Origin: a virus
DNA length: 64,000 nt
Direction: 5' to 3' (one strand)
IMG/VR virus record: IMGVR_UViG_3300012971_000018
Coordinates: 1-64,000 of that record
Shown here: piece by piece, positions 1 through 64,000 of the stretch
Layout: the number at the start of each line of letters is the position of its first letter
How positions within the stretch are numbered: the stretch's first letter is position 1
The notes under the pieces: generated by a model
The model's input: only the letters and a program-made list of their open reading frames with translations
What the model was told of the DNA's origin: nothing
Databases searched by the model: none
Translations under genes and position numbers: made by a program

Positions 1-2
1 AC

Positions 3-734
3 GAGATTGTCCGGCTCTATTGGCAGCACAAGGTCCGGACGTTCAAGATCGTGGACGAGATGTTTGTCCTTAACGAGAAGCACTACACCGCGATCTGCAA
101 CGGTCTAATCGCCTCCGGGATTGCCAGCGAGCTAAACATTTGGGCCTACGCGCGGGTCGATACGGTTAAGCCCAATACGCTTGCCATGTTCCGCAAGGCC
201 GGTTTCCGGTGGCTGGCGCTCGGGATCGAGAGCGGGTCGAAGCACGTCCGCGACGGTGCCGACAAGGCGTTTAGGAACGACGACATTATCGGGGTCGTGC
301 GCGCGATCCAGGGCGCCGGCATTAACGTAATCGGCAACTACATCTTCGGGCTCCCGGACGATACCCTTGCGACCATGCAGGAGACCCTTACGCTGGCGGT
401 CGCGGCGCAAACCGAGTTCGCCAACTTCTACTGTGCGATGGCGTACCCGGGGTCCCGGCTCTACACGGATGCCGTGGGGTCCGGTCGGGTAGACCTCCTG
501 CCGAAGACCTGGGCGGGGTACTCGCAGCACAATGCCGAATGCACCCCGCTGGCGACCGAGACGCTAAGTGCTGCCGAGGTGCTCGCCTTCCGCGACGCGG
601 CCTTTACGGCCTACTTCCAGCAGGAGGGCTACCGCATAACGATCCGGCGGAGGTTCGGGCAGGAGACGCTCGACCATGTCGACAAGATGACCACCTACCG
701 GCTCCCGCGGAAGCTCCTACAGAATGCCGTGTAA
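3..734 (+). CDS. Cobalamin-binding (class B-like) radical SAM protein, 5'-truncated by window edge
   Basis: Frame open from base 3; FKIVDEMF, ARVD, LGIESGS, YIFGLPDDT and AYPGS.LY motifs typical of the C-terminal barrel of B12-dependent radical SAM enzymes; CxxxCxxC lies outside the window. Confidence 0.8.
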   Translation, partial: EIVRLYWQHKVRTFKIVDEMFVLNEKHYTAICNGLIASGIASELNIWAYARVDTVKPNTLAMFRKAGFRWLALGIESGSKHVRDGADKAFRNDDIIGVVRAIQGAGINVIGNYIFGLPDDTLATMQETLTLAVAAQTEFANFYCAMAYPGSRLYTDAVGSGRVDLLPKTWAGYSQHNAECTPLATETLSAAEVLAFRDAAFTAYFQQEGYRITIRRRFGQETLDHVDKMTTYRLPRKLLQNAV

Positions 735-897
735 CCATCTCTACGCCCAATACCCGGTCGACCCACGGACCGGTAAGCGCCTCGACAGCAGGGGCATGGC
801 CATGTTCGGAGTGTATTTCAATCTCCGTAGCTTCTGCATGAAATGCGGGGAGCCAAAACCGGAACCACCCGGACCGTCGGTCGAAGACCAACCATGA
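724..897 (+). CDS. Small putative zinc-binding protein (57 aa)
   Basis: Read manually: MPCNH...FCMKCGE; stop overlaps next ATG (ATGA). Confidence 0.5.
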   Translation: MPCNHLYAQYPVDPRTGKRLDSRGMAMFGVYFNLRSFCMKCGEPKPEPPGPSVEDQP

Positions 898-1973
898 CTT
901 ATCTTCCATCCGAATTCTCGGTCGGCAATTTTAACAAGATGACGTACGTCTGTTGGTTCCGGATACCCACGTCCTATGTAGCTCCGCCGCAGAACCCGGC
1001 TACTTTCTACGATCCACCGTTTGTCTATCCTTGTCTGCTAAGCTGGGGCGAGCAGAGCGCGCTGCATTTTATTGGGAATGACGCTGGCGATAACGAGGTA
1101 TTTGCCAGCGACACCATCCGGAGCTGCATCGCGTTTACTTCGGCTTTGAATAATCTTGGCGTGTGGTTCGTTACGACCGACATGGGGCCGAACGTCCATA
1201 CGGATACGATAGAGACGCTTCCGGCGACCGTCGCTGGTTCTGCTCCGCCGATTGGCGGCCCTGGACCGTTTGGTGGCAACAAGGACTGCGCAAACGGCGG
1301 AATAGGAGCCAGCATAGCTCCGGCGATTACGTTAGGCGAATGGAACGTGTTGTTCATATCGGCGGATTTATCCGCGGCAGACGCCGATCCAAATCCGATT
1401 AACAACCAGTACACCGGAAATAAGGTCATAAAGTTTGTATTCAACGGAGTTAACCACGGCCCCCTTGGTTATGCTGGCCAGTGTTACCTGCCTTTTACCG
1501 GTGGCGGCTTTGGCAATCCGCTGTGCAACCACAATGGCAATGTGGTTGGCGGTGTTATCGGCGTGCCGGATACGGTTACGAGCGTGGACGGCAACTACGT
1601 GCCACAGGCGTCGTCCCAGTTGGGATTAAGCGATGGGCAGTCGGCTCCGAACATTAACATTTCGGGAGTGCCGCAGCCGGAGATCGAGCTGGCTCTGGTA
1701 CAGGTCTGGTTTGGCCAAGCCATCGATCCGACAGTTGGGAACCTAACCAATTTCTGGCGCATCGACAGCACGGTAAGCCCACCGAAAATCTACCCTGTGG
1801 GTGGGGTCGTGGCGGCCAAGGCTTTTGGGACCCCGGACATCTGGCTGGAGCGGGACAACGTAAGTGGTGTGTTCTTCGAAGAGAACCAAGGGACCGCCGG
1901 GAATTTTACGGTTGTTGGGACCGCTCCGCCGGACTACACCCCGGGACCGGAAGAAGGCATCGAGGTCGATTAG
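894..1973 (+). CDS. Virion-associated beta-sandwich (LamG/ConA-like) protein, paralog 1
   Basis: T..CWF, GEWN.LFIS and QVWFG pattern; C-terminus similar to 3343-4413; ATG at 894 in ATGA overlap. Confidence 0.5.
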   Translation: MTYLPSEFSVGNFNKMTYVCWFRIPTSYVAPPQNPATFYDPPFVYPCLLSWGEQSALHFIGNDAGDNEVFASDTIRSCIAFTSALNNLGVWFVTTDMGPNVHTDTIETLPATVAGSAPPIGGPGPFGGNKDCANGGIGASIAPAITLGEWNVLFISADLSAADADPNPINNQYTGNKVIKFVFNGVNHGPLGYAGQCYLPFTGGGFGNPLCNHNGNVVGGVIGVPDTVTSVDGNYVPQASSQLGLSDGQSAPNINISGVPQPEIELALVQVWFGQAIDPTVGNLTNFWRIDSTVSPPKIYPVGGVVAAKAFGTPDIWLERDNVSGVFFEENQGTAGNFTVVGTAPPDYTPGPEEGIEVD

Positions 1974-2360
1974 ATGAATCTAAACCAGATAGCGAATGGG
2001 GTAATAACGGCGGTCTCGCCGAACATCCAGATATCGGTGCAGGTTAACACCAGCAACGCGATCTCCCCCGACGGGACCCGTGTGCCGTCCTACGCGCTGC
2101 CGGTCCAGGTCCCCGGGCAGGTCCAGCCGCTAAGCTTCCGCGACATTACGCAGGCTGACTCGATGAACCTCCAGGGGACGCGCAAGGCGATTTACATTAA
2201 CGGCTTCGTCGACGGATTGTCGCGCCCATTCAATAAGGGCGGCGATCTAATAACGGTGCTCGAAGGGCCGGATGCCGGTCTCTACCTCGTCGCGCAGATC
2301 GAGGAGACGTGGATTAACGGGTGGTGCAAGGCGCTCTGCACTTTGCAGAACAACAGCTAA
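1974..2360 (+). CDS. Neck / head-closure protein
   Basis: 128 aa, QVQPLS...GGDLI...W pattern; position upstream of tail terminator and sheath. Confidence 0.6.
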   Translation: MNLNQIANGVITAVSPNIQISVQVNTSNAISPDGTRVPSYALPVQVPGQVQPLSFRDITQADSMNLQGTRKAIYINGFVDGLSRPFNKGGDLITVLEGPDAGLYLVAQIEETWINGWCKALCTLQNNS

Positions 2361-2533
2361 TGTGGGACATCGTCGCAGGCGAGCAGGGTCTGCACGTCGT
2401 GCCAAGGGCAGATTGGCGCGAGCACGAGGCGTCCCCTGCCTGCTTCTGCCGGCCTACGAACGACGAAGGAGTGTGGGCGCACAACTCCGTGGACCGCCGC
2501 GAGCTTATGGAGTGTGGTGGGAAGCCAAGCTAG
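2360..2533 (+). CDS. Small His/Cys phage hypothetical protein
   Basis: HVVP..D.REH...C.C.P...HNS.D.RE; abuts both neighbours. Confidence 0.55.
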   Translation: MWDIVAGEQGLHVVPRADWREHEASPACFCRPTNDEGVWAHNSVDRRELMECGGKPS

Positions 2534-3346
2534 ATGTCCGCTATTATCCCGGTCCCGGCACAAACCGACGTAAACACCGCGTTGCGAGCCTTCCTGCTGG
2601 CGATTATGCCGGCCGGGATGGCGATCGTACGCGGGCAGGTTAACCGCGTCCCCGAGCCTAACGGCCAGGACTTTATCGTCTTCTGGCCGCTCCACGCCAA
2701 CCGCCTAACGACCAACATCGACCACAGCCAGGACACGGTCTTTACCGCATCGATTACGGGAACGGTAATGACCGTTACGGCCATGCAGGCCGGCTCCATC
2801 GTTCCCCCGGTCCAGCTCTTCGGCGTCGGGCTCTCCGGCGGCACGGCAACGTTCGTAACGGCGCAGCTTACCGGCTCGGTCGGTGCGGTCGGGACCTACA
2901 CCGTAACCCCGAGCCAGACCGTCGGCTCGTCGACGATCTCGGCCGGGACGACGACCGTTACGCAGGAGACCGAGATCGTAATGCAGCTCGACGTCCATGG
3001 GCCTAGCTCGTGGAACAACGCGCAGGTTATCTCGACGCTCTTCCGCGATGCCTATGCGGTCGATTTCTTTAATGCGTCGTACCCGACGATAACGCCGCTC
3101 TATGCCGACGATCCGCGCCAGTCCCCGTTCGTAAATGCGGAGCAGCAGTACGAGGACCGCTGGATAATCGAGGCCCGCCTCCAAGCGAACCAGACCGTTC
3201 CGATCCCGCAGCAGTATGCCGGTGTTGTCGACATCGTTCTGGCGAGCGTCGAGGTCGGCGTTCCCATTTACATCTCGACCGAAGGCGGCGACAACTTCGT
3301 TATGGAAGACGGTCTAACGCTAATAGTTACGGAGGGAAGTCCGTGA
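2534..3346 (+). CDS. Tail terminator / neck protein with inserted beta module
   Basis: RGQVNRVPEP, QLDVHG and EQQYEDRW motifs; position before sheath. Confidence 0.65.
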   Translation: MSAIIPVPAQTDVNTALRAFLLAIMPAGMAIVRGQVNRVPEPNGQDFIVFWPLHANRLTTNIDHSQDTVFTASITGTVMTVTAMQAGSIVPPVQLFGVGLSGGTATFVTAQLTGSVGAVGTYTVTPSQTVGSSTISAGTTTVTQETEIVMQLDVHGPSSWNNAQVISTLFRDAYAVDFFNASYPTITPLYADDPRQSPFVNAEQQYEDRWIIEARLQANQTVPIPQQYAGVVDIVLASVEVGVPIYISTEGGDNFVMEDGLTLIVTEGSP

Positions 3347-4413
3347 CTATACTGCACAAGCCGATAGCTGGTGGCAACAAGATCACGATAGCGACGTGGT
3401 TTAAGGTGCTAAACCCGATCGATCTAACTAAAGGGTGCGGAATTAGCCCTCCAGAGTGGCGCGGAGCTGGGCCGCCGCCGCCCTATCTAAACAGCAACGG
3501 TGCGGTTTCGTTGTTCGAATGGGGGTACGACCAGCGCAGCGACGGCTTTCCCCCCGGCGACGAGCTGGTCCAGTGTGCCAGCCACGTTTATGCACTGGCC
3601 AGTGGCGCCATAGGCATTGGCATCTTTGGTCCGTTCTATCCACTAATAGGAGAATTTCCGTTTCGACAGATTGAGGGGAACTGGGCTGGAGATTGGAATT
3701 ACGCATCCCAAACGCTTACGACGGTCGTCGGTTGGGGGTTAGGACAATGGAACCAATTGCTGGTTTCGTACGATGGAAGCGTAGCCGATAGTTGGTCTTC
3801 TAACTGTCCATTCAATGGATTGCCGCAAACGCTTACACAAGGCTCTAAGATATGGGCGGTCGTTAACGGGGGGTTCGATACTGCTACGACCTATACCCAT
3901 TTTTTCCCGGGAGGTCCTGGCTGTCCCGACCCAACATTCGTTCCATCGTTGCCAAATGGCCTTGGAGGCCAGTACGGCAGTTACGACAATCTCCTGGACA
4001 CGGGTGGCGGATCGTTCGCAGCCAACTTTGGCCCGACGGTGCCGTGCGCTTTTATGGCCGGCGACTTCGGAATGCCATGCCTTTCGCTACAAGAGGGTAA
4101 CGACAGTTATAATTACCAAGACCTTGCGTTTGGGGCTGCTACGCAGGTTTGGGTAGGAACATACGTCGATCCGTCGCCAGCCAATTTTGCCAAGTTCTAC
4201 CGCACCGACCCCGATACGGGATTAATCTTCCCGATCGACGCAGGACAGGCGGCGGCTGCGGAATTTGGCGAACCGGATATTTGGCTACTGCGCGACAACG
4301 TTAGCGGCGTGTTGTTTAACGACCAAAACCTGGGATCGGCTGGCAATCTTAACGAGATCGGAACGATTAAGGACTTCGGTCCCGGACCCGAAATAGAAGG
4401 TGCTGCACCGTAA
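3343..4413 (+). CDS. Virion-associated beta-sandwich (LamG/ConA-like) protein, paralog 2
   Basis: TIATWFK, GQWNQLLVSYD, QVWVG; shares PDIWL.RDNVSGV C-terminus with 894-1973. Confidence 0.5.
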   Translation: MTILHKPIAGGNKITIATWFKVLNPIDLTKGCGISPPEWRGAGPPPPYLNSNGAVSLFEWGYDQRSDGFPPGDELVQCASHVYALASGAIGIGIFGPFYPLIGEFPFRQIEGNWAGDWNYASQTLTTVVGWGLGQWNQLLVSYDGSVADSWSSNCPFNGLPQTLTQGSKIWAVVNGGFDTATTYTHFFPGGPGCPDPTFVPSLPNGLGGQYGSYDNLLDTGGGSFAANFGPTVPCAFMAGDFGMPCLSLQEGNDSYNYQDLAFGAATQVWVGTYVDPSPANFAKFYRTDPDTGLIFPIDAGQAAAAEFGEPDIWLLRDNVSGVLFNDQNLGSAGNLNEIGTIKDFGPGPEIEGAAP

Positions 4414-4425
4414 CGGGAGCACGAT

Positions 4426-4704
4426 GTGCCATTAGAACCGATCGAGAAATTCTCGGGCTTTACTCCGGCTACGCTGCCGCTGTCCGGCGGCGAGCTGGTC
4501 CCGCTCTTGCAGAACGGGGTAAACGTTGTCGCGCCGATTAACCAGATTATAATCCTCGCGAGCTTCTCGAAGAATGCACTGCCGGTGGCGACCCCGGCCG
4601 GGCAGCTTATCTACGTAAACGACGCGACCGGCGGCGCGGTGCCAGCCTTCTCCGACAATTTCGGCGCATGGCGCCGCGTAACGGATCGCTCCATTGTCAA
4701 CTAA
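4426..4704 (+). CDS. Small virion fibre/decoration protein
   Basis: KFS..PATLPL.G.E N-motif and GQLIYV.DA.GG..PAF...W C-motif. Confidence 0.5.
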   Translation: MPLEPIEKFSGFTPATLPLSGGELVPLLQNGVNVVAPINQIIILASFSKNALPVATPAGQLIYVNDATGGAVPAFSDNFGAWRRVTDRSIVN

Positions 4705-5719
4705 ATTTTCCTCCCTTCCCCCCGCTACGCTGCCGCTTACCGGTAACGAGCAGTTGCCGATAGTAACCGGCGGGCAGAACCTGCGCGTTCCCGTTGCCGG
4801 TGCCCAGGTACTGCTCGGGCTTGGCGACCTCCCGACGAATGCGACAGTAGGGCAGCTAGCCTACGTCGCCGACGCGGCCGGCGGGCCGGTCCCGGTCTTC
4901 TGGAACGGCTCGGCATGGACACCTACGACCGGCAGTGGCGGTGGACCTAGCCCGGGTCCGCCACCGAAGCCGATGGGTCCGGGCATCTGGATACTTGCCA
5001 TTGGTCCTTGTGTACCGGGAAGTAATGCGGCGGCGGCGCATCTTGATAGACAGGGTTTTATATTCACGTCGGACGATGGTTTTAACTGGAGTAGACCAGT
5101 TACAGTTCCTCTTATTCGTGGGGGTATAAGTGGGAGTGCTTATGCCAATGGCTGCTTCCTGGTTTACGGCCAAACCCAGGTACCGGATGTACCGGGTATA
5201 CATTCGGCAATTGTCGCTACGACTTCCGATCCTCGTGTTTTCGATCTGACGGTAGCTAATCCTTGGGAGACTGGACAACCGTCTGGTTGGGATGTTGCGG
5301 TAGAGGGCTCGATTGCCCTGCCACCTACGAGCTACGACAACAATACCAACGAATTTAGCATGAACATAATTGGGGTTGGCCCCGTTACAATATTTAACCC
5401 GATAATAAGCGCGGTAACACCTACCGGCAATTGGCCGATAATAGGACAGCGGTCTCTCGGTGGGTTTCCTGTGTTGGGGATGGGTACCAAAGGGCTGGTG
5501 GAGGTGCGTCTAAACTCCCTTTTTGTGTCCGGTACTTCCTACCCAACCGATTTTGCCGAGGTTAGACCGTACGGCAGCAGCAACAGGAGTTGGCAAGCGG
5601 TTATTAGTCCCGACAATATTCTGCTTGCACCAACGTTCGCTGCCGGTCTTTTCCTTACTAGCTTGCTTTGGGGACCGGTAAAAGTCTCGGCGTCGCAGTT
5701 CCTTAAAGGCAGTAACTAG
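4694..5719 (+). CDS. Fibre/decoration protein, paralog of 4426-4704 with C-terminal extension
   Basis: Same two motifs in first ~78 aa, Gly/Pro linker, Asp-box-like FTSDDGFNW; TTG start. Confidence 0.5.
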   Translation: MSTKFSSLPPATLPLTGNEQLPIVTGGQNLRVPVAGAQVLLGLGDLPTNATVGQLAYVADAAGGPVPVFWNGSAWTPTTGSGGGPSPGPPPKPMGPGIWILAIGPCVPGSNAAAAHLDRQGFIFTSDDGFNWSRPVTVPLIRGGISGSAYANGCFLVYGQTQVPDVPGIHSAIVATTSDPRVFDLTVANPWETGQPSGWDVAVEGSIALPPTSYDNNTNEFSMNIIGVGPVTIFNPIISAVTPTGNWPIIGQRSLGGFPVLGMGTKGLVEVRLNSLFVSGTSYPTDFAEVRPYGSSNRSWQAVISPDNILLAPTFAAGLFLTSLLWGPVKVSASQFLKGSN

Positions 5720-5753
5720 CAGCTTCCCCTATCCTACAGCTAGGTGAGAAACC

Positions 5754-7481
5754 ATGACGACCATTCCGGCTTCTGCTATCGTCGACGTTACGCCTAGTGT
5801 GCTCGCGGCGGGCGGCGACGCTCTCGACCTCGTTGGTCTGCTCCTAACGACCTCCACACGCGTCCCGATCGGGACTGTGGAGAGCTTCGCCAATGCAGCC
5901 GCGGTTAGCTCCTTCTTCGGGCCGACTTCGGACGAGTTTAACATCGCGACGGAGTACTTTAACGGGTTCGACAACTCGTTGTCCAAGCCCGGGTCGGTCC
6001 TGTTCGCGCAGTACCCGACCACTGCGGTCTCGGCCTATCTGCAAGGCGGGAACATATCCGGGCTGTCGCTAACCCAGCTCCAGGCGCTCTCGGGGCAGTT
6101 AGGCGTTGTTATCGACGGGGTGCAAAAGACCGCCTCGATCTCGCTCGCCGCTGCGACCAGCTTCTCGAACGCCGCGTCCATTATCGGGCAGGCGCTTGGG
6201 ATAACCGGTACGCTGGCCGGCTCGGGGGTCGGCTCGATTGCCGGTGGGACGATGACGGTGTCGTCGCTGGGGTCGGGAACGGTTGGGGCCACCGACGTCG
6301 TCTCCGGCACGGGCGTTACCGCCAACACCTACGTTACCGGCCAGCTTAGTGGCACGGTCGGCGGGGTGGGTACCTACGGCGTAACACCAACGCAGAACGC
6401 CCTAAGCGAGCCGCTTAACTTCTTTAACCCGGCCGTGGTCTACGACAGTATTTCCGGCGGGTTTATAATCCGCTCGGGTACGACCGGAGCCAGCTCGACG
6501 ATAACGTTTGGGTCCGGACCGTTGGCGACCTCGCTGTCGCTAACGCAGACGCTCGGGGCGGTTACGTCGCAAGGGGCGATAGCGGCGACGCCGATAGCGT
6601 TTATGACCGCGCTTACCCAGATTACCCAGAACTGGGCCACGTTTATGACCCTCTTCAATCCGGACGCTGCCGGATTTGCCAACAAGCTCCTGTTCGCGCA
6701 GTGGACCAATTCGACGAACCAGCGCTACATGTACGTCGTGTGGGACCTCGACCTTTCGCCGTCGGTCTCCAATCCGGCCAGCGCCAGCTTCGGGCAGGCG
6801 ATTATCGCGGCGAACTACTCGGGGACCTGCCCAGTCGGACAGGACGGGACCGGCGGCTCGCCACGGGATATCTGTGCCTTCGTCTGTGGTGCGGTGGCCT
6901 CGATCGACTTCGCTGCGGTTAACGGGCGGACCACGCTCGCGTTCCGCTCGCAGACCGGACTGCTGGCGACCGTTACGTCGCAGACCGCGGCGAACAATCT
7001 CGACGCCAACGGCTACAACTACTACGGCGCGTTCGCGACCGCCAACGAGCAATTCGTGTTCTTCTATCCGGGCTCGGTCTCCGGACCGTTCCTGTGGATC
7101 GACAGCTACATTAACCAAATCTGGCTAAACAACAACTTTCAGCTAGCGTTAATGAACCTGCTTACGACGGCGTTCTCGATCCCCTACAACGCTGCGGGCA
7201 AGACCCAGATTACCGCGGCGCTCGCCGATCCGATTAACGCCGGGCTTTTGTTCGGTGCCTTCCGCGCCGGCATAACCCTCTCGGCCGCGCAGAAGTCCGC
7301 GGTTAATGCCTCGGCCGGGCTCGACATCGCCAACACGCTCCAGAACGTCGGTTGGTACCTCTCGGTTGGCGACGCTACGCCGCAAGTCCGGGCGGCCCGC
7401 GGGTCGCCCCCGTGCACGTTCTGGTACGTCGACGGACAGTCCATCCAGCAGATCGATCTCGCCAGCATTGAGGTGCAATAA
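5754..7481 (+). CDS. Contractile tail sheath protein (DUF3383 type)
   Basis: IPAS.IV.V.P.VL.AGG start, YF.GFDN, NWATF, WIDSYINQIW, IPYN..G, R.ARGSP. Confidence 0.9.
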   Translation: MTTIPASAIVDVTPSVLAAGGDALDLVGLLLTTSTRVPIGTVESFANAAAVSSFFGPTSDEFNIATEYFNGFDNSLSKPGSVLFAQYPTTAVSAYLQGGNISGLSLTQLQALSGQLGVVIDGVQKTASISLAAATSFSNAASIIGQALGITGTLAGSGVGSIAGGTMTVSSLGSGTVGATDVVSGTGVTANTYVTGQLSGTVGGVGTYGVTPTQNALSEPLNFFNPAVVYDSISGGFIIRSGTTGASSTITFGSGPLATSLSLTQTLGAVTSQGAIAATPIAFMTALTQITQNWATFMTLFNPDAAGFANKLLFAQWTNSTNQRYMYVVWDLDLSPSVSNPASASFGQAIIAANYSGTCPVGQDGTGGSPRDICAFVCGAVASIDFAAVNGRTTLAFRSQTGLLATVTSQTAANNLDANGYNYYGAFATANEQFVFFYPGSVSGPFLWIDSYINQIWLNNNFQLALMNLLTTAFSIPYNAAGKTQITAALADPINAGLLFGAFRAGITLSAAQKSAVNASAGLDIANTLQNVGWYLSVGDATPQVRAARGSPPCTFWYVDGQSIQQIDLASIEVQ

Positions 7482-7912
7482 TGGCCTCCATCACCGGCGC
7501 CAACGCCGTTATAATGATTACTGTTACGGGGTTGTTTCCAATCCCGCAGCAGCTCCAGGGCTTTGCGGCGGACGATGTCTTCGACACCGATCCGCTGGAA
7601 AGCGCCGAAGTGCTAATGGGGGTGGACCGCAAGCTGTCGGGCGGCTTCGTCGCCGTGCCGGTGCGGCAGAACTACCACCTCCAGGCGGACAGCGTGTCCA
7701 TCGACATCTTCGACCAATGGTGGGCTGTGCAACAGCAGTTCGGCGAGGTCTTTACCGCCAACGGTATCGTCCTTATGCCGGCGGTGTCGAAGAAGTGGAC
7801 CATGACGAAGGGCTTCCTTACCGCGTACAAGCCGATCCCCTCTACCAAGAAGCTCTTGCAGCCGCAGACTTTCGCGATAACCTGGGAGAGCATCCAACCC
7901 GCCGTCGTCTAG
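7481..7912 (+). CDS. Tail tube protein
   Basis: 143 aa directly after sheath; QGFAADD, MGVD..LSGG, LQADS.S. Confidence 0.8.
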   Translation: MASITGANAVIMITVTGLFPIPQQLQGFAADDVFDTDPLESAEVLMGVDRKLSGGFVAVPVRQNYHLQADSVSIDIFDQWWAVQQQFGEVFTANGIVLMPAVSKKWTMTKGFLTAYKPIPSTKKLLQPQTFAITWESIQPAVV

Positions 7913-7922
7913 GGAGATATGA

Positions 7923-8417
7923 GTGCGTAAAACGAAGACCGTAGTTATCGGGCCGGACGGAGGTCGCGACGCCGGCAAGGTGTTCCTGCTAACCGAGATG
8001 CCCGCCCGCCAGGCCGAGAGGTGGGCGCAGCACGCGCTCCTCCTGGTCGCCAGCTCGGGGGCCGATGTCGGAAATGTCCGCGGGGGGATGGCAGGCGTTG
8101 CCGTAATGGGCATCCAGGCGCTAATGGGCGGCGCCGTAAAGTTCGCGGAGGTCGAGCCACTGCTCGACGAGATGATGCGGTGCGTGCAGATCGTCCCGGA
8201 CCCGCGCAACACGTCGGTTATCCGCCCGCTAAACGATCGCGGTGTCGAAGGCGACGACATCGAAGAAGTAATGACCCGGGTAAAGCTGCGCGCGGAGGTA
8301 CTCGATCTCCACTTGGGTTTTTCGCTCGCCGACGCCCTCTCGACCTTGGCCGCGTCGGCATCGCAGCCCACGGACTTGCCGACTACGTTAACGTCCCCGA
8401 CACCATCGGCGTCGTAA
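7923..8417 (+). CDS. Tail assembly chaperone (short form)
   Basis: GRDAGK.F.LTEMPA, DIEEV.T...LR; between tube and tape measure. Confidence 0.75.
   Translation: MRKTKTVVIGPDGGRDAGKVFLLTEMPARQAERWAQHALLLVASSGADVGNVRGGMAGVAVMGIQALMGGAVKFAEVEPLLDEMMRCVQIVPDPRNTSVIRPLNDRGVEGDDIEEVMTRVKLRAEVLDLHLGFSLADALSTLAASASQPTDLPTTLTSPTPSAS
8315..8321 (+). other. Programmed -1 frameshift site GGGTTTT; extended chaperone ends at 8545
   Basis: In-frame G GGT TTT slippery heptamer; -1 frame continues ...LATMAELDSVLSVEDVYDLLEV..VDAHN to TAG at 8545, just before tape measure. Confidence 0.8.
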
Positions 8418-8549
8418 TATCGCTTCGGTTAGCTACGATGGCCGAACTCGACTCGGTGCTTTCGGTCGAGGATGTCTACGACTTGTTGGAGGTGTCCGAG
8501 GTGGATGCACACAATCGCCGCATACTAAGTAAGCGTGCGGAGTAGTCTT

Positions 8550-9854
8550 GTGGCTACCGTCGTCGACGAACTCGTTATAACGCTTGGCCTCGACCCGACC
8601 AAGTTTACGGCGGGCCAGCGCCGGGCGTTGGAAGAATTTAAGAAGACCCAGGAAGAGGCGTCGAAGCGGGCATCCCGGTTCGAGGAAGCTGCTCGACGCT
8701 CCCAGCTTGTATTTTCTCGAATACGCAACGAGGCAGTTGGCTTGTTTGGCGTGCTGGCCGGCGCTTATGGCATAAAGCAATTTATCGGCAACATGGTCCA
8801 GTCCGACGCAGCAGTGGGTCGGTTTTCGCGTATTACGGGGATTGCGGTTAGGGACGTTTCCGCTTTCGACAAGGCGGTCGAGCTGGCCGGCGGACGTGTG
8901 GGGGCGGGTGCCGAGGCTCTGGGCAATCTAAATTCGCAGATGGAGCAATTCAATTTAGGTACCGAACAAGGCGCGCAGTTTATGGCAAGTCTGCGCGCTC
9001 TAATGGGCCAAGGCCAATTTCAAATCCCCACTGGTCCAAATGTTACACGGGTACAGCAGATGCTTGCAATTGGAGAAAATCTAAGGAGAGTTGCCGAGCG
9101 TTTTGGCGCTGGACGCGCACTTCAATTGGGTCGGTTGTTGGGACTAAACGATGATACTATTAATCTTTTGATACAGGGACGCGAACGTATACGGGAGCTA
9201 TTCGACGAGGCTGTTAAGCTGGGAGCGGCCACAGACGCTAATGCAAAAGCTGCCGAACAGTTCTGGAATGCCTGGGCCAAGCTGTCTACCGTTATCCAGA
9301 ACCAGGCACGTCCTGCGATCGAAGGTCTTTACAATTTTATGAAGGAGAAGGGGCTCGATACCGAAGGCGGACTTATGAGCTTCCTGTTTGGTAAGCCGGA
9401 AGAGCAAAACGCCCTTACGAAGAAATTCTTGGGTGCGCTCGGTTTGGGACCGGGGCTGGCACCGGGGGAAAGTGCCTTGCCGCCGTGGATGTCGAGCTTT
9501 GTTAATTTTCTGCGGTCGGATTTTACTCCCGCCACTCTATTTGGAGGTCCTGCTGCGCGTAATCGGACTGGTACGGTTCCCTGGGAAACTCCTCCTCCAG
9601 CTTTGCCCCCAACGGGGGCGGGGGCAGGTGGTAGCATAACAGGCGGTCTTGGTTATAATATCATTGGCTTCGAGCCTAGTGCAGGCACCGCCGCATCGTC
9701 CTTCGTTCATAACCGTTCCATCGATGCCTCTATTAACATTAACAGTGTTACCGTAAGCGGAATGAACTCGACCGAGGCCGCGGATAATCTGCGCGAGGCG
9801 CTTAGCAAGTTGGCTACCGCTCGGCGTAACGCAGCACTAGCCAACAGCAACTAA
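8550..9854 (+). CDS. Tape measure protein (short, ~434 aa)
   Basis: GTG start after GGAG; ATVVDELVITLGLD, Ala/Gly helical content; position. Confidence 0.75.
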   Translation: MATVVDELVITLGLDPTKFTAGQRRALEEFKKTQEEASKRASRFEEAARRSQLVFSRIRNEAVGLFGVLAGAYGIKQFIGNMVQSDAAVGRFSRITGIAVRDVSAFDKAVELAGGRVGAGAEALGNLNSQMEQFNLGTEQGAQFMASLRALMGQGQFQIPTGPNVTRVQQMLAIGENLRRVAERFGAGRALQLGRLLGLNDDTINLLIQGRERIRELFDEAVKLGAATDANAKAAEQFWNAWAKLSTVIQNQARPAIEGLYNFMKEKGLDTEGGLMSFLFGKPEEQNALTKKFLGALGLGPGLAPGESALPPWMSSFVNFLRSDFTPATLFGGPAARNRTGTVPWETPPPALPPTGAGAGGSITGGLGYNIIGFEPSAGTAASSFVHNRSIDASININSVTVSGMNSTEAADNLREALSKLATARRNAALANSN

Positions 9855-10537
9855 TGCCCGACTTCCCCAATGTTCCGAATGTGCCTGGGGTTCCCGCGGT
9901 AAACCGCTCCAGCGCTAATGTGCCCGGGGCGGTGTTATCGTTGTTGGTAAGTGACCTAATAGGCTCCGCACTAAACAATCTGTTTGGTCCACAGTGGGGC
10001 GTGTTCGACAAGAACGGTAACGCAGTTATCGTTGCCGACAGCGTTATCTCGGTCGATTACCGACGGGACTGGGCGATCTCTACGTTCCCGATCGAAAGCG
10101 GTGGCTTTAAGGCGTACGACAAGGTCCAGCAGCCATTCGACGTCCGTCTAAGGTTTTCGGCCGCAGGCGCCAGCACCAACACGGTCCTGGGTGCGGTCGC
10201 GGCATTCGCTGCGAACGTCTCGCTGTTTGGGGGTGCACAGAAAGTAGGACGCCAAGCGTTGTTGGACTCGGTCGAGTCGGTTGCCAACTCGTTCGACCTG
10301 TTCGATGCGGTTACTCCAGACAAGATTTACACGGACATCTCGCTAGAGCACATCGACTACAAGCGAAGTGCCCAAAACGGACTGGACCTTATCGTGGCGG
10401 ACGTGTGGGCCAAGGAAGTCCGGATAATAAGCACCCAATCGTTTACGCAGTCTCCCGCTTCTGCCGATCCTTCGAGCACGGGCACCGTACAGCCGCAGAC
10501 GCCTACGGCGGCCGAGTCAAATGGTACGGGGTTGTAG
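9854..10537 (+). CDS. Baseplate / tail tube initiator protein
   Basis: FPIESGGF.AYDKVQ.PF, VTPDKIY; follows tape measure. Confidence 0.65.
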   Translation: MPDFPNVPNVPGVPAVNRSSANVPGAVLSLLVSDLIGSALNNLFGPQWGVFDKNGNAVIVADSVISVDYRRDWAISTFPIESGGFKAYDKVQQPFDVRLRFSAAGASTNTVLGAVAAFAANVSLFGGAQKVGRQALLDSVESVANSFDLFDAVTPDKIYTDISLEHIDYKRSAQNGLDLIVADVWAKEVRIISTQSFTQSPASADPSSTGTVQPQTPTAAESNGTGL

Positions 10538-10855
10538 ATGCTGGTTATCCCTACCGCCGCGGTGCCCTCGCAGGTGTTGGCGGTAACGCTGGCCAACCAG
10601 GCTTGCCGGATTAACGTGTACCAGAAGACGACTGGTCTCTATCTGGATTTGTACATAAGCGATACGCTCATTCTTGGCGGTGTGCTGTGCGAGAACCTAA
10701 ACCGGATCGTACGCGACGCCTACTTCGGGTTTATCGGCGATCTCGCCTTTAACGACACCCAAGGCACCGACGATCCGGTGTACACCGGGCTCGGAACGCG
10801 GTGGGTGTTGCTTTATCTGGAGGCTGCGGACCTGGTTAGTTGGGAAGGGCAATGA
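10538..10855 (+). CDS. Small baseplate protein
   Basis: YFGFIGDL.F.DTQG..DP.YTGLG.RW.L.Y. Confidence 0.65.
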   Translation: MLVIPTAAVPSQVLAVTLANQACRINVYQKTTGLYLDLYISDTLILGGVLCENLNRIVRDAYFGFIGDLAFNDTQGTDDPVYTGLGTRWVLLYLEAADLVSWEGQ

Positions 10856-11784
10856 GCGATATAGTCCAACGATTAATTAATGTTCAATTCCACATGGACC
10901 AGCAGTTGCTTTCCGGAGGAGCTGCCCAGCCCCGTTCGTTCTCCAAGGGGGGCGATACCCTAACGGTTAGCGGGTTGCGGACTTCGGCGGAGATTACCAA
11001 GGCAGGTACACCGGCCGGTGCTCGACTAACCATGCGTATCTATGGCCTAACGCTCGACGTTATGAACGATCTTGCGACGCTCGGGATGGTCTACAACCAG
11101 ATGCGTCGGAACACCGTAACCGTTCTGGCCGGGGATGCTGTAGCCGGGGTGCACATGGTGTTCTATGGATCGATCCAGCAAGCCTGGACCGATTTCTCCA
11201 GCATGCCAGATGTTTCGTTTAACGTCGAAGCCCAGACGCTGGGAACCGAAGCGGTTATTCTGGCCGACTCGACTAGCATTTCGGGGGCGGTGGATGTTGC
11301 GGCACAGATGGAGAAGTTCGCAAAGGCGCTAAATCTGGATTTCGAGAACAATGGGATAACGACCAAGACGCCTCCCGTAAATCTTTGGGGGTCTATCGTG
11401 TCCCAGGCTGCGCAGTTGGCCAAGACTGCGGATATTAACTGGTTCGTGGACAACAGGACCCTTGCCATCTGGCCGAAAGGAAACGCCGGTTCTCGGGGTG
11501 GCACAGTCCCGATAATTTCCAAGGACAGCGGTTTGGTCGGCTACCCCGGATTTACGGCTTATGGCATTTCCCTAAAGATGCTGTTCAATCCGGACATCAA
11601 GTTTGGCGGCCGGATAAAAGTGGAGAGCGACTTGTCGCAATTGCTGTCCACCATAAACTCCAAGGGGTTCTGGCAGGTCTACTTTATCGACCACCACATT
11701 GAATCAAATCTGCCCCACGGGCAGTGGTTTACCACGATTACCTGCTTTAATCCGGATTTCCCGAGCCAGTTGGGGGTACGATGA
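10852..11784 (+). CDS. Baseplate hub protein
   Basis: IYGL, V.AGD, GLVGYP, LFNP.I..GG, GQWFT; position before spike. Confidence 0.7.
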   Translation: MSDIVQRLINVQFHMDQQLLSGGAAQPRSFSKGGDTLTVSGLRTSAEITKAGTPAGARLTMRIYGLTLDVMNDLATLGMVYNQMRRNTVTVLAGDAVAGVHMVFYGSIQQAWTDFSSMPDVSFNVEAQTLGTEAVILADSTSISGAVDVAAQMEKFAKALNLDFENNGITTKTPPVNLWGSIVSQAAQLAKTADINWFVDNRTLAIWPKGNAGSRGGTVPIISKDSGLVGYPGFTAYGISLKMLFNPDIKFGGRIKVESDLSQLLSTINSKGFWQVYFIDHHIESNLPHGQWFTTITCFNPDFPSQLGVR

Positions 11785-12662
11785 GTCCGAACGTCGGCAA
11801 TGGTCCGATGGTTCCGACGGACACCACGTCCGAATTTAATGCCATGTCTTTCATTATCGACCAGGCCCTGGCGCGGGTCCGGACGATGGTATTGGTTAAA
11901 GTAGTGGCTGTCTCTAACAATGGTGGGCTCGCTCCCGTTGGTACTGTGGACGTCCAGCCGATGGTTAACATGCTGGACGGCTCTGGCAACTCGCAGGTCC
12001 ATGGACTACTAACCGGATTGCCGTACACCCGCATCCAAGGCGGCAAGAACGCGATAATCCTCGACCCGGAGGTTGGGGACATCGGGTGGGCGGCAGTTTC
12101 CGACCACGACATTTCTGCCGTAAAATCCCAAAAGAAGATTTCCAACCCCGGCAGTATGCGTGTGTTCGACATGATGGATGCTGTCTACATTGGGGGAATT
12201 CTAAACGGTACCCCCAACCAATACGTCCAGGTTAACGACACCGGGATTACATTAGCCGACAACTTCGGTAACAAGGTCCAGATGGAGAACGGTGGGATGG
12301 TCTTTACCGGGCCGTGCTTCTTTCTCAATACCGTGGAGTTTGCTGGTAGCGTGCAGGCCGATGCCAGCGTTACAGTGAATGGTGCTGCGCACGTTCTGGG
12401 AAGCTTGCAGGTGGACACCAATGCGACTGTTAATGGGACCATGACCATTCTTGGTCTTCTATCCGGTGCTGTGGCGTCGTTTAGCGGAGCATTAAGTGCG
12501 CTAAGCGCGGCGATTACCAACGCGATTACGGGCGACTCGGTCCAGGCGGTTACGACCGTAAAGTCGAATGCCGGCGCGCACTCCCTCGGCACCCACGTCC
12601 ACGGCTACTCCGCTCCGACGGGTGGCTCGACGCCCGCCAATACTGCTGGCCCAACCGGGTAG
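11781..12662 (+). CDS. Baseplate central spike
   Basis: VDVQP.V, PY..QGG, P.VGDIG, D.DIS; beta-repeat body; terminal HxH (THVH). Confidence 0.8.
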   Translation: MSPNVGNGPMVPTDTTSEFNAMSFIIDQALARVRTMVLVKVVAVSNNGGLAPVGTVDVQPMVNMLDGSGNSQVHGLLTGLPYTRIQGGKNAIILDPEVGDIGWAAVSDHDISAVKSQKKISNPGSMRVFDMMDAVYIGGILNGTPNQYVQVNDTGITLADNFGNKVQMENGGMVFTGPCFFLNTVEFAGSVQADASVTVNGAAHVLGSLQVDTNATVNGTMTILGLLSGAVASFSGALSALSAAITNAITGDSVQAVTTVKSNAGAHSLGTHVHGYSAPTGGSTPANTAGPTG

Positions 12663-12667
12663 GTGGA

Positions 12668-13018
12668 ATGCAGACACTGCTTCTCGATCTTACCAATTGG
12701 GACTTGGTCGTGGACGCCAACGACAACATTGCCGTGGCGTCCAATCCGTATTCGCTTGCGCAGGATGCAGCTTCCGCGATCCGGTTGTTCGCAGGGGAGC
12801 TATGGTACGATACGTCCAAGGGCATTCCGTATTTTACAGATATCCTTGGCAAGCTTCCTCCGCTCTCGCTGCTTAAACAGCGGCTTATTACGGCCGCACT
12901 TACTGTTCCAGAAGTTACCGCTGCAAGAGTGTTTATAACTTCAATTGAAGGTAGAACGCTTCATGGACAGGTCCAGACCACCGATGTTACTGGCACTACC
13001 TCGGCAGCGAGCTTCTAA
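12668..13018 (+). CDS. Baseplate wedge subunit (gp25/W-like)
   Basis: WDL..D..NIA, F.GE.WYD...GIPY. Confidence 0.7.
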   Translation: MQTLLLDLTNWDLVVDANDNIAVASNPYSLAQDAASAIRLFAGELWYDTSKGIPYFTDILGKLPPLSLLKQRLITAALTVPEVTAARVFITSIEGRTLHGQVQTTDVTGTTSAASF

Positions 13019-14446
13019 ATGACTACCAACGTCCCCCAGCCGACGTTTGGTCCGAATGGATTTGTCCCGCCGCCAGAAAGCCAGATACTGGCTGGCGTGC
13101 AGGCGGACATTAATGCTGCGTTTGGTGGCAATCTAAATCCAGCCCTGGAAACGCCGCAGGGCCAACTGGCTTCCAGCGAAGCGTCCATTATTGGCAATGT
13201 CTACGACCTGTTCGTAAATCTAACCAACCAGATGGACCCGGCCTTTGCTGCGGGGCGGATGCAGGACGCTCTTGGACGCATCTATTTTATCGAGCGCATC
13301 CCTTCGGCGTCCACTGTTCTTACCGTGGTGTGCTCAGGACTGGAGAAGGTAATAATCCCGGTTGGAGCGCAGATTATCGATACCGGGCAGAACATCTACC
13401 AGTGCACCGGTTCCGGTTCCATAACCAACGGTACGGTAACTCTGGAGTTCGCGGCCCTCGTCCCCGGACCTACCGCGGTGCCAAGCACCAACGGCGTCTC
13501 GATCTACAACGCGCTTCCGGGATGGGATGGGGTGGTGTGCCTCGGAGGCGTGGTCGGTAACGATACCGAAAGCCGCTCGCAGTTTGAAGCACGGCGGGAA
13601 GCGACGGTCGCCGCCAATGCCGCGGGTACGATACCCGCCATACAAGGGTCTGTAATAAATGTCCCAGGGGTGCTGGATGCCTACGTAACGGACAACTCGT
13701 CCGGGACCGGACCGGTTGTTGTTAACGGAACCACGCTGGTTAAGAACTCGCTCTATGTTGCGGCGGTGGGTGGTTTGGACAGCGATGTTGCGACGGCGAT
13801 CTGGCGGAAGAAGCAGCCGGGGTGCGACTATAACGGCAACACGACAGTCGTGGTCCAGGACACCCAGGGATACTCACCCCCATTCCCGTCGTACAACGTT
13901 AAGTTCATGCGTCCCGCGCCGCTGCCGATCCTGTTCTCGGTTTCCCTTGTAAACAGTCCCCAGGTTCCGTCCGACGCGGTTACCCAGATTCAAAATGCCC
14001 TGCTCTCGGCCTTTGCCGGCGGGGATGGAGGTCCTCGGGCACGCATCGGTTCGACGCTCTACGCCACGCGATACGTCGCGCCTGTCCAGGCACTGGGAGC
14101 CTGGGCACAGATTACGATCCTTACGATAGGCTCCAGGCACACTCCCTCCGCAGTGGTTACCGGCTCGTGCGGCGGTACGGCGCTAAATATTACGGGTGTT
14201 ACCAGCGGATCGTTAAGCGTTGGAGTGACGCTCGAAAGCTCCGGCACCGGTGGCTTTGTTCCCGGTACCAAGATTACACAGTTCGTATCCGGGGTTGGGG
14301 GCACTGGGACCTACACGATTAATATCCCACAGACGATCGGGACAGGAACGATATTCGCGGTCTCGCCAGGATTTATATCGGTCGGTGTACAGATAAATGA
14401 ATCCCCAACGTTGGCAGCACCAGACATAGCTGTGGTGCTGGTATGA
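13019..14446 (+). CDS. Baseplate J-like wedge protein with inserted beta module
   Basis: TPQGQLA, GRMQDALGRIYF, ES...FE.RR, V.GV.DAYV. Confidence 0.85.
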   Translation: MTTNVPQPTFGPNGFVPPPESQILAGVQADINAAFGGNLNPALETPQGQLASSEASIIGNVYDLFVNLTNQMDPAFAAGRMQDALGRIYFIERIPSASTVLTVVCSGLEKVIIPVGAQIIDTGQNIYQCTGSGSITNGTVTLEFAALVPGPTAVPSTNGVSIYNALPGWDGVVCLGGVVGNDTESRSQFEARREATVAANAAGTIPAIQGSVINVPGVLDAYVTDNSSGTGPVVVNGTTLVKNSLYVAAVGGLDSDVATAIWRKKQPGCDYNGNTTVVVQDTQGYSPPFPSYNVKFMRPAPLPILFSVSLVNSPQVPSDAVTQIQNALLSAFAGGDGGPRARIGSTLYATRYVAPVQALGAWAQITILTIGSRHTPSAVVTGSCGGTALNITGVTSGSLSVGVTLESSGTGGFVPGTKITQFVSGVGGTGTYTINIPQTIGTGTIFAVSPGFISVGVQINESPTLAAPDIAVVLV

Positions 14447-15108
14447 GCGGTCCTACCTATCCAAAGATACTGGTCCCCAATGCTATCGGTACGTTTGTCA
14501 TTGGTGGCAGCCCGATCGGGACGATCCCGTCGTTCGATGTGTTTGTTACGATAATCTCGCAGTACGCCAACAGCCCGCGGCTGGTCCAACTGCTACAGGA
14601 CTTCGCTTCGTATCTCGATCCCGGGGTACTAATCGACAGCTTCTACGACAATATGTGGAACATCATTACCGCCCAGGGCTACGGGCTGGATGTGTGGGGG
14701 CGTATTGTAGGAGTGTCGCGCGTCGTCCCCGTTCCGAACCTCAATACATTTATTGGATTTGACGAACAGACCACCGTGACCTCCGACACCTTCGGTCCTG
14801 GCGGACAGTCCCCGTTCTTCCAGGGCAATCCGCTTACCAACAATGTGTCGCTGACGGATTTTGCCTTTCGAACATTAATCCTGGCCAAGGCGCTGGCCAA
14901 CATTACCGATGGTTCCATCGCAAGCCTTAACCAGCTATTGCTGTCGCTGTTCCCGGGACGTGGCAATGCCTACGTTACCGACGGCAACAATATGACGATG
15001 ACTTATACGTTTCTGTTCGCTCTTACGCCAGCCGAGCTTTCGATCGTGCTAAACTCCGGAGTTCTTCCTCGGCCGCCGGGGGTTGCTGTGACCATAATCC
15101 ATCCGTAG
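14443..15108 (+). CDS. Baseplate wedge protein (DUF2612 type)
   Basis: SQYANSP, AQGYGLD.WGRIVG, KA.ANI, LPRPPGV. Confidence 0.85.
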   Translation: MSGPTYPKILVPNAIGTFVIGGSPIGTIPSFDVFVTIISQYANSPRLVQLLQDFASYLDPGVLIDSFYDNMWNIITAQGYGLDVWGRIVGVSRVVPVPNLNTFIGFDEQTTVTSDTFGPGGQSPFFQGNPLTNNVSLTDFAFRTLILAKALANITDGSIASLNQLLLSLFPGRGNAYVTDGNNMTMTYTFLFALTPAELSIVLNSGVLPRPPGVAVTIIHP

Positions 15109-15120
15109 GAAATCCGAGAA

Positions 15121-16215
15121 ATGCTGGTCTCCTCGATCCCCATTAAGATGCCTACATACTGGTCGGCAGGTGCTGTCGCGCCATATGTAGCCACTGTTCC
15201 TATCCCATCCCAAATCGGGGTTACCCCGGGGCGCGCCTCGTTCAACGATGGCTTCCCGCCGCTTAACTTTACCGCGGTTTCCGGCGGTGGCATCCCCCTG
15301 TTTGGGGAGGATATGAATGGTGTCCTCCAGGCCATTACCCAATGGCTGCGCTGGGCACAAGCCGGGGCACCGATAACATATGATTCGTCGTTCCAGACTT
15401 CGGTCGGCGGCTATCCCAATGGCGCGCTTATCTGGTCGGCGACGACCGCGGGGTTAATGTGGCGGTCCACGGCCGATAACAATACGACCAACCCGGATAG
15501 CGGCGGGGCAAACTGGGTACCCTTCGCGATCAGCCAGAACCCGACCTACACCCAACTGCTATCGGGGTCCGGTACCTATAATCCGCAGGCCAACGCTCCA
15601 GCGGGCTTCGTGTGTCGGCGCATACACGCGCTGATGGTTGGGGGTGGCGGTAGTGGTGGCGCTCTGCAAGCTAGCGGTACGGCAGTTAACGGTAATAATG
15701 GGACGGTGACCTCGCTGGGTGGCTGGACGGTTAATCCCGGCAGTGCTGGCGGGGGTGGCGGTTTCGTAACGGCAAGCGGTGCCCCCCACGCCTCCAACGG
15801 AGGTGCTGGCGGCACAGGGGGTTCTAATGGCACGGGGCGATTGGTACGGCGGCTTAACGGTGGGGCAGGTGCAACGGGTGCGGAGTTCCTGCACAATACC
15901 GGTACGCTTGGTGCTGCCCTTACCTACATAGGCGGTGGCGTTGGGGGTACGAACCCCTTTGGCGGGGAGAATACACCATCGCCTAATAGCGGTGCAGGGT
16001 CCCCTGGTGTAGGCGCTATAGGGGTAACGAATGGTCTCCAAGGCCAGCTCCCAGGTGGTGGGGGTGGTGGCGAGTTCGTGGAGTTCGAGATCGACGTTAC
16101 CCCATCCCAGACACTTTCCTACGCAGTTGGTAGCGGTGGTTCCGGTGTAACGACCGGCTCCAGCACGAGTGCTAATGGCGCTACGGGTGCCCTCTTCATT
16201 CAGGAGATTTACTAG
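15121..16215 (+). CDS. Tail fibre protein, Gly-rich C-terminus
   Basis: AS..DGFPP, G.DMNG.L, GGYP.GA baseplate-anchoring motifs; Gly-rich domain. Confidence 0.8.
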   Translation: MLVSSIPIKMPTYWSAGAVAPYVATVPIPSQIGVTPGRASFNDGFPPLNFTAVSGGGIPLFGEDMNGVLQAITQWLRWAQAGAPITYDSSFQTSVGGYPNGALIWSATTAGLMWRSTADNNTTNPDSGGANWVPFAISQNPTYTQLLSGSGTYNPQANAPAGFVCRRIHALMVGGGGSGGALQASGTAVNGNNGTVTSLGGWTVNPGSAGGGGGFVTASGAPHASNGGAGGTGGSNGTGRLVRRLNGGAGATGAEFLHNTGTLGAALTYIGGGVGGTNPFGGENTPSPNSGAGSPGVGAIGVTNGLQGQLPGGGGGGEFVEFEIDVTPSQTLSYAVGSGGSGVTTGSSTSANGATGALFIQEIY

Positions 16216-18363
16216 ATGCGAGCCGTGTTAGCGTTCTTAGCAAGTCTAATCGCTGCGACGACAGCTTGGGGCCAATCTAGTCCCGGATGGCCGACGGGCA
16301 AGGTCCCGACGGCGGCCGAATGGGCGGCTGCATTTTCGGGCAAGATGGACTACCACGGCTTCCCGGCGCTTACGTCGTCGAGCCTGCTGGGCGCCACCCC
16401 GATCGTAGTATCGTCCGGTGGCGGTGTCGTTAACATTACGTGTCCAACCTGTACCACGACGGGGGGTAGTGGTGCAGTAAATATAACAGCGTACGGTGCG
16501 ACCTGCTCGACAGGTGCCGGTCCAGACAATGCTGTCGCTATCCAGAACGCGATCAATGCCACCCCGACAGGCGGTACTCTTTACATTCCTGCGTGTCCTA
16601 ACAGTACCCCCGTTTACAACGTCATAGGCTCCGGCTCGTGCATCTTTACCCGTACGCTGCCAATCAATATCGTCGGGGACGGTCGTACCGGGTCGATTAT
16701 TTCCATCGGCGCTACGGTCCCGAATACGCGCGACGTGTTCTGTATGAACCCACTATCGACCACATTCGGTTGGGGGTTCAGCGATTTTAGCGTAACACAG
16801 GCTGGTGGAGTAGGCTCCGCCGCCCGCCACGTTATCTATTTTAATGTTCCGCTAGGAAGCTTTGCTTTCAATAGCTCCATCCGGAGGATGACAATTGCCG
16901 GTACTGCTGGCGGCAATTCCATCCGTGTCGTCAACGATCCGTCTACGACTTCTGGTGGGATAGCCTATTCGCGAATTGCCGAGAGCAACCTTGAAAGCAT
17001 CTACTTTGATACAGTGGGGGATGGTCTTAACGTCGAGGATAACGTCATCGGCGCGGCTGGTGCGAACATAGGCGTGCGGGTCTCCTTCGTGGCTGGTGCG
17101 GGGGGCTTCTTCCTCCACAACAACGTAATAACTGCTTTGTCCTGCATCGTCTGCATCGTTAACGGTAACGGTGTCGTTCTCTCGCAGAACTATCTTGAGA
17201 CCCCAGCGGGACAGACCAATACCTACGGCTTCGTAATGGATATCAATACCGGCGGCGGTACGATGCTGTCGCCGCAGTTGGTAGGCAACCAGATATCGGT
17301 AATTACCGGTACCGGCAATCCGATCCCGGTACGCATCCGCACCGGTGTAGACAATGCCCGCCTAGCCGATAAGCACTATGTAAACGCGACGGGTACCCAT
17401 GTTCAGGTTGACAGCGGCGCGGCGAACACCAGGTTTGATCGTAACACCGAGTGTTTAACCAATAACATCGTCGTGGCCTGTTCGGTCTCCGATAGTGGAA
17501 CGACCAGCGGCTGGGTTAATTGGATTGCGAACGGTACGGTGTCGGCACCGAGCATTGGCTTCTTGTCGGCTACCAATACGGGCATCTTCCTCGACAGTGC
17601 CAAGCTTGCCATCGCTGTTACCGGCACCGAGATCGGCACCTTTAGCTCCGCCGGTCTCCAGCTAATAACTGGCGGGGTGGTTGGCGGGACGGGGGCAGGG
17701 TCTTCGCTAGCGCTCCAGGCGACCTCCGGTGTCGGTGTCGGCGCGGAGTTCGTCGATATCCTGGGGGGCAACAACGGTGGCCAGCGGTTGGGCCGCTTTA
17801 CCAATACTATTAACGGCCAAGCTTCTGGGCTTAGCATCGGTACCACCGCCACTGCCGTAAACGGCATCCAGTTGGCGGCAACTGCGGTTAACAGCCTAAA
17901 GGGTAACATCGCCATCGACCGCACGGTTACCGCCGCCACGGCCGGGACAGACCTTTCGCTTACGGCAGGCGCAGCCGTGTCCGGCGGGACGGACATTGCG
18001 GGTGGAAATGTCATTATATCCAGCGGTATCGGTACCGGTGCTTCCGGTTCTAACATTCAATTCAATATTTCCCCAGCCGCCACGTCTGGTACAAGCGACA
18101 ATGCTGTTGTCCAGGCTTTAATCCTCAACAACAACGGCGGCCGGTTTATAAGTACTGTTGCCCCGCCATCCGGGGGCAGTACAGGCGTTGGCATCAAGAT
18201 ATCCTCAACCAGCAACCTCGGCATCTTCTTCGGCTCTGGCGCACCGACGCTAAGCGCGGCCCAAGGCTCGATCTATATACGTACGGAAGGCACGCAAAAT
18301 AACAGATTGTATATCAATACCAATGGCTCGACCGGGTGGACAGCGTTCAACACGACATCGTAG
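16216..18363 (+). CDS. Beta-helix (pectin lyase-like) tailspike/depolymerase-like protein with signal-peptide-like N-terminus
   Basis: VNITAYGA...DNAVAIQNAIN...GGTLYIP entry motif, Asn/Gly/Thr beta repeats, C-terminal GAPT.SAAQGSIY.R...LY.N. Confidence 0.7.
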   Translation: MRAVLAFLASLIAATTAWGQSSPGWPTGKVPTAAEWAAAFSGKMDYHGFPALTSSSLLGATPIVVSSGGGVVNITCPTCTTTGGSGAVNITAYGATCSTGAGPDNAVAIQNAINATPTGGTLYIPACPNSTPVYNVIGSGSCIFTRTLPINIVGDGRTGSIISIGATVPNTRDVFCMNPLSTTFGWGFSDFSVTQAGGVGSAARHVIYFNVPLGSFAFNSSIRRMTIAGTAGGNSIRVVNDPSTTSGGIAYSRIAESNLESIYFDTVGDGLNVEDNVIGAAGANIGVRVSFVAGAGGFFLHNNVITALSCIVCIVNGNGVVLSQNYLETPAGQTNTYGFVMDINTGGGTMLSPQLVGNQISVITGTGNPIPVRIRTGVDNARLADKHYVNATGTHVQVDSGAANTRFDRNTECLTNNIVVACSVSDSGTTSGWVNWIANGTVSAPSIGFLSATNTGIFLDSAKLAIAVTGTEIGTFSSAGLQLITGGVVGGTGAGSSLALQATSGVGVGAEFVDILGGNNGGQRLGRFTNTINGQASGLSIGTTATAVNGIQLAATAVNSLKGNIAIDRTVTAATAGTDLSLTAGAAVSGGTDIAGGNVIISSGIGTGASGSNIQFNISPAATSGTSDNAVVQALILNNNGGRFISTVAPPSGGSTGVGIKISSTSNLGIFFGSGAPTLSAAQGSIYIRTEGTQNNRLYINTNGSTGWTAFNTTS

Positions 18364-18366
18364 GGT

Positions 18367-18600
18367 ATGGCCTGTCTTATGAGAACGTTGGTAACCCTTC
18401 TTGCGCTGGCGGGAACAGCACTGGCACAACCCCAGCCGCAACAGACGCTGTTTGAACAGCAGATAAAGGCCCAGCTCGGAGAGCTTATGTTTACCAACTC
18501 CGTATTAATATCGCAGGTACGCACTCTTACGGAGGAGAACACCCGGCTTAAGATCGAGATTGAAAGATTAAAGTCCGAAGGGAAACAGGAAGGGAAGTAA
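18367..18600 (+). CDS. Small signal-peptide and coiled-coil protein (likely start 18379)
   Basis: MRTLVTLLALAGTALA|Q then heptad-like helix. Confidence 0.55.
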   Translation: MACLMRTLVTLLALAGTALAQPQPQQTLFEQQIKAQLGELMFTNSVLISQVRTLTEENTRLKIEIERLKSEGKQEGK

Positions 18601-18648
18601 GCGCCGGTATGGATCGTTACGTCGCAACGTTCAATTTAGGAGAGACTT

Positions 18649-19197
18649 ATGGCCATGTTCGGATCGAAAGACGAGAAGCGGCAGCCCGACGGCAGGAATG
18701 GCACCCCAAAGATGGGCAAGATGGAAGGCTTGCCGCCTGCCCTGCGACCGCGCGACCTTAGCGTGGAACCCCAGTTCGCAATGCGCCCCCCGGAGCCCCC
18801 GCCGATGTCCGAGAGCTATGCCAAGGCGATGGACGAGTGGAACGACATGAAGGCCCGGCTGGCCGAAGCCATTAAGTACGGCAACGACCTCGCGGCGTCC
18901 TGCACCGTCCTTAAGCGCGAGAACGACCGGCTCCACGCCCAGGTCGAGCGGCTGGAAGAGGCCCGCGACACCTACCGGCGCCGGGTCTGGGAGATGGAGA
19001 GCCGGATGGACGACCTCGCGGCCATCGCCATGCGGATTATCGACACCCGGATGGCGCCGAAGGGTCCGCCGCCCGCGGAGGTCCCGGGCGAGGTCGAAGG
19101 GTCGTTCGAGCGGGTTACCGTCGCTTCCGCGCCGGCCGGTACGGTCTCGCCAACGGCGGTCTCCCCGTCGGCAGAGGACACCGCGCCGGCCCAATAG
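18649..19197 (+). CDS. Coiled-coil hypothetical protein
   Basis: AGGAG RBS, 182 aa, central coiled coil. Confidence 0.65.
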   Translation: MAMFGSKDEKRQPDGRNGTPKMGKMEGLPPALRPRDLSVEPQFAMRPPEPPPMSESYAKAMDEWNDMKARLAEAIKYGNDLAASCTVLKRENDRLHAQVERLEEARDTYRRRVWEMESRMDDLAAIAMRIIDTRMAPKGPPPAEVPGEVEGSFERVTVASAPAGTVSPTAVSPSAEDTAPAQ

Positions 19198-19351
19198 GAG
19201 CCCCGCCGGCACGATTTCCAGGCTCCCCCGCTAGGGTGGCCTGGGTACCCCGCTAAAAGTTCGCCTATGGTCCTCCCTAGGCGGGTATCCAGAGGGTGCC
19301 TACTACGGTCTAATCGGCCGTAGGGGGTTTCCTTCTAGGATACGGAACTTG

Positions 19352-19380
19352 GACCCCGGGCACCCGCCCGGGGTCTTTTT
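19352..19380 (+). terminator. Rho-independent terminator
   Basis: GACCCCGGGC-ACCC-GCCCGGGGTC followed by TTTTT, between convergent genes. Confidence 0.85.
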
Positions 19381-19382
19381 GT

Positions 19383-19829
19383 TTACCCGAGCGCGCCTGC
19401 TTCCCTGTCGAGGTCGGTGTAGTGGCGCTTGCCGTCGGCGTCGATCCAGCTAATCTGGCCGCGCAGGTAGCTCCCAACGTCGGGTAGATGGATGTGCTCG
19501 TCCAAGGCTTCGAGCTTCCATCGCAGGGCTCTCGGCTCGCCGATAATCTTGCCCTCGGGATGCGCGACCCAGCGGATAACCCCGCCGAAGCAGTTTAGCC
19601 AGAACTGCTGCACTCGCTCCTCGCCGCGGTAGAAGTAGAAGCCAACCCGGCTGGACCGGGTATCGACCCCGCTTATCCAGACCTCGTCGACTGCCGCGGG
19701 CACCCGCAGTATCTTGGGGGTATTGACCTCGTAGTACTGCGTAAAGGCGGCGATCTGGGGTGGGCCTGCTGCCGCGCCGGCTGCGATTAACGCGATAAAC
19801 TTAACGAACTCCCGACGGTCCATGGCCAT
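19383..19829 (-). CDS. Hypothetical protein with twin-arginine-like leader
   Basis: GGAGG RBS; DRREFVK followed by hydrophobic stretch. Confidence 0.6.
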   Translation of the reverse strand: MAMDRREFVKFIALIAAGAAAGPPQIAAFTQYYEVNTPKILRVPAAVDEVWISGVDTRSSRVGFYFYRGEERVQQFWLNCFGGVIRWVAHPEGKIIGEPRALRWKLEALDEHIHLPDVGSYLRGQISWIDADGKRHYTDLDREAGALG

Positions 19830-20013
19830 GGCTGGTCCTCCTGGCAATCCGGATAAAATACCGTAACCCGGATGGAGTTACTTGTAGTCCATCTTCCACA
19901 ATTTCGATATAGCCTTTTTGCGCCAGCCAGCGTCGCGACCCCGGCAACAGGTTGCCGATAATCTTTAGCAGCGTCCGGTTGTTGGCCGGTCGGGTGTTGT
20001 ATTCGACGGACAT
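19801..20013 (-). CDS. Small hypothetical protein, possible winged helix
   Basis: WLAQKGYIE...LQVTPSG resembles a wing motif. Confidence 0.4.
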   Translation of the reverse strand: MSVEYNTRPANNRTLLKIIGNLLPGSRRWLAQKGYIEIVEDGLQVTPSGLRYFIRIARRTSHGHGPSGVR

Positions 20014-20042
20014 CCCCTAACCCATACCGAAGGAGTAGAGCA

Positions 20043-21626
20043 ATGAAAGTAGCGATTAGCTCGGGTCATGGCAAATACATCCGCGGCGCGAGCGGCAAGT
20101 CGTGCGGCTCGTGGGGGCTCGACGAGGTCGACGAGGCACGGCGTGTCGTCGACCAGCTAGCAAATGATTTACGGAGTGTCGGCGTTACGGTCTACGGACC
20201 GTTTAACGACGACATCTCGACCTCGCAAAGCGAGAACCTTAATCGGATTACGAACTGGCACAACAACCAGCCGGCCCACGACCTCGACGTCTCGGTTCAT
20301 TTTAACGCCTACCAATGCACGACCAACCCGATGGGGACCGAGACGCTGTACGTTACCCAGCAGTCGCTCGCCGCCAAGGTTGCGGCGGCCATCGCGACCA
20401 CCTCGGGACTAATAAATCGCGGTGCCAAGAAGCGTACGGATTTGGCGTTCTTGAACAATACCAGGGCGCCCGCGATCCTCGAAGAGGTCTGTTTCGTCGA
20501 CAGCAGGGCGGACGCCGATATCTACCGGGCACAATTCTCCAACATCTGTTCGGCGTTCGCGCAGGCGCTGTCCGGGCAGGAAGTCCAGCCGCAGCCGCCC
20601 GAGCCCCCGCAGCCGGGCGAGCCCCCGGTCCCGCCGGCCGGCACGCGGCCGACGATTAGCAAGGGATCGTTCGGGCCAAACGTGGTCTACGCCCAGCAGC
20701 AGCTTAACAGCGACTACAACGCAGGCTTGGATGTGGATGGCGATTTCGGCAGCAGGACCGACAGCGCGACGCGCGGTTTCCAGGCGTCCCGCGCTCTGGC
20801 CGCCGACGGGATCATTGGCCCGCAGACCTGGGACGCGCTGGAGAATGACAAGCCCCCCTACGTCCCGCCGGGGCTGCCACCGGTCCTGTCCGATGCCGAC
20901 ATCGAGAACATTACGCAGATCGCAATGAACTCCCCGATCGCCCGGTACAATTGGCGCGATCGGGGCATGGCCCCTCCCGGCTATACGAAAGGGTTCGCGT
21001 TAAGCTTTGCCAATGTCTACCGCAAGCTTAAGGTCGGCCACGCCCCCTCGATCGAGATGGCAAAGGCCAAGACCACCAACAGCAAGGACGTGCTCGTGGT
21101 CTACGCCGCCGAGTTCGCAGCGCTGGGAATGGACAACAACACCGCGGGCGCCGATACGCTGCGCCACCTCTACGCTCTCCAGTTGGGCCTTGGAATGCGC
21201 GAGAGCAGCGGGCGACATTGCGAGGGTCGCGATATGAGCGCCTCGAACGTAACTTCAGATACCGCAGAGGCAGGGCTGTACCAGACTTCGTACAATGCCC
21301 GTAGCTGTAGCCCGACATTCGGGCAGGAGTTTAACGAGTACGGTCCGGCCACCGGCAATCCGCAGGGCTTCTTGAACGTCTTCGCCGAAGGGGTCTACTG
21401 CAATGCGTCGAGCTGGCAGAACTACGGCAGCGGCGACGGCGCCAAGTTCCAGCGGATGTGCAAGGAGCAGCCGGCCTTCGCGGTCGAGACCTGCGCCATC
21501 GTGCTAAGGAACCTCTGTAATCATTATGGCCCAATAAACCGCAAGGAAGCCCAGCTTCGGCAGGACGCGGCCGACATGCTTATGGCCGTGCAGAACTACA
21601 TCGACGCGCAGGCGGCGATTGCCTAG
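20043..21626 (+). CDS. Modular endolysin: Amidase_3 + peptidoglycan-binding domain + lysozyme-like C-terminal domain
   Basis: SSGHG, E, SVHFNA, AILEEVCF; DGDFG..T...FQ....ADGIIGP.TW; RESSG...EAGLYQTS. Confidence 0.85.
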   Translation: MKVAISSGHGKYIRGASGKSCGSWGLDEVDEARRVVDQLANDLRSVGVTVYGPFNDDISTSQSENLNRITNWHNNQPAHDLDVSVHFNAYQCTTNPMGTETLYVTQQSLAAKVAAAIATTSGLINRGAKKRTDLAFLNNTRAPAILEEVCFVDSRADADIYRAQFSNICSAFAQALSGQEVQPQPPEPPQPGEPPVPPAGTRPTISKGSFGPNVVYAQQQLNSDYNAGLDVDGDFGSRTDSATRGFQASRALAADGIIGPQTWDALENDKPPYVPPGLPPVLSDADIENITQIAMNSPIARYNWRDRGMAPPGYTKGFALSFANVYRKLKVGHAPSIEMAKAKTTNSKDVLVVYAAEFAALGMDNNTAGADTLRHLYALQLGLGMRESSGRHCEGRDMSASNVTSDTAEAGLYQTSYNARSCSPTFGQEFNEYGPATGNPQGFLNVFAEGVYCNASSWQNYGSGDGAKFQRMCKEQPAFAVETCAIVLRNLCNHYGPINRKEAQLRQDAADMLMAVQNYIDAQAAIA

Positions 21627-23479
21627 GCGGTTAGCTCCAGACGGGAACCATCCTTGTCCTTAATGACGGTTAGGACGGATGTAAACCGGACCGAGTCGAC
21701 GCTTTGGTGGTCGCAGTAGAACACCATGCGGCCGAGCGTCTGCGCCCGCTCGACCAGCAAGTCCCCAAGGTCCTCGATGCCTTGGGGCGAGAGATGCTGG
21801 GTCGGCTCGTCGAGTATCTCCATCGACGGTTCGACCCCGGCCCGGGCGAGCAGGACCTCGGAAAGCGCCATCGCCCCGACCAGCCGGAGCCGCTGCTTCT
21901 CCCCACCGGACCAGCACTCCCACCGCACCGACTCCTTGTCGTGCGGACCCATAACGAAGACGTTTACCTTGCGCTGGATCGTCCCGGTCTTGGTCTCGCG
22001 CTCGACTGCGTAGGCGATCTTCCAGCCGAGCAGGCCGACGGCGTCGAGCGTCGCCGCGGTCGTTAGCTCCAGCTCGCCCAGGAAGTCTTCCAGCTCCAGC
22101 AGCTTGACCTCTTGGAAGCCCTTTACCCAGAACTTGGTGCACTCGATCTCTTCCCGGATGGCGGTTAGCTTCTTGGCGAAGACGGCAAGCTCCTTCGCCA
22201 GCGTGGACTTCTTGGACCTGTGTTCATTAACCTGGTCCGCATAGGGGTTCTTGGTCCGCGCCTGTTCCGCAAGATTGGTCTTTATCTGCTCGATCTCCGC
22301 GGTAAGCCGGGCGATCGTCGGCGTTAGCCGGTCGCGGGCATCGCGGGCATCGTTGGCCTTCTTCTGGAATGCGGTCTTGTGCTTACGGTTCGCTTCGAGG
22401 GCGGCCAGTTCGCGGTTAATCTTTTCGGTAGCTGTACTGCGCTCGGCGTCCAGCTTCGTCCAGAGGTCCTTGGTAATCTTTATCTTCTTGCGCAACTCGG
22501 TCCGGTAGGCGCTTAGGTCCGTTCCGATTAGCGACTGTCCACAGAGCGGGCAGTCGTCGGCCTCGCCGATCGTCTTTAGCTCTGTGGTTAGCTGGGCCTC
22601 GGTTTCTTTGTGGGACGCCATCTTGGTTAGGATACTTGCCCGCTCGGACTGGGACTTCGCCGTCGCCGTTACTAGGCGCTCCTCCTCGATAGCCAACACT
22701 TTGTGCTCGGTGCAGGCACCGTCGTATTCGAGGTCGAGGCCACCGCGCCGCTGCTCGCACCGCTCCCGATCGCCTTCCAGCCCGGCTTGCTTGGCCTTGC
22801 TGGCCTCGACCCACTTCTCCTGGTCCCCCTTCCACCGTCGCCAGTTGGCCAGCGCGTCCGCGAGCAGCTTCTCGGTGCTAACCAATAACTGTTCATTTAC
22901 CTCGGCGCCCCGGGCCAGCTCGGTCTCCACGTCCTCCAAGGTTTCGACGACCGACGCTGCATGGGACGAGTGCTCGTCCCACCGGTCGAGGCGCAGCGTA
23001 GGCCCGAGCAGTTCCAGCTTCCGGGCCGGCTCCAGGTCGAAGAACAACGGCCGGCCTTGGCCTAGGAGCACCGTATTTGTGAACACATCGAAGCTAAGCC
23101 CGATAAGGGCTTCGATGTCGTCGTTGCCGACGTCCTTCCCGTTAACGCTTAGCCGATTGGGATTTGTGGATCGGGTAACGACCTGTCGCTTGCCGTCGAT
23201 CGAGAGCGTAAGCGTAACCAGCGCGCCGCGCTGGCCGAACCGCGCCTTAATGTCGGGGTTGCGCAGCCCATCCGGCGTCCGCCCGTAGAGGCACCAGCAC
23301 GGCGCGTCCGCGAAGAACGTGGTCTTGCCGGTCCCGTTCGCTTCCAGCCGGGGCTCGTCCTGGTTCTCGCCCCTAACGAAGTGGACCCCTGGACCGAAGG
23401 TGCTTAGGACCAGCTCGTGGGGTGCACCGACAAAGCTCTTAAAGTGGTCGACCAATTGGCTAAGAAATTCTATTTTCAC
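21623..23479 (-). CDS. SbcC/Rad50-like ATPase
   Basis: Walker A NGTGKTT, CPLC zinc hook, coiled coils, SGGE signature, LDEP Walker B. Confidence 0.9.
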   Translation of the reverse strand: MKIEFLSQLVDHFKSFVGAPHELVLSTFGPGVHFVRGENQDEPRLEANGTGKTTFFADAPCWCLYGRTPDGLRNPDIKARFGQRGALVTLTLSIDGKRQVVTRSTNPNRLSVNGKDVGNDDIEALIGLSFDVFTNTVLLGQGRPLFFDLEPARKLELLGPTLRLDRWDEHSSHAASVVETLEDVETELARGAEVNEQLLVSTEKLLADALANWRRWKGDQEKWVEASKAKQAGLEGDRERCEQRRGGLDLEYDGACTEHKVLAIEEERLVTATAKSQSERASILTKMASHKETEAQLTTELKTIGEADDCPLCGQSLIGTDLSAYRTELRKKIKITKDLWTKLDAERSTATEKINRELAALEANRKHKTAFQKKANDARDARDRLTPTIARLTAEIEQIKTNLAEQARTKNPYADQVNEHRSKKSTLAKELAVFAKKLTAIREEIECTKFWVKGFQEVKLLELEDFLGELELTTAATLDAVGLLGWKIAYAVERETKTGTIQRKVNVFVMGPHDKESVRWECWSGGEKQRLRLVGAMALSEVLLARAGVEPSMEILDEPTQHLSPQGIEDLGDLLVERAQTLGRMVFYCDHQSVDSVRFTSVLTVIKDKDGSRLELTA

Positions 23480-23660
23480 GTTGTGCCTTCTCGATAACGG
23501 CCTCGAACCGGGCTATAAGCGCCTCGAATGCTATCTCGCGTTGCTCCAGGTCCTTTTCCTTGTCCTTAAGCCTACCATACCGAGAATGAATACCAGCAGC
23601 GTCCAGCCGACGTACAGGACACCCTTAACCGTCCAGCCCAGGAATACGATTGCGTCCATA

Positions 23661-23888
23661 TTATTCGTCCGGCTCGATCGTAATTAGGACGCGCTGCCCC
23701 ACGGTAAAATCTGGTTTGTCCATCCCCATGAAGAACTTGGTCCAGGTCCCCTCGAAGGCGACGTGCCATCCCAGGTCTTGGTAGGTGTCGATCGTCTTAT
23801 CTTTGTCGGCCGGGTCCTTTTCGGAGCGTAACAATTTGCGCTCGTAGGTTATCGCCATTATCCGGCTTCGGAAGTGCCGTGGTTTCAT
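23661..23888 (-). CDS. Hypothetical protein
   Basis: Purine-rich RBS; tight packing in leftward operon. Confidence 0.5.
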   Translation of the reverse strand: MKPRHFRSRIMAITYERKLLRSEKDPADKDKTIDTYQDLGWHVAFEGTWTKFFMGMDKPDFTVGQRVLITIEPDE

Positions 23889-23938
23889 TTTTCCTTTCCT
23901 CCTTCCATGCCGCGCTCTCCCATGCCACGTTTCCACAC

Positions 23939-24139
23939 CTATTCCATTTCTGGATCGGTAGGATTTGGACTGTTATGGGGGCTCTCGGTTTCATTTTGTT
24001 TCCCTTCCATTTCGGCACGGAGCAGGTTCCAGGCGTGGAGCACCAGAATGCCCCACGAATGCAATCCTTCCTCCCGTTCCTGTAGGATGCGGAGCAGCCG
24101 CTCGGTCGCTGCGATTTTCCGGTCCAGGCTGGCGCTCAT
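23939..24139 (-). CDS. Hypothetical protein
   Basis: ATGA overlap with SbcD stop. Confidence 0.5.
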   Translation of the reverse strand: MSASLDRKIAATERLLRILQEREEGLHSWGILVLHAWNLLRAEMEGKQNETESPHNSPNPTDPEME

Positions 24140-25119
24140 TTGCCTTTCCTCATTAGCTCCAGCCCGGTCTTAAGCGTCTTCTCGCCAATCCCCCGGGCCT
24201 TCCCATAAATCCTAACCAGCTCCTCGTCGGTGCGGACCTCGGTCCGCCGCCGGGCGGTAGCTTTGCCGCCGACGACGATAACCCGCGGCCGGACGTCGTA
24301 CATCCACCAGCCGTGCTGCGCACCGAAGCTGCGGATTTTCGCTTGCAGCTCGGGCCACAGTGCATGGTCATTCGTCTCGATATCCATACGGACCTTAACG
24401 ATATCGCCGTCGTTGGCCATCTCGGGATCGAGATCGTAAATCTGGTTTATTTCAATTAACCGCTTCTGCCGTCCCGGGACCGGGATCGAGTCGACGCGGT
24501 CGTGGTCGTGGGCGAGCAGAACCCGGGGACTGTAGTCGTCGCCGAAATCGATCGTATACGGCGCTCCGGCATAGATGATTGCTCCGCCAATGTTCTGGGG
24601 GATGTGGACGTCGCCACTTATGACAGTAGTCCCCGGTCCGAAGACGGACCTCGGGATACCCTCGGTATGGGGTCCTACTCCCTTGGCGCCTTCGAACGTC
24701 TGGTGGGCGAACACAAGCTTGGCGGATTGTAGATTTAGGCCCTTCCAGTCGCGTTGGTAGTTATGGGTGTGGGGAAGGAAGAAGGTCCCGTTGGTTCCGA
24801 GCGGCTTGTTTATCCACGATACGTTCTCGACGGAGGACAAGAAGCCGAAGAAGGGATGGTCGGGGTCGGTGTAGTCGTGGTTGCCTTTTAGGACACAGAC
24901 CGGAACGATAAGCGCTAGCCTGTGGATATGGGCGACGATCCGATTAACCAGTCGCGCGCCGTGGTAGTCCTTCTCGTCCGTTAGATCGCCGAGAATAACC
25001 AGCTCGTTGGGCTTGTGTCTGTGCACAAGCTCGGGGAGTGTCTTCTCCATAAACGTATGGCGGTACTCGTCCCGCGGGTTGGAGTTTAGGTGGATGTCCG
25101 CTGTTACGAGACGCTTCAT
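24136..25119 (-). CDS. SbcD/Mre11-like metallophosphoesterase nuclease
   Basis: DIH, GD..D, GNHD, AHQ, GDVH, YAGAP motifs. Confidence 0.9.
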   Translation of the reverse strand: MKRLVTADIHLNSNPRDEYRHTFMEKTLPELVHRHKPNELVILGDLTDEKDYHGARLVNRIVAHIHRLALIVPVCVLKGNHDYTDPDHPFFGFLSSVENVSWINKPLGTNGTFFLPHTHNYQRDWKGLNLQSAKLVFAHQTFEGAKGVGPHTEGIPRSVFGPGTTVISGDVHIPQNIGGAIIYAGAPYTIDFGDDYSPRVLLAHDHDRVDSIPVPGRQKRLIEINQIYDLDPEMANDGDIVKVRMDIETNDHALWPELQAKIRSFGAQHGWWMYDVRPRVIVVGGKATARRRTEVRTDEELVRIYGKARGIGEKTLKTGLELMRKGK

Positions 25120-25328
25120 TTTAGCTTCCGGTGCTTGTACTTGTCCTTAATCGTTTTGGAGAACTGGGAGCCGATGGACGCCGCGCGGATTAGCGCGGCA
25201 TGCGCTTCTGCGGGGACCCCGTCGTAGGCGTAGAGGCTACCGCCGCGGAACTCGACCTGTAGCTCCTTGCTCTCCTCGTCGTAACCGACTTTGGAGATGT
25301 TCGACGACTTTACCGGTTTGAGGTCCAT
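25116..25328 (-). CDS. KTSC domain protein
   Basis: V.SSNI..VGYD....L.VEF..G..Y.Y.GVP......L..A.SIG..F...IK. Confidence 0.9.
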   Translation of the reverse strand: MDLKPVKSSNISKVGYDEESKELQVEFRGGSLYAYDGVPAEAHAALIRAASIGSQFSKTIKDKYKHRKLK

Positions 25329-25331
25329 TTC

Positions 25332-25517
25332 TTACCGCTCCTTGTCGACCATAGCCAGGGCAGCGAGCACGAACCCGAGTATAAACCAGAACCACCATGG
25401 GACGTCGCCGCCCGGCCAGACCTTTTCCGTTGCCAGTCCACATACCCAGCCGCTAATCCACCAAAGCTGCGCGTTCGGCCGCACCAGCTTGCCTAGCCAA
25501 CCCCAAAGCATGTTCAT
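25332..25517 (-). CDS. Small Trp-rich membrane protein
   Basis: Hydrophobic segments; ATGA overlap. Confidence 0.5.
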   Translation of the reverse strand: MNMLWGWLGKLVRPNAQLWWISGWVCGLATEKVWPGGDVPWWFWFILGFVLAALAMVDKER

Positions 25518-25879
25518 TCCTTGTGTTCCCATCCCTTCGTCGGCCAGCGATGCTCCATCTCCCAAGGTGGCGGCATCTGCTCTTCCGGCGTCGGCGTCGG
25601 CGGCGGTGGCGGTGGCGGCAACTCCGTCTTCCAGCGCAGATCGCTCTTTGGCTGGTCCCGGCCGCGGTGCTGGCCTTGCTGCGCAGGAAACCAGCAACGA
25701 CGCCCATCGATCTCGCGCCACAGCCAGCGTCGGCCGATCGTGTCGCCGGGCGAGGCGCTGCACTCGATTACGCCGCCGTGGCTTGGGACCGCGAGCAGCA
25801 CCAATATTGCGATGCAGATCGCTATAACAGCGAGCGGCCAACCAACCCACACGAACCATTCAAATTTGCTCATCATCAC
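25514..25879 (-). CDS. Membrane-anchored Pro-rich protein
   Basis: N-terminal TM helix, C...WLWREIDGRRCW, poly-Pro. Confidence 0.55.
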   Translation of the reverse strand: MMMSKFEWFVWVGWPLAVIAICIAILVLLAVPSHGGVIECSASPGDTIGRRWLWREIDGRRCWFPAQQGQHRGRDQPKSDLRWKTELPPPPPPPTPTPEEQMPPPWEMEHRWPTKGWEHKE

Positions 25880-26406
25880 CCCGATTGTCCCGCCTTCCTC
25901 CTCGCTATGAACGGTTCGTTTATATGGCAGCGCGTCTTTAGCATCGTCCCGAACAGCCCGATAACAGCATACTTGTTCCGGATTACCGGATACATGTTCA
26001 TGTGGTTAATGCACTCGGTTACGACCAGTGCCGGCCGGCGGTTGCTCTTTACGATCATAATCGGCTGCTTCCCATACTTGGCAGCCTCGCGAAGGGTCTT
26101 GGTCCACCACGTCCGGAGCGGACCTTTGTTAAACAGCAGGAAGCTTTCCAGCCCGTAGTCGCGACGAAACTTAATCTCCACGAAGTAACGATCGGTAAGG
26201 GCAAAGCCTTCGGGGGAGATCGCGACGATGTCGCCGGCATGGCGGTCGAGCTTTATCCCGCGGCCGAAGGCAACCGTCGCCCGTCCTCCGGACATGGCGC
26301 TGCGCCAGAACACGTCCCGGCGTGGACCTGCTGCGCTCCAATGGGTTACCCACAGCGACAGCTTTACGCAGACCTCGCGCTCGAATTTCTGCCCCTTGTC
26401 GGTCAT
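25876..26406 (-). CDS. Holliday junction resolvase-like PD-(D/E)XK nuclease
   Basis: KG..FERE, GDI, FVEIK, WW...A...K.P. Confidence 0.75.
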   Translation of the reverse strand: MTDKGQKFEREVCVKLSLWVTHWSAAGPRRDVFWRSAMSGGRATVAFGRGIKLDRHAGDIVAISPEGFALTDRYFVEIKFRRDYGLESFLLFNKGPLRTWWTKTLREAAKYGKQPIMIVKSNRRPALVVTECINHMNMYPVIRNKYAVIGLFGTMLKTRCHINEPFIARRKAGQSG

Positions 26407-26615
26407 GCTCTAAGTTCCCGCGCGATAACGGACCGGGTCTTCCTCTGCCCCATCGCCGCCGACGAGCTAACAACGACCATTCGCTTGGTGCCTTGCGGGG
26501 TGGTAAATCTTATCTGGACGTGGTTGCCGTGCGTAGTCTTGCACGATATGTCGAGCGCACCCCCGGCACGAAGCATTGCCACGGCACGCTCGACCTGTTC
26601 TCGTTCGCGATGCAT
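26403..26615 (-). CDS. Hypothetical protein
   Basis: ATGA overlap with resolvase; basic 70 aa. Confidence 0.45.
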   Translation of the reverse strand: MHREREQVERAVAMLRAGGALDISCKTTHGNHVQIRFTTPQGTKRMVVVSSSAAMGQRKTRSVIARELRA

Positions 26616-26616
26616 C

Positions 26617-26844
26617 CTACCCACGATTATTCTCCCGTTTCCTGCTATCCTGGCATTGCTCCAAACTGTCTTTCTCCAGGCGCAAGGACGAAACGACAAG
26701 TTCCGCACCGCCGTGGTCGCAAAGAACCGAAATGCAGGTGTTAAGTCCATGGACCATGGCAGCCAATTCGCCATCCGTTACCGGTTCGCCACTACTCCAT
26801 CGCGCAAACGCATCTTTACGGTTCACAAGTTCAAGTTGGGCCAT
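26617..26844 (-). CDS. Hypothetical protein
   Basis: AGGAG RBS. Confidence 0.55.
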   Translation of the reverse strand: MAQLELVNRKDAFARWSSGEPVTDGELAAMVHGLNTCISVLCDHGGAELVVSSLRLEKDSLEQCQDSRKRENNRG

Positions 26845-26881
26845 ACGTATTCTCCTGCTATTGGAGCGTCCCCGACCTCCA

Positions 26882-27070
26882 TTACGGATTGTTTCTGTTC
26901 TTTATTTGCTGCACGACCTTATCGGCTACATCCAGTTGTGTGGCAGCGAGAGAGATTGCTTCCGGGTGCCCGGACGCAAGCTGGCCCGAGCCCAATAGCG
27001 TAAGGATCGCGGCTTGACCGGACAGTACCTGTGCCAGCAGCATCTTTATCTGGTTTAGATCGTCGGTCAT
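26882..27070 (-). CDS. Hypothetical protein
   Basis: ATGA overlap, helical. Confidence 0.5.
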   Translation of the reverse strand: MTDDLNQIKMLLAQVLSGQAAILTLLGSGQLASGHPEAISLAATQLDVADKVVQQIKNRNNP

Positions 27071-27495
27071 CTAGCAGCGCCTTCCAGAAGGATTAGCATG
27101 TTAACCGCCTCATGGCCGGGATCTAACTCCTCCAACCATGTGCGCGCGACATCGGTCTGCCAGTCGAAGCCTAGTGCCTCTGTTAGCATCTGCATCGCTT
27201 CGGGCGAGGGCACCTTGCCCCGCTTGGGGGAGGACATCGAGACGTGCAGCAGGAAGCCGGCCGGCTGCTCCTCGCAGGAGATCGCCACCCGCCAGTTGAA
27301 CGGCAGGATTATTGTCTCGATCCATTTCTCGATCTTGGGCAGCCCGGCACGCTCGTCGAGCATTACGGTGTCGGTATCCTGGTTGGGCGCCAGACCTTCC
27401 TTGAGCGTCGCCCAGGGGGTTGGCTTTGCTCGGGCTCTTGCGACGGCGGCACGCAACGCGGTTACCGTCTCGGATGGGAGCAAGAAGATCGTCAT
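27067..27495 (-). CDS. Hypothetical protein
   Basis: ATGA overlaps at both ends; E.QP.G...H.S.S motif. Confidence 0.6.
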   Translation of the reverse strand: MTIFLLPSETVTALRAAVARARAKPTPWATLKEGLAPNQDTDTVMLDERAGLPKIEKWIETIILPFNWRVAISCEEQPAGFLLHVSMSSPKRGKVPSPEAMQMLTEALGFDWQTDVARTWLEELDPGHEAVNMLILLEGAAR

Positions 27496-27842
27496 CGTTT
27501 GCTTCCAAAGATTTCGTCGAGGACGCGGTCGCGCTCCTCGTAGGAAGTAGCGCGGGCGTAGCGGTGCGCGATATCGGCGGCACGTTGCATATTGCGGCGC
27601 TTGGCGTGGCGCACCGTTGCGTTGTGCTGGCGCAGCGCGTCGGCGCTGGCGTAGCCCAAGGCGAGCGCGCCCACGTTCTCGAATGCCTCCTCCGGCGTGC
27701 TGCCGATGGCGGTGTGCCCCCCGATCCGACCATGCCACGTACCGACCGTGGCGTGGCACCATACGCGGCCGACCCACTTGCGGCCCTGGGTAATCTTCCA
27801 GTAGGTCTCGCTGCCGCCCGGCGGTCTAAGCGTTAACCTCAT
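27492..27842 (-). CDS. Hypothetical protein
   Basis: ATGA overlaps at both ends. Confidence 0.6.
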   Translation of the reverse strand: MRLTLRPPGGSETYWKITQGRKWVGRVWCHATVGTWHGRIGGHTAIGSTPEEAFENVGALALGYASADALRQHNATVRHAKRRNMQRAADIAHRYARATSYEERDRVLDEIFGSKR

Positions 27843-28270
27843 CGGATTACCCGATAGACGCCGCGCCGCGTCTGCTTAAGCACCTTGGCGGCCAAAAGCT
27901 TGGCGATATAGTGCGAGTACGAGGGTTCGTGTAGACCGATCGTCGGAAGCAGCTCCCGTATCTTGGCGGTGGTTAGCGTCTCGCTATTGGTCTCGCGAAG
28001 AAGCGTGGCCAGTTGTCTTCTGCCACGGATGGACGCATGCCGCGTCGTACGGCCCGCACTATCGACCTCGGCCGCGGCCTCGCTGTTATCGGTAAGTGGT
28101 CGCGTAGCGCGGGGAAGGTCTGGAAGTTTAGCCGTTGGAATGACCTTGCCGTCCACGGCCGGCTCGACGTCCACGGCCCGCTGGCTAAAGTCGTAGACCT
28201 TTAGATCGCCCAATGCGCGGACGACGCGGCCCAGGTCGCGTTCGGTAACTTTGAATTGAACTTGGATCAT
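27839..28270 (-). CDS. Hypothetical protein, C-terminal winged-helix-like
   Basis: AAGGAG RBS; L.....VLKQTRRGVY wing. Confidence 0.55.
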   Translation of the reverse strand: MIQVQFKVTERDLGRVVRALGDLKVYDFSQRAVDVEPAVDGKVIPTAKLPDLPRATRPLTDNSEAAAEVDSAGRTTRHASIRGRRQLATLLRETNSETLTTAKIRELLPTIGLHEPSYSHYIAKLLAAKVLKQTRRGVYRVIR

Positions 28271-28466
28271 GAGAGTACTCCTTCGAGAGAAGTTATGGTG
28301 GGCAGGCTCGCTTCAACGCCACTCGGCAAATGGCTCCACTGTCCCTGCTTACGCTACCACCATTGCGGGGCCTCTGGCCCGGAGAGCAGTTGTTTGCCGG
28401 GGACCACCCGGCTTCGTCGTCTGGGATGCCAGCCCTTGGACTAGCCGCTGGTTAGGCGGCGCGTTC

Positions 28467-28916
28467 CTACTTCTCCGGTTTGCTGCGCTTTATCTCCATG
28501 GCCTCGTCTTGCTTCCAGATGCGCCCCTGGTGCGTTAGCGAGTAGCTCCCGTTCATCGTGTCATGGGTAACATACCCGTTCCGCTCCAACATGGTAAGGG
28601 TGCCGGATGCGGTCGAGCGCTTAAACCCGAAGTCCTGCTCCAGGAATGCGCCCACCTCGTCGTGGTACCACTGGCCGGAAGCATTGCGCTGCATAATCGT
28701 AATTACGCATTGGTGCGCGGGCAGGCCGGCGACCCGCACCTTGGGGGTCGAGTGGCCGTTGCGGAATTCCTTGGCCTTCGCCAGCGCGGCCTCGTGGTCG
28801 TCGATCCGTTGCTCGACCATCTCGCTTACGACCTTGGAGACAACGCCGTCCTCCTGTAGCCGGAGGATGCAGCCGTAGTTGTGGCTGTCGATAACAAAGC
28901 TAACCCGCATTTTCAT
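28467..28916 (-). CDS. Hypothetical protein, winged-helix-like
   Basis: GFKRSTASGTLTMLERNGYV......YSLT..G. Confidence 0.55.
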   Translation of the reverse strand: MKMRVSFVIDSHNYGCILRLQEDGVVSKVVSEMVEQRIDDHEAALAKAKEFRNGHSTPKVRVAGLPAHQCVITIMQRNASGQWYHDEVGAFLEQDFGFKRSTASGTLTMLERNGYVTHDTMNGSYSLTHQGRIWKQDEAMEIKRSKPEK

Positions 28917-29329
28917 CGGATTTTCCTCCCGTTCCAGCGGGTGGAGCGGGTCGGCGTGCAGACCTTGGCCTTCTTGGCGGGGGCGCGCGCCTTGCGCGCC
29001 TTGCTTTTCCGTTGGTGCCGGATCGGCTCGACGCTAATCGGATTGGCGAGCACATCCTGCCAAGGCTCGATGTCGCGCTTGGACAGGACACCGCTGTCGT
29101 AGCTGGCGGCAATCGCCGCGCTCTTGGGCGGTGTCGGGAAGATGTAGCGGTTGGATTTGTACGTGAACCTAGTCTCGGTCTTGTCGACCGAGATGCGCTC
29201 GGTGCCGGGAATGCTGTACATGATCGCCAGGGCGAAGATGCACCAGTGGAGGCTGTTCCGTTCCGAATTGTCGATGCTCTCGCGCGTCGCGTAAATCCGG
29301 AACGTGGTTCGTTTCCTGCGGCTGGCCAT
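28913..29329 (-). CDS. Basic hypothetical protein
   Basis: GGAG RBS; ATGA overlap. Confidence 0.6.
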   Translation of the reverse strand: MASRRKRTTFRIYATRESIDNSERNSLHWCIFALAIMYSIPGTERISVDKTETRFTYKSNRYIFPTPPKSAAIAASYDSGVLSKRDIEPWQDVLANPISVEPIRHQRKSKARKARAPAKKAKVCTPTRSTRWNGRKIR

Positions 29330-29374
29330 ACGTTATCTCCCGACGGGGTTTTATCTACATATACTCATGCTGAT

Positions 29375-29412
29375 AAAAAGAAAAGGGGCAGAGGTTTCCC
29401 TCCGCCCCTTTT
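29375..29412 (-). terminator. Rho-independent terminator after DUF932 gene
   Basis: Minus strand AAAAGGGGCGGAGG-GAAA-CCTCTGCCCCTTTT followed by CTTTTT. Confidence 0.8.
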
Positions 29413-29417
29413 GTCTG

Positions 29418-30629
29418 TTACGCCACTGCGTCCAGGATCGTCTTGGCGACCAGCTCCTGGGCCAGCCGATTGTCGGTGTTCGGCAGGTCCCGGGCATCGG
29501 CCGTAATGGCCTGGGCGAAGTCCCAGGCGGTCCGCGGCGGCTCGCCCTCCTCCTTAAGCCCGCGGTCGAGGATTGCCCGGGCGCGGGTCGGATTGAACTT
29601 CCGCTTCTTCAGGAAGTCCATGGCCTCGTCGTCGTCGGCGGCCAGCTTGGCCTCCTTCGCCGCCTGGACCCCGGCCAGAAGCTTGGTGGTCGATCCGTTG
29701 GCGTAGGCCCGAAGTGCGGGCTGCGCCTGCTGGAGCCAGCGCGACGGTGCCAGTCGCGTGTGCCGGATCGAAATGTCCTCGAACCCCTCGACGCCCCAGA
29801 GGTTGCGGTTCATGCAGACCCCGCGCAGGTAGAACACCGCCAATTTTAGCGTGCGCGCTCCCATCTCGGAATTCTGCACGTAGAACCCGCGGAACACCAA
29901 GTCGGGCGAGCCGTCCTTAAGCTTGCCGACCTCGATCGGGTTGCGATCGTCGACGAGGAAGACGAAGAGATCGCGGTCCGAAGCGTAGAGCGTGGTGCTG
30001 TCCTTAGTGACCGGGGCCTCGGGGTTGTAGAGGTTGGTCCGCCAGTCGAGGACCCCCGGGACCTTCCAGCGCTTGGACCCGCGGCCATCGCCGGCCACCT
30101 CCTGCACGGCCGCGACCACCTCGTAGTCGGGGATGCGCCCGTAGTCCGGACCGGTGGCGGCGTGCATCTGCACCGTGTCGCCGTAGATTTTGATCTCCTC
30201 GGCCTCGCGGTTGCGCCGGATGCACCAGTTAACGGTGTCCGCCACCAACTGCGACGGCAGGTCGCGCATGAAGTAGGCGGGCACCCCGGAGAGCGAGCAG
30301 AGCTGTCCGAAGGCGTGGTGGGTCGGGGCGATCTCCATGGTCTTCTGGACCGTCGGGGTGTCGATGGTAAAGCCGACGGAGAGATCGTGCGTCGAGACCT
30401 CGATATCCGGTGCGAGGAACTCGATGTCCTTGGGGAGCTTGCGCGCCTGGAAGGACCCCTCCCAGAACCGCTTCTTGTAGGCGAACAACTCGTCCAGCGA
30501 CAGGAAGCGCTGGTCGTGGGGGCGGGACATCCACTGCCGGCTAACGGAGCCGTCGTGGCCGCCTTTCGAGGGGTCGACCTGGTAGGGCGACACCGGAGCG
30601 GAAACGCCGGACTGCTGTACGGTATCCAT
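29418..30629 (-). CDS. DUF932-family protein
   Basis: W..RP.D.RF.SL, AFGQL, YGRI.D, LYASDRD.F.FL, RGF...NSE.G, VC.N, IRH. Confidence 0.8.
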   Translation of the reverse strand: MDTVQQSGVSAPVSPYQVDPSKGGHDGSVSRQWMSRPHDQRFLSLDELFAYKKRFWEGSFQARKLPKDIEFLAPDIEVSTHDLSVGFTIDTPTVQKTMEIAPTHHAFGQLCSLSGVPAYFMRDLPSQLVADTVNWCIRRNREAEEIKIYGDTVQMHAATGPDYGRIPDYEVVAAVQEVAGDGRGSKRWKVPGVLDWRTNLYNPEAPVTKDSTTLYASDRDLFVFLVDDRNPIEVGKLKDGSPDLVFRGFYVQNSEMGARTLKLAVFYLRGVCMNRNLWGVEGFEDISIRHTRLAPSRWLQQAQPALRAYANGSTTKLLAGVQAAKEAKLAADDDEAMDFLKKRKFNPTRARAILDRGLKEEGEPPRTAWDFAQAITADARDLPNTDNRLAQELVAKTILDAVA

Positions 30630-30853
30630 TCTCTAGTCTCCTAGGTTGGTACACAGCCATAACGCTGGCTGCAAGGCGACGGGAATGGCAGGCTTGTAGG
30701 GTGTTAACTAGCAAAAAGACCCAGGACCCTACGCGCAGCCTGCCTTTGTGTTACGTGCATCGATCTCCCGACGGACCGACTAAGGGGCTCCCGGGTCCTT
30801 AGTCCTAAGCTTGGTAGTTAGCGTCTCGTTGAAATAAATCAAGGGGGCATAAT

Positions 30854-31015
30854 TCAAATATCCCGGCCGCAGCTACCGCAGCGGTGGCCGCCCTCGGGAC
30901 GGATTAGGATGTCGCAGCGTTGGCATACCTCGCCCTCCTCCTCCTCCGGTTCGAACTCGTCCCAGTAATCGTCCTCGGGGTTGTGGGCCTTCCAGGCGTC
31001 ATAGGTTCTAAACAT
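30854..31015 (-). CDS. Small zinc-ribbon protein
   Basis: CQRC...CGSCG. Confidence 0.5.
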   Translation of the reverse strand: MFRTYDAWKAHNPEDDYWDEFEPEEEEGEVCQRCDILIRPEGGHRCGSCGRDI

Positions 31016-31293
31016 TAGTGCTTCTCCCGTTGGAGGCGGGCCTCCTCGATCTGTTCCTCGGTAGGCCATACGACCCCCTCGCCATACTTCCACTCGAAGA
31101 CGATACAATCGCCGCCGTCCGTAATGATTACACGCTGGACGTAGCCATACGAAGCAGCGACAGAAAGGGTGTAGTGCCGCGCCGCGTCCATCGCCTCGAC
31201 GGCCGAGACGTAGCGGCGAACGTATTCGTAGGAGCCGTCCTCGAAAAACTGGCAGACCGAAAACTCCTTGGTTAGCTTGTCGGTGTCGTCCAT
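31015..31293 (-). CDS. Hypothetical protein
   Basis: GGAGG RBS; RVIITDGGDC.VFEW. Confidence 0.65.
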   Translation of the reverse strand: MDDTDKLTKEFSVCQFFEDGSYEYVRRYVSAVEAMDAARHYTLSVAASYGYVQRVIITDGGDCIVFEWKYGEGVVWPTEEQIEEARLQREKH

Positions 31294-31296
31294 TCT

Positions 31297-31506
31297 TTAG
31301 TCCTCCATAACCGTACGTAACACAACGTTACTAATGAATGCGGTGCGTCCCCTCCCGCGGGCGCCGCCGTCGTCCCAGCGGACCTCCGAGACTTCCGGAC
31401 CGGAGGCCACGATTGTCCCCCGCCGGGTCCGGTCGTACGTTACGGTAACCCGGGTCCCGCGGGGGTGCTGCTCGCCCACTGGGCGCAATCGTACGCGCTT
31501 AACCAT
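31297..31506 (-). CDS. Small SH3-like hypothetical protein
   Basis: GTRV...GTIV....VRWDDG. Confidence 0.55.
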   Translation of the reverse strand: MVKRVRLRPVGEQHPRGTRVTVTYDRTRRGTIVASGPEVSEVRWDDGGARGRGRTAFISNVVLRTVMED

Positions 31507-31509
31507 TGT

Positions 31510-31719
31510 TCAATTCTTCCGGATAGTCTGGACGAAATCGTAGATCGCCTGCCCCAGCATGGGGTCGTCGATCTGCGGATTGGCCGCGATAGCAGCGTGG
31601 CCGGCGCGGAACACCTTGGAGATGTCCATTATGTTGATCTGGATGCCACTGCATCGTTGGTAGTAGAGCCGTTCGATCCGCTTGTCGGTCTTGGCGGCAG
31701 CGCGATTTAGTTTAGGCAT
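31510..31719 (-). CDS. Hypothetical protein
   Basis: GGAGG RBS. Confidence 0.6.
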   Translation of the reverse strand: MPKLNRAAAKTDKRIERLYYQRCSGIQINIMDISKVFRAGHAAIAANPQIDDPMLGQAIYDFVQTIRKN

Positions 31720-31728
31720 GTTTCCCTC

Positions 31729-32004
31729 CTAGTAATTCTCCGGCATGTAGTCCCAATTGTCGAAGTCGGGCGGAACCCAGACGGGGGCGAGCGTGTCGGT
31801 ATCGTCGGGGTCGCGGCCCAGCAGCTCCTTGAACTTCTCCGGCGAGGAGAAGAACAAGTCCCCGCCGGCTATGCCGGGGTACCCGACGGTGTAGGGATGG
31901 GCTGGAAAGACCCACACCCAGGCTTTCTTGACGTTGGCCTTGCAGGTCTTTTTCTGCTCCTCGTTACACTCGCAGCAGCGCGAATTAAGACAAAAGGTGG
32001 TCAT
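31729..32004 (-). CDS. Cys-rich hypothetical protein
   Basis: AAGGAG RBS. Confidence 0.55.
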   Translation of the reverse strand: MTTFCLNSRCCECNEEQKKTCKANVKKAWVWVFPAHPYTVGYPGIAGGDLFFSSPEKFKELLGRDPDDTDTLAPVWVPPDFDNWDYMPENY

Positions 32005-32127
32005 ATTCTGCTCCTTTCCTAAAGTGCAACTCCACTGCACCCGGGGGGTTCGGGTGCAGCAGGCTTGCGCTCTATGCTACTTCATATTGTGGTTTCTCCT
32101 TTCCACGGCTCCGGTTAGCGAGACCGG

Positions 32128-32400
32128 TTAGCCGACGTTTTCGAGCAGGCCGACGACCTCCTCGACGCTCTCCTTAACAGGGACCGCGCCTCCGTTCGGG
32201 AACTCGACGCGGGTGCCGTTGCCCTCGGTCCGCGGCCGGACCGAGCGGATCGCGCCCGGGACGACGTAGAACGGCCGGGTAACCTCGGGCACCTCGGCCT
32301 CGACGATCGTGGTAACCATCCGATCGTCCTCGCCCTCCTCGGTGGTGGTAACCGCGGCGCGAGCGTCGGACACGATCTGGGTAAGCTTAACGAACTTCAT
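32128..32400 (-). CDS. Hypothetical protein
   Basis: AAGGAG RBS; V.ESVEEV C-terminus. Confidence 0.6.
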   Translation of the reverse strand: MKFVKLTQIVSDARAAVTTTEEGEDDRMVTTIVEAEVPEVTRPFYVVPGAIRSVRPRTEGNGTRVEFPNGGAVPVKESVEEVVGLLENVG

Positions 32401-32500
32401 AAGATGCTCCTTGCATCTTCGGCGTCGGACAGGCCCGATCGCCGGGTGGGAACGCCACCGCGAGCCGGACCGTGTAGGTCCGGCCTCCGGTAGGGTCCGC

Positions 32501-32695
32501 CTAGTCCTCCTTTGCCCAGATAAGGCTCGGGTCGCGCATTATGTCGGCGGCCGTCGGAGCAGCCTTTCTAGTCCCTTTGGTGGCCTCTTCCTTACGCGCG
32601 GCATTGTCGGCCGCTCGTTTTAGTGTGCGGCCGATGGCCTTATAGAGGCGGTGCTCTGACTTTTCCGAGCGTCGCCGTGGTTTCTTGTATTTCAT
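32501..32695 (-). CDS. Basic hypothetical protein
   Basis: Packed in operon. Confidence 0.5.
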   Translation of the reverse strand: MKYKKPRRRSEKSEHRLYKAIGRTLKRAADNAARKEEATKGTRKAAPTAADIMRDPSLIWAKED

Positions 32696-32696
32696 G

Positions 32697-32903
32697 TCAA
32701 TACTCCATTCCTCGTTCGGCGCGCTCGGCGCAGGAATTGCAGATGCCGTAGTCGGGGCGCAGCTTTACGCGCCGTCCGCACGACCCGCACTTCTTCCACA
32801 CGCTCTCGCGCTGGACCTGCTTGTAGAAGTCGATGTCGTCCTGGTCCTCGATCTCGTACCAGCCGTAGTTGTCGTCGTAGAAACCGGGCATCTTAGTCTC
32901 CAT
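32697..32903 (-). CDS. Small zinc-finger protein
   Basis: CGSCG...CNSC. Confidence 0.6.
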   Translation of the reverse strand: METKMPGFYDDNYGWYEIEDQDDIDFYKQVQRESVWKKCGSCGRRVKLRPDYGICNSCAERAERGMEY

Positions 32904-33624
32904 ATTCGATCATAGCTTTACGCCAAGCGGCATTGCCTGGCGTAACAAGCTTCTGCTTCTGCTCCTCCCACCACCGCTCCTGGGCCAGCTTGCGCCACTG
33001 CTCGCGCTGTTTCGCAAGCCCCTCCTCCCGGTCCTTGCTCTTGCCCTTCTTGGGTTTGGGCTTCTGGGGAAGCTCCGCCATGGCGTCCAGCTTCGCCATC
33101 GCGACCGACATCGGCATGGCCCCGCGGGCCAGTTCGTGCTGGCCACCGTTTTTCTGCCGTCCCCGCCGTTCGATCTCGCGGTGGCTGGGGTTCTTGTGCT
33201 CCCACGAATGTTCGATCGCCGCGTCGAGGAACCGCTCGTCCAGGCCGTGGTCGCGGTAGCCCTTGCGGATACGATCGGCGTAGACCTTGGACGGCGGCAT
33301 AATCCCCGGCGAGGTCATAAGGTAGATTAGCGCCGGCCGACGCGCACCCTTCCACAGCAGGAGGATGTCCTCGGACTTGAAATAGAAACCGCCTGCGATC
33401 CCTTCGAACCGGTCCAGTTCCTGCTCGTCGCGGGCCGAGATTTCGTACAGCGCGCACGGGACCTCGGAGCCTGGGCAGAATTCCAGGTCCGCCACGCCGC
33501 GGAATACGAGCTTGGCGTTGGTTAGCATAAACTTGCCAAGCGACTTCGCGTCCGGGCAACGGCGGCGCATCGACGCCTTGTCGAGGTTGCCGCCGTAGGC
33601 GATGTAGAGCTTAGTCGGCTTCAT
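32893..33624 (-). CDS. Gamma-glutamylcyclotransferase (AIG2-like) protein 1
   Basis: LYIAYGGNL...M..RCP, LDRFEG, PS..Y...I..GY. Confidence 0.85.
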   Translation of the reverse strand: MKPTKLYIAYGGNLDKASMRRRCPDAKSLGKFMLTNAKLVFRGVADLEFCPGSEVPCALYEISARDEQELDRFEGIAGGFYFKSEDILLLWKGARRPALIYLMTSPGIMPPSKVYADRIRKGYRDHGLDERFLDAAIEHSWEHKNPSHREIERRGRQKNGGQHELARGAMPMSVAMAKLDAMAELPQKPKPKKGKSKDREEGLAKQREQWRKLAQERWWEEQKQKLVTPGNAAWRKAMIEYGD

Positions 33625-34012
33625 TTCGTTCCTCGTTGAAGTACTCGGACAGAGCCTTAAAGTCGTCCGGGCCGATGCGGCCGAGATCGAACAGCACCTC
33701 GGCGAGGCCATCGTAGTCGCAGTCGTACACCCGCTTCATTTCGATGTACGTCTTGGGCTCGACGATCGTGCTGTTGTTGACGATTAACTGCCCGAGATTG
33801 CCATCGCGCTGCAACACCGGCTCGGTAACGCTATAATGGTGGGCCTGTCCCGCTCGGGTGTTTGCGGAACGCAGCCAGTCGTAGTCGCGGCCCTCGTGCC
33901 ACGTAAACCGCTGGCCCTTGGTAAGCACCGGGACCTTGTTCCAGTCTTTGGACCGGCGATCGGCCTGCGGGTTGGCGACGTCGCAGGTTAGTTCGAGAAC
34001 TTTCGTAGTCAT
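33611..34012 (-). CDS. Hypothetical protein
   Basis: ATGA overlap; AAAGGT RBS. Confidence 0.55.
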   Translation of the reverse strand: MTTKVLELTCDVANPQADRRSKDWNKVPVLTKGQRFTWHEGRDYDWLRSANTRAGQAHHYSVTEPVLQRDGNLGQLIVNNSTIVEPKTYIEMKRVYDCDYDGLAEVLFDLGRIGPDDFKALSEYFNEERNEAD

Positions 34013-34506
34013 AGTTGCACCTTTCGTTGGTTGGATACTGGTTCTCCGGTTAGTTGGTCGAAGCGCCACTGGCGGGGCGCGACCAGCACCCCGTCCTTCG
34101 GTGCGACCCGATGGCCCCACGGCCGGTTGGAGAGATAGACCCAGGCCGTAACCGGAAGCTGGATGTCGGCCTCGGCGATGTCGACCCGGAACGAGCGGCG
34201 CATCCGTTTGTAGAACCGCGGATGGCCTTCGAGCCGGTCGAGCGCGGCGAACGTCTCGCCGTCGACCTGCCAGATTTCTCCGGCGACGCGCCCGGACCCC
34301 AGTGCCAGCACAAATGGTGTATTGATCTTTGCGTGGAGCGAAGTGGGGTTGTACAAGAACGGAATTCCGCCGTTATCCGCAGAGGTCGTCATGCCATAGT
34401 TGGCGCCGTTCGACAGCGCGGTGCCGACGTACTTCGCCCCCTTAAGCAGATGGGAATTCCCTTCGCCGCGGCGAAGGGTCCCATACACGAATACGAGGTG
34501 GTTCAT
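34009..34506 (-). CDS. Gamma-glutamylcyclotransferase (AIG2-like) protein 2
   Basis: VFVYGTLRRG, V.GE.W.V, LDRLEG.P.FY.R, AWVY. Confidence 0.9.
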   Translation of the reverse strand: MNHLVFVYGTLRRGEGNSHLLKGAKYVGTALSNGANYGMTTSADNGGIPFLYNPTSLHAKINTPFVLALGSGRVAGEIWQVDGETFAALDRLEGHPRFYKRMRRSFRVDIAEADIQLPVTAWVYLSNRPWGHRVAPKDGVLVAPRQWRFDQLTGEPVSNQRKVQL

Positions 34507-34736
34507 TTTTTCTCCTTTAACAATCCGATCTCGACCAGCCGAGCGATAAACCCGGCTTGGCTGCCTGTCCGCACGCGCTTCCCGGTTAGCCGGTAGGCGC
34601 GCACGGCCAGCTCGTTTACGAACATGTCGAGTGTCCGCTCCGGAGAGCGGGACTTGGCGCGCCAGAACTTAAGGACCGAGCGCGCCGTGGTCCCACTAAT
34701 CCGGGTGCCGTCTGGCGTAAGATACGTGCGCTTCAT
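34503..34736 (-). CDS. Hypothetical protein
   Basis: AGGAGG RBS; ATGA overlaps. Confidence 0.55.
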   Translation of the reverse strand: MKRTYLTPDGTRISGTTARSVLKFWRAKSRSPERTLDMFVNELAVRAYRLTGKRVRTGSQAGFIARLVEIGLLKEKK

Positions 34737-35899
34737 CGGGGGTTCCTCCTTATGGGGGGATTGGGGCGGACAATGTCGGTCCCCGGGTAGTACCGGTTAC
34801 GCGCCGGATCGGTCCGCTCCAACGGGACCCGCTCCGCGGCTTCCGCCGCGGCGCGAGCCCGTCCGGCCTCGTCCTGGTGCGACGCGACCCGCGCCTTCCA
34901 GTACGCGCGATCCGCCTCGACCATTTCCAGCTTGGTCGCCAGACCATCGAGCGTAATTTCGAGCGGCAGCGCCTCGCCGGCATTAACCGTCGCCCGCCAG
35001 ACCATTCGGCCGCCACGCCGCAGGCCGGGAACCGGCGCCGCCGCGACCCCCATCTGCCGGAGCAGAGCAGGGAACGACGACCGGGTACCGCGGCCCAACT
35101 CGATCCGCAGTTCCTCGCCGGTTACGCCTTCCGGACGGGTAAACATCCGGTAGGCGGTGCGGTAGGTCTGGCGCGCGAATTGGGGCTCGACCACCGGGGT
35201 TAACCCGGCCTCGACGTCCTTTTTCGCCGTCGCCATTAACGCATGGCAGAAGTGGACCCAGGCGACGATCTTCTTGGCGTCGGTCGTACCGCTATGGTGG
35301 CGAAACTCGATCGTGCCGTGGTCGAGGTACGCCTTCCAGTTAAGCTTTACGAACCGGTCGACCCCGCCGCCGCCGCCTCGTTGCGGCATGGCCGCAATGA
35401 TGTCGTTAACGGTCGTGGCCCGACGCAGCCGGGCGATGTCCACACCCTGGACGGTCTTGCAGTAGCCATTGCCGGCCATCGGTCCACGCCTGCTCGGGGG
35501 CATGAACGTGTCCATAACCGGCTCGTACGCGATAAACAGTTCGGTTAGACGCCGCAGCGTCGCCACGCTCTGGTTCCGCGCATAGACATGGCAGTGCAGC
35601 CCGCACGTCCGGTTCGCGGTCGCACCCAGGCTGTTAAGCACCTCGCAGACGCGGTAGATGTCGTCGACCGCATGGAGCGGCGGGGACACGACCTCGTGGC
35701 TGGTGCGGCCCGCACCCGACACCGAGACGTCGGAGACCACCTTCCACTGGTTGCTGCGCTGGTGCGAGTAGCCGGCGTAAAAGCACGGGATGCCGGCGCC
35801 GTTAATAACGCTCGCGAGCCGGTCCCCGGTCATTATCCGACCGGCATTCGACGGCAGCAGACACTCGATCTCCACGCCAAAGTCGAGCGGGATCGTCAT
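34733..35899 (-). CDS. Putative amidoligase (COOH-NH2 ligase, Amidoligase_2)
   Basis: FGVEIE, WK...D.SV, EVVSP.L, CGLH.HV, TIEFR.H.GT. Confidence 0.85.
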   Translation of the reverse strand: MTIPLDFGVEIECLLPSNAGRIMTGDRLASVINGAGIPCFYAGYSHQRSNQWKVVSDVSVSGAGRTSHEVVSPPLHAVDDIYRVCEVLNSLGATANRTCGLHCHVYARNQSVATLRRLTELFIAYEPVMDTFMPPSRRGPMAGNGYCKTVQGVDIARLRRATTVNDIIAAMPQRGGGGGVDRFVKLNWKAYLDHGTIEFRHHSGTTDAKKIVAWVHFCHALMATAKKDVEAGLTPVVEPQFARQTYRTAYRMFTRPEGVTGEELRIELGRGTRSSFPALLRQMGVAAAPVPGLRRGGRMVWRATVNAGEALPLEITLDGLATKLEMVEADRAYWKARVASHQDEAGRARAAAEAAERVPLERTDPARNRYYPGTDIVRPNPPIRRNPR

Positions 35900-36453
35900 G
35901 TGTAAACTCCCCTTTCCCTAAACCATACGAGCAGACAAAAGGCCCGCGCCACCAGACCGGACAGCGCCTATGCGCCGCGTGCAGGTTTCGCGCGCGGGCC
36001 AAGTAGGATTGCAGTGGTATGCTAGGTCTTTCGCCGTAGGCGGTCGCAGCGGGGGCGTTAACAGTTATCGCTGCGACCGGGGGCACTGTACCTCGCCCAC
36101 CCCCTCGGGATTGGTAGATCGGTCGATCGCTCGACCCTGTACCCTCTCCCACGCCTACGGCGGAAGACCTTGCAAATAGACAAACGGCTGTGCGCAACAG
36201 TGGTCGTTGGCTTTCGCTGCCACACTACGTGCCATCCGCCCTTCCCCCGTCGAGACGCTGCTCGATATTCGCTTTACCAGCGGGACTAAACGGATGCTCT
36301 CTTACGCCGCACAGCCAATCCTATGTCAGTTAATAGCAGTTCCGGGGACCAGCCACACCGAGCCAGTCGCGCCCGTATAGGTAACCCATATTCCGTTAAC
36401 GGAGTAGGCCAAGAATATCCACCCCGCAACCCGCGTCGCAGCCTTCCAGCACG

Positions 36454-36630
36454 TCATGCCAACACCACCTTTCGTTCGTTGTGTTTAAGAACAAAGGCGA
36501 CCGCGCCGATCGCGGCGGCCAAGCCGGCCACCATGACATCCGACGCGAAGACGCTTTCGTGCAGGTTGGGAACGCATCCCATGCAATCGCCAAGCTTTAC
36601 GCTGGCGTAGCTGGCCAACAGATATTTCAT
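36454..36630 (-). CDS. Small hydrophobic hypothetical protein
   Basis: AGGGGG RBS; C-terminal hydrophobic helix. Confidence 0.4.
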   Translation of the reverse strand: MKYLLASYASVKLGDCMGCVPNLHESVFASDVMVAGLAAAIGAVAFVLKHNERKVVLA

Positions 36631-36641
36631 GACGAACCCCC

Positions 36642-36854
36642 CTAAGCGGCCTTTCGTTCGGTATCGTACAGCGCGTCGAAGCGGGCCTTGCGGACCGCGT
36701 CGGCGGCGAGCGCCAGATGGTGGGCGGTGTCGCCGACCAGTGTCCAATCCCGGTACGCCAGCGTCTTGTCGGCGTAGGGGTCGCGGACCTTCCACGTAAT
36801 GCCGAGCCCCTCCAGCTCTTTCAGTTCGATTACGAGATTAGGTAACGTCGTCAT
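36642..36854 (-). CDS. Hypothetical early protein
   Basis: GGGGA RBS. Confidence 0.55.
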   Translation of the reverse strand: MTTLPNLVIELKELEGLGITWKVRDPYADKTLAYRDWTLVGDTAHHLALAADAVRKARFDALYDTERKAA

Positions 36855-36866
36855 AACATCCCCCGT

Positions 36867-37037
36867 TTAGGCGCCGTAGTAGTGGTCGGCGTAGTCCGGC
36901 TCCTCCTCCGCGAGGCGCGGCGCGCGCCGTGGATGGACCGGTTCGCCCAGCAGCTTGTGGAAATCCTCGAACCCGAAGTCCTCGGGCATTACGCCCAGGA
37001 ACTGTGGGCCACCTTCGTCGAACAGAAAGACGTTCAT
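36867..37037 (-). CDS. Hypothetical early protein
   Basis: AGGAGG RBS. Confidence 0.55.
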   Translation of the reverse strand: MNVFLFDEGGPQFLGVMPEDFGFEDFHKLLGEPVHPRRAPRLAEEEPDYADHYYGA

Positions 37038-37206
37038 TTTACCCTCCTGCAATAAACAAACGAGCCCGGGGGATCGAACCCCGGCCACATTCCAGCTAGC
37101 CTTCGCAGGGGGCCAACCCCGCTCGTGCTGCTGTGGCCGAATGGAGGACACCAGTCGCTCTGTAGGCTAAGTTGCGAGGACCCGGGCGAACCCGGGTCCT
37201 AACGAT

Positions 37207-37431
37207 TTAGCCGGCGGTCTTTAACCACTTGCCGTCGCCGCGCTTGCGGTAGCGCTGGCCGCGGCCGAGACCGAGACCCATCCCGTAGCGGTAGTAGGAC
37301 GGCGGTGCCATGAACCCCCAGGGTCCCATCTTGGTCTTGCCGTCCACGAACTCGTTATCGATCGGGGCGCCGAAATCGTCGGTTGCCGGGACCGTTCCGA
37401 GCCAGAACTTTTCGACCTTTGCCTTTGCCAT
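37207..37431 (-). CDS. Hypothetical early protein
   Basis: AAGGAG RBS; DGKT..GPW..M...G.GLG.G.GQ.Y. Confidence 0.65.
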   Translation of the reverse strand: MAKAKVEKFWLGTVPATDDFGAPIDNEFVDGKTKMGPWGFMAPPSYYRYGMGLGLGRGQRYRKRGDGKWLKTAG

Positions 37432-38210
37432 TTGAAGCTCCCTTTCTGTTAGTACTCGTCGGTCGTGGCCCCGACGAACATGGCCGTAACAGCGAACACC
37501 GCAGCCAGGACCACAGCGACGCCAAGCATCGTGAACATTTGCTTCCCCAAGATCGGGGCGTTTCGCTTGGCCCCGTCGCGCGCTTGGCAAGCTCCGCTGC
37601 CAAGTCCGGCCGGCGGTTATCTCCGCCGGGTCCGCAGCACATCGTCTAGTGGGACTACCTTCGCGGCGATCCCACCAAGCTTTGTGTTGTTAGTCTGTGG
37701 AGTGTTGTCCCCGCCCAGCGGGTGGCCCAGGCTAACCCAAGCCACCGCCCCCTCCGGCCATTAACCGGTGTAGGGTCGCGGGGTTATTCGAGCGATCGGG
37801 GCACCGCTGCCCCCGGCCGCGTCCCCTCGACGCACTAGCCGACCTGCCGGTCGACCCCAGCCCTGCTAGTCGTACGCAAGGGATGGCTGGCGGATGTGGA
37901 GAGTACGCGGTCGGTTCGACCGCTTATCCATTTCCGGGGGACGATCGACAGAGCTTGCTAGGCTCGCAGGACCGTCCGTCGGTGCGCTTCCGGGCTTGCT
38001 TCGGGGTATCCTCTCCACCTGTCCCCGCTCCCGGGCGCTTCTTGCCTTTTTCCCCGTCGTACCTCGGGGGAGGGAGCTTTCCTGCCGGAGACCGCCGTAC
38101 TGGCGACCCCTCGGGGGGAGGCGCTGGAGAGGGTTCCGGCCCTCTGGCGCGTCGGGCGCTTCCGGGTTTCCGAAGTCTTCTTCTTGTTTCTCCGACTTCC
38201 CGACACCCGT

Positions 38211-38238
38211 AATATAGGCCCTCCTGACTAATATTCAA
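38211..38238 (-). promoter_or_regulatory. Leftward sigma70-like early promoter 1
   Basis: TTGAAT-N16-TATATT with AT-rich upstream tract. Confidence 0.55.
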
Positions 38239-38322
38239 GAGGTCCAGGGGTGTTATTGATAATTATTTTAGTCAATGTTTCCAATGGGTTACGATGGCCG
38301 CACAGGTGTCGATTAATTCCCC

Positions 38323-38351
38323 AGCCTAGCATATTTTAGGATTAGATTCAA
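38323..38351 (-). promoter_or_regulatory. Leftward sigma70-like early promoter 2
   Basis: TTGAAT-N17-TAGGCT with extended -10 TG; shares CTCTTGAAT with promoter 1. Confidence 0.6.
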
Positions 38352-39137
38352 GAGCTTGCGCGAACCGGCCCGGGCGCCGGGAGGCCGTAGGAAGCCCGCT
38401 GGCGCGCCGGCTTTGCGACATTGGTATGTCGGATTGGCGACGTCCATAAAATCTACCGGTGGGCTTCCCTAGGGCCGGGGAGCCCTATATAAGGCGTTGC
38501 CATTCCCGGAGGGGAGCTTGCCTTCTGGCCTCGCAACCTTTGGCAGCCCCCATTTAACGACCCTGGTCCCGACGGACCGGGGTCGTTTTGTTTTCGGTCC
38601 CCGGTCCGGGGTGGTCCGGGTGGTCCCCCGTTTCCGGCGCATCTGGCTGGCTTCCGGCGCTATCTGGAAAGGGGGCCTTATCTACGCTTCTAAGTACTTG
38701 TAATCGTTTCCGAATTCGTAGAATCCCGGCGGGAAACCTCATTTTGCAGTTTCCGTACGGGAAATGCAGATGTGTAATCCCGGACGCCTGCTAAGCCATT
38801 GGAAACATTAGGATGTGGCGGTGTGGCGGTTTGTGGAGGGTATGTGGAGAATGATGCGTTTCGGCCCAATTGCCCGCCTGGCGTCGCTTCGCTACGGGGA
38901 TTGCGGGGATAACCCGAGGGGGCTTTACAAAAACAGAATTGTGGGAGTAACCTAAAAAAGTTGGTCCCGACGACGCGCTAACGTCTCGGGACCCGGTTCG
39001 ATCGAAATTCGTTGAGGACGCCCGACGATCGAACAGCGCAGAATATAACGACTTCCCCTGCGCAAGGCAATGGGCGCGGCCCGGACTTAAGGTCCGACAG
39101 AGCCGAGAGTTACGTGCCTTAGCAGCCTGGGGGAGGT

Positions 39138-39396
39138 CGGTGCCCTCCTAAACAACAGCACCCGGAAGGCCGGTTCCGACACAAGGACACCGGCAGTACC
39201 TGCGGGTTCTTTACCGTCGCGGGCTGGATTAGTGGGTGCAGCATTCCCCGCCAGCTCCTGGGTTGGAACAGGGTTAAATCCCCACCAGCCCAACGGGTTT
39301 CCGACCTCGTTGTCCAATAGGGAGTAGGGCATCGATAATCCCACTAACATCGTCCCCCAAGAGAGTACGGGTATGGTTCCTGTACGGAGGGCACCG
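39138..39396. ncRNA. Candidate structured non-coding element
   Basis: 11-bp long-range helix enclosing an 8-bp helix and local hairpins in ORF-poor DNA. Confidence 0.35.
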
Positions 39397-39585
39397 GAGT
39401 ACGGTCTTCGATACCAAAACGTGGGATAAAGCAGGTTTGCACTCTCTTGCCTTGGTTTTTCCGGTTTCTTTCAAGTTGGTCTAGCTTTGCCTTGGCTTTC
39501 CTTGCCTTGGCCTAGCCCAGCGGGAGGGGAGGGCAACGGAAAGGATAGGCTATGCAAGGATAGGTACCGCGCGAGGGAAACACCT

Positions 39586-39852
39586 ATGAACCAAGATGAA
39601 ACAATACGAAAGCACTACGAGCTACAGCAGACAGCGCTAAACGAGATATCGGAGCTAATAGCGCTACAGGACGAGAAAGGCTTAAGCAGTGGAGAGCTTG
39701 TCGAAGCAATCGATTTAATTACCGGATACGCTGCACAAGTGGACCTATTCAATCCCCACACCAAGCCCGAGGACCTCCAATTCCTCTCGACGTATAACCC
39801 CAACGTCGACGTGCTAATCCAGGCCAGGGAGAAGTTCCGTGACCGAAGATGA
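39586..39852 (+). CDS. Hypothetical protein
   Basis: GAGGG RBS; first gene of rightward replication arm. Confidence 0.6.
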   Translation: MNQDETIRKHYELQQTALNEISELIALQDEKGLSSGELVEAIDLITGYAAQVDLFNPHTKPEDLQFLSTYNPNVDVLIQAREKFRDRR

Positions 39853-40099
39853 CATCGTGAAGGCCGTGTGCGCGAAGTTCCCGCATTTTGGCGGGGGCAA
39901 CGACACTGCAAGGACCCCTATCGCCGAAGCCTTTAAGGACGGGCCGCCCGTATTTGCCTTTGGGGTTAATGTTAAGGAGGTGGTCCACTTCGTTGTTGGA
40001 CAAATGTTCGAAGTTGTCCGGGAGTATGCAAATGAGCGGGATACGCACAGTCCTAAACCTGCTGCCGACGCTCGACCGGCCGGCGCTGGAGAAGGTTAA
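39839..40099 (+). CDS. Hypothetical protein
   Basis: Overlap-coupled, GTG start. Confidence 0.45.
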   Translation: MTEDDIVKAVCAKFPHFGGGNDTARTPIAEAFKDGPPVFAFGVNVKEVVHFVVGQMFEVVREYANERDTHSPKPAADARPAGAGEG

Positions 40100-40577
40100 G
40101 CAGCGCCTCGACCTCCTGCTCGGAGAGGCCGCCCCCGCCCCGCCGGTCGATGCCGTCGATAGCTGGCTTCTCGACGCGATCGAGAACCTGCTCGTGGCCC
40201 GCGGTATGCTTAAGGCGGGTACGCTGCGGCTCGTCGTGGCCGGCCCCAAGTTCGACCGGGCACGCCGAATGGCACAGCTCCAGCAGGACTTCCTAACCGA
40301 GAAGTTCCCCGTGCGGCTAACCCGGGCGCAAAAGGACGTTCTGGGATACTGGGCCGCGGTTGCCATGGCGGCTCTTATTACGGAATTTAACGCACCGGTG
40401 GCGGTGCGCACGATGCTAGTCAATCTGGATAAGGTGCCGGAGGCGATGGAGTGCTCGTTCCCTGGCTACTTGGCCTCCCAGTCGCGGTACCTGCTAATTC
40501 GGGAAAGGGAGGTAAGGAATGGACGAGCAGCTTCCGAGTTCGTTGCAGGAGAGCATCCTCGCGGTACTGGCCTTTGA
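40032..40577 (+). CDS. Hypothetical protein upstream of helicase
   Basis: GGAG RBS; FPGYL C-terminal motif. Confidence 0.55.
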   Translation: MSGIRTVLNLLPTLDRPALEKVKQRLDLLLGEAAPAPPVDAVDSWLLDAIENLLVARGMLKAGTLRLVVAGPKFDRARRMAQLQQDFLTEKFPVRLTRAQKDVLGYWAAVAMAALITEFNAPVAVRTMLVNLDKVPEAMECSFPGYLASQSRYLLIREREVRNGRAASEFVAGEHPRGTGL

Positions 40578-42069
40578 CGCGGGACCTTTCGCTGCCAAGG
40601 TGGTGAACTCGGTCGACGGCCGCGAGTACTTCGACGAGCCGTACCAGAAATTTGCCACGGCATTTCTGGACTACCGGCGCCAATATGGGAAGCCGGTAGG
40701 CCCGGCGCACCTCGACGACGTCTTCGGCTTCGAACTCCAGAGTGGCGATAGTTCCGCTCGGGTCCGCCGCCTGCTTACCGATCTTAGCACGCTGTGGGAG
40801 AGCGGCGTTAACTCGCAGTACGTCGCCGGCCGCGCGGGCGACCACACCCGGGCGCAAATCCTTAAGCAGGCCATTATGCAGGCCGGCGAAATCTATCGGA
40901 TGGGCGGCGGTGCCGACAACATCGCCGAGATCGAGGCGGTGCTCCACACCGCACTGCGCCATCGTGTCGAGACGCTCGACTCCGGCAAATTTCTTAGCGA
41001 CACGAGCTTCCAATTCCTAAAGCGTGCCTCCGCGCAATTCCGTACCGGGATCGATGTGCTGGACGACCGCGACATCGGTCCAATGGTTGGGGACATCCTG
41101 CTATACATCGCACCAAAAAACACCGGCAAGAGCTGGTTCTGTGTTCATATGGGGAAACAGGGCCTAATGCAGCACGAGAAGGTCGTGCACATCTCGTTGG
41201 AGATGTCCGAGGACGCGGTCCTGGGTCGCTATATGCAATCGCTCTTTTCGGTGGCCTGGAAGAAAGAACCCTACGATGTATCCGAGCTACTGCTCGACGC
41301 CAAAAAGAAGGCTATTGGCTGGAAGAAGGAGGACCCGAAGCCGCATCCGCAGCTTAGCTTCGACCAGCCCGACATTAAGCAGGTCTTGCGGAAGAAAATC
41401 GGCGATTGGGGCATCCGGTTTAACAACGTCGTCATAAAGCAGTTTCCCGGTGGGTGGCTAACGGTCCCCCGGCTGGAGACCTATCTCGACCACCTGGAGG
41501 CCGCCGAGAAGTTTATCCCGACGGTGCTAATTGTCGACTATCCGTACCTTATGAAACTAGATGCCAATAACCAACGGATCGATCTCGGGCGGACGATCGT
41601 GGACCTGCGGGGATTATGCACCAAGCGCGGGATGTCGGGCATCTTTCCGGCGCAGGGGCAGCGCGAGGCGATGAAAGCCAAGCGGGTGCGTTCGACGCAC
41701 GCCGCCGAAGACATTACGCAGGTCTGGACATCCGATACGGTCCTTACCTACAGCCAGACAATCGAGGGCGAGTACCCGCTCGGACTGGCCCGGCTGTATG
41801 TCGACCATGCCCGCGAGCGGCAGAAAGGATTTGAAATGGTGATTACCCAGGCGTATGCCATAGGGCAGTACTGTACATCGTCGGCGTTGCATACCGCCGA
41901 GTACAAGGAAAAGATGGACGCACAAGAGGCCACGAGTGCTACCAACAGCAGCAATCCAGCAGTTCCTAACAGCGCCGCGGGACGACCACAGGTGGATGAA
42001 GAAGCTAACCGTCGAGCAGCTAGACGCCGCGTTGGATCGAATGGTTCCACGCCCGCGTCCAGAAATTAA
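40519..42069 (+). CDS. DnaB-like replicative helicase
   Basis: Walker A APKNTGKS, HISLEM, LIVDY. Confidence 0.85.
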   Translation: MDEQLPSSLQESILAVLAFDAGPFAAKVVNSVDGREYFDEPYQKFATAFLDYRRQYGKPVGPAHLDDVFGFELQSGDSSARVRRLLTDLSTLWESGVNSQYVAGRAGDHTRAQILKQAIMQAGEIYRMGGGADNIAEIEAVLHTALRHRVETLDSGKFLSDTSFQFLKRASAQFRTGIDVLDDRDIGPMVGDILLYIAPKNTGKSWFCVHMGKQGLMQHEKVVHISLEMSEDAVLGRYMQSLFSVAWKKEPYDVSELLLDAKKKAIGWKKEDPKPHPQLSFDQPDIKQVLRKKIGDWGIRFNNVVIKQFPGGWLTVPRLETYLDHLEAAEKFIPTVLIVDYPYLMKLDANNQRIDLGRTIVDLRGLCTKRGMSGIFPAQGQREAMKAKRVRSTHAAEDITQVWTSDTVLTYSQTIEGEYPLGLARLYVDHARERQKGFEMVITQAYAIGQYCTSSALHTAEYKEKMDAQEATSATNSSNPAVPNSAAGRPQVDEEANRRAARRRVGSNGSTPASRN

Positions 42070-43522
42070 GACGCTCCGCAAGCACCAGAAGGTCTCGTTT
42101 CTGTTAGGCGTCGCCTATCCGCAGTTTGCCTTCTGGCTCGATCTCGGCACCGGCAAGACCCGGGTCGCGCTGGAGCTACTGCGCTATTGGTGGGATACGA
42201 AGCATATTACCCGGGCGCTGGTGCTAGTCAAAACGGACAAGGCATTCCGGACGTGGACGACCCAGATCGAGCGGTGGGGGATCGACCTGCCCTGCATGGA
42301 GCTGCCAAAGGGCACTTCGCAGGACAAGTGGTCCCGGTTCGACGGGTTCGGCGACGGGATTATATTGGCGGCCTATCCCGGCTTCGTCCGGATGCTAACC
42401 CGCATGGGGCAGGTTAAGCGGCGCAGGAAGTCTGTCCAAGTTCTAAAGATCGTTCCCAGTTGGGTCGAGCAGTTCTGCGAGGGCATCGGCGCCGTCGTGC
42501 TCGACGAGTCGACCGTGTGCGGGTACCAAGACAGTCGGACGACGCAGCTATGCGCGCGGCTGCGCCAGCGTGCGCAGTTCTTTTATCTGCTCGCCGGCCG
42601 GCCATTCGGCCGCGATCCGAAGCTGTTGTGGTCGCAGAACTACATCCTCGACGGCGGCCAGTCGCTCGGCGAAACGCTCGAACTGTTCTATGGCACGTTC
42701 TACACCAAGAAGCCCCATCGTTGGAGCAACAACCCGTACCACCACGAGTACGTGTTTAAGCAGCGCATGAAGCCGCAGCTTATGCAGATGGCGCAACACC
42801 GCTCGATCTCCTACGCCGAGGAGGAGTGCGGCGACGTCCCGCAGTTCAACTCGATTATCGAGGAGGTCGCGCTCCCGGTCGAGGCCCGCGGTTACTACGA
42901 GCGCACGGTCCAGCAGATTATTGCCGCGCGCGGAAACCTTAGCGCCATGGAGAACGCCTTCGTTCGGATGCGCCAGCTATCGAGTGGCTTCCTGGCCATG
43001 CGCAAGGACGGTGGCGGGCGGGTCGAGATCGCATTCGACGAGAACCCCAAGCTGGAGCTGCAACTGGAGCTGCTCGACAGCATTAGCCCGGGGCACAAGG
43101 CGATCGTGTTTTACGATTTTACATGGAGCGGCCGTGCGCTGTTCTCGAAGCTAAGGGAGATCGACCGCGAGGGCATCTGGCTGTGGGCTGGGACCAAGGA
43201 CCCGGCGGGCGACCAGGAGCGGTTTGCTAGCGACCCGAGGTGCACCGTTGCGATATTGAACAGTAAAGTTGGGGCGTACTCGATCGACGGTTTGCAGGAC
43301 GTGGCGAACTACTGCTTTTTCTACGAGAGCCCGGTGCCGGTAATCGACCGCGAGCAGGCCGAGAAGCGGCTGCGGCGCACGGGCCAGAAGCTGCGCGTAT
43401 TTCAATATGACTTGGTGGTCCGCGGCACGATGGACCGGCGTATTCTGGAGTTCCACAAGGAGGGGGACGACCTCCTGGCAGCGCTTCGCGCCAACCCAAA
43501 AGAATTGTTGCAAGGGCTGTAA
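41936..43522 (+). CDS. SNF2-like superfamily 2 helicase
   Basis: HQ, DLGTGKT, LDES, RQLSSG, QA..R..R.GQ. Confidence 0.85.
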   Translation: MLPTAAIQQFLTAPRDDHRWMKKLTVEQLDAALDRMVPRPRPEIKTLRKHQKVSFLLGVAYPQFAFWLDLGTGKTRVALELLRYWWDTKHITRALVLVKTDKAFRTWTTQIERWGIDLPCMELPKGTSQDKWSRFDGFGDGIILAAYPGFVRMLTRMGQVKRRRKSVQVLKIVPSWVEQFCEGIGAVVLDESTVCGYQDSRTTQLCARLRQRAQFFYLLAGRPFGRDPKLLWSQNYILDGGQSLGETLELFYGTFYTKKPHRWSNNPYHHEYVFKQRMKPQLMQMAQHRSISYAEEECGDVPQFNSIIEEVALPVEARGYYERTVQQIIAARGNLSAMENAFVRMRQLSSGFLAMRKDGGGRVEIAFDENPKLELQLELLDSISPGHKAIVFYDFTWSGRALFSKLREIDREGIWLWAGTKDPAGDQERFASDPRCTVAILNSKVGAYSIDGLQDVANYCFFYESPVPVIDREQAEKRLRRTGQKLRVFQYDLVVRGTMDRRILEFHKEGDDLLAALRANPKELLQGL

Positions 43523-43636
43523 AACCCGCTTGCCTTTTCCAGCGGGGGGTTTACCTTAGCCTGCACAGGTTGCGAGTTTTCTCTTCAACTAACACCACCC
43601 GGTGCGCGCCGCGAGGCGCGTAGCAGAGCTTCTACC

Positions 43637-44662
43637 GTGTTCGACTGGCCCCGCTTCCTAAGAGCGCGCGGGATTGCCTTTGTCACGCGGGGACCCAACG
43701 TCGGCGCAGGGCACGTCGGCGTTCGCTGTCCTTGGTGCGGCGCGGCGGACCCGTCCCAGCACCTCTCGATCTCCCTGCGCGGGAGTTCCTACCATTGTTG
43801 GCGGAACTCGCGGGCGCATTCGGGGTCCAGCCGGGCGTGGCTAATCCAGGCGCTGCTGCGCTGCTCCCCCGAGGAGGCCCGCCAGATCGCCGGGGAGGAT
43901 GCGGTTACCGCTACCCCGAGGGATGCGGACCTCTCGGCCCTTCTTGCAAGCCTCCTGGCCGGCCCTAGGGAGCCCGTACGCGCGATTTCCCTCGAATTAG
44001 GTCCCGAGCTACGGCCGCTCCGGCAAAACGTCGGGGTGGCCTCTATTTTCTGGGGCTACCTGCTCGACCGGGGCTTCGAGGAGCGGGACCTGCGGTGGGT
44101 TGCGGAGGCGTATGACCTCCGGTTTGCGATAAAGGGGGTCGACCGTTATCGGGTCGTTATCCCGGTTTATGGCGCCGACGGCCGGCTCGCGACGTGGACC
44201 GGGCGCTCGGTGCTCGTGGACGAGCGGCTACGCTATCGGACGCTGCCGATGCGTCCCCCGTTCCCCGGCTATTCCGGCCCGCTCGCGCGGCTTCCCACGA
44301 CGGACCTGCTCCTGGGGATGCAGGTTCTCCAGCGCGTTGCCAATCCCGAGACATTAGTCGTCGCCGAAGGACCGCTCGACGCGCTTAAGGTTTCCGCGCT
44401 CGGTCGGACCCGCGGCATCTACGGGACATGCCTGTTTGGACTTAACATGAGCGAGGCGCAAGCCTTGCAGATCGAACGGATAGCGACGAGGTTCCGGCGC
44501 GTCGTTGTCCTGCTGGACCCGGATGCACAGACGCTAAATTTGCGAGTGGCGTCGCGTACCATGTGCCCGATGTCCGTTGGCAAACTGCCGGATGGCGTCG
44601 AGGACCCGGGAGCACTAACGCGGAGGAGCTTCGACAAGTTTGTGGAGCTAAGTTATGGGTAA
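43637..44662 (+). CDS. DNA primase (zinc finger + TOPRIM)
   Basis: CPWC...YHCW, RVVIP, VAEGPLDAL, LDPDA, DPG. Confidence 0.85.
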   Translation: MFDWPRFLRARGIAFVTRGPNVGAGHVGVRCPWCGAADPSQHLSISLRGSSYHCWRNSRAHSGSSRAWLIQALLRCSPEEARQIAGEDAVTATPRDADLSALLASLLAGPREPVRAISLELGPELRPLRQNVGVASIFWGYLLDRGFEERDLRWVAEAYDLRFAIKGVDRYRVVIPVYGADGRLATWTGRSVLVDERLRYRTLPMRPPFPGYSGPLARLPTTDLLLGMQVLQRVANPETLVVAEGPLDALKVSALGRTRGIYGTCLFGLNMSEAQALQIERIATRFRRVVVLLDPDAQTLNLRVASRTMCPMSVGKLPDGVEDPGALTRRSFDKFVELSYG

Positions 44663-45254
44663 TGAGGCACAGGGAAAGTATCTGGACGATGCAGTGCGGG
44701 GCTACATCGTAAACTTCGCCCGCAAGCATTTCTGGCGGGTGTCGTCGTGGTACGAGTTCGACGATCTTGTTCAGGATGGCTACCTGGTCTACGCGAAGTG
44801 CCGCAAGGGGTTTACCCCGGGCGACGCGCCGGAGACCGAGCACCAACGGATGTTCATGGCCTACTTTAAGGGGGCGCTGCAAAACCACATAACCGACTTG
44901 CAGCAGGACCCCCGCTCGCAGCGCATCGAGGTCGCGGTCGCCGATCTTGCCGAGGGCACCAGCCTCGACGGCGAGCAGGACCTCGAAGAGGCGGTGGCCA
45001 CGATTATCGCCCGGGCACCGTCGGAGATCGTCGACCTGCTTAAGCGCATCTTCGTCGATGGGGCGACCGAGGTGCCTTTTCTGGTACGGACGAGGATGGT
45101 GAAACAGCACTTGCCGGGGGCCGCCGTAGCGCGTATAACGCGCTCGCGTTGTCCTATTCGGGAGACCAATATCCAGCGGATCGACCGCTGTCTCGGAGCA
45201 GGCTCTGCGGCTAAGTTGCGCCAGTTTCTTAATGAGAGTGCCGGTTTAGTATGA
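44655..45254 (+). CDS. Sigma-factor-like protein
   Basis: FDDLVQDG...Y and F.AYF....N...D resemble sigma region 2. Confidence 0.6.
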   Translation: MGNEAQGKYLDDAVRGYIVNFARKHFWRVSSWYEFDDLVQDGYLVYAKCRKGFTPGDAPETEHQRMFMAYFKGALQNHITDLQQDPRSQRIEVAVADLAEGTSLDGEQDLEEAVATIIARAPSEIVDLLKRIFVDGATEVPFLVRTRMVKQHLPGAAVARITRSRCPIRETNIQRIDRCLGAGSAAKLRQFLNESAGLV

Positions 45255-45287
45255 TTTAACGCAACCCCCCGCAGAAGGAACGATCCC

Positions 45288-46043
45288 ATGCCCGAGACAA
45301 TGGAATTTAAGGATGGCATCTTTACCGCGACCACCCTCGACCCGAACGGCGAGACCGTGGTTTCGACGGCGTCCGCGGAGGATGTCCAGAAGGTGCTTAT
45401 CGAAGCGGCCAAGGTTAAGCGCAAGCCCGGCGAGACAGCGGAAGAGTTTACGACCCGACTGGTCCTAAAGCTTAACAGGATGGTGGATGAGTCGAAGGAC
45501 CTCTGGGCCAGTCTCGGCACGGTGGCACAGTTCTGGATGAACGAGAATGTTGGTCCGCTGGACGATCCGCCGCAGCCGGTTCTGTATTTGTTGAGTGTCG
45601 GGGAGGCCGAGGCCGAGCCCGAGCCCGAAGTGCAGGAGGAGACAGTGGAAGCATCTACCCACACGAATGGCGTAAAGCGCGCGAAGCCGGGCAGACCCAA
45701 GGCCGCCGCCAAGAAGGTACAGCCGGTTGTCCAGGCCGCCAAGAAGGCCAAGAAGGCCGCGCCGCCCAAAGCCAAGGCCAAGTCGATTAAGGCCAAGCTG
45801 GGCAGGCCGGCCAAGGTCGCCACCAAGAAGGCGGTGGATAACCGTGGCCGCGCGGCGACTTACGGTCTCGACCAGAAGATAAAGATGCTGGTTAAGAAGA
45901 ACCCGCACCGGGAGGGCTCCGGCCGCTACAAGCGGTGGCCGAAGTACCGGGATGGGATGACGGTCGGGGAGGCGCTAAAGGCCGGCTTTATCCGCCAGAA
46001 CCTGTACTGGTCGATCCAAGACGGCCACATCCAGATCAAATAA
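45288..46043 (+). CDS. Lys/Ala-rich histone-like DNA-binding protein
   Basis: Acidic linker, KAAAKK/KAKAK tract, C-terminal KKNP.R.GS..Y......GMTV.E domain. Confidence 0.6.
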   Translation: MPETMEFKDGIFTATTLDPNGETVVSTASAEDVQKVLIEAAKVKRKPGETAEEFTTRLVLKLNRMVDESKDLWASLGTVAQFWMNENVGPLDDPPQPVLYLLSVGEAEAEPEPEVQEETVEASTHTNGVKRAKPGRPKAAAKKVQPVVQAAKKAKKAAPPKAKAKSIKAKLGRPAKVATKKAVDNRGRAATYGLDQKIKMLVKKNPHREGSGRYKRWPKYRDGMTVGEALKAGFIRQNLYWSIQDGHIQIK

Positions 46044-46044
46044 C

Positions 46045-46842
46045 GTGGTCGTCGAGGGAACCCCGCTAGAGGACTATCTCGTCGAGTACGGTTTGGTTGT
46101 GAAGCGGGAGGACCTGTGCTGCCCCGACGGGCCACGGTTCTCGAAGGCGCGCGGCGTCTACGCACACATTAAGAAGCAGCCGACAAAGTCGATCGCCGTG
46201 CTCGACACCCTCCATTCGCGTGGAGGGTGGGCGGTCGCGCAGGCTTGTGCGCTGCTCGGCAAGCGCTGCCAAGTCTTCTTTCCGGTTCGGAAGTATGCCG
46301 ACGCCGTCCCTGGCCTGTACCAGCGCGCCGCGGCGAAGTTCGGTGCGGAGCTATGCCCTGTTCCGGCCGTACGCTCGGCGATCCTCTATTCGCAGGTACG
46401 GAAGACGCTCGGGGCCGACGTTTACCTAATGCCCAATGCGCTTAAGCTCGACGAGAGCATTTCCGAGACGGCAAGCGAAGTGCTGCGGACGAAGCTCCCG
46501 CCGGGGATATCCACCATGCTGGTCTCGGTGTCGTCGGGGACGATCGCGGCGGGGGTTATCTGTGGGCTGCGATCGGCGGGCTGGCGTGGGAACATACTTA
46601 TTCATTTAGGCTACTCCCGTTCGAAGGCGGGGTTGCTAAACTATATTCGGTCTCGACAGCCGTGGGGCGGCTATCCGCCGACAACAGCGATCGACGAGGG
46701 GTATGCTTATTCGGACGTAGCCCGGTCCGGCCAGACGCCACCGTTCCCGTGCGACCAGTACTATGATTTGAAGGCGTTTCGGTGGTGGGATGCGGTGGGC
46801 CGGGAGCGCTACAAGAGGGCCATATTCTGGAATATTGGCTAA
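46045..46842 (+). CDS. PLP-dependent enzyme (fold type II), T-hypermodification decarboxylase-like
   Basis: VKREDL, SKARG (PLP Lys), SVSSGTIAAG, YYDLKA, FWNIG; cluster context. Confidence 0.8.
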   Translation: MVVEGTPLEDYLVEYGLVVKREDLCCPDGPRFSKARGVYAHIKKQPTKSIAVLDTLHSRGGWAVAQACALLGKRCQVFFPVRKYADAVPGLYQRAAAKFGAELCPVPAVRSAILYSQVRKTLGADVYLMPNALKLDESISETASEVLRTKLPPGISTMLVSVSSGTIAAGVICGLRSAGWRGNILIHLGYSRSKAGLLNYIRSRQPWGGYPPTTAIDEGYAYSDVARSGQTPPFPCDQYYDLKAFRWWDAVGRERYKRAIFWNIG

Positions 46843-46843
46843 T

Positions 46844-47758
46844 ATGGCAACCAAGCATAAATATTCTTGTACTGATACTCATTGGACCTACGGCGCCGAG
46901 TTCGAGCTGGACGACTGGCCGCGAAACGAGCCGTTGCCGGATGGGATGCACATCGATTACGACTGGTCGCTGGTAAATTCCAACGGCGTGGCGGTCGACG
47001 GACCGGGCGAGCTGTACCATCTGGGCGGCGAAATCCTGGCCCGTCCGTCCAATACGGTTAGCGGGGTCGCCGACCAGCTTGCGACGATTATGCACAAGTG
47101 GCCGCAGATTACGATTAACCACCGGACCGGGGTCCACATTCATATTAGGGTGCCCGGGCTGCGCGACGACCTGGAGAAGCTAAAAACGCTCCAGCGCAAT
47201 ATCCACGCCTGGATGCCGATACTGCTCCCGCTGGTCGAGCCGATCCCGCTTCCCCGGCCGGGGTGCGGCCCGGTGTGGAAGGGGGAGATTTGGTGCTACA
47301 AGAGGTGGAAGAAGCAGCACCAATATCTGCTGGAACCGTGGCGGGTAGCGCGCCAGATGGCGGCGCGAACCCCGCGGGAATTCTTCGAGGCCGAGGCGCT
47401 CCACGTTCCGTCCGGGCGGGTGCCCTGGGCGACCCGCCCGCGAGCTTGCGTAAACCTCCGCCAACTCCTGCAAACCGATACGATCGAGTTCCGGCACTTC
47501 CCGGGCAGTACGTCTCCTCACATTGTGAAGAACTGGGGGCTGTGGTGCCAGTTATTTTTGGAGCTTGCTTTGGAGCTTGTTCTGGGCGAGGACATTCCGT
47601 ATGATTTGACGGAATTCCTAAAAGGCTGGCAGACGCCGAAGTTCCCTCCGTACGACCATTGGTTGGAGACCGGTTATCGGTTTACCTCGCGGCGCTACCA
47701 TTCGAAGGACGAGGTCCGGGCGAACATAAAGACGTGGTTGGGAAGGAAGCGACCATGA
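46844..47758 (+). CDS. Putative amidoligase in DNA-modification cluster
   Basis: TYGAEFE, GGE, TGVHIHI, VNL, TIEFRHF.G. Confidence 0.75.
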   Translation: MATKHKYSCTDTHWTYGAEFELDDWPRNEPLPDGMHIDYDWSLVNSNGVAVDGPGELYHLGGEILARPSNTVSGVADQLATIMHKWPQITINHRTGVHIHIRVPGLRDDLEKLKTLQRNIHAWMPILLPLVEPIPLPRPGCGPVWKGEIWCYKRWKKQHQYLLEPWRVARQMAARTPREFFEAEALHVPSGRVPWATRPRACVNLRQLLQTDTIEFRHFPGSTSPHIVKNWGLWCQLFLELALELVLGEDIPYDLTEFLKGWQTPKFPPYDHWLETGYRFTSRRYHSKDEVRANIKTWLGRKRP

Positions 47759-48405
47759 AGCGGTTGGCGATCGTTACCGGGGCGGCTGGGGGCATTGGCA
47801 AGGCCGTTTGCGATAAGTTCCGGCAAGATGGTTGGGATGTCGTTGGCGTCGATATCGAGACCGACTGCGGGATTGGGAGATACGATGTGTCCGATCCGGG
47901 TGCAGTGCGCGAGCTTTTCCAAAAGATTAAAGGGGGCCGGAGCGAGAGGAAGGCGTTGGTAAACTGTGCGGGAGCGATCGAGTTCAATTCGATCCCCGAC
48001 ACTACTCTCCAAGACTGGAACCTTATGCTCCAGCATAATCTAACGACGGCGTTCGTTATGACCCGCGAGTTTGCCAAGTTCGGGTTGGGGACGATTGTAA
48101 ATGTTAGCTCGGTTAACGCGACCCTTTCGAGCGAGCACCGGGTAGGCTATGCGGCGGCGAAGGGCGGCATCGAGGCGTTTACCCGCATTTCGGCAACCCA
48201 GCTCGGCCCTAATATCCGGGTTAATTGCGTGGCGCTGGGGCCGATCCAGACCCGACAGGCAAACGGCCTGTCGCGACGGAATGTGCTGGGCCGGATCGGC
48301 TTGCCGGTCGAGGCGGCGGACCCGATCGTGTGGCTCTGTGGCGATGGAGCGTCGTACATTACCGGAGCAACGCTGGCAGTGGATGGGGGCTACGGGCTTA
48401 TTTAG
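47755..48405 (+). CDS. Short-chain dehydrogenase/reductase
   Basis: TGAAGGIG, VNCAG, VNVSS, YAAAK, IRVN, VDGG. Confidence 0.95.
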   Translation: MKRLAIVTGAAGGIGKAVCDKFRQDGWDVVGVDIETDCGIGRYDVSDPGAVRELFQKIKGGRSERKALVNCAGAIEFNSIPDTTLQDWNLMLQHNLTTAFVMTREFAKFGLGTIVNVSSVNATLSSEHRVGYAAAKGGIEAFTRISATQLGPNIRVNCVALGPIQTRQANGLSRRNVLGRIGLPVEAADPIVWLCGDGASYITGATLAVDGGYGLI

Positions 48406-48414
48406 GAGGGCCGA

Positions 48415-48771
48415 ATGGTGGTGTCTGCTCGGTGGGCAAATCGAGAGGATGCTCAACTAGATGGATACGGTATATTCTGGTGCGATGGGAAATCGCATCG
48501 TGCCCATCGTTGGATTTTTGAGAGGTGTGTTCGTAAGCTTAAGCCTTATGAGCAGGTTCTACATAAATTCGATAACACATGCTGCGTTAATTTAGACTGT
48601 TTGTATGTGGGAACCCACGCGGATAACATGCGGGACCTTCGCGAGCGGGGTAATGCTAAGGGCATTCCAAAGAGTGAGGAATGGAAGCGAAAAGCTCGTG
48701 CTGTCCCACAAGAAGTCCGCCGTCGTGCGGCTTTATTGGCTTGGAGACGTCGCCATGCAAAGCGAACTTGA
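48415..48771 (+). CDS. Free-standing HNH homing endonuclease, possibly degenerate
   Basis: GYG.F, RAHR, VLH..DN..CVN...L.VGT..DN..D; Cys where the second His is expected. Confidence 0.75.
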   Translation: MVVSARWANREDAQLDGYGIFWCDGKSHRAHRWIFERCVRKLKPYEQVLHKFDNTCCVNLDCLYVGTHADNMRDLRERGNAKGIPKSEEWKRKARAVPQEVRRRAALLAWRRRHAKRT

Positions 48772-50137
48772 TTGGATTAACCAGGACACCGCTAAGGAAA
48801 CGTACAATTACTACATGCGTACCGACCCGTCTATGCGCGAGATACTCGGCCCTATCGAGGAAGTATACGATGAGCACACAGGTCGGAAAATGCGTAGGCG
48901 GTTAGCAAAAGTGGCGATGATCCGAGGCTCAAAAGACGGTAAGGAAACTATAATCTATCTAGACCCGCTGCCACATGTTAGACTTGACAAGGCCAAGGAT
49001 TTGCAAGGTTGGTACAGTGGAAAAACAGACGGTGCTACTCGTGGGCAAAGAGACCGTCCTTGTATGACGGATGCTATCCTTACCCAACCCTATGGGGGCA
49101 CTTGCGAGGTCCAATGTGGGTTTTGCTACGTGAATTCTGGGTTTAGAGGATATCGCGGAGCTGGATTGACTACAGTTCCAATGGGATATGGAACGCATGT
49201 GCGCGCGCAGCTTAGTTCTATGAAGGTTGCTACGGCTGGATATTTTACGAGCTTTCACGATCCTTTCAACAGTTTGGAGGAGTACTACCACAACACCCAG
49301 CAGGGAGCCCAGGCATTTGTTGATTATGACCTTCCAATATTCTTCCTATCGCGGCTGTCCTATCCGGAGTGGGCGATAAACCTGCTACGTACTAACCCTT
49401 ACAGCTACGCGCAGAAATCGATCAATACGCCGGACCCCGAGGATTGGAAGAAGCTAAGCCCGGGTGCGCTGCCGCTCGCCGACCACTTCGCGGAGATTGC
49501 CAAGCTGCGCGCGGCCGGCATCTACGTGTCGATCCAGGTTAACCCCGTCGTCCCCGGCATTACGACCCACGAGGAGGTGGAGCAGCTATTCGAGAAGCTC
49601 GCCGCGGCCGGTGCCAACCACGTAATCGTTAAGTTCGTCGAGGCGAGCCACGCCTGGGTCGGCGCGATGGTGGAGCGGATGGCTACCCGGTTCGGCGCCA
49701 ACCGGGCGGCGCATTTCCGCGAGCTGTTCGTCGAGAATTCCTGCGGCGGGCAGAAGACCATAGCCGAGGAGTACCGGCGCGAGGGCCATACGCGGTACCG
49801 TAAGCGGGCTACTGAATTGGGGATGACCTATGCGTTGTGCTACGAGTACACGCGCACGCCCGACGGCTGGAAGTCGATGGGACCGGAGTTTCTAACGTCG
49901 GAGCAGTGCCACGGCCACCGGGTGCCGATGCATGTGCGACGAATGGGCAGATTTAGTCCGCTCTCGGTATGTCCTCCATCGGGGTGCCTGTCGTGCGCCG
50001 ACGAGAGCGGGAAAGGAAAATGCGGTTCGACCCTGCTCGGAGCGGCGAAGGCACTACGGATATCCGATTTGCGCAAGGATTGGGATGGAGACCCGGAGCA
50101 TGTTAGGACCCGCCGAGTTCGGGCGCCAGCTAATTAA
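48755..50137 (+). CDS. Radical SAM enzyme (hypermodification isomerase-like)
   Basis: CEVQCGFCY, DPF, second Cys cluster at C-terminus; GGAGA RBS. Confidence 0.85.
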   Translation: MQSELDWINQDTAKETYNYYMRTDPSMREILGPIEEVYDEHTGRKMRRRLAKVAMIRGSKDGKETIIYLDPLPHVRLDKAKDLQGWYSGKTDGATRGQRDRPCMTDAILTQPYGGTCEVQCGFCYVNSGFRGYRGAGLTTVPMGYGTHVRAQLSSMKVATAGYFTSFHDPFNSLEEYYHNTQQGAQAFVDYDLPIFFLSRLSYPEWAINLLRTNPYSYAQKSINTPDPEDWKKLSPGALPLADHFAEIAKLRAAGIYVSIQVNPVVPGITTHEEVEQLFEKLAAAGANHVIVKFVEASHAWVGAMVERMATRFGANRAAHFRELFVENSCGGQKTIAEEYRREGHTRYRKRATELGMTYALCYEYTRTPDGWKSMGPEFLTSEQCHGHRVPMHVRRMGRFSPLSVCPPSGCLSCADESGKGKCGSTLLGAAKALRISDLRKDWDGDPEHVRTRRVRAPAN

Positions 50138-50876
50138 GACCGGAGACCTCGATCCGGTCTACATCGCCATTAACGGTGCAAAGCTCCCCCACAAGCAACT
50201 GGCCAAGCTCCTGTTCGCCTATTGGTGTTTCTACCATCTGGGCCTCGCGGCGTGGCTATCCGAGCAGAAACACTATTGGCGATCGATGCGGACCGCGGCG
50301 GAGAACGTAACCGAGACCCCGTACGGCGGTCCCTGGCCGCGCGGTACGGAGCGTCGCCACTTCCGCGGTTACCTGGCGGTGCGTGCGGTGGACATCCTGT
50401 CGAGGAAGTCCCCCGAGGCGTATGTCGAGGCTCTGTTGAAGATGCGGACCGTGGCGGAGATTATGGGCGCTACCAGCCAATGGCCGCTGTTTGGACCGTG
50501 GATCGGCTACAAGATTGCGGATATGGTCGATCGGTGTCTTGGCTCTCCGGTCGAGTTTACCCCGGACGTCTGCCTGCTCTACAAGGAGCCCCGGGCCGCA
50601 CTCGATCTTATCCCCGGGGCGGTTTCGGCCGAGCAGAAGCTGGTCGATTTGCTGGGCGAGCTGGACGACCAGAAAGCCCCGCCAACGGGCGACCGGGCGC
50701 TGGGCTTCGCCGAGGTCGAGACCGTGCTGTGTAAGTGGAAGTCCTACCGTAGCAAGCATTATTTCATTGGGAAGGACATCTACGAGGTGCGCCACCACTT
50801 GGCCCATTGGGGTGCGGGCACGATGCTAAAGGCCATGCCGGCGGTGCCGTTCATATTCCGGGGGCGGATGCCATGA
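50100..50876 (+). CDS. Amino acid:DNA transferase (aGPT-Pplase2 family)
   Basis: DLDPVY, YW.FY, RGTERRHFRG, FGPWIGYKIADM, E.ET.LCKWK. Confidence 0.8.
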   Translation: MLGPAEFGRQLIKTGDLDPVYIAINGAKLPHKQLAKLLFAYWCFYHLGLAAWLSEQKHYWRSMRTAAENVTETPYGGPWPRGTERRHFRGYLAVRAVDILSRKSPEAYVEALLKMRTVAEIMGATSQWPLFGPWIGYKIADMVDRCLGSPVEFTPDVCLLYKEPRAALDLIPGAVSAEQKLVDLLGELDDQKAPPTGDRALGFAEVETVLCKWKSYRSKHYFIGKDIYEVRHHLAHWGAGTMLKAMPAVPFIFRGRMP

Positions 50877-51436
50877 TCGTTAATGTGCGCGGCGGGAGCG
50901 GAAGTGGCAAGACCCATGTGGTGCGCGAGCTAATGAATGGCGGCAGGCCGGTCTCGCTCTATGGGGTGCTAGGGATAAAGTATCCCGAAGCCTATCGGGT
51001 CTCGCTCCCAGGCGTAACGCAGCCCCTGCACATTATCGGACCCTACACGACGAACGTCGGGGGATGCGACAGGCTGTCCTACGATAAGATCATTCCTCTG
51101 CTGGAGAAGTACGAGAAGCGGGGCCACGTCCTGTTCGAAGGTCTGCTCGTATCGGACAACTACGGCATTATCGGAGAGTGGCTTACCAAGCGCGGCCACA
51201 ACGCGCTTATCGTGTTCCTGGATACTTCGCTGGCAGTATGTCTGGAACGGCTGCGCATCCGTTCGGGCTACGATGCAGACTTGCGGAAGCCGCTAACGAC
51301 GGTGGCCATGCGGTACGAGACCATAAAGCGCGCGAAGGCAAAGTTCGAGAAGGAAGCCAAGGTTAGCCTGCTCGAAGTTTCCTCGACAAGCGCGGCGGAC
51401 CAGATACACCAATGGATAATTGACAATGATAGATGA
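50873..51436 (+). CDS. P-loop nucleotide kinase
   Basis: IVNVRGGSGSGKT, GGCD, LFEG, FLDT....C..R...R. Confidence 0.8.
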   Translation: MIVNVRGGSGSGKTHVVRELMNGGRPVSLYGVLGIKYPEAYRVSLPGVTQPLHIIGPYTTNVGGCDRLSYDKIIPLLEKYEKRGHVLFEGLLVSDNYGIIGEWLTKRGHNALIVFLDTSLAVCLERLRIRSGYDADLRKPLTTVAMRYETIKRAKAKFEKEAKVSLLEVSSTSAADQIHQWIIDNDR

Positions 51437-52301
51437 ACAACTGCATTGGTTTACGCACTGGGTATCCGAGCGCGAGAAGGTTCGGATCGCCAAGCTGGGC
51501 GGCGCCCGGCCGCCGTGGACGAACGACCCGATTATCGCCAAGTACCGGTTCTGTAACGTCCGGCGGAAGGACGATCGCGTCTCGCGCTGGTTAATCAAGA
51601 ATGTCCTTACCGCGGAAATCTTCCACCGTGTCGGCCCCAAGGCGTTTATGGAGTTTACCGCGTTCTGCCGGTGGAACAATTGGCCGCCGTCGATCGGTGC
51701 GGTCTTAGAGCGCGATCTTTTGCGGCCTAGCATCGATTGGGGTGCCGTCGTGCGGGTCCTGCAAGATCGCAAGCGGCGCGGGGAGAAGGTGTGGACGGGT
51801 GCCTACGTGGTCTATGCCGATGCCAAGACCGACAAGGCGGAATACGTGGCCAGTGTCGCGCGGGCCGTCGGCGAGATGTGGGACCGGCTACAGACCGATA
51901 CCCGGATTGGATATCGCCAGCGGGTGTGGGAGACGCTAACCGATATCCGTGGCATGGGCTCGTTCATGGCTGGGCAGATCGTCGACGATTGGACGTGGAC
52001 ACCGTTGCTGTGGCTATCGCGCGATCTCTACGAATGGGCGCCGCAAGGCCCGGGGTCGCTGCGGGGGCTAAACCGGATTATCGGCCACCCGCTTACCCAG
52101 AGCATAATTATGAACGACTGGATGGCCCATCTTAACGCTTGCCGCAGGCACATAATCGAGACGCTTGGCAAGGACTATCGCAACCTTACGGCGCACGATG
52201 TGCAGAATTGCCTGTGCGAGTTCGACAAGTACATGCGGGTTAAGAACGGGGAAGGCAAGCCGCGGTCGACGTACCAGCCGGAGACGGGGTATGTGGTATG
52301 A
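51426..52301 (+). CDS. 5-hydroxymethyluracil DNA kinase (aGPT-Pplase1 family)
   Basis: ERE, PWT.DPI...RFCNVRR.DD.VS, FMAGQ...D, GPGS.RGL, QNCLCEFDKY.R. Confidence 0.85.
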   Translation: MIDEQLHWFTHWVSEREKVRIAKLGGARPPWTNDPIIAKYRFCNVRRKDDRVSRWLIKNVLTAEIFHRVGPKAFMEFTAFCRWNNWPPSIGAVLERDLLRPSIDWGAVVRVLQDRKRRGEKVWTGAYVVYADAKTDKAEYVASVARAVGEMWDRLQTDTRIGYRQRVWETLTDIRGMGSFMAGQIVDDWTWTPLLWLSRDLYEWAPQGPGSLRGLNRIIGHPLTQSIIMNDWMAHLNACRRHIIETLGKDYRNLTAHDVQNCLCEFDKYMRVKNGEGKPRSTYQPETGYVV

Positions 52302-52501
52302 GTAAGAAACCTGTCGGCTACTTCGTCTGGACCCGCCGTAATGGCAGGCTGTCCCCCCGGAAGTATGGCGAGGACTTCCACCGTGCCGGTCGCAAGGATG
52401 GCACAGAATACGACCACGATGCCCCACCGGCTTATCCACTAACCGAAGCCGAGTGGGGTATGTCTTTGGACGAGCTGGCAAGGAGATATCCGCATGGGTA
52501 G
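52298..52501 (+). CDS. Hypothetical protein
   Basis: ATGA overlap. Confidence 0.5.
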   Translation: MSKKPVGYFVWTRRNGRLSPRKYGEDFHRAGRKDGTEYDHDAPPAYPLTEAEWGMSLDELARRYPHG

Positions 52502-52892
52502 CCAAGCAGGACGCAAAGTACAGAGCTGGGTTAGCACCCCGCAGGGCTGTTTTCTTAAGGGGCTCCTGCATGCTCTTGGGAACCGGGGATGGATGGACAT
52601 GGGGCTGCGTGGAAGTGCCTATAACGAATACGTCTACAGGCATTACGCTCGCCTCGTGCCTTACCACCAGGATTATTGGGAACGTCCGCGGACCAAAAAG
52701 AGCATTGTGGGTCGCGCTATGACCACGACAAGATCGCACCATGCTTCGAGGGAGAATGCATTCGAAAATGACTATACTGCGCCATACATGGGATTGGTCT
52801 TTAATCTGTTGGAGCGCGACAAGCCCTGGGAACGTGCGGAGCTGGACGCGCGTATCGCGCGTATCGCTGCGATAGCAGCGAGGGCGGCATGA
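52494..52892 (+). CDS. Hypothetical protein
   Basis: AAGGAG RBS; ATGA overlap with HD gene. Confidence 0.5.
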   Translation: MGSQAGRKVQSWVSTPQGCFLKGLLHALGNRGWMDMGLRGSAYNEYVYRHYARLVPYHQDYWERPRTKKSIVGRAMTTTRSHHASRENAFENDYTAPYMGLVFNLLERDKPWERAELDARIARIAAIAARAA

Positions 52893-53446
52893 CCCCGTTG
52901 GAGCGCGTAATTGCGATCCGGACCGGCGGCGGCACCGAGCGCGCCCACGGCATTCGCCACCATGGCTCCTATTCGGTCGCCAGCCATACATGGGGCGTTC
53001 TAACGCTGGTCTACGTGCTGTGGGGACCCGAGTTCTTTGCCCGGGTCGCCGCCGCGGTAACGTTCCACGACGTTCCCGAGGCTTGGGTCGGCGACATCCC
53101 GGCGCCGACGAAGCGTTACAATATGTCGGTTAAGCTCGCGGTCGACCAGATGGACCAAGCCGTGCTTAAGCGGCTCGATCTGCTTACGCCGTACGTGGGT
53201 CTTAGCTTAGAGGACAAGGCCAGGATTAAGGCCGCGGACATGCTGGAGCTGTATCTGTGGGCGGCGGAGGAAGTCGCGGGGGGCAACAGGCACGCCGCCT
53301 GTCTTATGCGGGAGCTAATACGCTATTTCGGCGAGCAGAGGATGCCGGACGAGTTCTACCCGATATGGACGGAGCTTGCCACCGGCGGCAGCGTAGAGCA
53401 CGCGAGCGACGGCCTTATCTACGAGATAAACAAGAAAGCGGAATAG
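52889..53446 (+). CDS. HD-domain deoxynucleotidase (YfbR-like)
   Basis: SVASH, HD.PE...GDIP.P.K, K.AD.LE. Confidence 0.85.
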   Translation: MTPLERVIAIRTGGGTERAHGIRHHGSYSVASHTWGVLTLVYVLWGPEFFARVAAAVTFHDVPEAWVGDIPAPTKRYNMSVKLAVDQMDQAVLKRLDLLTPYVGLSLEDKARIKAADMLELYLWAAEEVAGGNRHAACLMRELIRYFGEQRMPDEFYPIWTELATGGSVEHASDGLIYEINKKAE

Positions 53447-55336
53447 ATGATTACACTTATGGTGGGTTCGGTGGACGAGGCGCTCTGTCGGGGCGTCGCG
53501 CTCCTGCGCAAGGTCGGCGTAAAGCAGACGTCCCGGGCCGGCGATGTGTGGGTCGCACCCAGCCCGGTTACGACGATCTTCCACGATCCGGTAAAGCGGG
53601 TGCTGTTTAATGCGCATCGCGATGCCAATCCGTTCTTCCATCTGTTCGAAAGCCTGTGGCTGCTGGCCGGTCGCGACGATGCTACGTGGCTGGACCAGTT
53701 TGTCGGCGACTTCTCTTCGCGCTTCGCCGAGAGCGACGGAGTGCTCCATGGTTCCTACGGCCACCGGTGGCGGGAGGCGCTCGGCCTCGACCAGCTATTT
53801 GAGGTCGTGGAGAAGCTAAAGGCCAACCCCGACGATCGGCAATGCGTCCTCCAGATGTGGGACGCGCGGGACGACTGGCACGCGGATGGAGAGTATTCCG
53901 CGCACTCCGGATGCAACGATTTGCTAGGCAATTGGAAGGATCGGCCGTGTTTGGCGGGGGATACCGTTGTGTGGTCGCCCGAGGGGGACCTTCCTATTGC
54001 TGCGTTGGCGGAAAAGTTTGCGGCTGGTGTAAAACGTTGGCCCGTTTATTCCGTGAACGAGATGTCCAAGAAGTTGGAGATAAGGTGGGCTACAAATTGC
54101 TGGAGAAGCGGACGAAGGCGTACTGTAGTTCTAACTTTTGATGATGGTACGTCAATTCGAGCAACAGCGGACCACGTATTTTACGTATATCCTAAGAGGA
54201 TTGGTAGAAATGGGAAGGTAAGCGCCTTGGCGGCAAAACCGTGTCGGGTAGATAAGCTGCGGCCGGGGGATCGGGTATTAGCAACACAGCGGTTTTCCGG
54301 CAAGAAGGGCCACGAGGTAATTAAAAAGTGTTTGGCCGGGAATACGGCCTTTCGCAATATGCAGCAGACGCACAATGCGTATTATCGTCTTGTGTATGGC
54401 TCAATTCCAGAAGATTGTGAGCTTCATCATGTAGACGAAGTTAAGCGTAACAATAAGATCGCCAATTTGGAGCCACTCGATCCAGGAGAACATAGCCGAT
54501 TGCACAAAGTTGGGGATCGAAATCCGATGAGAAACATGACGGCTGCGCAGCACCGAGCGCGTGGTCGTAAGCAGTCGGTGTCGCTAAAGGCTGCTTGGGC
54601 TAAGCTTACTCCGATGCAGCGTGTTGCGAGATCGAAGGGTCTCCCCATAACCAACCACAGGATTGTTAGTATCGGTCCGGGACCGATCGAGGATGTATAC
54701 GATTTTACGGTTCCCGGTTTCCACACTGCAATAGTTGGTACTGGTGTGGTAACTCATAATTGCAACACCCATGCCTACCTTCGGGTTCGGGATGGGCTCT
54801 TGGACCTTACGGTGTGCTGCCGGTCGAACGATATTATCTGGGGCGCATACGGTGCCAATGCTGTGCAATTTTCCATGCTGCAAGAGTACCTCGCGGCGCG
54901 GATCGGCGTCGGCGTCGGCATCTATTACCAGATTAGCAACAACTACCACGCTTACGACAATGTTATCGACTGGAGCTTGGGCGAGAAGAACGCGCTAACG
55001 GATTGGGGGTGGTCGTACCGGGACTTCTGTGTCGAGCCGCTTGCGTTGGTTACCAATCCGGAGACGTTCGACCGGGAGCTGTCGTGCTTCTTTAAGCGGC
55101 CGGAGAGTTTTCTTCCGCTCGATCCCGTCCTTGCCCTGCGCACAGGTGGGCGGAACGAGTACGAGAACTTGTTCTTCCCTCGGGTAGCTGTCCCGCTTTA
55201 CCGCGCCATTCGGACGTGGAAGGACAAAGCGGTAGAGGACCGGAAGAAATTGGCAATACAGGAGTTGGATAGCGCACCAGCCGAGAACGACTGGAAGCTG
55301 GCCGCCCAGCAGTGGATGCAGAAGAGGATTAAATGA
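53447..55336 (+). CDS. dUMP hydroxymethylase (thymidylate synthase fold) with intein
   Basis: SRAG, ANPFF...E, YG.RW, DRQ, spliced DRPCN, RSND..WG..GAN (Asn implies dUMP), N.HAY. Confidence 0.85.
   Translation: MITLMVGSVDEALCRGVALLRKVGVKQTSRAGDVWVAPSPVTTIFHDPVKRVLFNAHRDANPFFHLFESLWLLAGRDDATWLDQFVGDFSSRFAESDGVLHGSYGHRWREALGLDQLFEVVEKLKANPDDRQCVLQMWDARDDWHADGEYSAHSGCNDLLGNWKDRPCLAGDTVVWSPEGDLPIAALAEKFAAGVKRWPVYSVNEMSKKLEIRWATNCWRSGRRRTVVLTFDDGTSIRATADHVFYVYPKRIGRNGKVSALAAKPCRVDKLRPGDRVLATQRFSGKKGHEVIKKCLAGNTAFRNMQQTHNAYYRLVYGSIPEDCELHHVDEVKRNNKIANLEPLDPGEHSRLHKVGDRNPMRNMTAAQHRARGRKQSVSLKAAWAKLTPMQRVARSKGLPITNHRIVSIGPGPIEDVYDFTVPGFHTAIVGTGVVTHNCNTHAYLRVRDGLLDLTVCCRSNDIIWGAYGANAVQFSMLQEYLAARIGVGVGIYYQISNNYHAYDNVIDWSLGEKNALTDWGWSYRDFCVEPLALVTNPETFDRELSCFFKRPESFLPLDPVLALRTGGRNEYENLFFPRVAVPLYRAIRTWKDKAVEDRKKLAIQELDSAPAENDWKLAAQQWMQKRIK
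53948..54760 (+). mobile_element. Intein with in-frame HNH endonuclease (271 aa)
   Basis: CLAGDT start, ATADH block B, HHVDEVKRNN..NL......EH...H, VYDFTV...THN|C end. Confidence 0.92.
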
Positions 55337-55767
55337 CAAACTATGTCGCGCAGGTCGGTGGCGACCACTACAAGTCGGCGTACGCGCATTGGGACCTCGC
55401 GATCGATATTCGTTGGGGCTATCTCGACGGTTCCGCGGCGAAGTACATATCGCGGTGGCGCAAGAAGGGTGGGGTCCAAGACCTGCGCAAGGCGCTAAGC
55501 TACATCGACAAGCTAATTGGGACGTTGGCGACCGAGAAACAGCAGCTTCCGCCGGCTGTTGCAAACACTCTCCAATTGGAACGGTTTTGCGATGCGCATG
55601 GCTTCGTTAAGGGTTCGCTGGAGCGGACTGCAATAATTTATCTGGGGTCGTGGGCGTTTCGCAGCGACCTCGAAGTCGCGCGGGTAGCAGTGGTGGAGCT
55701 TATCGCCGAAAACGAGGTCCCGACGACCGACAGTAACAAGCACGCCAAGCAGGAGGAGCAATGCTAG
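55333..55767 (+). CDS. DUF3310 (T7 gp1.7-like nucleotide kinase family) protein
   Basis: QVGGDHYK, KYISRW.KKGG..DL.KA..Y. Confidence 0.85.
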   Translation: MTNYVAQVGGDHYKSAYAHWDLAIDIRWGYLDGSAAKYISRWRKKGGVQDLRKALSYIDKLIGTLATEKQQLPPAVANTLQLERFCDAHGFVKGSLERTAIIYLGSWAFRSDLEVARVAVVELIAENEVPTTDSNKHAKQEEQC

Positions 55768-56834
55768 TAAAGCGGGAAGCGTTAAAGGCGTCGCTGGACC
55801 GGGTTAGGCCGGCAATCGCCACCGGGGACAAGGCACACGAGCCGCTAAAGCATGTGTGGTGGGATGCCGGTTATCTCTACGGGTTCAATGGTGGTCTCGG
55901 CATCCGGACGATATGGGAGATGGGACTGCCGCCGGCCGGGGTCCTGGCTACAGTGCGAAACGGTGTGGTCGGGAGCACGGCCGCGGAGGAGCTGGATATC
56001 GCGGTCGAGGGCGACCAGATGACCGTAAAGGTCGGACGGTCGAAGACCAAGCTGGCGACGCTGCCGCCTAGCAGTTTCCCGTGGCCGCCCGAGTACAGCG
56101 CCGACATTGGCGGTGCGCAGTGCTCGATCGATCTTAACAAGGACGTGGCCATGGCGATCCGGCACGCGGGCGCGATCCGGGCCAAGAACCCGCATCGCGT
56201 CGAGCACCATGGAGTATCGCTATTCCCGTTCGCAGACTTTATCTCGCTGTACTCGACCGATGCGCAGACCCTCGCCGAGGTTCGGCTAAAGGGAAGGTAC
56301 TCCAAGGACCTAACGAAGATGGTGCTGCCCCACGACTTCGTGCGGCAGATTATGACGCTCGACCTGCCGTCCAAGGTCCACTTTATGCCGAGTGCGATTA
56401 TTGCCGAGGCGACCGGCGTGCGGGTGTGTGCCAACCTGCTCGACAACAGCGAAGTGTGGGACCTGCCCAAGCTAATGGACGAGTCGATCCCGAGCGAAGA
56501 CCCAACGATAATTCCGAAGGGCTGGGACGAGGCTATCCGGCGGGCGCGGGTGCTTACGAAGGGCGATGACGATCCGTTCCTTACGCTTAGCGTAAGTCCG
56601 AAGGCCAAAGAGCTTATTATCGAAGGCAAGCTCCGGTATGGCTTGTTGGAGGAACGTTTCGCGCTTACCGGCCCCCTAACGGAAGCCAAGGTCGCCGTGG
56701 GGCTGGGCTACCTGGAGACGATCGGGCGCGAGGCCCGGGAGTTCAACATTGTAACCGACACGTCGCTGGTGCTCGTCGGCAAGAATGCCGAGACGTTTGT
56801 TATCGGTTCGCACGAGGCAAAGACCGAGGAGTAG
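55761..56834 (+). CDS. DNA sliding clamp (beta-clamp-like)
   Basis: 357 aa; RE.L...L, T.L.TLP...FP, GV, STD...LA pattern; clamp loader nearby. Confidence 0.7.
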   Translation: MLVKREALKASLDRVRPAIATGDKAHEPLKHVWWDAGYLYGFNGGLGIRTIWEMGLPPAGVLATVRNGVVGSTAAEELDIAVEGDQMTVKVGRSKTKLATLPPSSFPWPPEYSADIGGAQCSIDLNKDVAMAIRHAGAIRAKNPHRVEHHGVSLFPFADFISLYSTDAQTLAEVRLKGRYSKDLTKMVLPHDFVRQIMTLDLPSKVHFMPSAIIAEATGVRVCANLLDNSEVWDLPKLMDESIPSEDPTIIPKGWDEAIRRARVLTKGDDDPFLTLSVSPKAKELIIEGKLRYGLLEERFALTGPLTEAKVAVGLGYLETIGREAREFNIVTDTSLVLVGKNAETFVIGSHEAKTEE

Positions 56835-57175
56835 GGAAGTGTGGACCATGTGGGTTGCATTAGCCACCGGAATGTTGCTCGGAGTGGTAATCGTTGTCGT
56901 CGTCGTCGCGAGCCTACCAAGGCAGAGTTGAGTAGCTTGGGCGTCGGCGCATAGCGCTGGCGAAATCTGCTCTGGACCGTAGCACCCCAAACACGGTCGT
57001 TTGCGGAACGGAGGACGGATGGAAAGTCAGGGGCTCGTAGCAGCCGTTTTCGGCGGAGAGACGCCAAGGCCGTCAAGTTCTCCAAAGCTCCAAACCGAAA
57101 GCTGGGTGTGCCGGTTCGATCCCAGCAGCGCCCCTCTTGCTCCGTTCTGCAATTAAACACCGAGGAGGTCTTTAG

Positions 57176-57370
57176 ATGTTGGTATGGGTCCTGTGGGTTA
57201 CGCTCGTTACCGGCGAGCGGGTCGAGGCCGGTATGTACCAGACCGAGGGCTGGTGTTATGCGGGCGCGGCGAGACAGCGCGGCTACTTCCTTAAGCACCA
57301 GCCACGGCCGGTGCGGATGTCCTGCGAGCAGGAAACGGTAACGTGGACGCCTAACAAGGGAAACGGCTAG
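57176..57370 (+). CDS. Small hypothetical protein
   Basis: GAGGAGG RBS; abuts polymerase start. Confidence 0.55.
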   Translation: MLVWVLWVTLVTGERVEAGMYQTEGWCYAGAARQRGYFLKHQPRPVRMSCEQETVTWTPNKGNG

Positions 57371-60300
57371 ATGGGGTTGTTGTATGCGGCCCAGGCTACA
57401 GTCGATGTTAGGGCGCGCCAGGAAGCCGTGCTCTACCAACGGATGGGCTGCAATATGTGCCCGCTTAACGATGTGCAGCCGGGGCGCGCCAATGCGACGG
57501 GTTCGGAGCATCCGCTAATATTATTCATAGGCGAAGCCCCCGGCAAGGAGGAGCAACGGACCGGCGAGCAGTTCGTCGGCGAGTCCGGGCAACTTCTGCG
57601 CCCGCGCATCCCGGAGGAATGGCTGCCGGATATTCGATGGACCAATACTGTTCATTGTCGTCCCTCGTATGGCAACGGCCACAATCGGACCCCCGAGCAC
57701 GACGAGATCGAGTGCTGCCGGCCGCGGTGGGTTGCCGACATCGAACGGACCAAGCCGAAGGCGATCTTTGCTTTCGGTAACGTCCCACTCCTGGCGATTA
57801 CCAACTTTACCGGCATAACGCTGTGGCGCGGGAGGCGGCTGCCGGTAAGGATCGGGTCGCACGTCTGCTGGCTCTATCCCATGCTCCATCCGGCCCACAT
57901 CCTGCGCCAGCGGCGGGACGAGGATCGTGGCAAGGATGCCAGGTTTGTTGGCTCCGAAGAGGAGCGGATGTTCGAGTTCGATCTCTACAAGGCATTGGAC
58001 GAGGTCGACGCCGGACTGCCACGGCCGATCGTCCACGACGAGAAGGAAGCCCGCCGCGGCGTCGAGATTGTAACCGAGGGCGGGCGGGAAGGGCTGCACC
58101 GGATCGAGGCCGCGCTTAGGTGGGCGTCCGCGCAGGACGATATCGGGTTCGACTACGAGACGCTGGGGCTACGGCCGTATGGTGCCAATGCCAAGATACT
58201 TACGGTCGCGGTCGCGACTGCGGACCGTGCGATTGCGTTTCCGATCCACCATCGCGAAGCCCGGTTCTCCGACAAGGAGCGCAAGACAATCGAGGATTTG
58301 GTCTGCAATTTCCTGTGCCAGTCCGGGCGTGTGTGGGTGCATAATCTGTCCTTCGAGATGGAATGGACGGCGGTTAAGTTCGGCCGCGACCTGCTGTACG
58401 CTACGCAGTGGCAGGACACGGCGACGCAGGCTTCCATTATTGACGAGCGGAAAGGCAATACCAAGCCGGGATGCTTTTCCCTCGAATGGCTCGTAATGCA
58501 GTACTTCGGCTTTAACCTTAAGAAGCTGTCCCCGCTAAACAAAGCTAATCTCGACCGCGAGCCGCTGCCAAAGGTGCTCGCCTATAATGCGATGGACGCC
58601 AAGTACCATCTGCGGCTTGGGCTGGAGCAGCAGGTAGTCATAAAGCAGCAGGGTCTGCAATCGGTCTACGAGCTGTCGTTGCGGCGGGTGCCGGCGGTCG
58701 TTACGTCGCAGGTCCTGGGCGTGCCGGTCGACCAGGACGAGAACGAGCGTCTGCACGCCAAGTACGCCAAGCGGGTCGCCAGCCTGGAGGCCGAAATCCA
58801 GCAGGTGCCGTTAATCCAGGGGTACAACAGCGACAACGCCGAGCCGTTTAACCCCGGCTCGAACCCGCAGTGCGTCGACGTTTTCTATCGGCGGCTAAAG
58901 CGCAAGGAGTGTCTGGTCGTCGACAAGTTCTCCAAGCGGGAGCGGCTGTCCTGCAATGAAGACGTACTAACCAAGATCGAGCACCCGCTGTCGAAGCTAA
59001 TCGTCCGCTGGCGCAAGGCGAAGCGGCAGGACTCGACCTACATCCAAGCATTGGCCCCGGGGACCGAGAATTCGGCGCTGTGGCCCGACGGTCTTCTGCA
59101 TAGTACGTTCAACACTTACTGGGTCGAGACCGGCCGGCTAAGCTGCTCGGCCCCTTGGACCGAGGTTAAGACCAGTCGTGGTGTGGTCCAGATCAAGGAC
59201 GTTATTGCAGGCGATTTGGTGTGGACCCACAGACAACGCTGGCGTTTAGTTACGCGGGCTTGGAGCAAAGGCTTCGAACAGATGTTCGACGTTGTATTGT
59301 CTAATGGGAAAGTTTTGACTTGCACCAAAAACCACCGTCTGCTATCCAAGGCCAGTGGCTGGATAACGGTTGGAGAGTTGTATGACGTATTCCAAGAGAT
59401 GGGTCGAGACGCCGGGGAATATAAAGCGCGTACTGGCGCTTTATCGCAGCAAGGAGTTGGTTCCAACAGAGCAGATAGCCAAGACGTTGGGCACATCGGT
59501 ACCAAACGTCTACGAGGCTATCAAACGGAACATGCCATTGGTCGAGAAGCAGGCTCTATCATCTGTTCGCTATTCGGCATCGAAGCTGGGCACAAAAAAT
59601 CCGATGCTGGGGCGAACTGGAGATCGGCATCCGAATTGGAAGGGGGAATGTTTGGATGGTCATGGTGGTTATTTGACCATAAAGGTTGGAAAGCGTCGTA
59701 TTTTTCTCCACCACCACTTGCTTATGCAGGCATTGGGTCTACCAGAAGTCCCACGCGGTTGGATGGTACACCATATCGATGGCGACCCGTTGAACAACGA
59801 CGTGGACAATTTGGCTTTGGTGACGGCTCGCGGACACAAAGCTATCCACTACAGACAGTTGGAGACCAAGACGTTGCGATTAAAGAAATCAAAGCTGGCG
59901 GAAGCTTTGAAGTATTTGATCTAACAGTAGAGGAGGACGCCAGCTATGAGACCTGTGGAGTATTTTCGCACAATAGCGAATTTCCAAACCTTCAGAATTT
60001 CCCGAAGCGCGACGGCGAGGCCGTCGAGGTCCGCCGGCAGGTCCAGGCCGCCCCTGGATATAGTATCATATCTCTGGACCTGGGCCAGATCGAAGCCCGT
60101 GTCGTCGCGATGTTTACCAAGGACCCGGTCTATGTAAAGCAATTGTGGGACAAGTTCGACATCCACAAGGATTGGGCCGAGCGGATCGCTTTCGCCTATC
60201 CGGATCGGATCGGCGGGTCGAAGAACCTAAAAGACCCGAAGGTAATGAAGACCTTTCGCAGTGACATAAAGAACCAGTGGACCTTCCCTCTGCTCTACGG

Positions 60301-60838
60301 TGCATCGTGCAAGTCGGTGGCTGGTTCTCTAAGCATTCCCGAGGACAAGCTAACGCCGCTGTACGACCAGTTCTGGAGCGAGTTCTCGACGGTAAAGAAA
60401 TGGCAGGAGGACCAGCTAAGGTTCTACCGTCGGCACGGCTATGTGGAATGCCTAACCGGCCGTCGGCGCCACGGTCCGCTGTCCCTTAACAAGGTCTACA
60501 ACACCCCGGTCCAGGGCACCGCAGCCGAGATAATCATGGACCGTATGTGTTACATGGTCGAGAGCGGCGATCCCGAGCTGCTGCCCGAGCTGCAAATCCA
60601 CGACGATCTAACCTTCCTGCGGGTGCGGGAGGAACGGGCCGAGGAAGTCGCGGGGAAGATATTGGACATTATGCTGGACCTGCGGCACTTCCCATGGGTG
60701 AACGTGCCGATATCCGTCGAGGTGGCAACCGGCTTTAACTGGATGCCTTGGGACAAGGACAACAACCCGGAAGGGCTAAGGGCGATGCCGGAAAGCTATT
60801 TCTCGAACGAGTGGCTAAAGGCGAGAGGAATAACATGA
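57371..60838 (+). CDS. polA: Family A DNA polymerase with N-terminal family-4-like uracil-DNA glycosylase domain, 3'-5' exonuclease and intein
   Basis: C..CPL, IGEAPG..E...G..FVG.SG, HPA; FDYET, HNL.FE, YNAMD; spliced TGRLS|SEFPNLQN, DLGQIEAR, R...K....F...YG, NTPVQGTA, IHDD. Confidence 0.92.
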   Translation: MGLLYAAQATVDVRARQEAVLYQRMGCNMCPLNDVQPGRANATGSEHPLILFIGEAPGKEEQRTGEQFVGESGQLLRPRIPEEWLPDIRWTNTVHCRPSYGNGHNRTPEHDEIECCRPRWVADIERTKPKAIFAFGNVPLLAITNFTGITLWRGRRLPVRIGSHVCWLYPMLHPAHILRQRRDEDRGKDARFVGSEEERMFEFDLYKALDEVDAGLPRPIVHDEKEARRGVEIVTEGGREGLHRIEAALRWASAQDDIGFDYETLGLRPYGANAKILTVAVATADRAIAFPIHHREARFSDKERKTIEDLVCNFLCQSGRVWVHNLSFEMEWTAVKFGRDLLYATQWQDTATQASIIDERKGNTKPGCFSLEWLVMQYFGFNLKKLSPLNKANLDREPLPKVLAYNAMDAKYHLRLGLEQQVVIKQQGLQSVYELSLRRVPAVVTSQVLGVPVDQDENERLHAKYAKRVASLEAEIQQVPLIQGYNSDNAEPFNPGSNPQCVDVFYRRLKRKECLVVDKFSKRERLSCNEDVLTKIEHPLSKLIVRWRKAKRQDSTYIQALAPGTENSALWPDGLLHSTFNTYWVETGRLSCSAPWTEVKTSRGVVQIKDVIAGDLVWTHRQRWRLVTRAWSKGFEQMFDVVLSNGKVLTCTKNHRLLSKASGWITVGELYDVFQEMGRDAGEYKARTGALSQQGVGSNRADSQDVGHIGTKRLRGYQTEHAIGREAGSIICSLFGIEAGHKKSDAGANWRSASELEGGMFGWSWWLFDHKGWKASYFSPPPLAYAGIGSTRSPTRLDGTPYRWRPVEQRRGQFGFGDGSRTQSYPLQTVGDQDVAIKEIKAGGSFEVFDLTVEEDASYETCGVFSHNSEFPNLQNFPKRDGEAVEVRRQVQAAPGYSIISLDLGQIEARVVAMFTKDPVYVKQLWDKFDIHKDWAERIAFAYPDRIGGSKNLKDPKVMKTFRSDIKNQWTFPLLYGASCKSVAGSLSIPEDKLTPLYDQFWSEFSTVKKWQEDQLRFYRRHGYVECLTGRRRHGPLSLNKVYNTPVQGTAAEIIMDRMCYMVESGDPELLPELQIHDDLTFLRVREERAEEVAGKILDIMLDLRHFPWVNVPISVEVATGFNWMPWDKDNNPEGLRAMPESYFSNEWLKARGIT
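59144..59974 (+). mobile_element. Intein (277 aa) with no in-frame endonuclease
   Basis: CSAPWTEV start, CTKNH block B, VFDLTV...SHN|S end; removal restores GRLSS.PNLQN. Confidence 0.92.
59382..59924 (+). CDS. HNH homing endonuclease in the +1 frame inside the PolA intein
   Basis: GGAGAG RBS then ATG; HTH-like IAKTLGTS..NVY, KNPM.G..G..HPNWKG, GY, H, VHHIDGDPLNN..DNL.......H...H. Confidence 0.88.
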   Translation: MTYSKRWVETPGNIKRVLALYRSKELVPTEQIAKTLGTSVPNVYEAIKRNMPLVEKQALSSVRYSASKLGTKNPMLGRTGDRHPNWKGECLDGHGGYLTIKVGKRRIFLHHHLLMQALGLPEVPRGWMVHHIDGDPLNNDVDNLALVTARGHKAIHYRQLETKTLRLKKSKLAEALKYLI

Positions 60839-61179
60839 AAGCGAAAAAGAAACTTGTGCATCTCCTTATAACTGTCGATCTAACACCAGAGGTGCGGATG
60901 CATTCCTATGTCATCTGCCCCAAAGAACGCGAGCGGGCAGTAATGGAGGGAGTTATAGACACGATGTTTAAGAAGGCCGAAAAAATGGGTGTTACACCTT
61001 GGCCAGCAATTGTTCTGTGTACCAAGCTAGGTACTGGTGTTGCCATCGTTCGTGGAGTTTTGTCCGAGAAATATCCAGAATCAATTCCGAAATACGACGA
61101 GGTAAAAGACTTTCATTGCACGGTATGGGCCATGGCAGCAAGCCATCCGGCCGACAAAAAACTTATGGAGCTGCACTAG
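60835..61179 (+). CDS. Hypothetical protein (lower GC)
   Basis: GAGGA RBS; ATGA overlap. Confidence 0.6.
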   Translation: MKAKKKLVHLLITVDLTPEVRMHSYVICPKERERAVMEGVIDTMFKKAEKMGVTPWPAIVLCTKLGTGVAIVRGVLSEKYPESIPKYDEVKDFHCTVWAMAASHPADKKLMELH

Positions 61180-61181
61180 GT

Positions 61182-61372
61182 ATGGAGCGCTATCGAGACG
61201 AGGGAGACAGATGCGCCGTATGCAAGTTCTTTGCCTCTACCGGCGGTGCCATGGGCGAGTGCCACAGGCGCTCGCCACGGAGCACGGCAAGTCGCCTGCG
61301 GCGGTATGGCCTAATGTGTCGGGGGACCATTGGTGCGGAGAGTTCGAGAAGGGGAGCGAGGAGGAGGAATGA
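61182..61372 (+). pseudogene. Frameshifted small four-Cys (HiPIP-like) protein
   Basis: CAVC..F...GEC.R.SP in one frame, WPNV...HWCGEF in the -1 frame ending in ATGA overlap with clamp loader. Confidence 0.55.
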
Positions 61373-62304
61373 GCCTGCTTATAAAGTATCGCCCTAGCTC
61401 CTGGGACGAAGTTCTCGGCCAGGACCGTGTGCTCGACTCGCTGGAGACGGTCGTTAGCAAGCGGCAGACCCATTCTTTCCTGCTGGTCGGTCCGTCGGGC
61501 TGTGGGAAGACGACGCTGGCCCGGCTTATCGCCAAGAACCTGGGATGTAGTGAGCTAAACCTTATCGAGACCGATCCGGCGACCCACCCGGGGGTCGAGG
61601 ATATCCGCGAGGTTATCTCGACGCTTAATACCCGGCCGCCCGGCGGCGGGACGCGGGTCGTTATCGTCGACGAGTGCCAGTTGTATTCGAAGAACGTCTG
61701 GACGGCGTTGCTAAAGATATCCGAGGACCCGCCGTCCTGGGTCTACTGGGTGTTCTGCACGACCGATGCGGGTAAGGTTCCGAGCGCAATGAAGACCCGG
61801 GCGGCGAGCTACGAGCTTCGCCCGGTAGCGCGCGCGGACCTCGAAGACATCGTTGTGTTTATCGCCCGATCCGAGAAGATGGACGTTCGCGCCGACGTTA
61901 TGGCGCTGTGCGCAGACGAAGCCGGCGGTTCGCCGCGACAGGCGATCTCCAATCTTGTGGTGTGCGCCGGTGCGAAATCGAGGGCGGAAGCGATCGAGTT
62001 GCTAAAGAACGGTTACGCGGAGGACGAGGCCGGCGCATTCGAGCTGGCGCAGGTGCTCTACAAGACCGGCGGAGCATCGTGGGAGGAGATGCGAAGCGTG
62101 CTGGCGAAGTTGCACGAGGCCGGCGCCAATCCCGAGGGCGTGCGGCAAGTCGTCCGGGCCTACGGCACCAAGATGCTGCTGGGCAATCCCAAAAGTCCGC
62201 AGTCGGTGTGTGCAGTCCTAAATGCCTTTTCTACTCCGTTCAATTCTGCCGACAAGGTAACGCCGGTCTTGCTGGCGTGTGCCAATTTGTGCTTTGGAGA
62301 TTAG
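61369..62304 (+). CDS. Clamp loader AAA+ ATPase (DnaX-like)
   Basis: KYRP..WDEV.GQ, GPSGCGKTT, IVDEC, ALLK..EDPP, GSPR.A. Confidence 0.9.
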   Translation: MSLLIKYRPSSWDEVLGQDRVLDSLETVVSKRQTHSFLLVGPSGCGKTTLARLIAKNLGCSELNLIETDPATHPGVEDIREVISTLNTRPPGGGTRVVIVDECQLYSKNVWTALLKISEDPPSWVYWVFCTTDAGKVPSAMKTRAASYELRPVARADLEDIVVFIARSEKMDVRADVMALCADEAGGSPRQAISNLVVCAGAKSRAEAIELLKNGYAEDEAGAFELAQVLYKTGGASWEEMRSVLAKLHEAGANPEGVRQVVRAYGTKMLLGNPKSPQSVCAVLNAFSTPFNSADKVTPVLLACANLCFGD

Positions 62305-62512
62305 GGTAGGTTAGGTGGTGTAGGGCAAGGTGAGGTAGGGTTTGGTTCGGTAGGATGCGGTCTGGTACGGTTAGGTCGGGTCCGGTGCGGTCAGGTAAGG
62401 TAAGGCGCGGTGGGGTTAGGTCCGGTGGGGTAGGGTCGTGTCGGGTTGGGTTCGGTGAGGTCTGGCGAGGTCAGGTTGGGTTGGTTGGGGTATGGTTTGG
62501 TAAGGTAAGGGT
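62305..62512 (+). repeat. Degenerate pentamer array, about 41 units of GTNNG
   Basis: Strict 5-nt period, e.g. gtctg gtacg gttag gtcgg gtccg gtgcg gtcag gtaag gtaag. Confidence 0.9.
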
Positions 62513-62518
62513 AATAGC

Positions 62519-63055
62519 ATGGTCGAGCGCAGACGATCCCAACCGGCGGAAACGCCAATCGATCCCCAGCCGCGGATGTCGATCGAGCAGCTACGCGAGA
62601 GCATGGAAATCCGCCAGGAGGGCCAGGCGCTCGACGCCTGCCTGGGCGAGCAGCCCGATCTGTTCTTCCATGCCGCGGACGGTTACCGGCTGGCGGTCGC
62701 GGCCCGCGATGCGCTCGATCTCGATCTCGATTTTCTAAAGGCCGATCTGGCCGAAAGCTTCCGCGACGAAGCCTTGCAGAACGAAGAGAAGATTACCGAG
62801 GCGGCGATAACCCGCAAGCTGGCGCTTAACGATGTGGTGCAGGACATGGAGCGCGACCTGCTCCGCCTGCGTGGCGAGGTCGACCACTGGGCGGCGATTA
62901 AGGACGGCTATACCCAGCGATCGTTCATGTTGCGCGAGCTGGTTCGGCTAATCACTGCCCGTATGGCTAACCTGCATCTGGAGCGTTCCGTCGCCGGCTC
63001 GCAGGAGGACCTCGTGGAGGCGCGACGGCGGGCGGCGAGAGCGGCAGGCCAATAA
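62519..63055 (+). CDS. Helical protein, UvsY-like recombination mediator (tentative)
   Basis: QP.LF, KITEAAI, W.A.K..Y.QRS.ML; position before SSB. Confidence 0.5.
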   Translation: MVERRRSQPAETPIDPQPRMSIEQLRESMEIRQEGQALDACLGEQPDLFFHAADGYRLAVAARDALDLDLDFLKADLAESFRDEALQNEEKITEAAITRKLALNDVVQDMERDLLRLRGEVDHWAAIKDGYTQRSFMLRELVRLITARMANLHLERSVAGSQEDLVEARRRAARAAGQ

Positions 63056-63204
63056 TGGAGCTGGTCCTCTACGGCGTTGCCCTGCTGCTGTTTATCGCCG
63101 TCGCCTGCTACGTGGGCGCCCGGGCGATCGGTATAGCTTGGTATCGCACCAAGCTGGAGTACATGCGATCTGTGTTCCGAGAAGGAGACCAAAATGGCAA
63201 ATAA
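63055..63204 (+). CDS. Small membrane peptide (49 aa)
   Basis: Read manually: MELVLYGVALLLFIAVACYVG...; TAATG coupling. Confidence 0.5.
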   Translation: MELVLYGVALLLFIAVACYVGARAIGIAWYRTKLEYMRSVFREGDQNGK

Positions 63205-64000
63205 GCCGAAGCTAAGATACTATGGTGCCAACCGTACGGTCGAGGACGTAATGCGGACGCAATACGTCCCGTCCGGGAATTACGACGCCATTATCCAGGA
63301 GGGCTTCCCGGTATTCAAGCCGAAGGACGGCGAGAACGTTATCCGGCTTATGCAGGCGAGCTGGCCGGAGGAGGAAATTCCGAAATGGGGCACGGACTGG
63401 GCGATCCTCATTTCGGTCCACAACAATGTCGGCGACCGCGGCACCTTCCTGTGTCTCGATGCCATGTATGGCGAGCCTTGCCCGGTCTGCGAGGCGGCCA
63501 TGGAGGAGCCCGACAAGGACATTCGCTTCGAGCTGGAGGCCAACAAGCGCGCGCTGGCGTGGCTTATTAACCGGAAAGACCCGAGCGTCGGACCGCAGGC
63601 ATGGTCGATGCCGTTAAAGAAAGTCTGGAAGGTTATTAATGCCCGCTCGCGCGACCGCAAGACCGGTGCGTTGCTGCACATTGACGATCCGGAGGCAGGG
63701 TACGACGTGGTCTTTACCGGCGAGAATACCGGCAAGAAGACCGCCGACTACCAGGGGATCGAGATCGAGCGCGAGGCCACCATGCTAGGCCCCGACGACG
63801 CGACGCAGCAGAAGTGGATCGACTACATTGTGGAGAACCCGCTGCCGTCGATCCTAAACATCCCGGACCCCGAGTACATTCGTAAGCGCCTGTTCGGGAG
63901 GGTAAGCCGCGCCCGCCCGGCCGACGCTGTGGAGGAGGCGACCGGTGCGATGCCCGCGCGGCGGCGACCGGTAGCCCGGTCCGACGACGGTGTGCCGACC
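63194..64000 (+). CDS. gp32-like single-stranded DNA-binding protein, 3'-truncated
   Basis: AAGGAG RBS; read manually: FKPKDGEN.IR, VH, C......CPVCE, DDPE.GYD. Confidence 0.75.
   Translation, partial: MANKPKLRYYGANRTVEDVMRTQYVPSGNYDAIIQEGFPVFKPKDGENVIRLMQASWPEEEIPKWGTDWAILISVHNNVGDRGTFLCLDAMYGEPCPVCEAAMEEPDKDIRFELEANKRALAWLINRKDPSVGPQAWSMPLKKVWKVINARSRDRKTGALLHIDDPEAGYDVVFTGENTGKKTADYQGIEIEREATMLGPDDATQQKWIDYIVENPLPSILNIPDPEYIRKRLFGRVSRARPADAVEEATGAMPARRRPVARSDDGVPT

Follow-up and report, generated by a model that had tools for sequence, protein, structure and literature searches.

The DNA analysed here, a 64-kb window that forms the first part of a 111,906-bp phage contig, carries a tail sheath gene, two intein-bearing genes, a GGY-NN guide-RNA (VIPR) array and a cluster devoted to thymidine hypermodification (Table 1). 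The cluster comprises genes for a PLP enzyme, an amidoligase, an SDR, a radical SAM protein, an amino acid:DNA transferase (ADDT), a P-loop 5-hmdU DNA kinase, a kinase helical-domain protein, an HD hydrolase, an intein-containing thymidylate-synthase homologue (dUMP hydroxymethylase) and a DUF3310 protein, such that hydroxymethylase, kinase and ADDT genes share one locus. Matches are to PF18724 (ADDT), PF18723 (kinase helical domain), phrog_9252 (radical SAM), phrog_7093 (PLP) and thymidylate-synthase PHROGs, with a weak match to PF18748 that falls below cutoff. On these matches a complete 5-hmdU kinase/ADDT pathway is encoded, and hypermodification of T in the phage DNA is predicted.

Table 1. 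Coordinates of features in the 64-kb window
Feature	Position	Strand	Basis or remark
Retained TGA in GTGA stop/start overlap	3343..3346	+	Example
Tail sheath gene	5754..7481	+	PHROG 205 tail sheath
Thymidine hypermodification cluster	46045..55767	+	Pfam and PHROG matches
HNH-containing intein in thymidylate-synthase homologue	53951..54757	+	Approximate bounds
Intein in DNA polymerase	59144..59974	+	
GGY-NN guide-RNA array	62324..62483	+	First of about ten sites, the rest beyond the window

Across this DNA the depletion of TCA and TGA (together TSA) is real and very strong, with about three quarters of these triplets lost from both strands and more than 90% in some contexts. The window holds 182 TCA and 214 TGA, an observed/expected ratio (O/E) of 0.24-0.27 when the expectation is drawn from base composition and of 0.27-0.30 when a first-order Markov model is used. 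Dinucleotide-preserving shuffles predict 1383±29 TSA against the 396 observed (z = -34), and 1221±25 TTA plus TAA against 1516, which bears out the window-wide, two-strand avoidance with TTA/TAA excess described in the first-pass annotation. In the whole genome 687 TSA remain where about 2,690 are expected (O/E 0.26); every 15-kb piece is depleted (O/E 0.22-0.29), all modules are similarly TSA-poor (0.17-0.29), and intergenic DNA is likewise affected (TCA 53/168, TGA 47/215). Against a synonymous shuffle, 520 TSA are observed vs 1951±30 expected (z -48). Relative to the codon-aware expectation TSA is under-represented on both strands, sense 0.235 and antisense 0.219, so that transcription-strand asymmetry is absent, and minus-strand genes are as TSA-poor as plus-strand genes, as the annotation had held.

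The junction-specific depletion stands out against a codon-preserving shuffle of 130 CDS: xTC-A stands at 162 vs 684±15, xTG-A at 211 vs 505, xxT-CAx at 44 vs 262±13 and xxT-GAx at 128 vs 512. TSA is depleted in all three frames, including the last two contexts, in which a C-to-T change would alter the protein and the T is lost instead. Before A, the leucine codons CTC and CTG each fall to 3% of CTN, where otherwise they make up about 80% combined; the third base of Val, Ile, Phe and Leu-TTR codons is likewise tied to the next base, and no next-base effect is seen in the control families (GCN, GGN, ACN and CCN), in agreement with the earlier remark that rare codons appear when the next base is A. 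T-ending codons account for 3% before CA and 5% before GA vs 14-33% in other contexts, and a further route of escape lies in the codon after xT[CG], where AGR gives way to CGN and AGY to TCN. Avoidance thus proceeds by a change of third base in xTS-A, by loss of T in xxT-SAx or by a switch in the family of the next codon. The TTA/TAA excess is a forced by-product of TSA loss, confined to the frame xTN-A, in which no letters other than T and A remain available. Even the protein is modestly affected, Met followed by I, M, T, N or K occurring 98 times vs 124.7±10. All 42 TGA stops in the genome (42/42) lie in ATGA, GTGA or TTGA, and CTGA is absent among them. Four belong to the rightward structural arm, where each overlaps the start codon that follows, exactly as had been noticed by eye.

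The sheath gene illustrates the pattern in miniature. A hand count made from the letters proved exact: 8 TSA, 5 of them unavoidable in-frame ATG-A, vs 37.8 expected, together with 47 TTA plus TAA. Its ATA-A codons, which had been ascribed to either selection or Met-to-Ile change, align to Ile or Val, not Met, in 39 homologues and are consequently synonymous escapes.

The sharper form of the avoided motif is TCAS, strongest as VTCAS. As suspected from inspection, TCAG (O/E 0.05) and TCAC (0.09) are rarer than TCAA (0.42), and the consensus, [C>A>G>>T]TCA[G>C>>W], is asymmetric, with CTCAG found once vs 81 expected. Flank effects are near-dyad-symmetric in rough terms only, A at -1 being strongly disfavoured and T at +1 not. 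Among cross-strand TS/TS spacings only the TSA stagger is purged, those of TSSA (1.21), TSNSA (0.85), SATS (0.93) and SANTS (0.81) all being neutral; the SANTS value is wholly owed to GANTC. Other words are avoided as well: ten non-TSA 6-bp palindromes have zero copies in the genome, GANTC stands at 0.21 and CTAG at 0.26, and TS-containing 6-bp palindromes (PstI, XhoI, SacI, BamHI, PvuII, BglII and PmlI sites) are fully avoided too. Given that about 690 TSA sites persist while the ten palindromes are gone, and that newly gained DNA is still unpurged, the cost per TSA site must be small and graded or additive.

An amelioration gradient runs from a lectin-like gene (1.00 relative to composition and 0.96 relative to the synonymous shuffle) through a methylase (about 0.5) and the inteins (0.44-0.51) to core genes (0.07-0.2); the lectin-like gene, methylase and two inteins are recently acquired DNA, less purged or unpurged. 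The inteins had been placed outside the pattern altogether, and their depletion is indeed weaker than that of the exteins (0.15-0.31), but they are not exempt: the intein of the thymidylate-synthase homologue has 11 TSA vs 24.8 expected and that of the DNA polymerase 13 vs 25.6, each at GC 0.51. Core genes of the modification pathway are purged like the rest of the genome (synonymous-shuffle O/E 0-0.23), the PLP, amidoligase and radical SAM genes less so (0.37-0.43). The GGY-NN arrays, 420 units in the whole genome, are an independent non-coding signal of the same selection. TSA survives there as GGT-GA and GGT-CA, and GGC replaces GGT in 14 of the 31 units with NN=GA vs 4% of other units (Fisher p = 1.2e-7), and in 0 of 15 with NN=CA.

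Taken together, these observations reveal long, genome-wide purifying selection against the double-stranded word T-S-A, since all frames, intergenic DNA and both strands are depleted, and since xxT-CAx and xxT-GAx lose their T and AGR/AGY codons switch family. The first-pass annotation had offered three alternatives: a TCA-specific deamination or RIP-like scar, selection that removes a 3-nt target, and a tie to hypermodification of T by the phage itself. The latter two are both viable, the tie to hypermodification being slightly favoured, and the first is contradicted by the frame counts and the AGR/AGY switch. A neutral scar of C-to-T deamination or methylation decay (APOBEC- or RIP-like), without selection, might account for the TTA/TAA excess (O/E 1.4-1.5) and for a GTT:GTA ratio before A that mirrors GTC:GTG elsewhere. 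It is nonetheless highly improbable, as sites should then vanish only where C-to-T or G-to-A is tolerated, and instead loss of T lowers xxT-CAx and xxT-GAx 4- to 6-fold and xxT-TAx does not increase (105 vs 141), the share of ATA, about 13% elsewhere, is 32% before A, demanding a transversion from ATC, and only about one third of the missing intergenic TSA reappears as TWA. An artefact or unrelated constraint is more improbable still. Modified DNA can give systematic base-calling errors, and the phage carries VIPR arrays, but the altered letter varies by frame with ORFs intact, which is impossible for an error process; avoidance at the mRNA level (endoribonuclease toxin targets, off-frame stops) is rejected because both strands are equal and intergenic DNA is affected; CRISPR PAM avoidance would be useless with about 690 sites left; and VIPR has no PAM-like requirement (bioRxiv 10.64898/2026.04.26.720920).

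What makes TSA costly may be the phage's own thymidine hypermodification, a reading by analogy with characterised relatives that we hold tentatively, at something short of an even chance. Restriction-resistant sites in M6, ViI and PhiW-14 point to modification at TG/TC (PMC6449724), and T modification in Pbunavirus is reported in a TG motif (PMC12191111). If the same TS context is assumed here, TSA would be the sole word in which each strand has a TS-context T and the two lie one base pair apart. Doubly modified TSA might then be a docking site for a host enzyme reading modified bases on both strands, or might be handled badly by the phage's own modifying or replicating enzymes, for example with an intermediate left behind; in either case the phage would retain the modification and give up the only context where it does harm. 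That this pathway and avoidance of a T-S word should coincide by chance is unlikely, kinase helical-domain homologues being rare (316/50,697 phage records). The specific version in which an undescribed host enzyme, a type IV-like nuclease or glycosylase, reads T* on both strands at T*SA is unlikely, though it has parallels: the Brig2 glycosylase attacks T-hypermodified phages (bioRxiv 10.1101/2025.10.29.685425), END nucleases are further host enzymes that do so, and in models of TagI two base-flipping domains fit opposite-strand modified bases when the stagger is that of 5mCG or 5mCNG, and fail to do so for G5mC and GN5mC (PMC6212794). T*SA corresponds, with thymine as the modified base, to 5mCNG, so a TSA-only purge fits the TagI model, but it would fit any TSA-specific agent equally. 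Counted against the link to modification are the merely rough dyad symmetry of the flanks and the exchange of GGT for GGC in the arrays before GA, never CA. The full avoidance of TS-containing 6-bp palindromes, moreover, suggests that TS-context modification may protect poorly or not occur as assumed.

A rival of similar weight, to which we give about one chance in three, is an enzyme whose target is plain double-stranded TSA, either unmodified or newly replicated, and whose hit rate per site is low; it might be a host nuclease that cuts frequently or nicks, or a TCA-preferring dsDNA cytosine deaminase imposing mutational load. The lineage does shed words against DNA-targeting enzymes, as the vanished palindromes, GANTC and CTAG attest; the asymmetric consensus, with CTCAG at its extreme, is as expected of a single enzyme reading one strand; and a graded per-site cost suits mutational load or repairable nicks. 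Specificities of three nucleotides have precedents in the nickases of chlorella viruses and the TCA preference of APOBEC3A/B. T4 endonuclease IV also prefers dTdCdA, although it works on single-stranded dC-DNA (PMC1635256). Set against this enzyme, our literature searches found neither a 3-bp restriction specificity nor a bacterial defence aimed at a 3-nt DNA target, nor an antiphage deaminase that edits DNA; the acquired lectin-like gene and inteins are TSA-normal or less depleted, which implies donors, presumably in the same host, without the same pressure; and a T-modifying pathway of the TS-reading type would have to be coincidence. That the phage itself makes a TSA-recognising factor that degrades or silences host DNA, and protects itself by lacking the word, is improbable. 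T4 offers the analogy, its endonucleases II and IV destroying dC-DNA while phage DNA is chemically different (PMC1635256), and many early ORFs are without annotation. However, the only nucleases returned by family searches of about 80 proteins are SbcCD, RusA and HNH homing enzymes, with no deaminase among the matches, modified T would already distinguish phage from host at TSA and render avoidance redundant, and some 690 sites remain.

TSA avoidance was not found in any of 151 comparison loci, including M6 (O/E 1.48), PhiW-14 (1.59), ViI (1.39) and F8 (1.30); RHph_TM26 stands at 1.45 and the closest ADDT relatives at 1.23-1.25. The 59 loci with a kinase helical-domain homologue range from 0.55 to 1.63 without avoidance. 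That other pathway-carrying phages lack it counts against the link to modification: it excludes a TS/TS clash of a generic kind, so that the link must assume a peculiarity of this phage's chemistry or host. Prophage relatives sit in Rhizobium, Mesorhizobium and Labrys.

The pattern points to an activity acting on a 3-letter DNA word. Avoidance of a short word is commonly taken as the signature of a restriction enzyme; in this case the word has 3 bp and the phage is predicted to be T-hypermodified. Its study may reveal a DNA-targeting activity of unprecedentedly short specificity, or may show that hypermodification carries a sequence-specific cost shaping genome, codon usage, stop choice and Met-X dipeptides. 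A host reader of doubly modified T*SA, if true, would add a new layer to the modification arms race, with residual sites marking the target of the enzyme. Internal controls are at hand in the residual TSA sites, the guide arrays and the lectin-like gene, which is unpurged.

Among known systems, restriction-site avoidance in dsDNA phages shares the strand-symmetric loss of short words through synonymous codons, and in its classical form it also operates in this genome, on the ten palindromes and GANTC. The avoided word here, in contrast, has three base pairs with a degenerate centre and is cut 4- to 100-fold without the near-complete elimination expected of classical avoidance (687 TSA left vs none of the palindromes), which argues for a small additive cost and not for one in which a single cut kills. 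APOBEC3 leaves a footprint of TC/TCA depletion in animal DNA viruses, alike in its trinucleotide and in the removal of targets where a hit is harmful; the depletion described here greatly exceeds it, is fully symmetric between the strands and concerns a bacteriophage. With S on its flanks, T*SA is reminiscent of S5mCNGS, the site of the modification-dependent nuclease SauUSI, which engages two modified pyrimidines on opposite strands; both SauUSI and the SRA-HNH enzyme TagI differ in reading 5mC or 5hmC, and we know of no such enzyme for modified T in TSA, nor did the analysis identify one. The likeness also lies in the Y*NR stagger, which fits the dimer geometry of these enzymes (PMC6212794). 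T4 endonuclease IV (DenB), with its preference for 5'-dTdCdA (PMC1635256, PMC2095790), is a phage-world enzyme of TCA specificity, but its substrate is single-stranded dC-DNA, and T4 employs it against DNA of the host type; a candidate of its type was not recognised by family searches among the roughly 80 proteins. Finally, the hypermodification systems of M6, ViI and PhiW-14 (the 5-hmdU DNA kinase pathway) use the same enzyme families, and the word avoided here is built from their inferred TS context (PMC6449724). Unlike this phage, neither they nor 59 metagenomic helical-domain loci avoid TSA, M6 and PhiW-14 doing the reverse in avoiding xTT-A and xTA-A, and the cluster described here, unlike those of M6, ViI and PhiW-14, adds an amidoligase and an SDR.

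The rarest two trinucleotides in the window are TCA (182) and TGA (214), at observed/expected ratios (O/E) of 0.24-0.30, and together they number 396 vs 1383±29 in dinucleotide-preserving shuffles (z = -34). The two-strand avoidance described in the first-pass annotation is thus borne out, and it extends to the whole genome, a single 111,906-bp contig of GC 0.60 whose first 64 kb form the window: 687 sites of the class TSA (S = C or G) remain (O/E 0.26), and each 15-kb piece lies at 0.22-0.29. The depletion is equally present under a synonymous-codon shuffle of 130 CDS, the check that the annotation had called for (520 vs 1951±30, z = -48). Intergenic DNA is depleted to the same degree (TCA 53/168, TGA 47/215), sense and antisense strands do not differ (O/E 0.235 vs 0.219), and neither do functional modules (0.17-0.29). 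The proposed dependence of rare third bases on a following A is real: CTC and CTG each account for 3% of Leu CTN codons before A but jointly for about 80% elsewhere; the pattern recurs in Val, Ile, Phe and Leu-TTR codons, and is absent from four control families whose second base is not T. The earlier hand count in the tail sheath gene proved exact on recount. TGA stops, said to be restricted in the rightward structural arm to ATGA/GTGA overlaps, stand across the genome in ATGA, GTGA or TTGA in 42 of 42 cases and never in CTGA, and at least 22 of them overlap a called start, the CDS set being that of a simple in-house gene caller with approximate start codons.

All 16 xTCAy contexts are depleted (codon-aware O/E 0.01-0.67, unavoidable Met-ATG-A cases left out), and the flanks set the degree, with O/E rising in the order G<C<A≈T for the +1 base and C<A<G<T for the -1 base. 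CTCAG/CTGAG is near extinction, with 1 observed vs 81 expected, whereas TTCAA (0.64) and TTCAT (0.67) come close to being tolerated; dyad symmetry of the flank effects is rough rather than strict. Among cross-strand spacings of two TS dinucleotides, TSA alone is purged. TSSA (1.21), TSNSA (0.85) and SATS (0.93) escape purging, and GANTC wholly explains the value for SANTS (0.81).

The way in which TSA is escaped identifies the cause as selection on a double-stranded word. In xTC-A and xTG-A (hyphen, codon boundary) the third base becomes T or A, no other letter being open to it, and this explains the whole excess of TTA and TAA, seen in the xTN-A frame only (929 vs 457 for one, 591 vs 267 for the other). 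In xxT-CAx and xxT-GAx, where C-to-T or G-to-A would alter the protein, it is the T that is lost: T-ending codons fall to 3% before CA and 5% before GA vs 14-33% in other contexts, and TTA does not rise (105 vs 141). A third route runs through the choice of Arg and Ser codons, since after xT[CG] AGR is used in 3/380 Arg codons vs 201/1633 elsewhere, and AGY in 12/254 Ser codons vs 561/1526. An error process or one-way mutation bias cannot alter different letters by reading frame, and the annotation's suggestion of a TCA-to-TTA deamination scar is therefore rejected, while its selective readings are retained. Its question whether ATA-A replaces Met is likewise answered, as sheath ATA-A aligns with Ile or Val, not Met, in 39 homologues; Met followed by I, M, T, N or K is modestly scarce (98 vs 124.7±10).

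The phage is contractile-tailed and has no close relative in the phage collection searched. Its sheath matches Burkholderia phages at 56% identity and metagenome proteins at 62-66%, and no higher protein identity was found in any relative. Prophage relatives were located in Rhizobium, Mesorhizobium and Labrys, and together with GANTC avoidance common to the nearest polymerase relatives they make an alphaproteobacterial host likely. No tRNAs compensating for the forced rare codons are present. The genes at the right end suggest an amino-sugar pathway whose target is unassigned, and the stretch between the divergent gene blocks may hold control or origin elements.

Features of the genome, with positions in the window or in the whole record
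Feature	Position	Strand	Remarks
Tail sheath gene	window 5754-7481
Two gamma-glutamyl-cyclotransferase-like genes	window 32893-33624, 34009-34506	-	leftward early region, away from modification cluster
Second amidoligase	window 34733-35899	-	leftward early region, away from modification cluster
Stretch without confident gene call	window 37432-39585		about 2.1 kb, between divergent leftward and rightward gene blocks; 11 TSA sites
DnaB-like helicase	window 40519-42069		low codon-model score, missed by gene caller
Annotated replication/lysis genes			SbcCD, DnaB-like helicase, primase, PolA-type polymerase with intein, clamp, clamp loader, endolysin
Thymidine hypermodification cluster, complete	window 46045-55767		with extra amidoligase and SDR
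Radical SAM gene	window 48605-50137		low codon-model score, missed by gene caller
Genes right of the listed replication set			portal, RecA, gp32-like protein
GGY-NN (VIPR guide-RNA) arrays	window 62324-62483 and nine further sites to 110206		420 units
NusG-like gene	genome 65527-66036 (genome piece L169:3527-4036)		adjoins recA and gp32-like genes
CcrM-related N6/N4 methyltransferase	genome 72855-74228		large insert; just after portal gene
Lectin-like gene	genome 83385-84152 (genome piece L170:3385-4152)		concanavalin-A-like lectin domain; GC 0.55
Right-end genes	genome 105066-109757 (genome piece L171)		split transketolase/E1-like proteins, DegT-family aminotransferase, NAD-dependent epimerase/dehydratase

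TSA is not the only word avoided. Ten 6-bp palindromes without TSA are entirely absent from the 112 kb, namely CTGCAG, CTCGAG, GAGCTC, GGATCC, CAGCTG, AGGCCT, AGATCT, CACGTG, ACTAGT and GGGCCC (the sites of PstI, XhoI, SacI, BamHI, PvuII, StuI, BglII, PmlI, SpeI and ApaI), ACGCGT has 2, and CTAG stands at O/E 0.26 across the genome, which is thus under heavy classical restriction avoidance despite DNA modification. Since about 690 TSA sites persist where these palindromes have none, TSA is not a target at which one cut kills; its cost is graded. GANTC is also strongly avoided (47 vs 222, codon-aware shuffle, whole genome), and the two nearest relatives by polymerase avoid it too (O/E 0.00-0.05); the CcrM-related methyltransferase is encoded despite this avoidance.

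Depletion varies among genes. The lectin-like gene is undepleted (TSA O/E 1.00 against composition and 0.96 against the synonymous shuffle), with 21 TSA sites of which 9 are TCAS, and is probably a very recent acquisition; its donor was not found, the best homologue being 59% identical and on a 2-kb contig. The CcrM-related methylase stands at about 0.5, the two inteins at 0.44-0.51, and core genes at 0.07-0.2. This looks like the amelioration of imported DNA by an old purging process, and implies that the donors, presumably meeting the same host, were not under TSA pressure. A further signal comes from the GGY-NN arrays, where GGT is the default and GGC occurs almost only before NN = GA; in the non-coding arrays the free Y is C in 14 of 31 GA units vs 4% of others (p = 1e-7), and in 0 of 15 units does GGC precede CA. 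Asymmetric pressure within the arrays would explain this, as would a disadvantage of GGC-CA to the guide RNA. VIPR itself is excluded as the cause of TSA avoidance, as it has no PAM.

What imposes the cost is a matter of weighing. With a slight and tentative preference, we link it to the phage's own thymine hypermodification. Restriction-resistant sites in the T-hypermodified phages M6, ViI and PhiW-14 indicate that T is modified in TG/TC (PMC6449724), phage T-modifying enzymes of related kind read NTC or NTG (PMC13229309), and a TG motif is reported for Pbunavirus modification (PMC12191111); TSA is the sole word in which each strand carries a TS-context T and the two lie one base pair apart. 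Chance co-occurrence of the pathway with TSA avoidance is unlikely, as no more than 316 of 50,697 phage records encode a homologue of the kinase helical-domain protein. A host enzyme that reads TSA sites modified on both strands might impose the cost, and enzymes of hosts attacking T-hypermodified phages exist (Brig2, END nucleases); models of the modification-dependent nuclease TagI allow two base-flipping domains to engage opposite strands in 5mCG and 5mCNG staggers, not in the reverse ones (PMC6212794). Alternatively, doubly modified sites might pose an intrinsic processing problem. As TSA is the one spacing affected, the idea that TS-context thymines clash across the strands in general is rejected; double-strand breakage by a glycosylase removing both modified thymines is also set aside, for other close spacings should then be avoided as well. 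Purging of the cluster's core genes matches that of the genome at large, and the radical SAM gene is among the less purged genes of the cluster (O/E 0.43). Against a link to modification, however, no other pathway-bearing phage avoids TSA, chemistry and sequence context in this phage are predictions from relatives, and palindromes that contain TS are missing altogether as well, a finding that casts doubt either on the protectiveness of the modification or on its TS direction.

The main rival, carrying nearly as much weight, is that some nuclease, nickase or dsDNA deaminase acts on plain TSA but seldom hits any given site. The asymmetric consensus and the lineage's habit of shedding words both fit such an enzyme, but the literature searched holds no such bacterial activity. 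That the phage avoids the target of its own TSA-recognising nuclease is very unlikely and lacks a candidate gene: in a family-library scan of about 80 of roughly 130 proteins, neither a phage-encoded deaminase nor a nuclease other than SbcCD, RusA and the HNH homing enzymes was recognised.

The avoidance has no counterpart in any of 151 loci, each 8 kb or longer, drawn from viral, metagenome and prokaryote collections as homologues of the kinase helical-domain protein, the amino acid:DNA transferase (ADDT), sheath, helicase and polymerase, together with M6, PhiW-14, ViI, F8, RHph_TM26 and nACB2 (TCA/TGA O/E 0.55-1.63, median 1.23); the locus at 0.55 shows no more than a weak codon-context effect. 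The cluster amidoligase retrieved no locus from viral contigs. Values of at least 0.55 in 59 kinase-homologue loci, three ADDT loci and the six named phages dismiss a general trait of T-hypermodifying phages, and shared ancestry is dismissed by sheath, helicase and polymerase relatives from the viral, metagenome and prokaryote collections (0.89-1.58). The present case is a new, extreme variant of word avoidance, and directly testable. M6 and PhiW-14 are its mirror image, for they avoid xTT-A and xTA-A (2-3% each) and hold TTA/TAA at an O/E of about 0.2.

Follow-up and report, generated by a model that had tools for sequence, protein, structure and literature searches.

A viral thymidine hypermodification operon carrying an amidoligase and a short-chain dehydrogenase: a possible route to a tailored 5-aminoethyl-deoxyuridine

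Introduction

What base is made by a phage whose thymidine hypermodification genes include, beside the set that leads to 5-aminoethyl-dU (5-NedU) in Pseudomonas phage M6, an amidoligase and a short-chain dehydrogenase (SDR)? The question is posed by a cluster in the window, the 64,000-nucleotide stretch of viral DNA analysed here, part of the 112-kb genome of a myovirus-like phage.

Two known systems frame the answer. M6 reaches 5-NedU through gp51 (transferase), gp52 (PLP decarboxylase), gp53 (radical SAM isomerase) and gp54 (kinase) (Lee et al. 2021, PMC8989533), and PaMx11 makes 5-AcNmdU with gp46 (transferase), gp47 (FAD oxidase) and gp48 (acetyltransferase) (PMC8989533). A preliminary description of the locus drew attention to the amidoligase beside such a cluster. 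That association is not new: Lee et al. 2021 (PMC8989533) had already reported that amidoligases co-associate with thymidine hypermodification clusters, their function not known. What is new here is the SDR; the ligase is the regular, uncharacterised companion that they noted.

I propose to read the region as an M6-type operon for post-replicative hypermodification of thymidine, to which two tailoring genes have been added, so that an M6-type core would be followed by acylation by the ligase and then by a step performed by the SDR. The product is a prediction, and I put the probability of the scheme as a whole at about 0.55.

The gene cluster

All ten gene types named in the preliminary description, from PLP enzyme to DUF3310 protein, are present in the order it gave, as judged by matches to Pfam, PHROG and NCBIfam profiles; they are co-directional and tightly packed (Table 1). 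It had missed a free-standing HNH gene, two small open reading frames and an intein within the hydroxymethylase. A plain list of open reading frames places the starts of the amidoligase, SDR, radical SAM, transferase and kinase genes too far upstream, and their boundaries were refined. The amidoligase begins with an ATG 1 nt past the stop of the PLP enzyme, and the overlap ATGA joins the SDR start to the amidoligase stop and the kinase start to the transferase stop. The matches to hydroxymethylase, kinase (PF18748/PF18723) and transferase (PF18724) all fall within 5 kb on one strand.

Table 1. Genes of the cluster at 46045-55767, in window coordinates
Feature	Positions	Strand	Evidence
PLP-dependent enzyme	46045-46842	+	PALP 1.5e-5; phrog_7093 3e-63
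Amidoligase_2-family carboxylate-amine ligase, GS/GCL fold, 304 aa	46844-47758	+	PF12224 22.5 bits
Short classical SDR, FabG-like, 216 aa	47755-48405	+	adh_short_C2 4e-39
Free-standing HNH homing endonuclease	48415-48771	+	phrog_6254, phrog_59 at 8e-12
Radical SAM enzyme	48755-50137	+	phrog_9252 1e-183; CEVQCGFC motif
Amino acid:DNA transferase (aGPT-Pplase2)	50100-50876	+	PF18724 8e-11
P-loop 5-hmdU DNA kinase	50873-51436	+	PF18748, AAA_33 (weak); GSGSGKT Walker A
HMUDK_hel helical-domain protein (aGPT-Pplase1)	51426-52301	+	PF18723 1.7e-44
Two small basic ORFs, 67 and 132 aa	52298-52501, 52494-52892	+	pI 9.1 and 9.9
HD/YfbR-like 5'-deoxynucleotidase	52889-53446	+	PF12917 3e-10
Thymidylate-synthase-like dUMP hydroxymethylase with intein	53447-55336	+	PF00303 in two stretches; Intein_splicing; HNH_3
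DUF3310 protein	55333-55767	+	PF11753

The M6-like core

Is the core really that of M6? The radical SAM enzyme had no Pfam match in the profile search and was recognised by its PHROG family instead; it is 59% identical, over 96% of its length, to that of 53 M6-like Pseudomonas phages, and its Fe-S cluster motif (CxxxCxxC) corresponds to CTVGCAFC in M6. From its sequence it looks like an orthologue of gp53, the N-alpha-GlyT isomerase. The PLP enzyme, which aligns from end to end with that of phage AN14 (species M6) at 45-48% identity, keeps the FSKxRG lysine (K34, equivalent to K36 of M6) and likewise looks like an orthologue of gp52, the C-alpha-GlyT decarboxylase. The transferase shows 40% identity with PaMx11 gp46 and 38% with its M6-type counterpart. 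Judged against the solved structure of gp46, it retains D24, R94, W146, K150, E243 and C247, and when it is aligned with gp46, that counterpart and two homologues from viromes, the glycine-binding D24, W146 and K150 and the catalytic C247 are invariant (residue assignments from PMC11472151), so the enzyme is probably specific for glycine (PaMx11 gp46 / PUGT type).

Since these three proteins look orthologous to characterised enzymes and keep their catalytic residues, the predicted route to 5-NedU is well supported, as is the M6-type core claimed at the outset. The kinase is 32-33% identical to the M6 and PaMx11 kinases, the HD gene is syntenic with theirs, and the DUF3310 gene keeps the position it has in M6- and PaMx11-type clusters, with homologues in loci L001, L002, L003 and others. 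Neither small open reading frame matched Pfam or PHROG. Altogether the four enzymes of the M6 pathway, the helical partner, hydroxymethylase, HD hydrolase, DUF3310 protein and a downstream PolA all have homologues here (30-59% identity), in which the catalytic motifs are retained. The differences from M6 lie in gene order (PLP-ligase-SDR-HNH-rSAM-transferase-kinase here, transferase-PLP-rSAM-kinase there), in the two extra enzyme genes, in the inteins of hydroxymethylase and PolA, and in the setting, a 112-kb myovirus-like genome as against a 60-kb siphovirus.

The amidoligase

The amidoligase scores only marginally over the PF12224 gathering threshold (cutoff 22). Its AF2 model (pLDDT 92) has the curved antiparallel sheet that forms the active-site funnel of the fold, and the top 19 PDB chains matched by VIA-align are all GS, GCL, YbdK or PafA, with Z from 10.5 (1tt4, YbdK) down to 5.7; the next match stands at 4.2. 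Foldseek gives a probability of 0.97-0.99, and in the Atlas the protein falls beside viral Amidoligase_2 clusters (score 0.96). It has more than 218 homologues. The invariant residues, E19/E21, E63, H100/R102 and E215/R217/H218, lie on strands of the sheet. As modelled, the protein is a genuine GS/GCL-fold carboxylate-amine ligase with predicted catalysis, which bears out the preliminary assignment.

GS, GCL/YbdK, GmaS and PafA form an acyl phosphate on the gamma-carboxyl of glutamate and pass it to an amine. The viral protein shares their fold and places its invariant acidic and basic residues as they do, but at 304 aa it is much smaller, lacks the N-terminal domain of GS and is only 10-16% identical to enzymes of the GS family. 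From the invariant residues on the sheet I infer that it, too, forms an acyl phosphate at the expense of ATP and transfers it to an amine. The literature searched names no substrate for any PF12224 member.

Then there is the evidence of gene neighbourhoods, drawn from 125 unique viral and metagenomic amidoligase loci, 38 of them well flanked (at least 5 kb on both sides). The transferase occurs in 89 of the 125 and lies within 10 kb of the ligase in 35 of the 38; in the remaining three well-flanked loci no transferase or kinase was detectable beside it. Linkage of the ligase to these clusters is strongly conserved. Virome clusters share with the present one the ligase family (33-59% identity) and the association with transferase and kinase. 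Ligase and PLP enzyme come together in only about six of the 125 loci, four of these with a radical SAM gene as well. Among 50,697 phage records, phage Simon alone has a full-length match to the ligase; the one other match, in a Vibrio jumbo phage, covers 31% of the ligase.

Phage Simon is instructive. Its ligase, plus an LMWPc gene, sits between FAD oxidase and kinase, in the very slot of the PaMx11 acetyltransferase, and none of 54 loci with a gp47-like oxidase contains a gp48-like acetyltransferase. In ligase loci of both the oxidase type and the rSAM/PLP type, the neighbouring enzymes create a primary amine on the DNA and eliminate the carboxylate of glycine. The two types are intermixed in the tree, the window's ligase being nested among five oxidase-type loci (97 SH-aLRT). 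Because the ligase occupies the slot of the GNAT, excludes it, and keeps amine-generating enzymes beside it, acylation of the amine best fits the comparative data: most likely the amidoligase places an acyl cap, possibly gamma-glutamyl, on the amine carried by the DNA. The preliminary description had suggested the same reading, with the product predicted. Simple acylation leaves unexplained the active-looking Cys phosphatase that lies beside or is fused to the ligase in most ligase-bearing clusters; this LMWPc phosphatase is absent from the present genome.

The SDR

The cofactor motif and the N-S-Y-K catalytic tetrad of the SDR are intact: TGAAGGIG (TGxxxGIG), NCAG, N95/N116, S119 and Y132xxxK136. 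Its AF2 model (pLDDT 93.7) superimposes on FabG-type structures with a TM of about 0.9. The nearest relatives, at 43-48% identity, are metagenomic, Micromonospora and Salinispora SDRs whose role is not known. It is not obvious what such an enzyme would act on in a gamma-glutamyl group.

Alternative explanations

In an alternative view the ligase works on N-alpha-GlyT or C-alpha-GlyT: it would activate the carboxyl of the glycine already on the DNA and join ammonia or a free amine to it, leaving an amide there. Something of the kind fits better in the largest clade, the TET/JBP type (about 45-50 loci; TET/JBP-GATase-kinase-AADT clusters of viromes are described in PMC13229309), where the ligase is paired with an Ntn class-II GATase-like gene that keeps Met-Cys in 48 of 50 copies and where decarboxylase, oxidase and any other amine-generating enzyme are missing. 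Amide synthetases classically combine these two activities, a GATase and a ligase that forms an acyl phosphate. In the window and in all oxidase- or rSAM/PLP-type loci, however, the neighbouring enzymes remove the glycine carboxylate, as glyoxylate through the FAD oxidase or as CO2 through the PLP enzyme, so a ligase acting on it would make its neighbours redundant or be undone by them. No GATase homologue was found in this genome, and the tree puts its ligase in a clade without one, so for this phage I consider a DNA-borne amide decidedly unlikely. Less probable still is that ligase and SDR work off the DNA altogether, making or trimming a nucleophile or acyl donor or acting on protein or cell wall, with plain 5-NedU as the base. 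Amidoligase-GATase pairs do occur in phages without thymidine clusters, where other targets have been proposed (PMC10580990, citing Iyer 2009), and the three well-flanked loci without a detectable transferase or kinase point the same way. Against this stand the other 35, the conserved glycine-binding residues of the transferase, which make a special nucleophile unnecessary, and the replacement by position of the PaMx11 acetyltransferase, an enzyme that acts on DNA, which argues for a DNA substrate.

The SDR is another matter, since it could be an unrelated FabG-like moron or auxiliary metabolic gene in a phage whose base is the N-acyl-5-NedU expected of clusters without an SDR. A homologue occurs in none of the 125 unique amidoligase loci, so linkage is not conserved, and six other viral SDR loci have no hypermodification genes; of the two linkages that the preliminary description proposed to check by such a survey, that of the amidoligase holds and that of the SDR does not. 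PHROG classes FabG-like SDRs as morons or AMGs, and a mobile HNH gene follows immediately. Yet the gene overlaps the ligase stop and is flanked by two pathway genes. Its GC3 and its depletion of TCA/TGA match the genome, unlike those of the adjacent HNH gene and the intein, so its composition is fully ameliorated. Its pI of 8.3, against a median of 5.7 in 119 homologues, resembles that of the basic, DNA-acting enzymes of the cluster. Moreover, its slot is one of variable tailoring in relatives: L095 has LMWPc there (PLP-ligase-LMWPc-rSAM), and L003-L005 have an rSAM-SPASM gene. I regard an unrelated SDR as unlikely when it must be joined to the ligase acting as proposed; whether the SDR belongs to the pathway, taken as a question by itself, is an even bet.

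Proposed pathway

The scheme I favor, M6-type core, ligase and SDR in succession, has seven steps, of which 1 to 5 are drawn by orthology from enzymes characterised by others and 6 and 7 come from this analysis. The intein-bearing hydroxymethylase would supply 5-hmdUMP for incorporation into DNA (1), where the P-loop kinase and its helical partner would phosphorylate 5-hmdU (2). The transferase would exchange the phosphate for glycine, giving N-alpha-GlyT (3), to be isomerised by the radical SAM enzyme to C-alpha-GlyT (4) and decarboxylated by the PLP enzyme to 5-NedU (5). With ATP, the amidoligase would then convert a free carboxylic acid to its acyl phosphate and pass it to the primary amine of 5-NedU, yielding N-acyl-5-aminoethyl-dU (6). 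If acylation of the amine is right, the odds are roughly even that the acid is glutamate, joined through its gamma-carboxyl, which the precedent of the superfamily makes the likeliest choice. Finally, the SDR, translationally coupled to the ligase, would oxidise or reduce a hydroxyl or keto group, either in the moiety once attached or in the free precursor (7). This last step is the weakest.

Step 6 would be the ATP-dependent counterpart of the acetyl-CoA-dependent capping of 5-aminomethyl-dU in PaMx11. In both phages a primary amine on the DNA would come first and an acyl cap second; the amine would arise here by the rSAM/PLP route (aminoethyl) and there by the oxidase (aminomethyl), and the predicted capping enzyme is a GS/GCL-fold ligase in place of a GNAT.

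This model predicts that the virion DNA contains a base outside the characterised set, which I consider probable because a gene set for 5-aminoethyl-uracil is here combined with an uncharacterised ligase companion and with an SDR found in this cluster only. More doubtful, and offered tentatively, is the specific form in which the GS-fold ligase acylates 5-aminoethyl-dU in the DNA and a DNA-acting SDR goes on to oxidise or reduce the group so added. If it is true, two-step tailoring would give the phage Amidoligase_2 family its first substrate, and I know of no other short-chain dehydrogenase that acts in DNA base modification.

Mobile elements

The HNH endonuclease gene that separates the SDR from the radical SAM gene is a mobile insert outside the pathway. 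Its GC of 0.50 and GC3 of 0.43 compare with about 0.6 and 0.75 in neighbouring genes. The hydroxymethylase contains an HNH-bearing intein, which runs from C168 to HN and sits immediately before the catalytic P-C; its junctions read DRP/C...HN/CNTH, and it matches TIGR01445 and TIGR01443 of NCBIfam. The N-extein shows 45% identity with the hydroxymethylase of the M6 type. A second gene interrupted by an intein, PolA, lies downstream.

Layout of the cluster

The genome is a single contig of 111,906 bp, of which the window covers the first 64 kb. Its tail-sheath protein is nearest to those of Burkholderia myophages (56%), and a megablast search of 50,697 phage records with the DNA of the cluster gave no match. 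From about 43.6 to 60.8 kb, every gene lies on the plus strand with hardly any gaps, and a scan of promoters and terminators gave only background levels. Family scans, with boundaries set by inspection of start codons, found all the genes named in the preliminary description (see table). A roughly 270-aa intein with an HNH domain interrupts the hydroxymethylase directly before the catalytic P-C (DRP/C...HN/CNTH).

The cluster is flanked by two genes worth mention. The small ORF just upstream, which could encode a phage sigma factor, is syntenic in two of the fetched comparison loci, L003 and L004. Downstream is a DNA polymerase A that has a UDG domain at its N-terminus and also an intein; a 2026 paper (PMC13697223) deals with UDG-PolA fusions in phages whose genomes are T-modified.

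Features of the hypermodification cluster, its surroundings, and comparison loci
Feature	Sequence	Positions	Strand	Remark
Small ORF	window	44655-45254	+	weak Sigma70_r2 match
PLP enzyme	window	46045-46842	+	family scan and start-codon inspection
Amidoligase	window	46844-47758	+	ATG one base past PLP stop
SDR	window	47755-48405	+	ATGA: start overlaps amidoligase stop
Free-standing HNH gene	window	48415-48771	+	between SDR and rSAM genes; 3' end overlaps rSAM start
rSAM	window	48755-50137	+	
Transferase	window	50100-50876	+	
Kinase	window	50873-51436	+	ATGA: start overlaps transferase stop
Helical partner (HMUDK_hel)	window	51426-52301	+	
Two small ORFs	window	between helical partner and HD hydrolase	+	
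HD hydrolase	window	52889-53446	+	
Hydroxymethylase	window	53447-55336	+	intein-interrupted
DUF3310	window	55333-55767	+	
DNA polymerase A	window	57371-60838	+	
rSAM-SPASM	L003	10779-12065		
rSAM-SPASM	L004	10047-11243		
rSAM-SPASM	L005	10888-12054		
LMW Cys phosphatase	L001	12860-13381		
LMW Cys phosphatase	L019	9677-11356		
LMW Cys phosphatase	L095	1144-1602		

A core that probably follows the M6 route

Published biochemistry leads from 5-hmdU through 5-PmdU, N-alpha-GlyT and C-alpha-GlyT to 5-aminoethyl-dU, or 5-NedU (PMC8989533), and the outline of M6 chemistry from which the preliminary description started is accurate by that source. The phage very probably uses the same route, as judged by the orthology of three proteins. 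Its radical SAM (rSAM) protein shares 59% identity with proteins of 53 M6-like Pseudomonas phages in alignments that cover 96% of its length, and its motif CEVQCGFC corresponds to CTVGCAFC of the M6 isomerase, gp53. Full-length identity of the PLP enzyme to the one in phage AN14 (species M6) is 45-48%, and the FSKxRG lysine, the counterpart of K36 in the decarboxylase gp52, is retained. The transferase, with 38-40% identity to the enzymes of M6 type and of PaMx11, keeps D24, R94, W146, K150, E243 and C247 of the solved structure of PaMx11 gp46, the glycine-binding residues included.

The amidoligase as a member of hypermodification clusters

What sets this cluster apart is the addition of an amidoligase and an SDR. 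The association of amidoligases with such clusters is already known; the pairing with the M6 route is rare, and the SDR is unique. Lee et al. (2021; PMC8989533) found amidoligase and amidotransferase Pfam matches together with these clusters and gave their functions as unknown. A 2026 account of tailoring steps (PMC13458397) has an rSAM isomerase, a PLP decarboxylase, a flavin lyase and an acetyltransferase, and no ligase, while the partners in a paper on T-dioxygenases of the same year (PMC13229309) are GATases, kinases and transferases. The literature searched gave no report of the product of a ligase-bearing cluster and no substrate for the ligase family. A Klebsiella 'amidoligase' paper concerns an ATP-grasp enzyme and has no bearing here.

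The linkage of the ligase to thymidine hypermodification clusters turns out to be strongly conserved. With the ligase as a single-sequence query, viral contigs gave no match, but profile-guided scans did, and the 80 viral and 80 metagenomic loci fetched make, with phage Simon (PQ683277), 125 unique loci. The transferase is found in 89 of them. Of the 38 loci flanked by 5 kb or more on each side, 35 have the transferase and 33 the kinase. The 50,697 phage records contain a full-length match to the ligase only in Simon, and a partial one in a Vibrio jumbo phage. In three well-flanked viral loci (L017, L020 and L082), neither a transferase nor a kinase could be detected within 10 kb of the ligase, and two of these loci also have a phosphatase; the partners may be divergent there, or the ligase may be used otherwise.

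The loci fall into three architectures. In type (a), the ligase accompanies a TET/JBP dioxygenase, an Ntn-type GATase, an LMW phosphatase, the transferase and the kinase. In type (b), it accompanies the hydroxymethylase, an FAD oxidase like PaMx11 gp47, usually the phosphatase, the transferase and the kinase. Type (c), with hydroxymethylase, rSAM and PLP enzyme, is rare: a PLP enzyme is found in about 6 unique ligase loci, 4 of which also have rSAM. A quick maximum-likelihood tree of the ligases puts type (a) in one clade and mixes (b) with (c). The window's ligase nests among five type (b) loci (97% SH-aLRT), two of them on contigs of 110-120 kb that share flanking genes with the window. The window therefore looks like a type (b) relative in which the oxidase module was swapped for the rSAM/PLP module of M6.

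What the amidoligase may do

The ligase barely passes the Pfam threshold for Amidoligase_2 (PF12224), with 22.5 bits where 22 are required, and its family comprises more than 218 homologues of 40-59% identity. A structure model built on 34 of these homologues (pLDDT 92) is more telling. The top 19 structures in an all-against-all search (Z 10.5 to 5.7; the next, Z 4.2) are carboxylate-amine ligases only: YbdK, glutamate-cysteine ligases, glutamine synthetases, gamma-glutamylmethylamide synthetase and PafA/Dop. The family profile made only chance matches to PDB sequences, the kinship being visible at the level of the fold alone. The family-invariant residues E19/E21, E63, H100/R102 and E215/R217/H218 lie on sheet strands of the model, a placement that fits the superfamily's metal and phosphate site. 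From the fold and the placement of these residues, it is soundly predicted that the ligase forms amides in an ATP-dependent manner.

I propose that the core enzymes would make an amine on the DNA, and that the ligase would then join a free acid to it, a reading to which I give a probability of roughly 0.55. In types (b) and (c), the neighbouring enzymes remove the carboxylate of glycine and leave a primary amine exposed. Since they destroy the carboxylate, and since the PLP enzyme needs a free amine, amine formation first and ligation second is the only consistent order. Because the ligase is paired here with the well-understood M6 route, its substrate can be predicted as 5-NedU DNA. The leading guess for the acyl group, by analogy, is gamma-glutamyl, since the characterised superfamily members among the matches activate the gamma-carboxyl of glutamate. 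In Simon, ligase and phosphatase lie between oxidase and kinase, the position that in PaMx11 is held by the acetyltransferase gp48; a gp47-like oxidase is present in 54 of the fetched loci, all of which lack a gp48 homologue.

An alternative view is that the ligase amidates a carboxylate borne by the DNA. This may be so in type (a), where the ligase is paired with a GATase that looks active (Met-Cys in 48 of 50) and no enzyme of the cluster generates an amine, a setting that suits carboxylate amidation. It is less parsimonious in the present genome, in which no homologue of GATase, phosphatase, oxidase or TET was found. One feature does not fit simple amide ligation, which needs no phosphatase: an LMW Cys phosphatase is the regular neighbour of the ligase, adjoining it in 90 of the 125 loci and fused to it in L019. 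All 111 copies examined retain the C-x5-R-S loop, and Simon is the only match to the phosphatase among phage records.

Acylation of the amine, if it occurs, would matter beyond this phage. Thymidine hypermodifications shield phage DNA against nucleases, including those of restriction, and are a source of DNA-labelling enzymes. The ligase family is present in more than 100 virome clusters, and assigning its substrate here would give a function to the whole family, as well as reveal whether DNA can be the site of ATP-dependent amide ligation. Also at stake is whether the slot downstream of the ligase, be it filled by LMW phosphatase, rSAM-SPASM or SDR, further diversifies the base.

The SDR

The cofactor motif and the catalytic tetrad of the SDR are intact, and its model is confident (pLDDT 93.7) and resembles FabG. 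The expectation that it, too, would show conserved linkage to the cluster fails: none of the 125 ligase loci has a homologue. Six viral loci with distant SDRs contain no hypermodification genes. Most similar to it are three metagenomic proteins (43-48%), the closest of them encoded on a 21.5-kb contig, and SDRs of Micromonospora and Salinispora (42-44%), which have no hypermodification genes nearby.

It might be thought that the SDR came in with the adjacent HNH gene. Their sharply different compositions led to the rejection of this idea. The SDR gene has a GC3 of 0.71 and a TCA/TGA ratio of 0.19, against 0.26 for the genome. The HNH gene and the intein, at GC3 0.43-0.49 and a ratio of 0.45, are unlike the genome, the HNH gene itself (GC 0.50, GC3 0.43) being far below its neighbours.

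That the SDR belongs to the operon is argued by its ATGA overlap with the ligase, its genome-like composition, its basic pI and the variability of the slot. The pI of 8.3 exceeds the median of 119 homologues (5.7) and resembles that of the adjacent basic DNA-acting enzymes. What follows the ligase differs among relatives: an rSAM-SPASM gene in L003-L005, which are closest to the window's cluster, and a phosphatase in L095, with the order PLP-ligase-phosphatase-rSAM. The SDR would act on the group added by the ligase, and the odds that it does tailor this group are about even.

TCA and TGA together occur genome-wide at 0.26 of expectation, and TTA and TAA at 1.46. The HNH gene and the intein, both mobile inserts, are depleted less (0.45), and the measure proved a useful marker of residence time.

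Follow-up and report, generated by a model that had tools for sequence, protein, structure and literature searches.

The DNA polymerase gene (polA) of a virus contains an insert which we read as a non-canonical intein that is mobile. In this reading a Hint domain resembling that of mini-inteins is placed at the TGRLS/S site of the polymerase, and a homing nuclease gene occupies the +1 frame of the middle of the intein. We would put the probability of this reading at about 80%. The window, ie the whole stretch of DNA analysed, is 64,000 nucleotides long and comprises positions 1 to 64,000 of the IMG/VR virus record IMGVR_UViG_3300012971_000018. The relevant features are as follows, with the basis of each assignment in brackets.

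57371..60838, + strand: polA host gene, a fused UDG (family 4-like), 3'-5' exonuclease and family A DNA polymerase (ORF list, Pfam)
59129..59143, + strand: N-extein flank of the insertion site, coding for T-G-R-L-S of the conserved PolA motif (translation)
59144..59974, + strand: putative class-1 intein of 277 aa, Cys1 through terminal His-Asn (blocks read directly, conservation, AF2)
59144..59398, + strand: N-terminal splicing (Hint) part, residues 1-85, including block B TCTKNH (pLDDT 94-98, beta-rich)
59372..59377, + strand: Shine-Dalgarno-like GGAGAG, which also codes for Gly-Glu of the intein's V-G-E-L (sequence)
59382..59924, + strand: overprinted gene for a putative HNH homing endonuclease, +1 frame, 180 aa (Pfam, homologues, AF2)
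59411..59875, + strand: intein-frame linker, residues 90-244, an alternative-frame read of the HNH gene (pLDDT, identity)
59876..59974, + strand: C-terminal splicing part, residues 245-277, with blocks F and G (pLDDT 87-97)
59975..60004, + strand: C-extein flank, coding for S-E-F-P-N-L-Q-N-F-P (translation), and by analogy likely to be part of the nuclease target

The polA precursor is 1155 amino acids long, and the host frame is unbroken across all 1155 codons. Pfam matched its product to DNA_pol_A (E 2.9e-52), UDG (3.5e-22) and DNA_pol_A_exo1 (3.8e-8). In the 12 closest PolA relatives the motif runs on without an insert at the site, and seven of them keep the exact TGRLS-(S/C)..PN.QN form. 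The insert itself opens with Cys1 (TGC at 59144), carries block B, in which T-K-N-H are intein residues 61-64, and block F (VFDLTVEEDASY), and its terminal pair, H276-N277, finishes at 59974 with Ser as the +1 residue. A first-pass annotation had described a complete intein in the polymerase frame at 59144-59974, and the blocks, the HN end and Ser+1 are all in place. Comparison of 37 intein homologues showed no variation at C1, H64, D259, H276 or N277 and very little at T61, which at least 90% of them keep. Pfam matches of the intein-frame product to Intein_splicing and Hint were sub-threshold only, the former scoring 26.6 bits against a gathering score of 35.8 bits. The AF2 model had a pLDDT of 94-98 in the Hint parts (87-97 for residues 245-277), and Foldseek matched it to the Ssp DnaB, gp41-1 and Npu DnaE mini-inteins with a probability of 1.0. 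The motifs and the modelled fold point to a class-1 intein, which would be expected to splice.

The part between the two splicing segments is of a different character. Its pLDDT was below 50 over most of residues 91-240 (block means 41-55) with scarcely any secondary structure, and the linker is predicted to be disordered. The first-pass annotation had taken this middle to be off-frame translation devoid of an endonuclease motif, which agrees with the poor model and with an identity across loci of just 24.5%. In the +1 frame, the same DNA contains an ORF from an ATG at 59382 to a TAA ending at 59924. This ORF, too, had been proposed beforehand, together with its ATG and GGAGAG, and each element is present. 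Its product consists of an N-terminal helix-turn-helix, a NUMOD3-like SK.G.KNPM segment and a C-terminal HNH, and it matched HNH_3 in Pfam with an E value of 2.3e-11 (43.5 bits, cut-off 24.8); a match to HTH_23 was weak. Twenty full-length homologues of 177-193 aa were found in the protein database. The residues invariant in the family (H130, H131, N138, N139, H152 and H156) are all present in the ORF of the window. The AF2 model (pLDDT 75) has strands at 127-131 and 144-148 followed by a helix. Foldseek returned no match to this model in the PDB at E ≤0.001; the weak matches were to helix-turn-helix domains of sigma region 4 and to I-HmuI (E 0.87). The tail of the ORF, as claimed, overlaps block F, positions 59876-59924 being shared with the C-terminal splicing part, and both frames matter there.

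The closest characterised relatives of the 180-aa protein are found in another kind of element. I-PfoP3I (34% identity over 140 aa, E 2e-18) and phiL7 gp45 (34% identity, E 6e-30) are HNH nicking endonucleases whose genes lie in phage PolA introns of group I (IA2) (PMC3428280). All three proteins are homologous and have in common an unusual C-terminal HNH. Judged by this kinship, the product is a predicted HNH homing endonuclease of the I-PfoP3I / phiL7 gp45 lineage, and its target may by analogy include the C-extein flank. The introns lie in the same PolA motif, RLSS..PN(L/I)QN, 4-7 codons downstream of the intein site. This raises the alternative that the insert in the window is likewise a group I intron with an HNH gene, the open polymerase frame being incidental. 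The intron-borne relatives have around 21 stops in the frame that corresponds to the host frame, which is open in all 53 related loci examined below; the insert moreover has complete intein blocks, invariant catalytic residues and a confidently modelled Hint fold. A search with Rfam gave no intron match in the window at E up to 1, although the same library also missed the annotated introns of PS3, PhAPEC7 and phiL7. With the host frame uninterrupted and the intein features complete, an intron is very unlikely, to the point of being negligible.

The two overlapping frames are not open by chance. When the codons of the HNH ORF were permuted synonymously, the polymerase frame was open in 0 of 20,000 permutations, and the same result was obtained in 20,000 shuffles of codon order. 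The first-pass annotation had put the chance at roughly 1e-4 and concluded that dual coding was selected. The conclusion stands; the figure proved conservative, the analytic value being 5e-8 from the ORF's own use of T at third positions and its 37 at-risk sites. An at-risk site is here an HNH codon which precedes a codon starting with AA, AG or GA. The third frame of the same stretch contains 10 stops. TGA and TCA are depleted throughout the genome. Could the depletion of TGA have left the frame open? This was rejected because 23 of the 37 at-risk sites would yield TAA or TAG and because of the 10 stops in the third frame.

The means by which stops are avoided became apparent from the family. 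In 47 distinct nested HNH genes, T-ending codons occur at none of 1,699 at-risk sites, against 28.9% elsewhere. Non-nested HNH relatives use T-ending codons at 48.9% of at-risk sites and 48.6% of other sites, and have 21 stops per ORF in the frame concerned. The nested genes avoid stops by synonymous means only, and synonymous choice alone holds the host frame open. Both frames are held open by selection.

Selection on protein sequence is confined to one of the two frames over most of the overlap. Nucleotide divergence at codon positions 1, 2 and 3 of the HNH gene is 0.45, 0.38 and 0.60, respectively, and identity across loci is 45% in the HNH frame. The 24.5% of the intein-frame middle compares with 25.1% for the non-coding frame and with 22% expected from HNH conservation alone. 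Over the last 10-18 HNH codons the intein-frame identity climbs to 0.43-0.55 and the codon-position pattern flattens. This comparison between homologues, frame by frame, shows purifying selection in the HNH frame only, with the constraint passing to the intein frame over those final codons; the remainder of the intein-frame middle is a passenger, constrained only to avoid stops. The earlier proposal of an overprinted architecture is upheld by the recurrence of the layout, by the synonymous avoidance of stops, by the purifying selection on the HNH frame and by the conserved position of the HNH start codon.

The same nested layout was found in 53 of the best 80 IMG/VR loci, with the +1 offset in all 53, and in two MAG contigs. 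Where extein BLAST or Pfam identified the exteins, the host is in each case a family A DNA polymerase. The junction TGRLS/S..PNLQNIP is identical wherever it was mapped, being seen in 39 related loci, and in 39 distinct full-length loci the intein begins with Cys and ends with HN followed by Ser or Cys. The viral loci are mutually related, so these counts are not independent events. A PolA intein with an overprinted HNH gene is common to dozens of phages. Its distribution is patchy. A search for an HNH-less mini-intein at the PolA site, made with a single-sequence intein N-domain query which matched one locus only, found none.

Recurrence also bears on the trivial explanation that two compensating indel errors displaced an ordinary in-frame HNH domain of an intein. 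The window comes from one record assembled from a metagenome, which leaves room for such an artefact. However, an identical +1 offset is shared by 47 distinct nested sequences, and these come from independent samples. The HNH frame is bounded by stops on both sides, and gene callers have reported free proteins of 177-193 aa in other data sets. The longer proteins searched included no in-frame fused HNH, although this is weak evidence. Assembly error can be given next to no credence. A fractured gene, ie a split intein with a free-standing homing endonuclease gene (HEG), was also considered and rejected, the host frame being continuous in the window and in the 53 related loci.

The intein and its nuclease gene have a history distinct from that of their hosts. 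In 589 of 595 pairs intein and HNH showed greater similarity than the exteins did, and HNH identity followed splicing-domain identity (r 0.65) but not extein identity (r 0.07-0.29). Identity in the N-terminal splicing part ranges from 35 to 60% between related loci. In the window the GC content of the intein is 51%, compared with 61% for the N-extein and 57% for the C-extein, and the intein does not share the genome-wide depletion of TGA and TCA. Low GC and missing depletion suggest a recent arrival.

The sequence around the start of the nuclease gene bears on how it is translated. The GGAG of GGAGAG finishes 6 nt ahead of the ATG at 59382. An ATG, GTG or TTG is located at the aligned HNH Met1 in 39/39 distinct full-length loci, and a Shine-Dalgarno-like core (GGAG, GAGG or AGGA at -18 to -5) in 27/39 related loci, compared with 15% of background windows. 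Conserved codons of the intein (V-G/E-E) overlap the motif, which could therefore be conserved for reasons other than initiation, and its dual use makes GGAGAG ambiguous as evidence for a ribosome binding site. A promoter scan around the internal start gave no site beyond chance, and RNA folding there gave no significant structure. On the position of the start codons, we infer an independent translation start at ATG 59382.

Alternatively, ribosomes could shift by +1 near 59380 in a programmed manner and make the nuclease as a fusion of N-extein, intein-N and HNH. A single mRNA carries both frames, and ahead of the ATG the HNH frame extends without a stop over 5 codons in the window and over as many as 83 in some relatives. 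Such a fusion would not account for a start codon exactly at the aligned first residue in every distinct locus, or for the frequent Shine-Dalgarno-like core; in most loci a stop 0-22 codons upstream closes the HNH frame, and a conserved slippery motif was not seen in the upstream sequences inspected. We regard frameshifting as very unlikely. Somewhat less improbable, but still doubtful, is that the HNH ORF of the window is a recent relic, carried in an intein which is now inherited vertically and amounts to a mini-intein with a junk linker, and that the nuclease is no longer made or no longer active. Such stages are predicted by homing-cycle theory, one rearranged remnant was found elsewhere (L043), and the failure to find a promoter-like site or regulatory RNA structure near the start would fit. 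Against it, the ORF is of full length with all invariant family residues, neither its start codon nor its GGAG has been lost, the composition of the intein suggests recent arrival, and the HNH frame is under purifying selection across the family.

In the mobile intein that we favour, ribosomes reading polA would pass straight through the intein. Intein residues 1-85 and 245-277 would then fold as the Hint domain, the approximately 155 residues between them forming a disordered loop, and class-1 splicing (Cys1, TxxH, terminal HN, Ser+1) would restore the polymerase motif. Other ribosomes would initiate at ATG 59382 behind GGAG and produce the 180-aa HTH-NUMOD-HNH endonuclease as a free protein, which in mixed infections could nick or cut an intein-less polA near the conserved RLSS..PNLQNIP coding sequence. 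Recombinational repair could then copy the intein, and the nuclease gene with it, into the allele that had been cut. The polymerase is essential and would be truncated by any host-frame stop, and hence the HNH gene never has a T-ending codon before one that begins with AA, AG or GA; this avoidance has no amino-acid cost to the HNH protein. One point counts against this reading. I-PfoP3I recognises 14 bp adjoining its cut in the PolA motif (PMC3428280), and insertion at RLS/S would leave a recognition sequence of that type intact in the C-extein, where alleles that carry the intein might themselves be cut.

The intron-borne relatives at the same motif lend support to the earlier suggestion that free HNH genes capture mini-inteins. 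A single polA-targeting HNH lineage may have used two vehicles: group I introns (I-PfoP3I, phiL7 gp45, PS3 and PhAPEC7) and, 4-7 codons upstream, a mini-intein. In the HNH tree the intron-borne and the intein-nested proteins form two separate groups, each with an SH-aLRT of 99, and since the nested proteins are one clade, capture by the intein would have happened essentially once. It would have succeeded in the +1 register, in which each host-frame stop can be avoided by a synonymous C for T at the third position. Intein and nuclease would then have spread jointly as a unit over very divergent phage PolA genes, and the element would be an intermediate, natural and still active, on the proposed route to endonuclease-bearing inteins in which a free-standing HEG invades a splicing element. 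We consider the odds on this history to be even.

The first-pass annotation knew of no description of such a layout. In this it is contradicted by Gorbalenya (1998, 'Non-canonical inteins', as cited in later work), where out-of-frame or antisense endonucleases in inteins are reported, and by two preprints (bioRxiv 10.1101/2025.01.02.630785 and 10.64898/2026.09.14.751524). The layout is already known; what is new here is an HNH nuclease within a PolA host. In the actinophage inteins of the first preprint an endonuclease VII-like HEN lies in another frame of the same strand between the splicing blocks, the intein-frame middle has no recognisable fold, as here, and invasion of the intein by a free-standing HEG was proposed. 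The PolA family differs in its HNH_3, I-PfoP3I-like nuclease, in an offset of +1 rather than 'frame 3', and in its hosts, which are uncultured, mostly high-GC environmental phages. The cyanobacterial DnaX intein has an out-of-frame LAGLIDADG endonuclease (Gorbalenya 1998; Phillips, DeSimone & Gogarten, bioRxiv 10.64898/2026.09.14.751524). It resembles the PolA intein in the overlapping ORF, the Shine-Dalgarno-like motif before the start, the patchy distribution, and purifying selection in the nuclease frame with relaxation in the host frame. Unlike the PolA intein, it has a LAGLIDADG nuclease and a cellular dnaX host, its ORF is called '+2', and that work identified no sister lineage borne by introns at the same target.

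Other systems share parts of the arrangement. The vehicle of I-PfoP3I and phiL7 gp45 is an RNA-splicing intron with many host-frame stops, whereas here it would be a protein-splicing intein with an open frame. Fractured genes (Dassa et al. 2009, PMC2677866) have inteins split in two and a free-standing HEG lying between the parts, and the 3' end of this HEG overlaps the C-terminal intein coding sequence, as does that of the HNH gene; in those, however, the host gene is in two ORFs joined by trans splicing, whereas the polA frame continues over the nuclease gene. The 'hidden' out-of-frame HNH of phage ShiLan (Arsenault et al. 2025, PMC11855218) is similarly overprinted on an insertion in a phage methylase gene that is in frame and free of stops, but that insert is without a splicing domain and is thought to be retained in the protein, and a ribosome binding site was undetected there. 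An HNH_3-bearing intein of a phage DNA-metabolism gene also pairs an intein with an HNH_3 nuclease, in that case as a domain of the intein polypeptide and with marginal similarity (E 0.017).

In surveys of inteins at the protein level this family would pass for mini-inteins that have long linkers and no endonuclease, and as a consequence mobile inteins would be under-counted and the 180-aa gene mislabelled as an unrelated overlapping ORF. The family is also a natural experiment on overlapping genes, in which one frame holds all of the protein-level selection and the other is constrained solely not to stop, by way of a single, simple codon rule. Finally, it connects two sets of nucleases at one target motif, the biochemically characterised lineage borne by introns and the lineage borne by inteins, and by that link the long-standing model in which the splicing element comes first and the endonuclease invades later becomes directly testable.

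The source record is a complete viral sequence of 111,906 bp with direct terminal repeats. A stretch of 277 residues splits the polymerase match of the 1155-aa PolA product, and the inserted DNA has a GC content of ~51%, compared with ~60% in the exteins. The features are as follows.

Features of the interrupted PolA gene
57371-60838, + strand: host ORF; 1155-aa product with UDG, 3'-5' exonuclease and family A polymerase domains
59144-59974, + strand: intein; Cys first (59144), T-C-T-K-N-H, V-F-D-L-T-V-E-E-D, S-H-N at the end, then Ser (junction 59974/59975)
59382-59924, +1 frame: HNH ORF, ATG 59382 to TAA 59924; 180 aa; Pfam HNH_3, E 2.3e-11; weak N-terminal HTH match

The sequence GGAGAG lies 4 nt upstream of the HNH ATG at 59382. 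Every detail recorded in the first-pass annotation was confirmed. At 57371-57950 a uracil-DNA-glycosylase-superfamily domain is fused to the N-terminus of the polymerase, a fusion also present in the related viral locus L027. An 8-bp inverted repeat (TCAAAGCT..AGCTTTGA, 59889-59910) is found just 5' of the HNH stop, in DNA that encodes both the tail of the HNH and the intein strand preceding block F.

An AlphaFold2 model of the intein, built with a 37-sequence alignment, gave pLDDT values of 94-98 for residues 1-85 and 245-277, and matched the solved mini-inteins Ssp DnaB, gp41-1 and Npu DnaE with a probability of 1.0. Residues 91-240 were mostly below 50 and nearly devoid of secondary structure. 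In the model of the HNH protein (pLDDT 75), four N-terminal helices form a confidently predicted domain similar to sigma region 4, followed by a NUMOD3-like linker of poor order and an HNH unit of the beta-beta-alpha type.

Databases contain 20 homologues of the HNH protein, 177-193 aa long and 39-56% identical to it. In an IMG/VR scan with the same protein, 53 of the best 80 of 141 loci kept the frame that trails the HNH frame by one base, as it does in the window, open over the entire HNH gene, within host ORFs of 430-2045 aa. Every host with identifiable exteins was a family A polymerase by BLAST and Pfam. The junctions were alike in 39/39 distinct full-length cases, with ..TGR(L/T/M)S before the intein, C....SHN as its termini and (S/C)..PN.QN.P after it; intein length was 245-299 aa and the offset in bases from Cys1 to the HNH start was always 1 modulo 3. 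Two MAG contigs, from bins assigned to Planctomycetales and Rubritepida, have the same layout. This recurrence, with the same offset, rules out two compensating sequencing errors.

The double open frame did not arise by chance. With the HNH protein held fixed, the polymerase frame was open in 0/20,000 synonymous-codon permutations, and it was likewise never open when the codon order of the HNH ORF was shuffled; the third frame of the same stretch contains 10 stops. In the +1 register a host-frame stop is possible only where an HNH codon ending in T precedes a codon starting with AA, AG or GA. Among 47 distinct nested HNH genes, 0/1,699 of these at-risk codons end in T, compared with 28.9% of comparable codons elsewhere. 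In 21 relatives lacking an open host frame (non-nested), T-ending codons make up 48.9% at at-risk positions and 48.6% elsewhere, and the same frame carries 21 stops per gene. Choice among synonymous codons is thus all that keeps the host frame open, and it costs the HNH protein nothing. TGA and TCA are indeed depleted genome-wide (per kb, 3.3 and 2.8 over the window and 1.1 and 2.3 in the polA N-extein); this was considered as a cause and rejected, because 23/37 at-risk sites would yield TAA or TAG. The intein itself shows no such depletion (9.7 and 6.0 per kb over 59144-59974) and is thus compositionally foreign; it escapes the driver of this avoidance.

Codon alignment of the 39 nested genes gave pairwise nucleotide divergences of 0.45, 0.38 and 0.60 at the first, second and third HNH codon positions, which marks the HNH frame as the one under protein selection. 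At the amino-acid level the HNH frame was 45% identical, the intein frame 24.5% and the non-coding third frame 25.1%; HNH conservation alone would give 22% in the intein frame. Only the last 10-18 codons depart from this pattern: there the position bias is lost, and the intein frame, which encodes the strands preceding block F, is conserved as well as the HNH frame or better. This bears out the remark in the first-pass annotation on the overlap of the HNH tail with block F. In some relatives the HNH stop is only 8-11 nt from the intein end.

The aligned first HNH residue is encoded by ATG, GTG or TTG in 39/39 distinct loci. In 27/39 a GGAG/GAGG/AGGA core precedes this codon by 5-18 nt, compared with 15% of background windows, although its conservation is ambiguous because the same bases encode intein V-(G/E)-E-(L/I). 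Scans around the internal start revealed neither a promoter-like site nor significant RNA structure. On the most economical reading, the HNH would be initiated independently.

Other inserts were seen in the window and its relatives. A thymidylate-synthase-like gene (53447-55336) carries a second intein (about 53948-54760) with an in-frame HNH_3 domain, marginally similar to the overprinted HNH (E 0.017); no similarity was detectable between the splicing domains of the two inteins. Two inteins interrupt one PolA gene (L053:1593-5258): at the usual site lies the intein whose HNH is out of frame, and further downstream lies one whose HNH_3 domain is in frame (residues 807-850). In another PolA gene (L034:3-6137), an open frame of 2045 aa contains the intein with the overprinted HNH and, in addition, an in-frame LAGLIDADG_2 element (residues 412-569). 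A 954-aa host ORF (L178:1511-4375) has a related splicing domain, 41% identical, and inside it a different 222-aa HNH_3 ORF (L178:2715-3383) is again in the +1 frame; these open frames are less telling because the contig is high in GC.

Inteins with an out-of-frame nuclease are not new. Free-standing HEGs are known between split-intein halves (Dassa et al. 2009, PMC2677866), and Gorbalenya (1998), as cited by later papers, suggested that inteins may carry their endonuclease ORF in an alternative frame or on the opposite strand. More recent are the descriptions of actinophage inteins whose endonuclease VII-like HEN occupies a different frame (Gosselin et al., bioRxiv 2025, 10.1101/2025.01.02.630785) and of a dnaX intein with an out-of-frame LAGLIDADG, in which selection is frame-specific and SD motifs are present (Phillips et al., bioRxiv 2026, 10.64898/2026.09.14.751524). 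A hidden out-of-frame HNH was also reported by Arsenault et al. (2025, PMC11855218), but in an insert which does not splice. Of the interpretation offered in the first-pass annotation, the analysis supports all but the claim of novelty and the putative functional steps. The literature searched contained no report of this HNH lineage as an out-of-frame intein nuclease, of PolA as host at this intein site, of a single codon rule that explains the +1 register, or of a sister relation between nested HNHs and intron-borne nucleases at the same motif.

The nearest HNH relatives in cultured phages (34-41% identical) lie inside group I introns of PolA genes, in Providencia PS3, E. coli PhAPEC7, Xanthomonas phiL7 and Phormidium Pf-WMP3. 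I-PfoP3I, the enzyme from Pf-WMP3, shares 34% identity with the window HNH (E 2e-18); it has been shown to nick the polymerase gene that lacks the intron, 4 nt upstream of where the intron inserts, and has a 14-bp recognition sequence (PMC3428280). The intron sites fall between ..RLSSS.P(NL) and QN.., 4-7 codons downstream of the intein site, and PolA exons likewise flank many non-nested relatives among the best 80 of 141 IMG/VR loci. At its gathering threshold, Rfam 15 missed the annotated ORF-containing group I introns of the PS3, PhAPEC7 and phiL7 PolA genes (L082, L083, L085), so Rfam negatives for such introns weigh little. A maximum-likelihood HNH tree, which is unrooted and silent on the direction of transfer, separated the nested proteins and the intron-borne or non-nested proteins into two groups (SH-aLRT 99 each), with L043 as sole exception. 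At that locus (L043:1800-2785), the only non-nested member of the nested clade, a 156-aa HNH adjoins an opposite-strand PolA N-extein fragment ending ..TGRTAS; resolvase- and integrase-like genes lie close by, and the locus appears to be a rearranged remnant.

Mean identity was 43% for the intein splicing parts and 45% for the HNH, compared with 23-27% for the flanking exteins, and splicing parts and HNH were more alike than exteins in 589/595 pairs. HNH identity followed splicing-domain identity (Spearman r 0.65) rather than extein identity (r 0.07-0.29). None of the 12 PolA proteins closest to the one in the window (33-50% identical) is interrupted at this site. Taken with the foreign composition, these identities and empty sites form the pattern that would be expected of an element moving horizontally as one unit.
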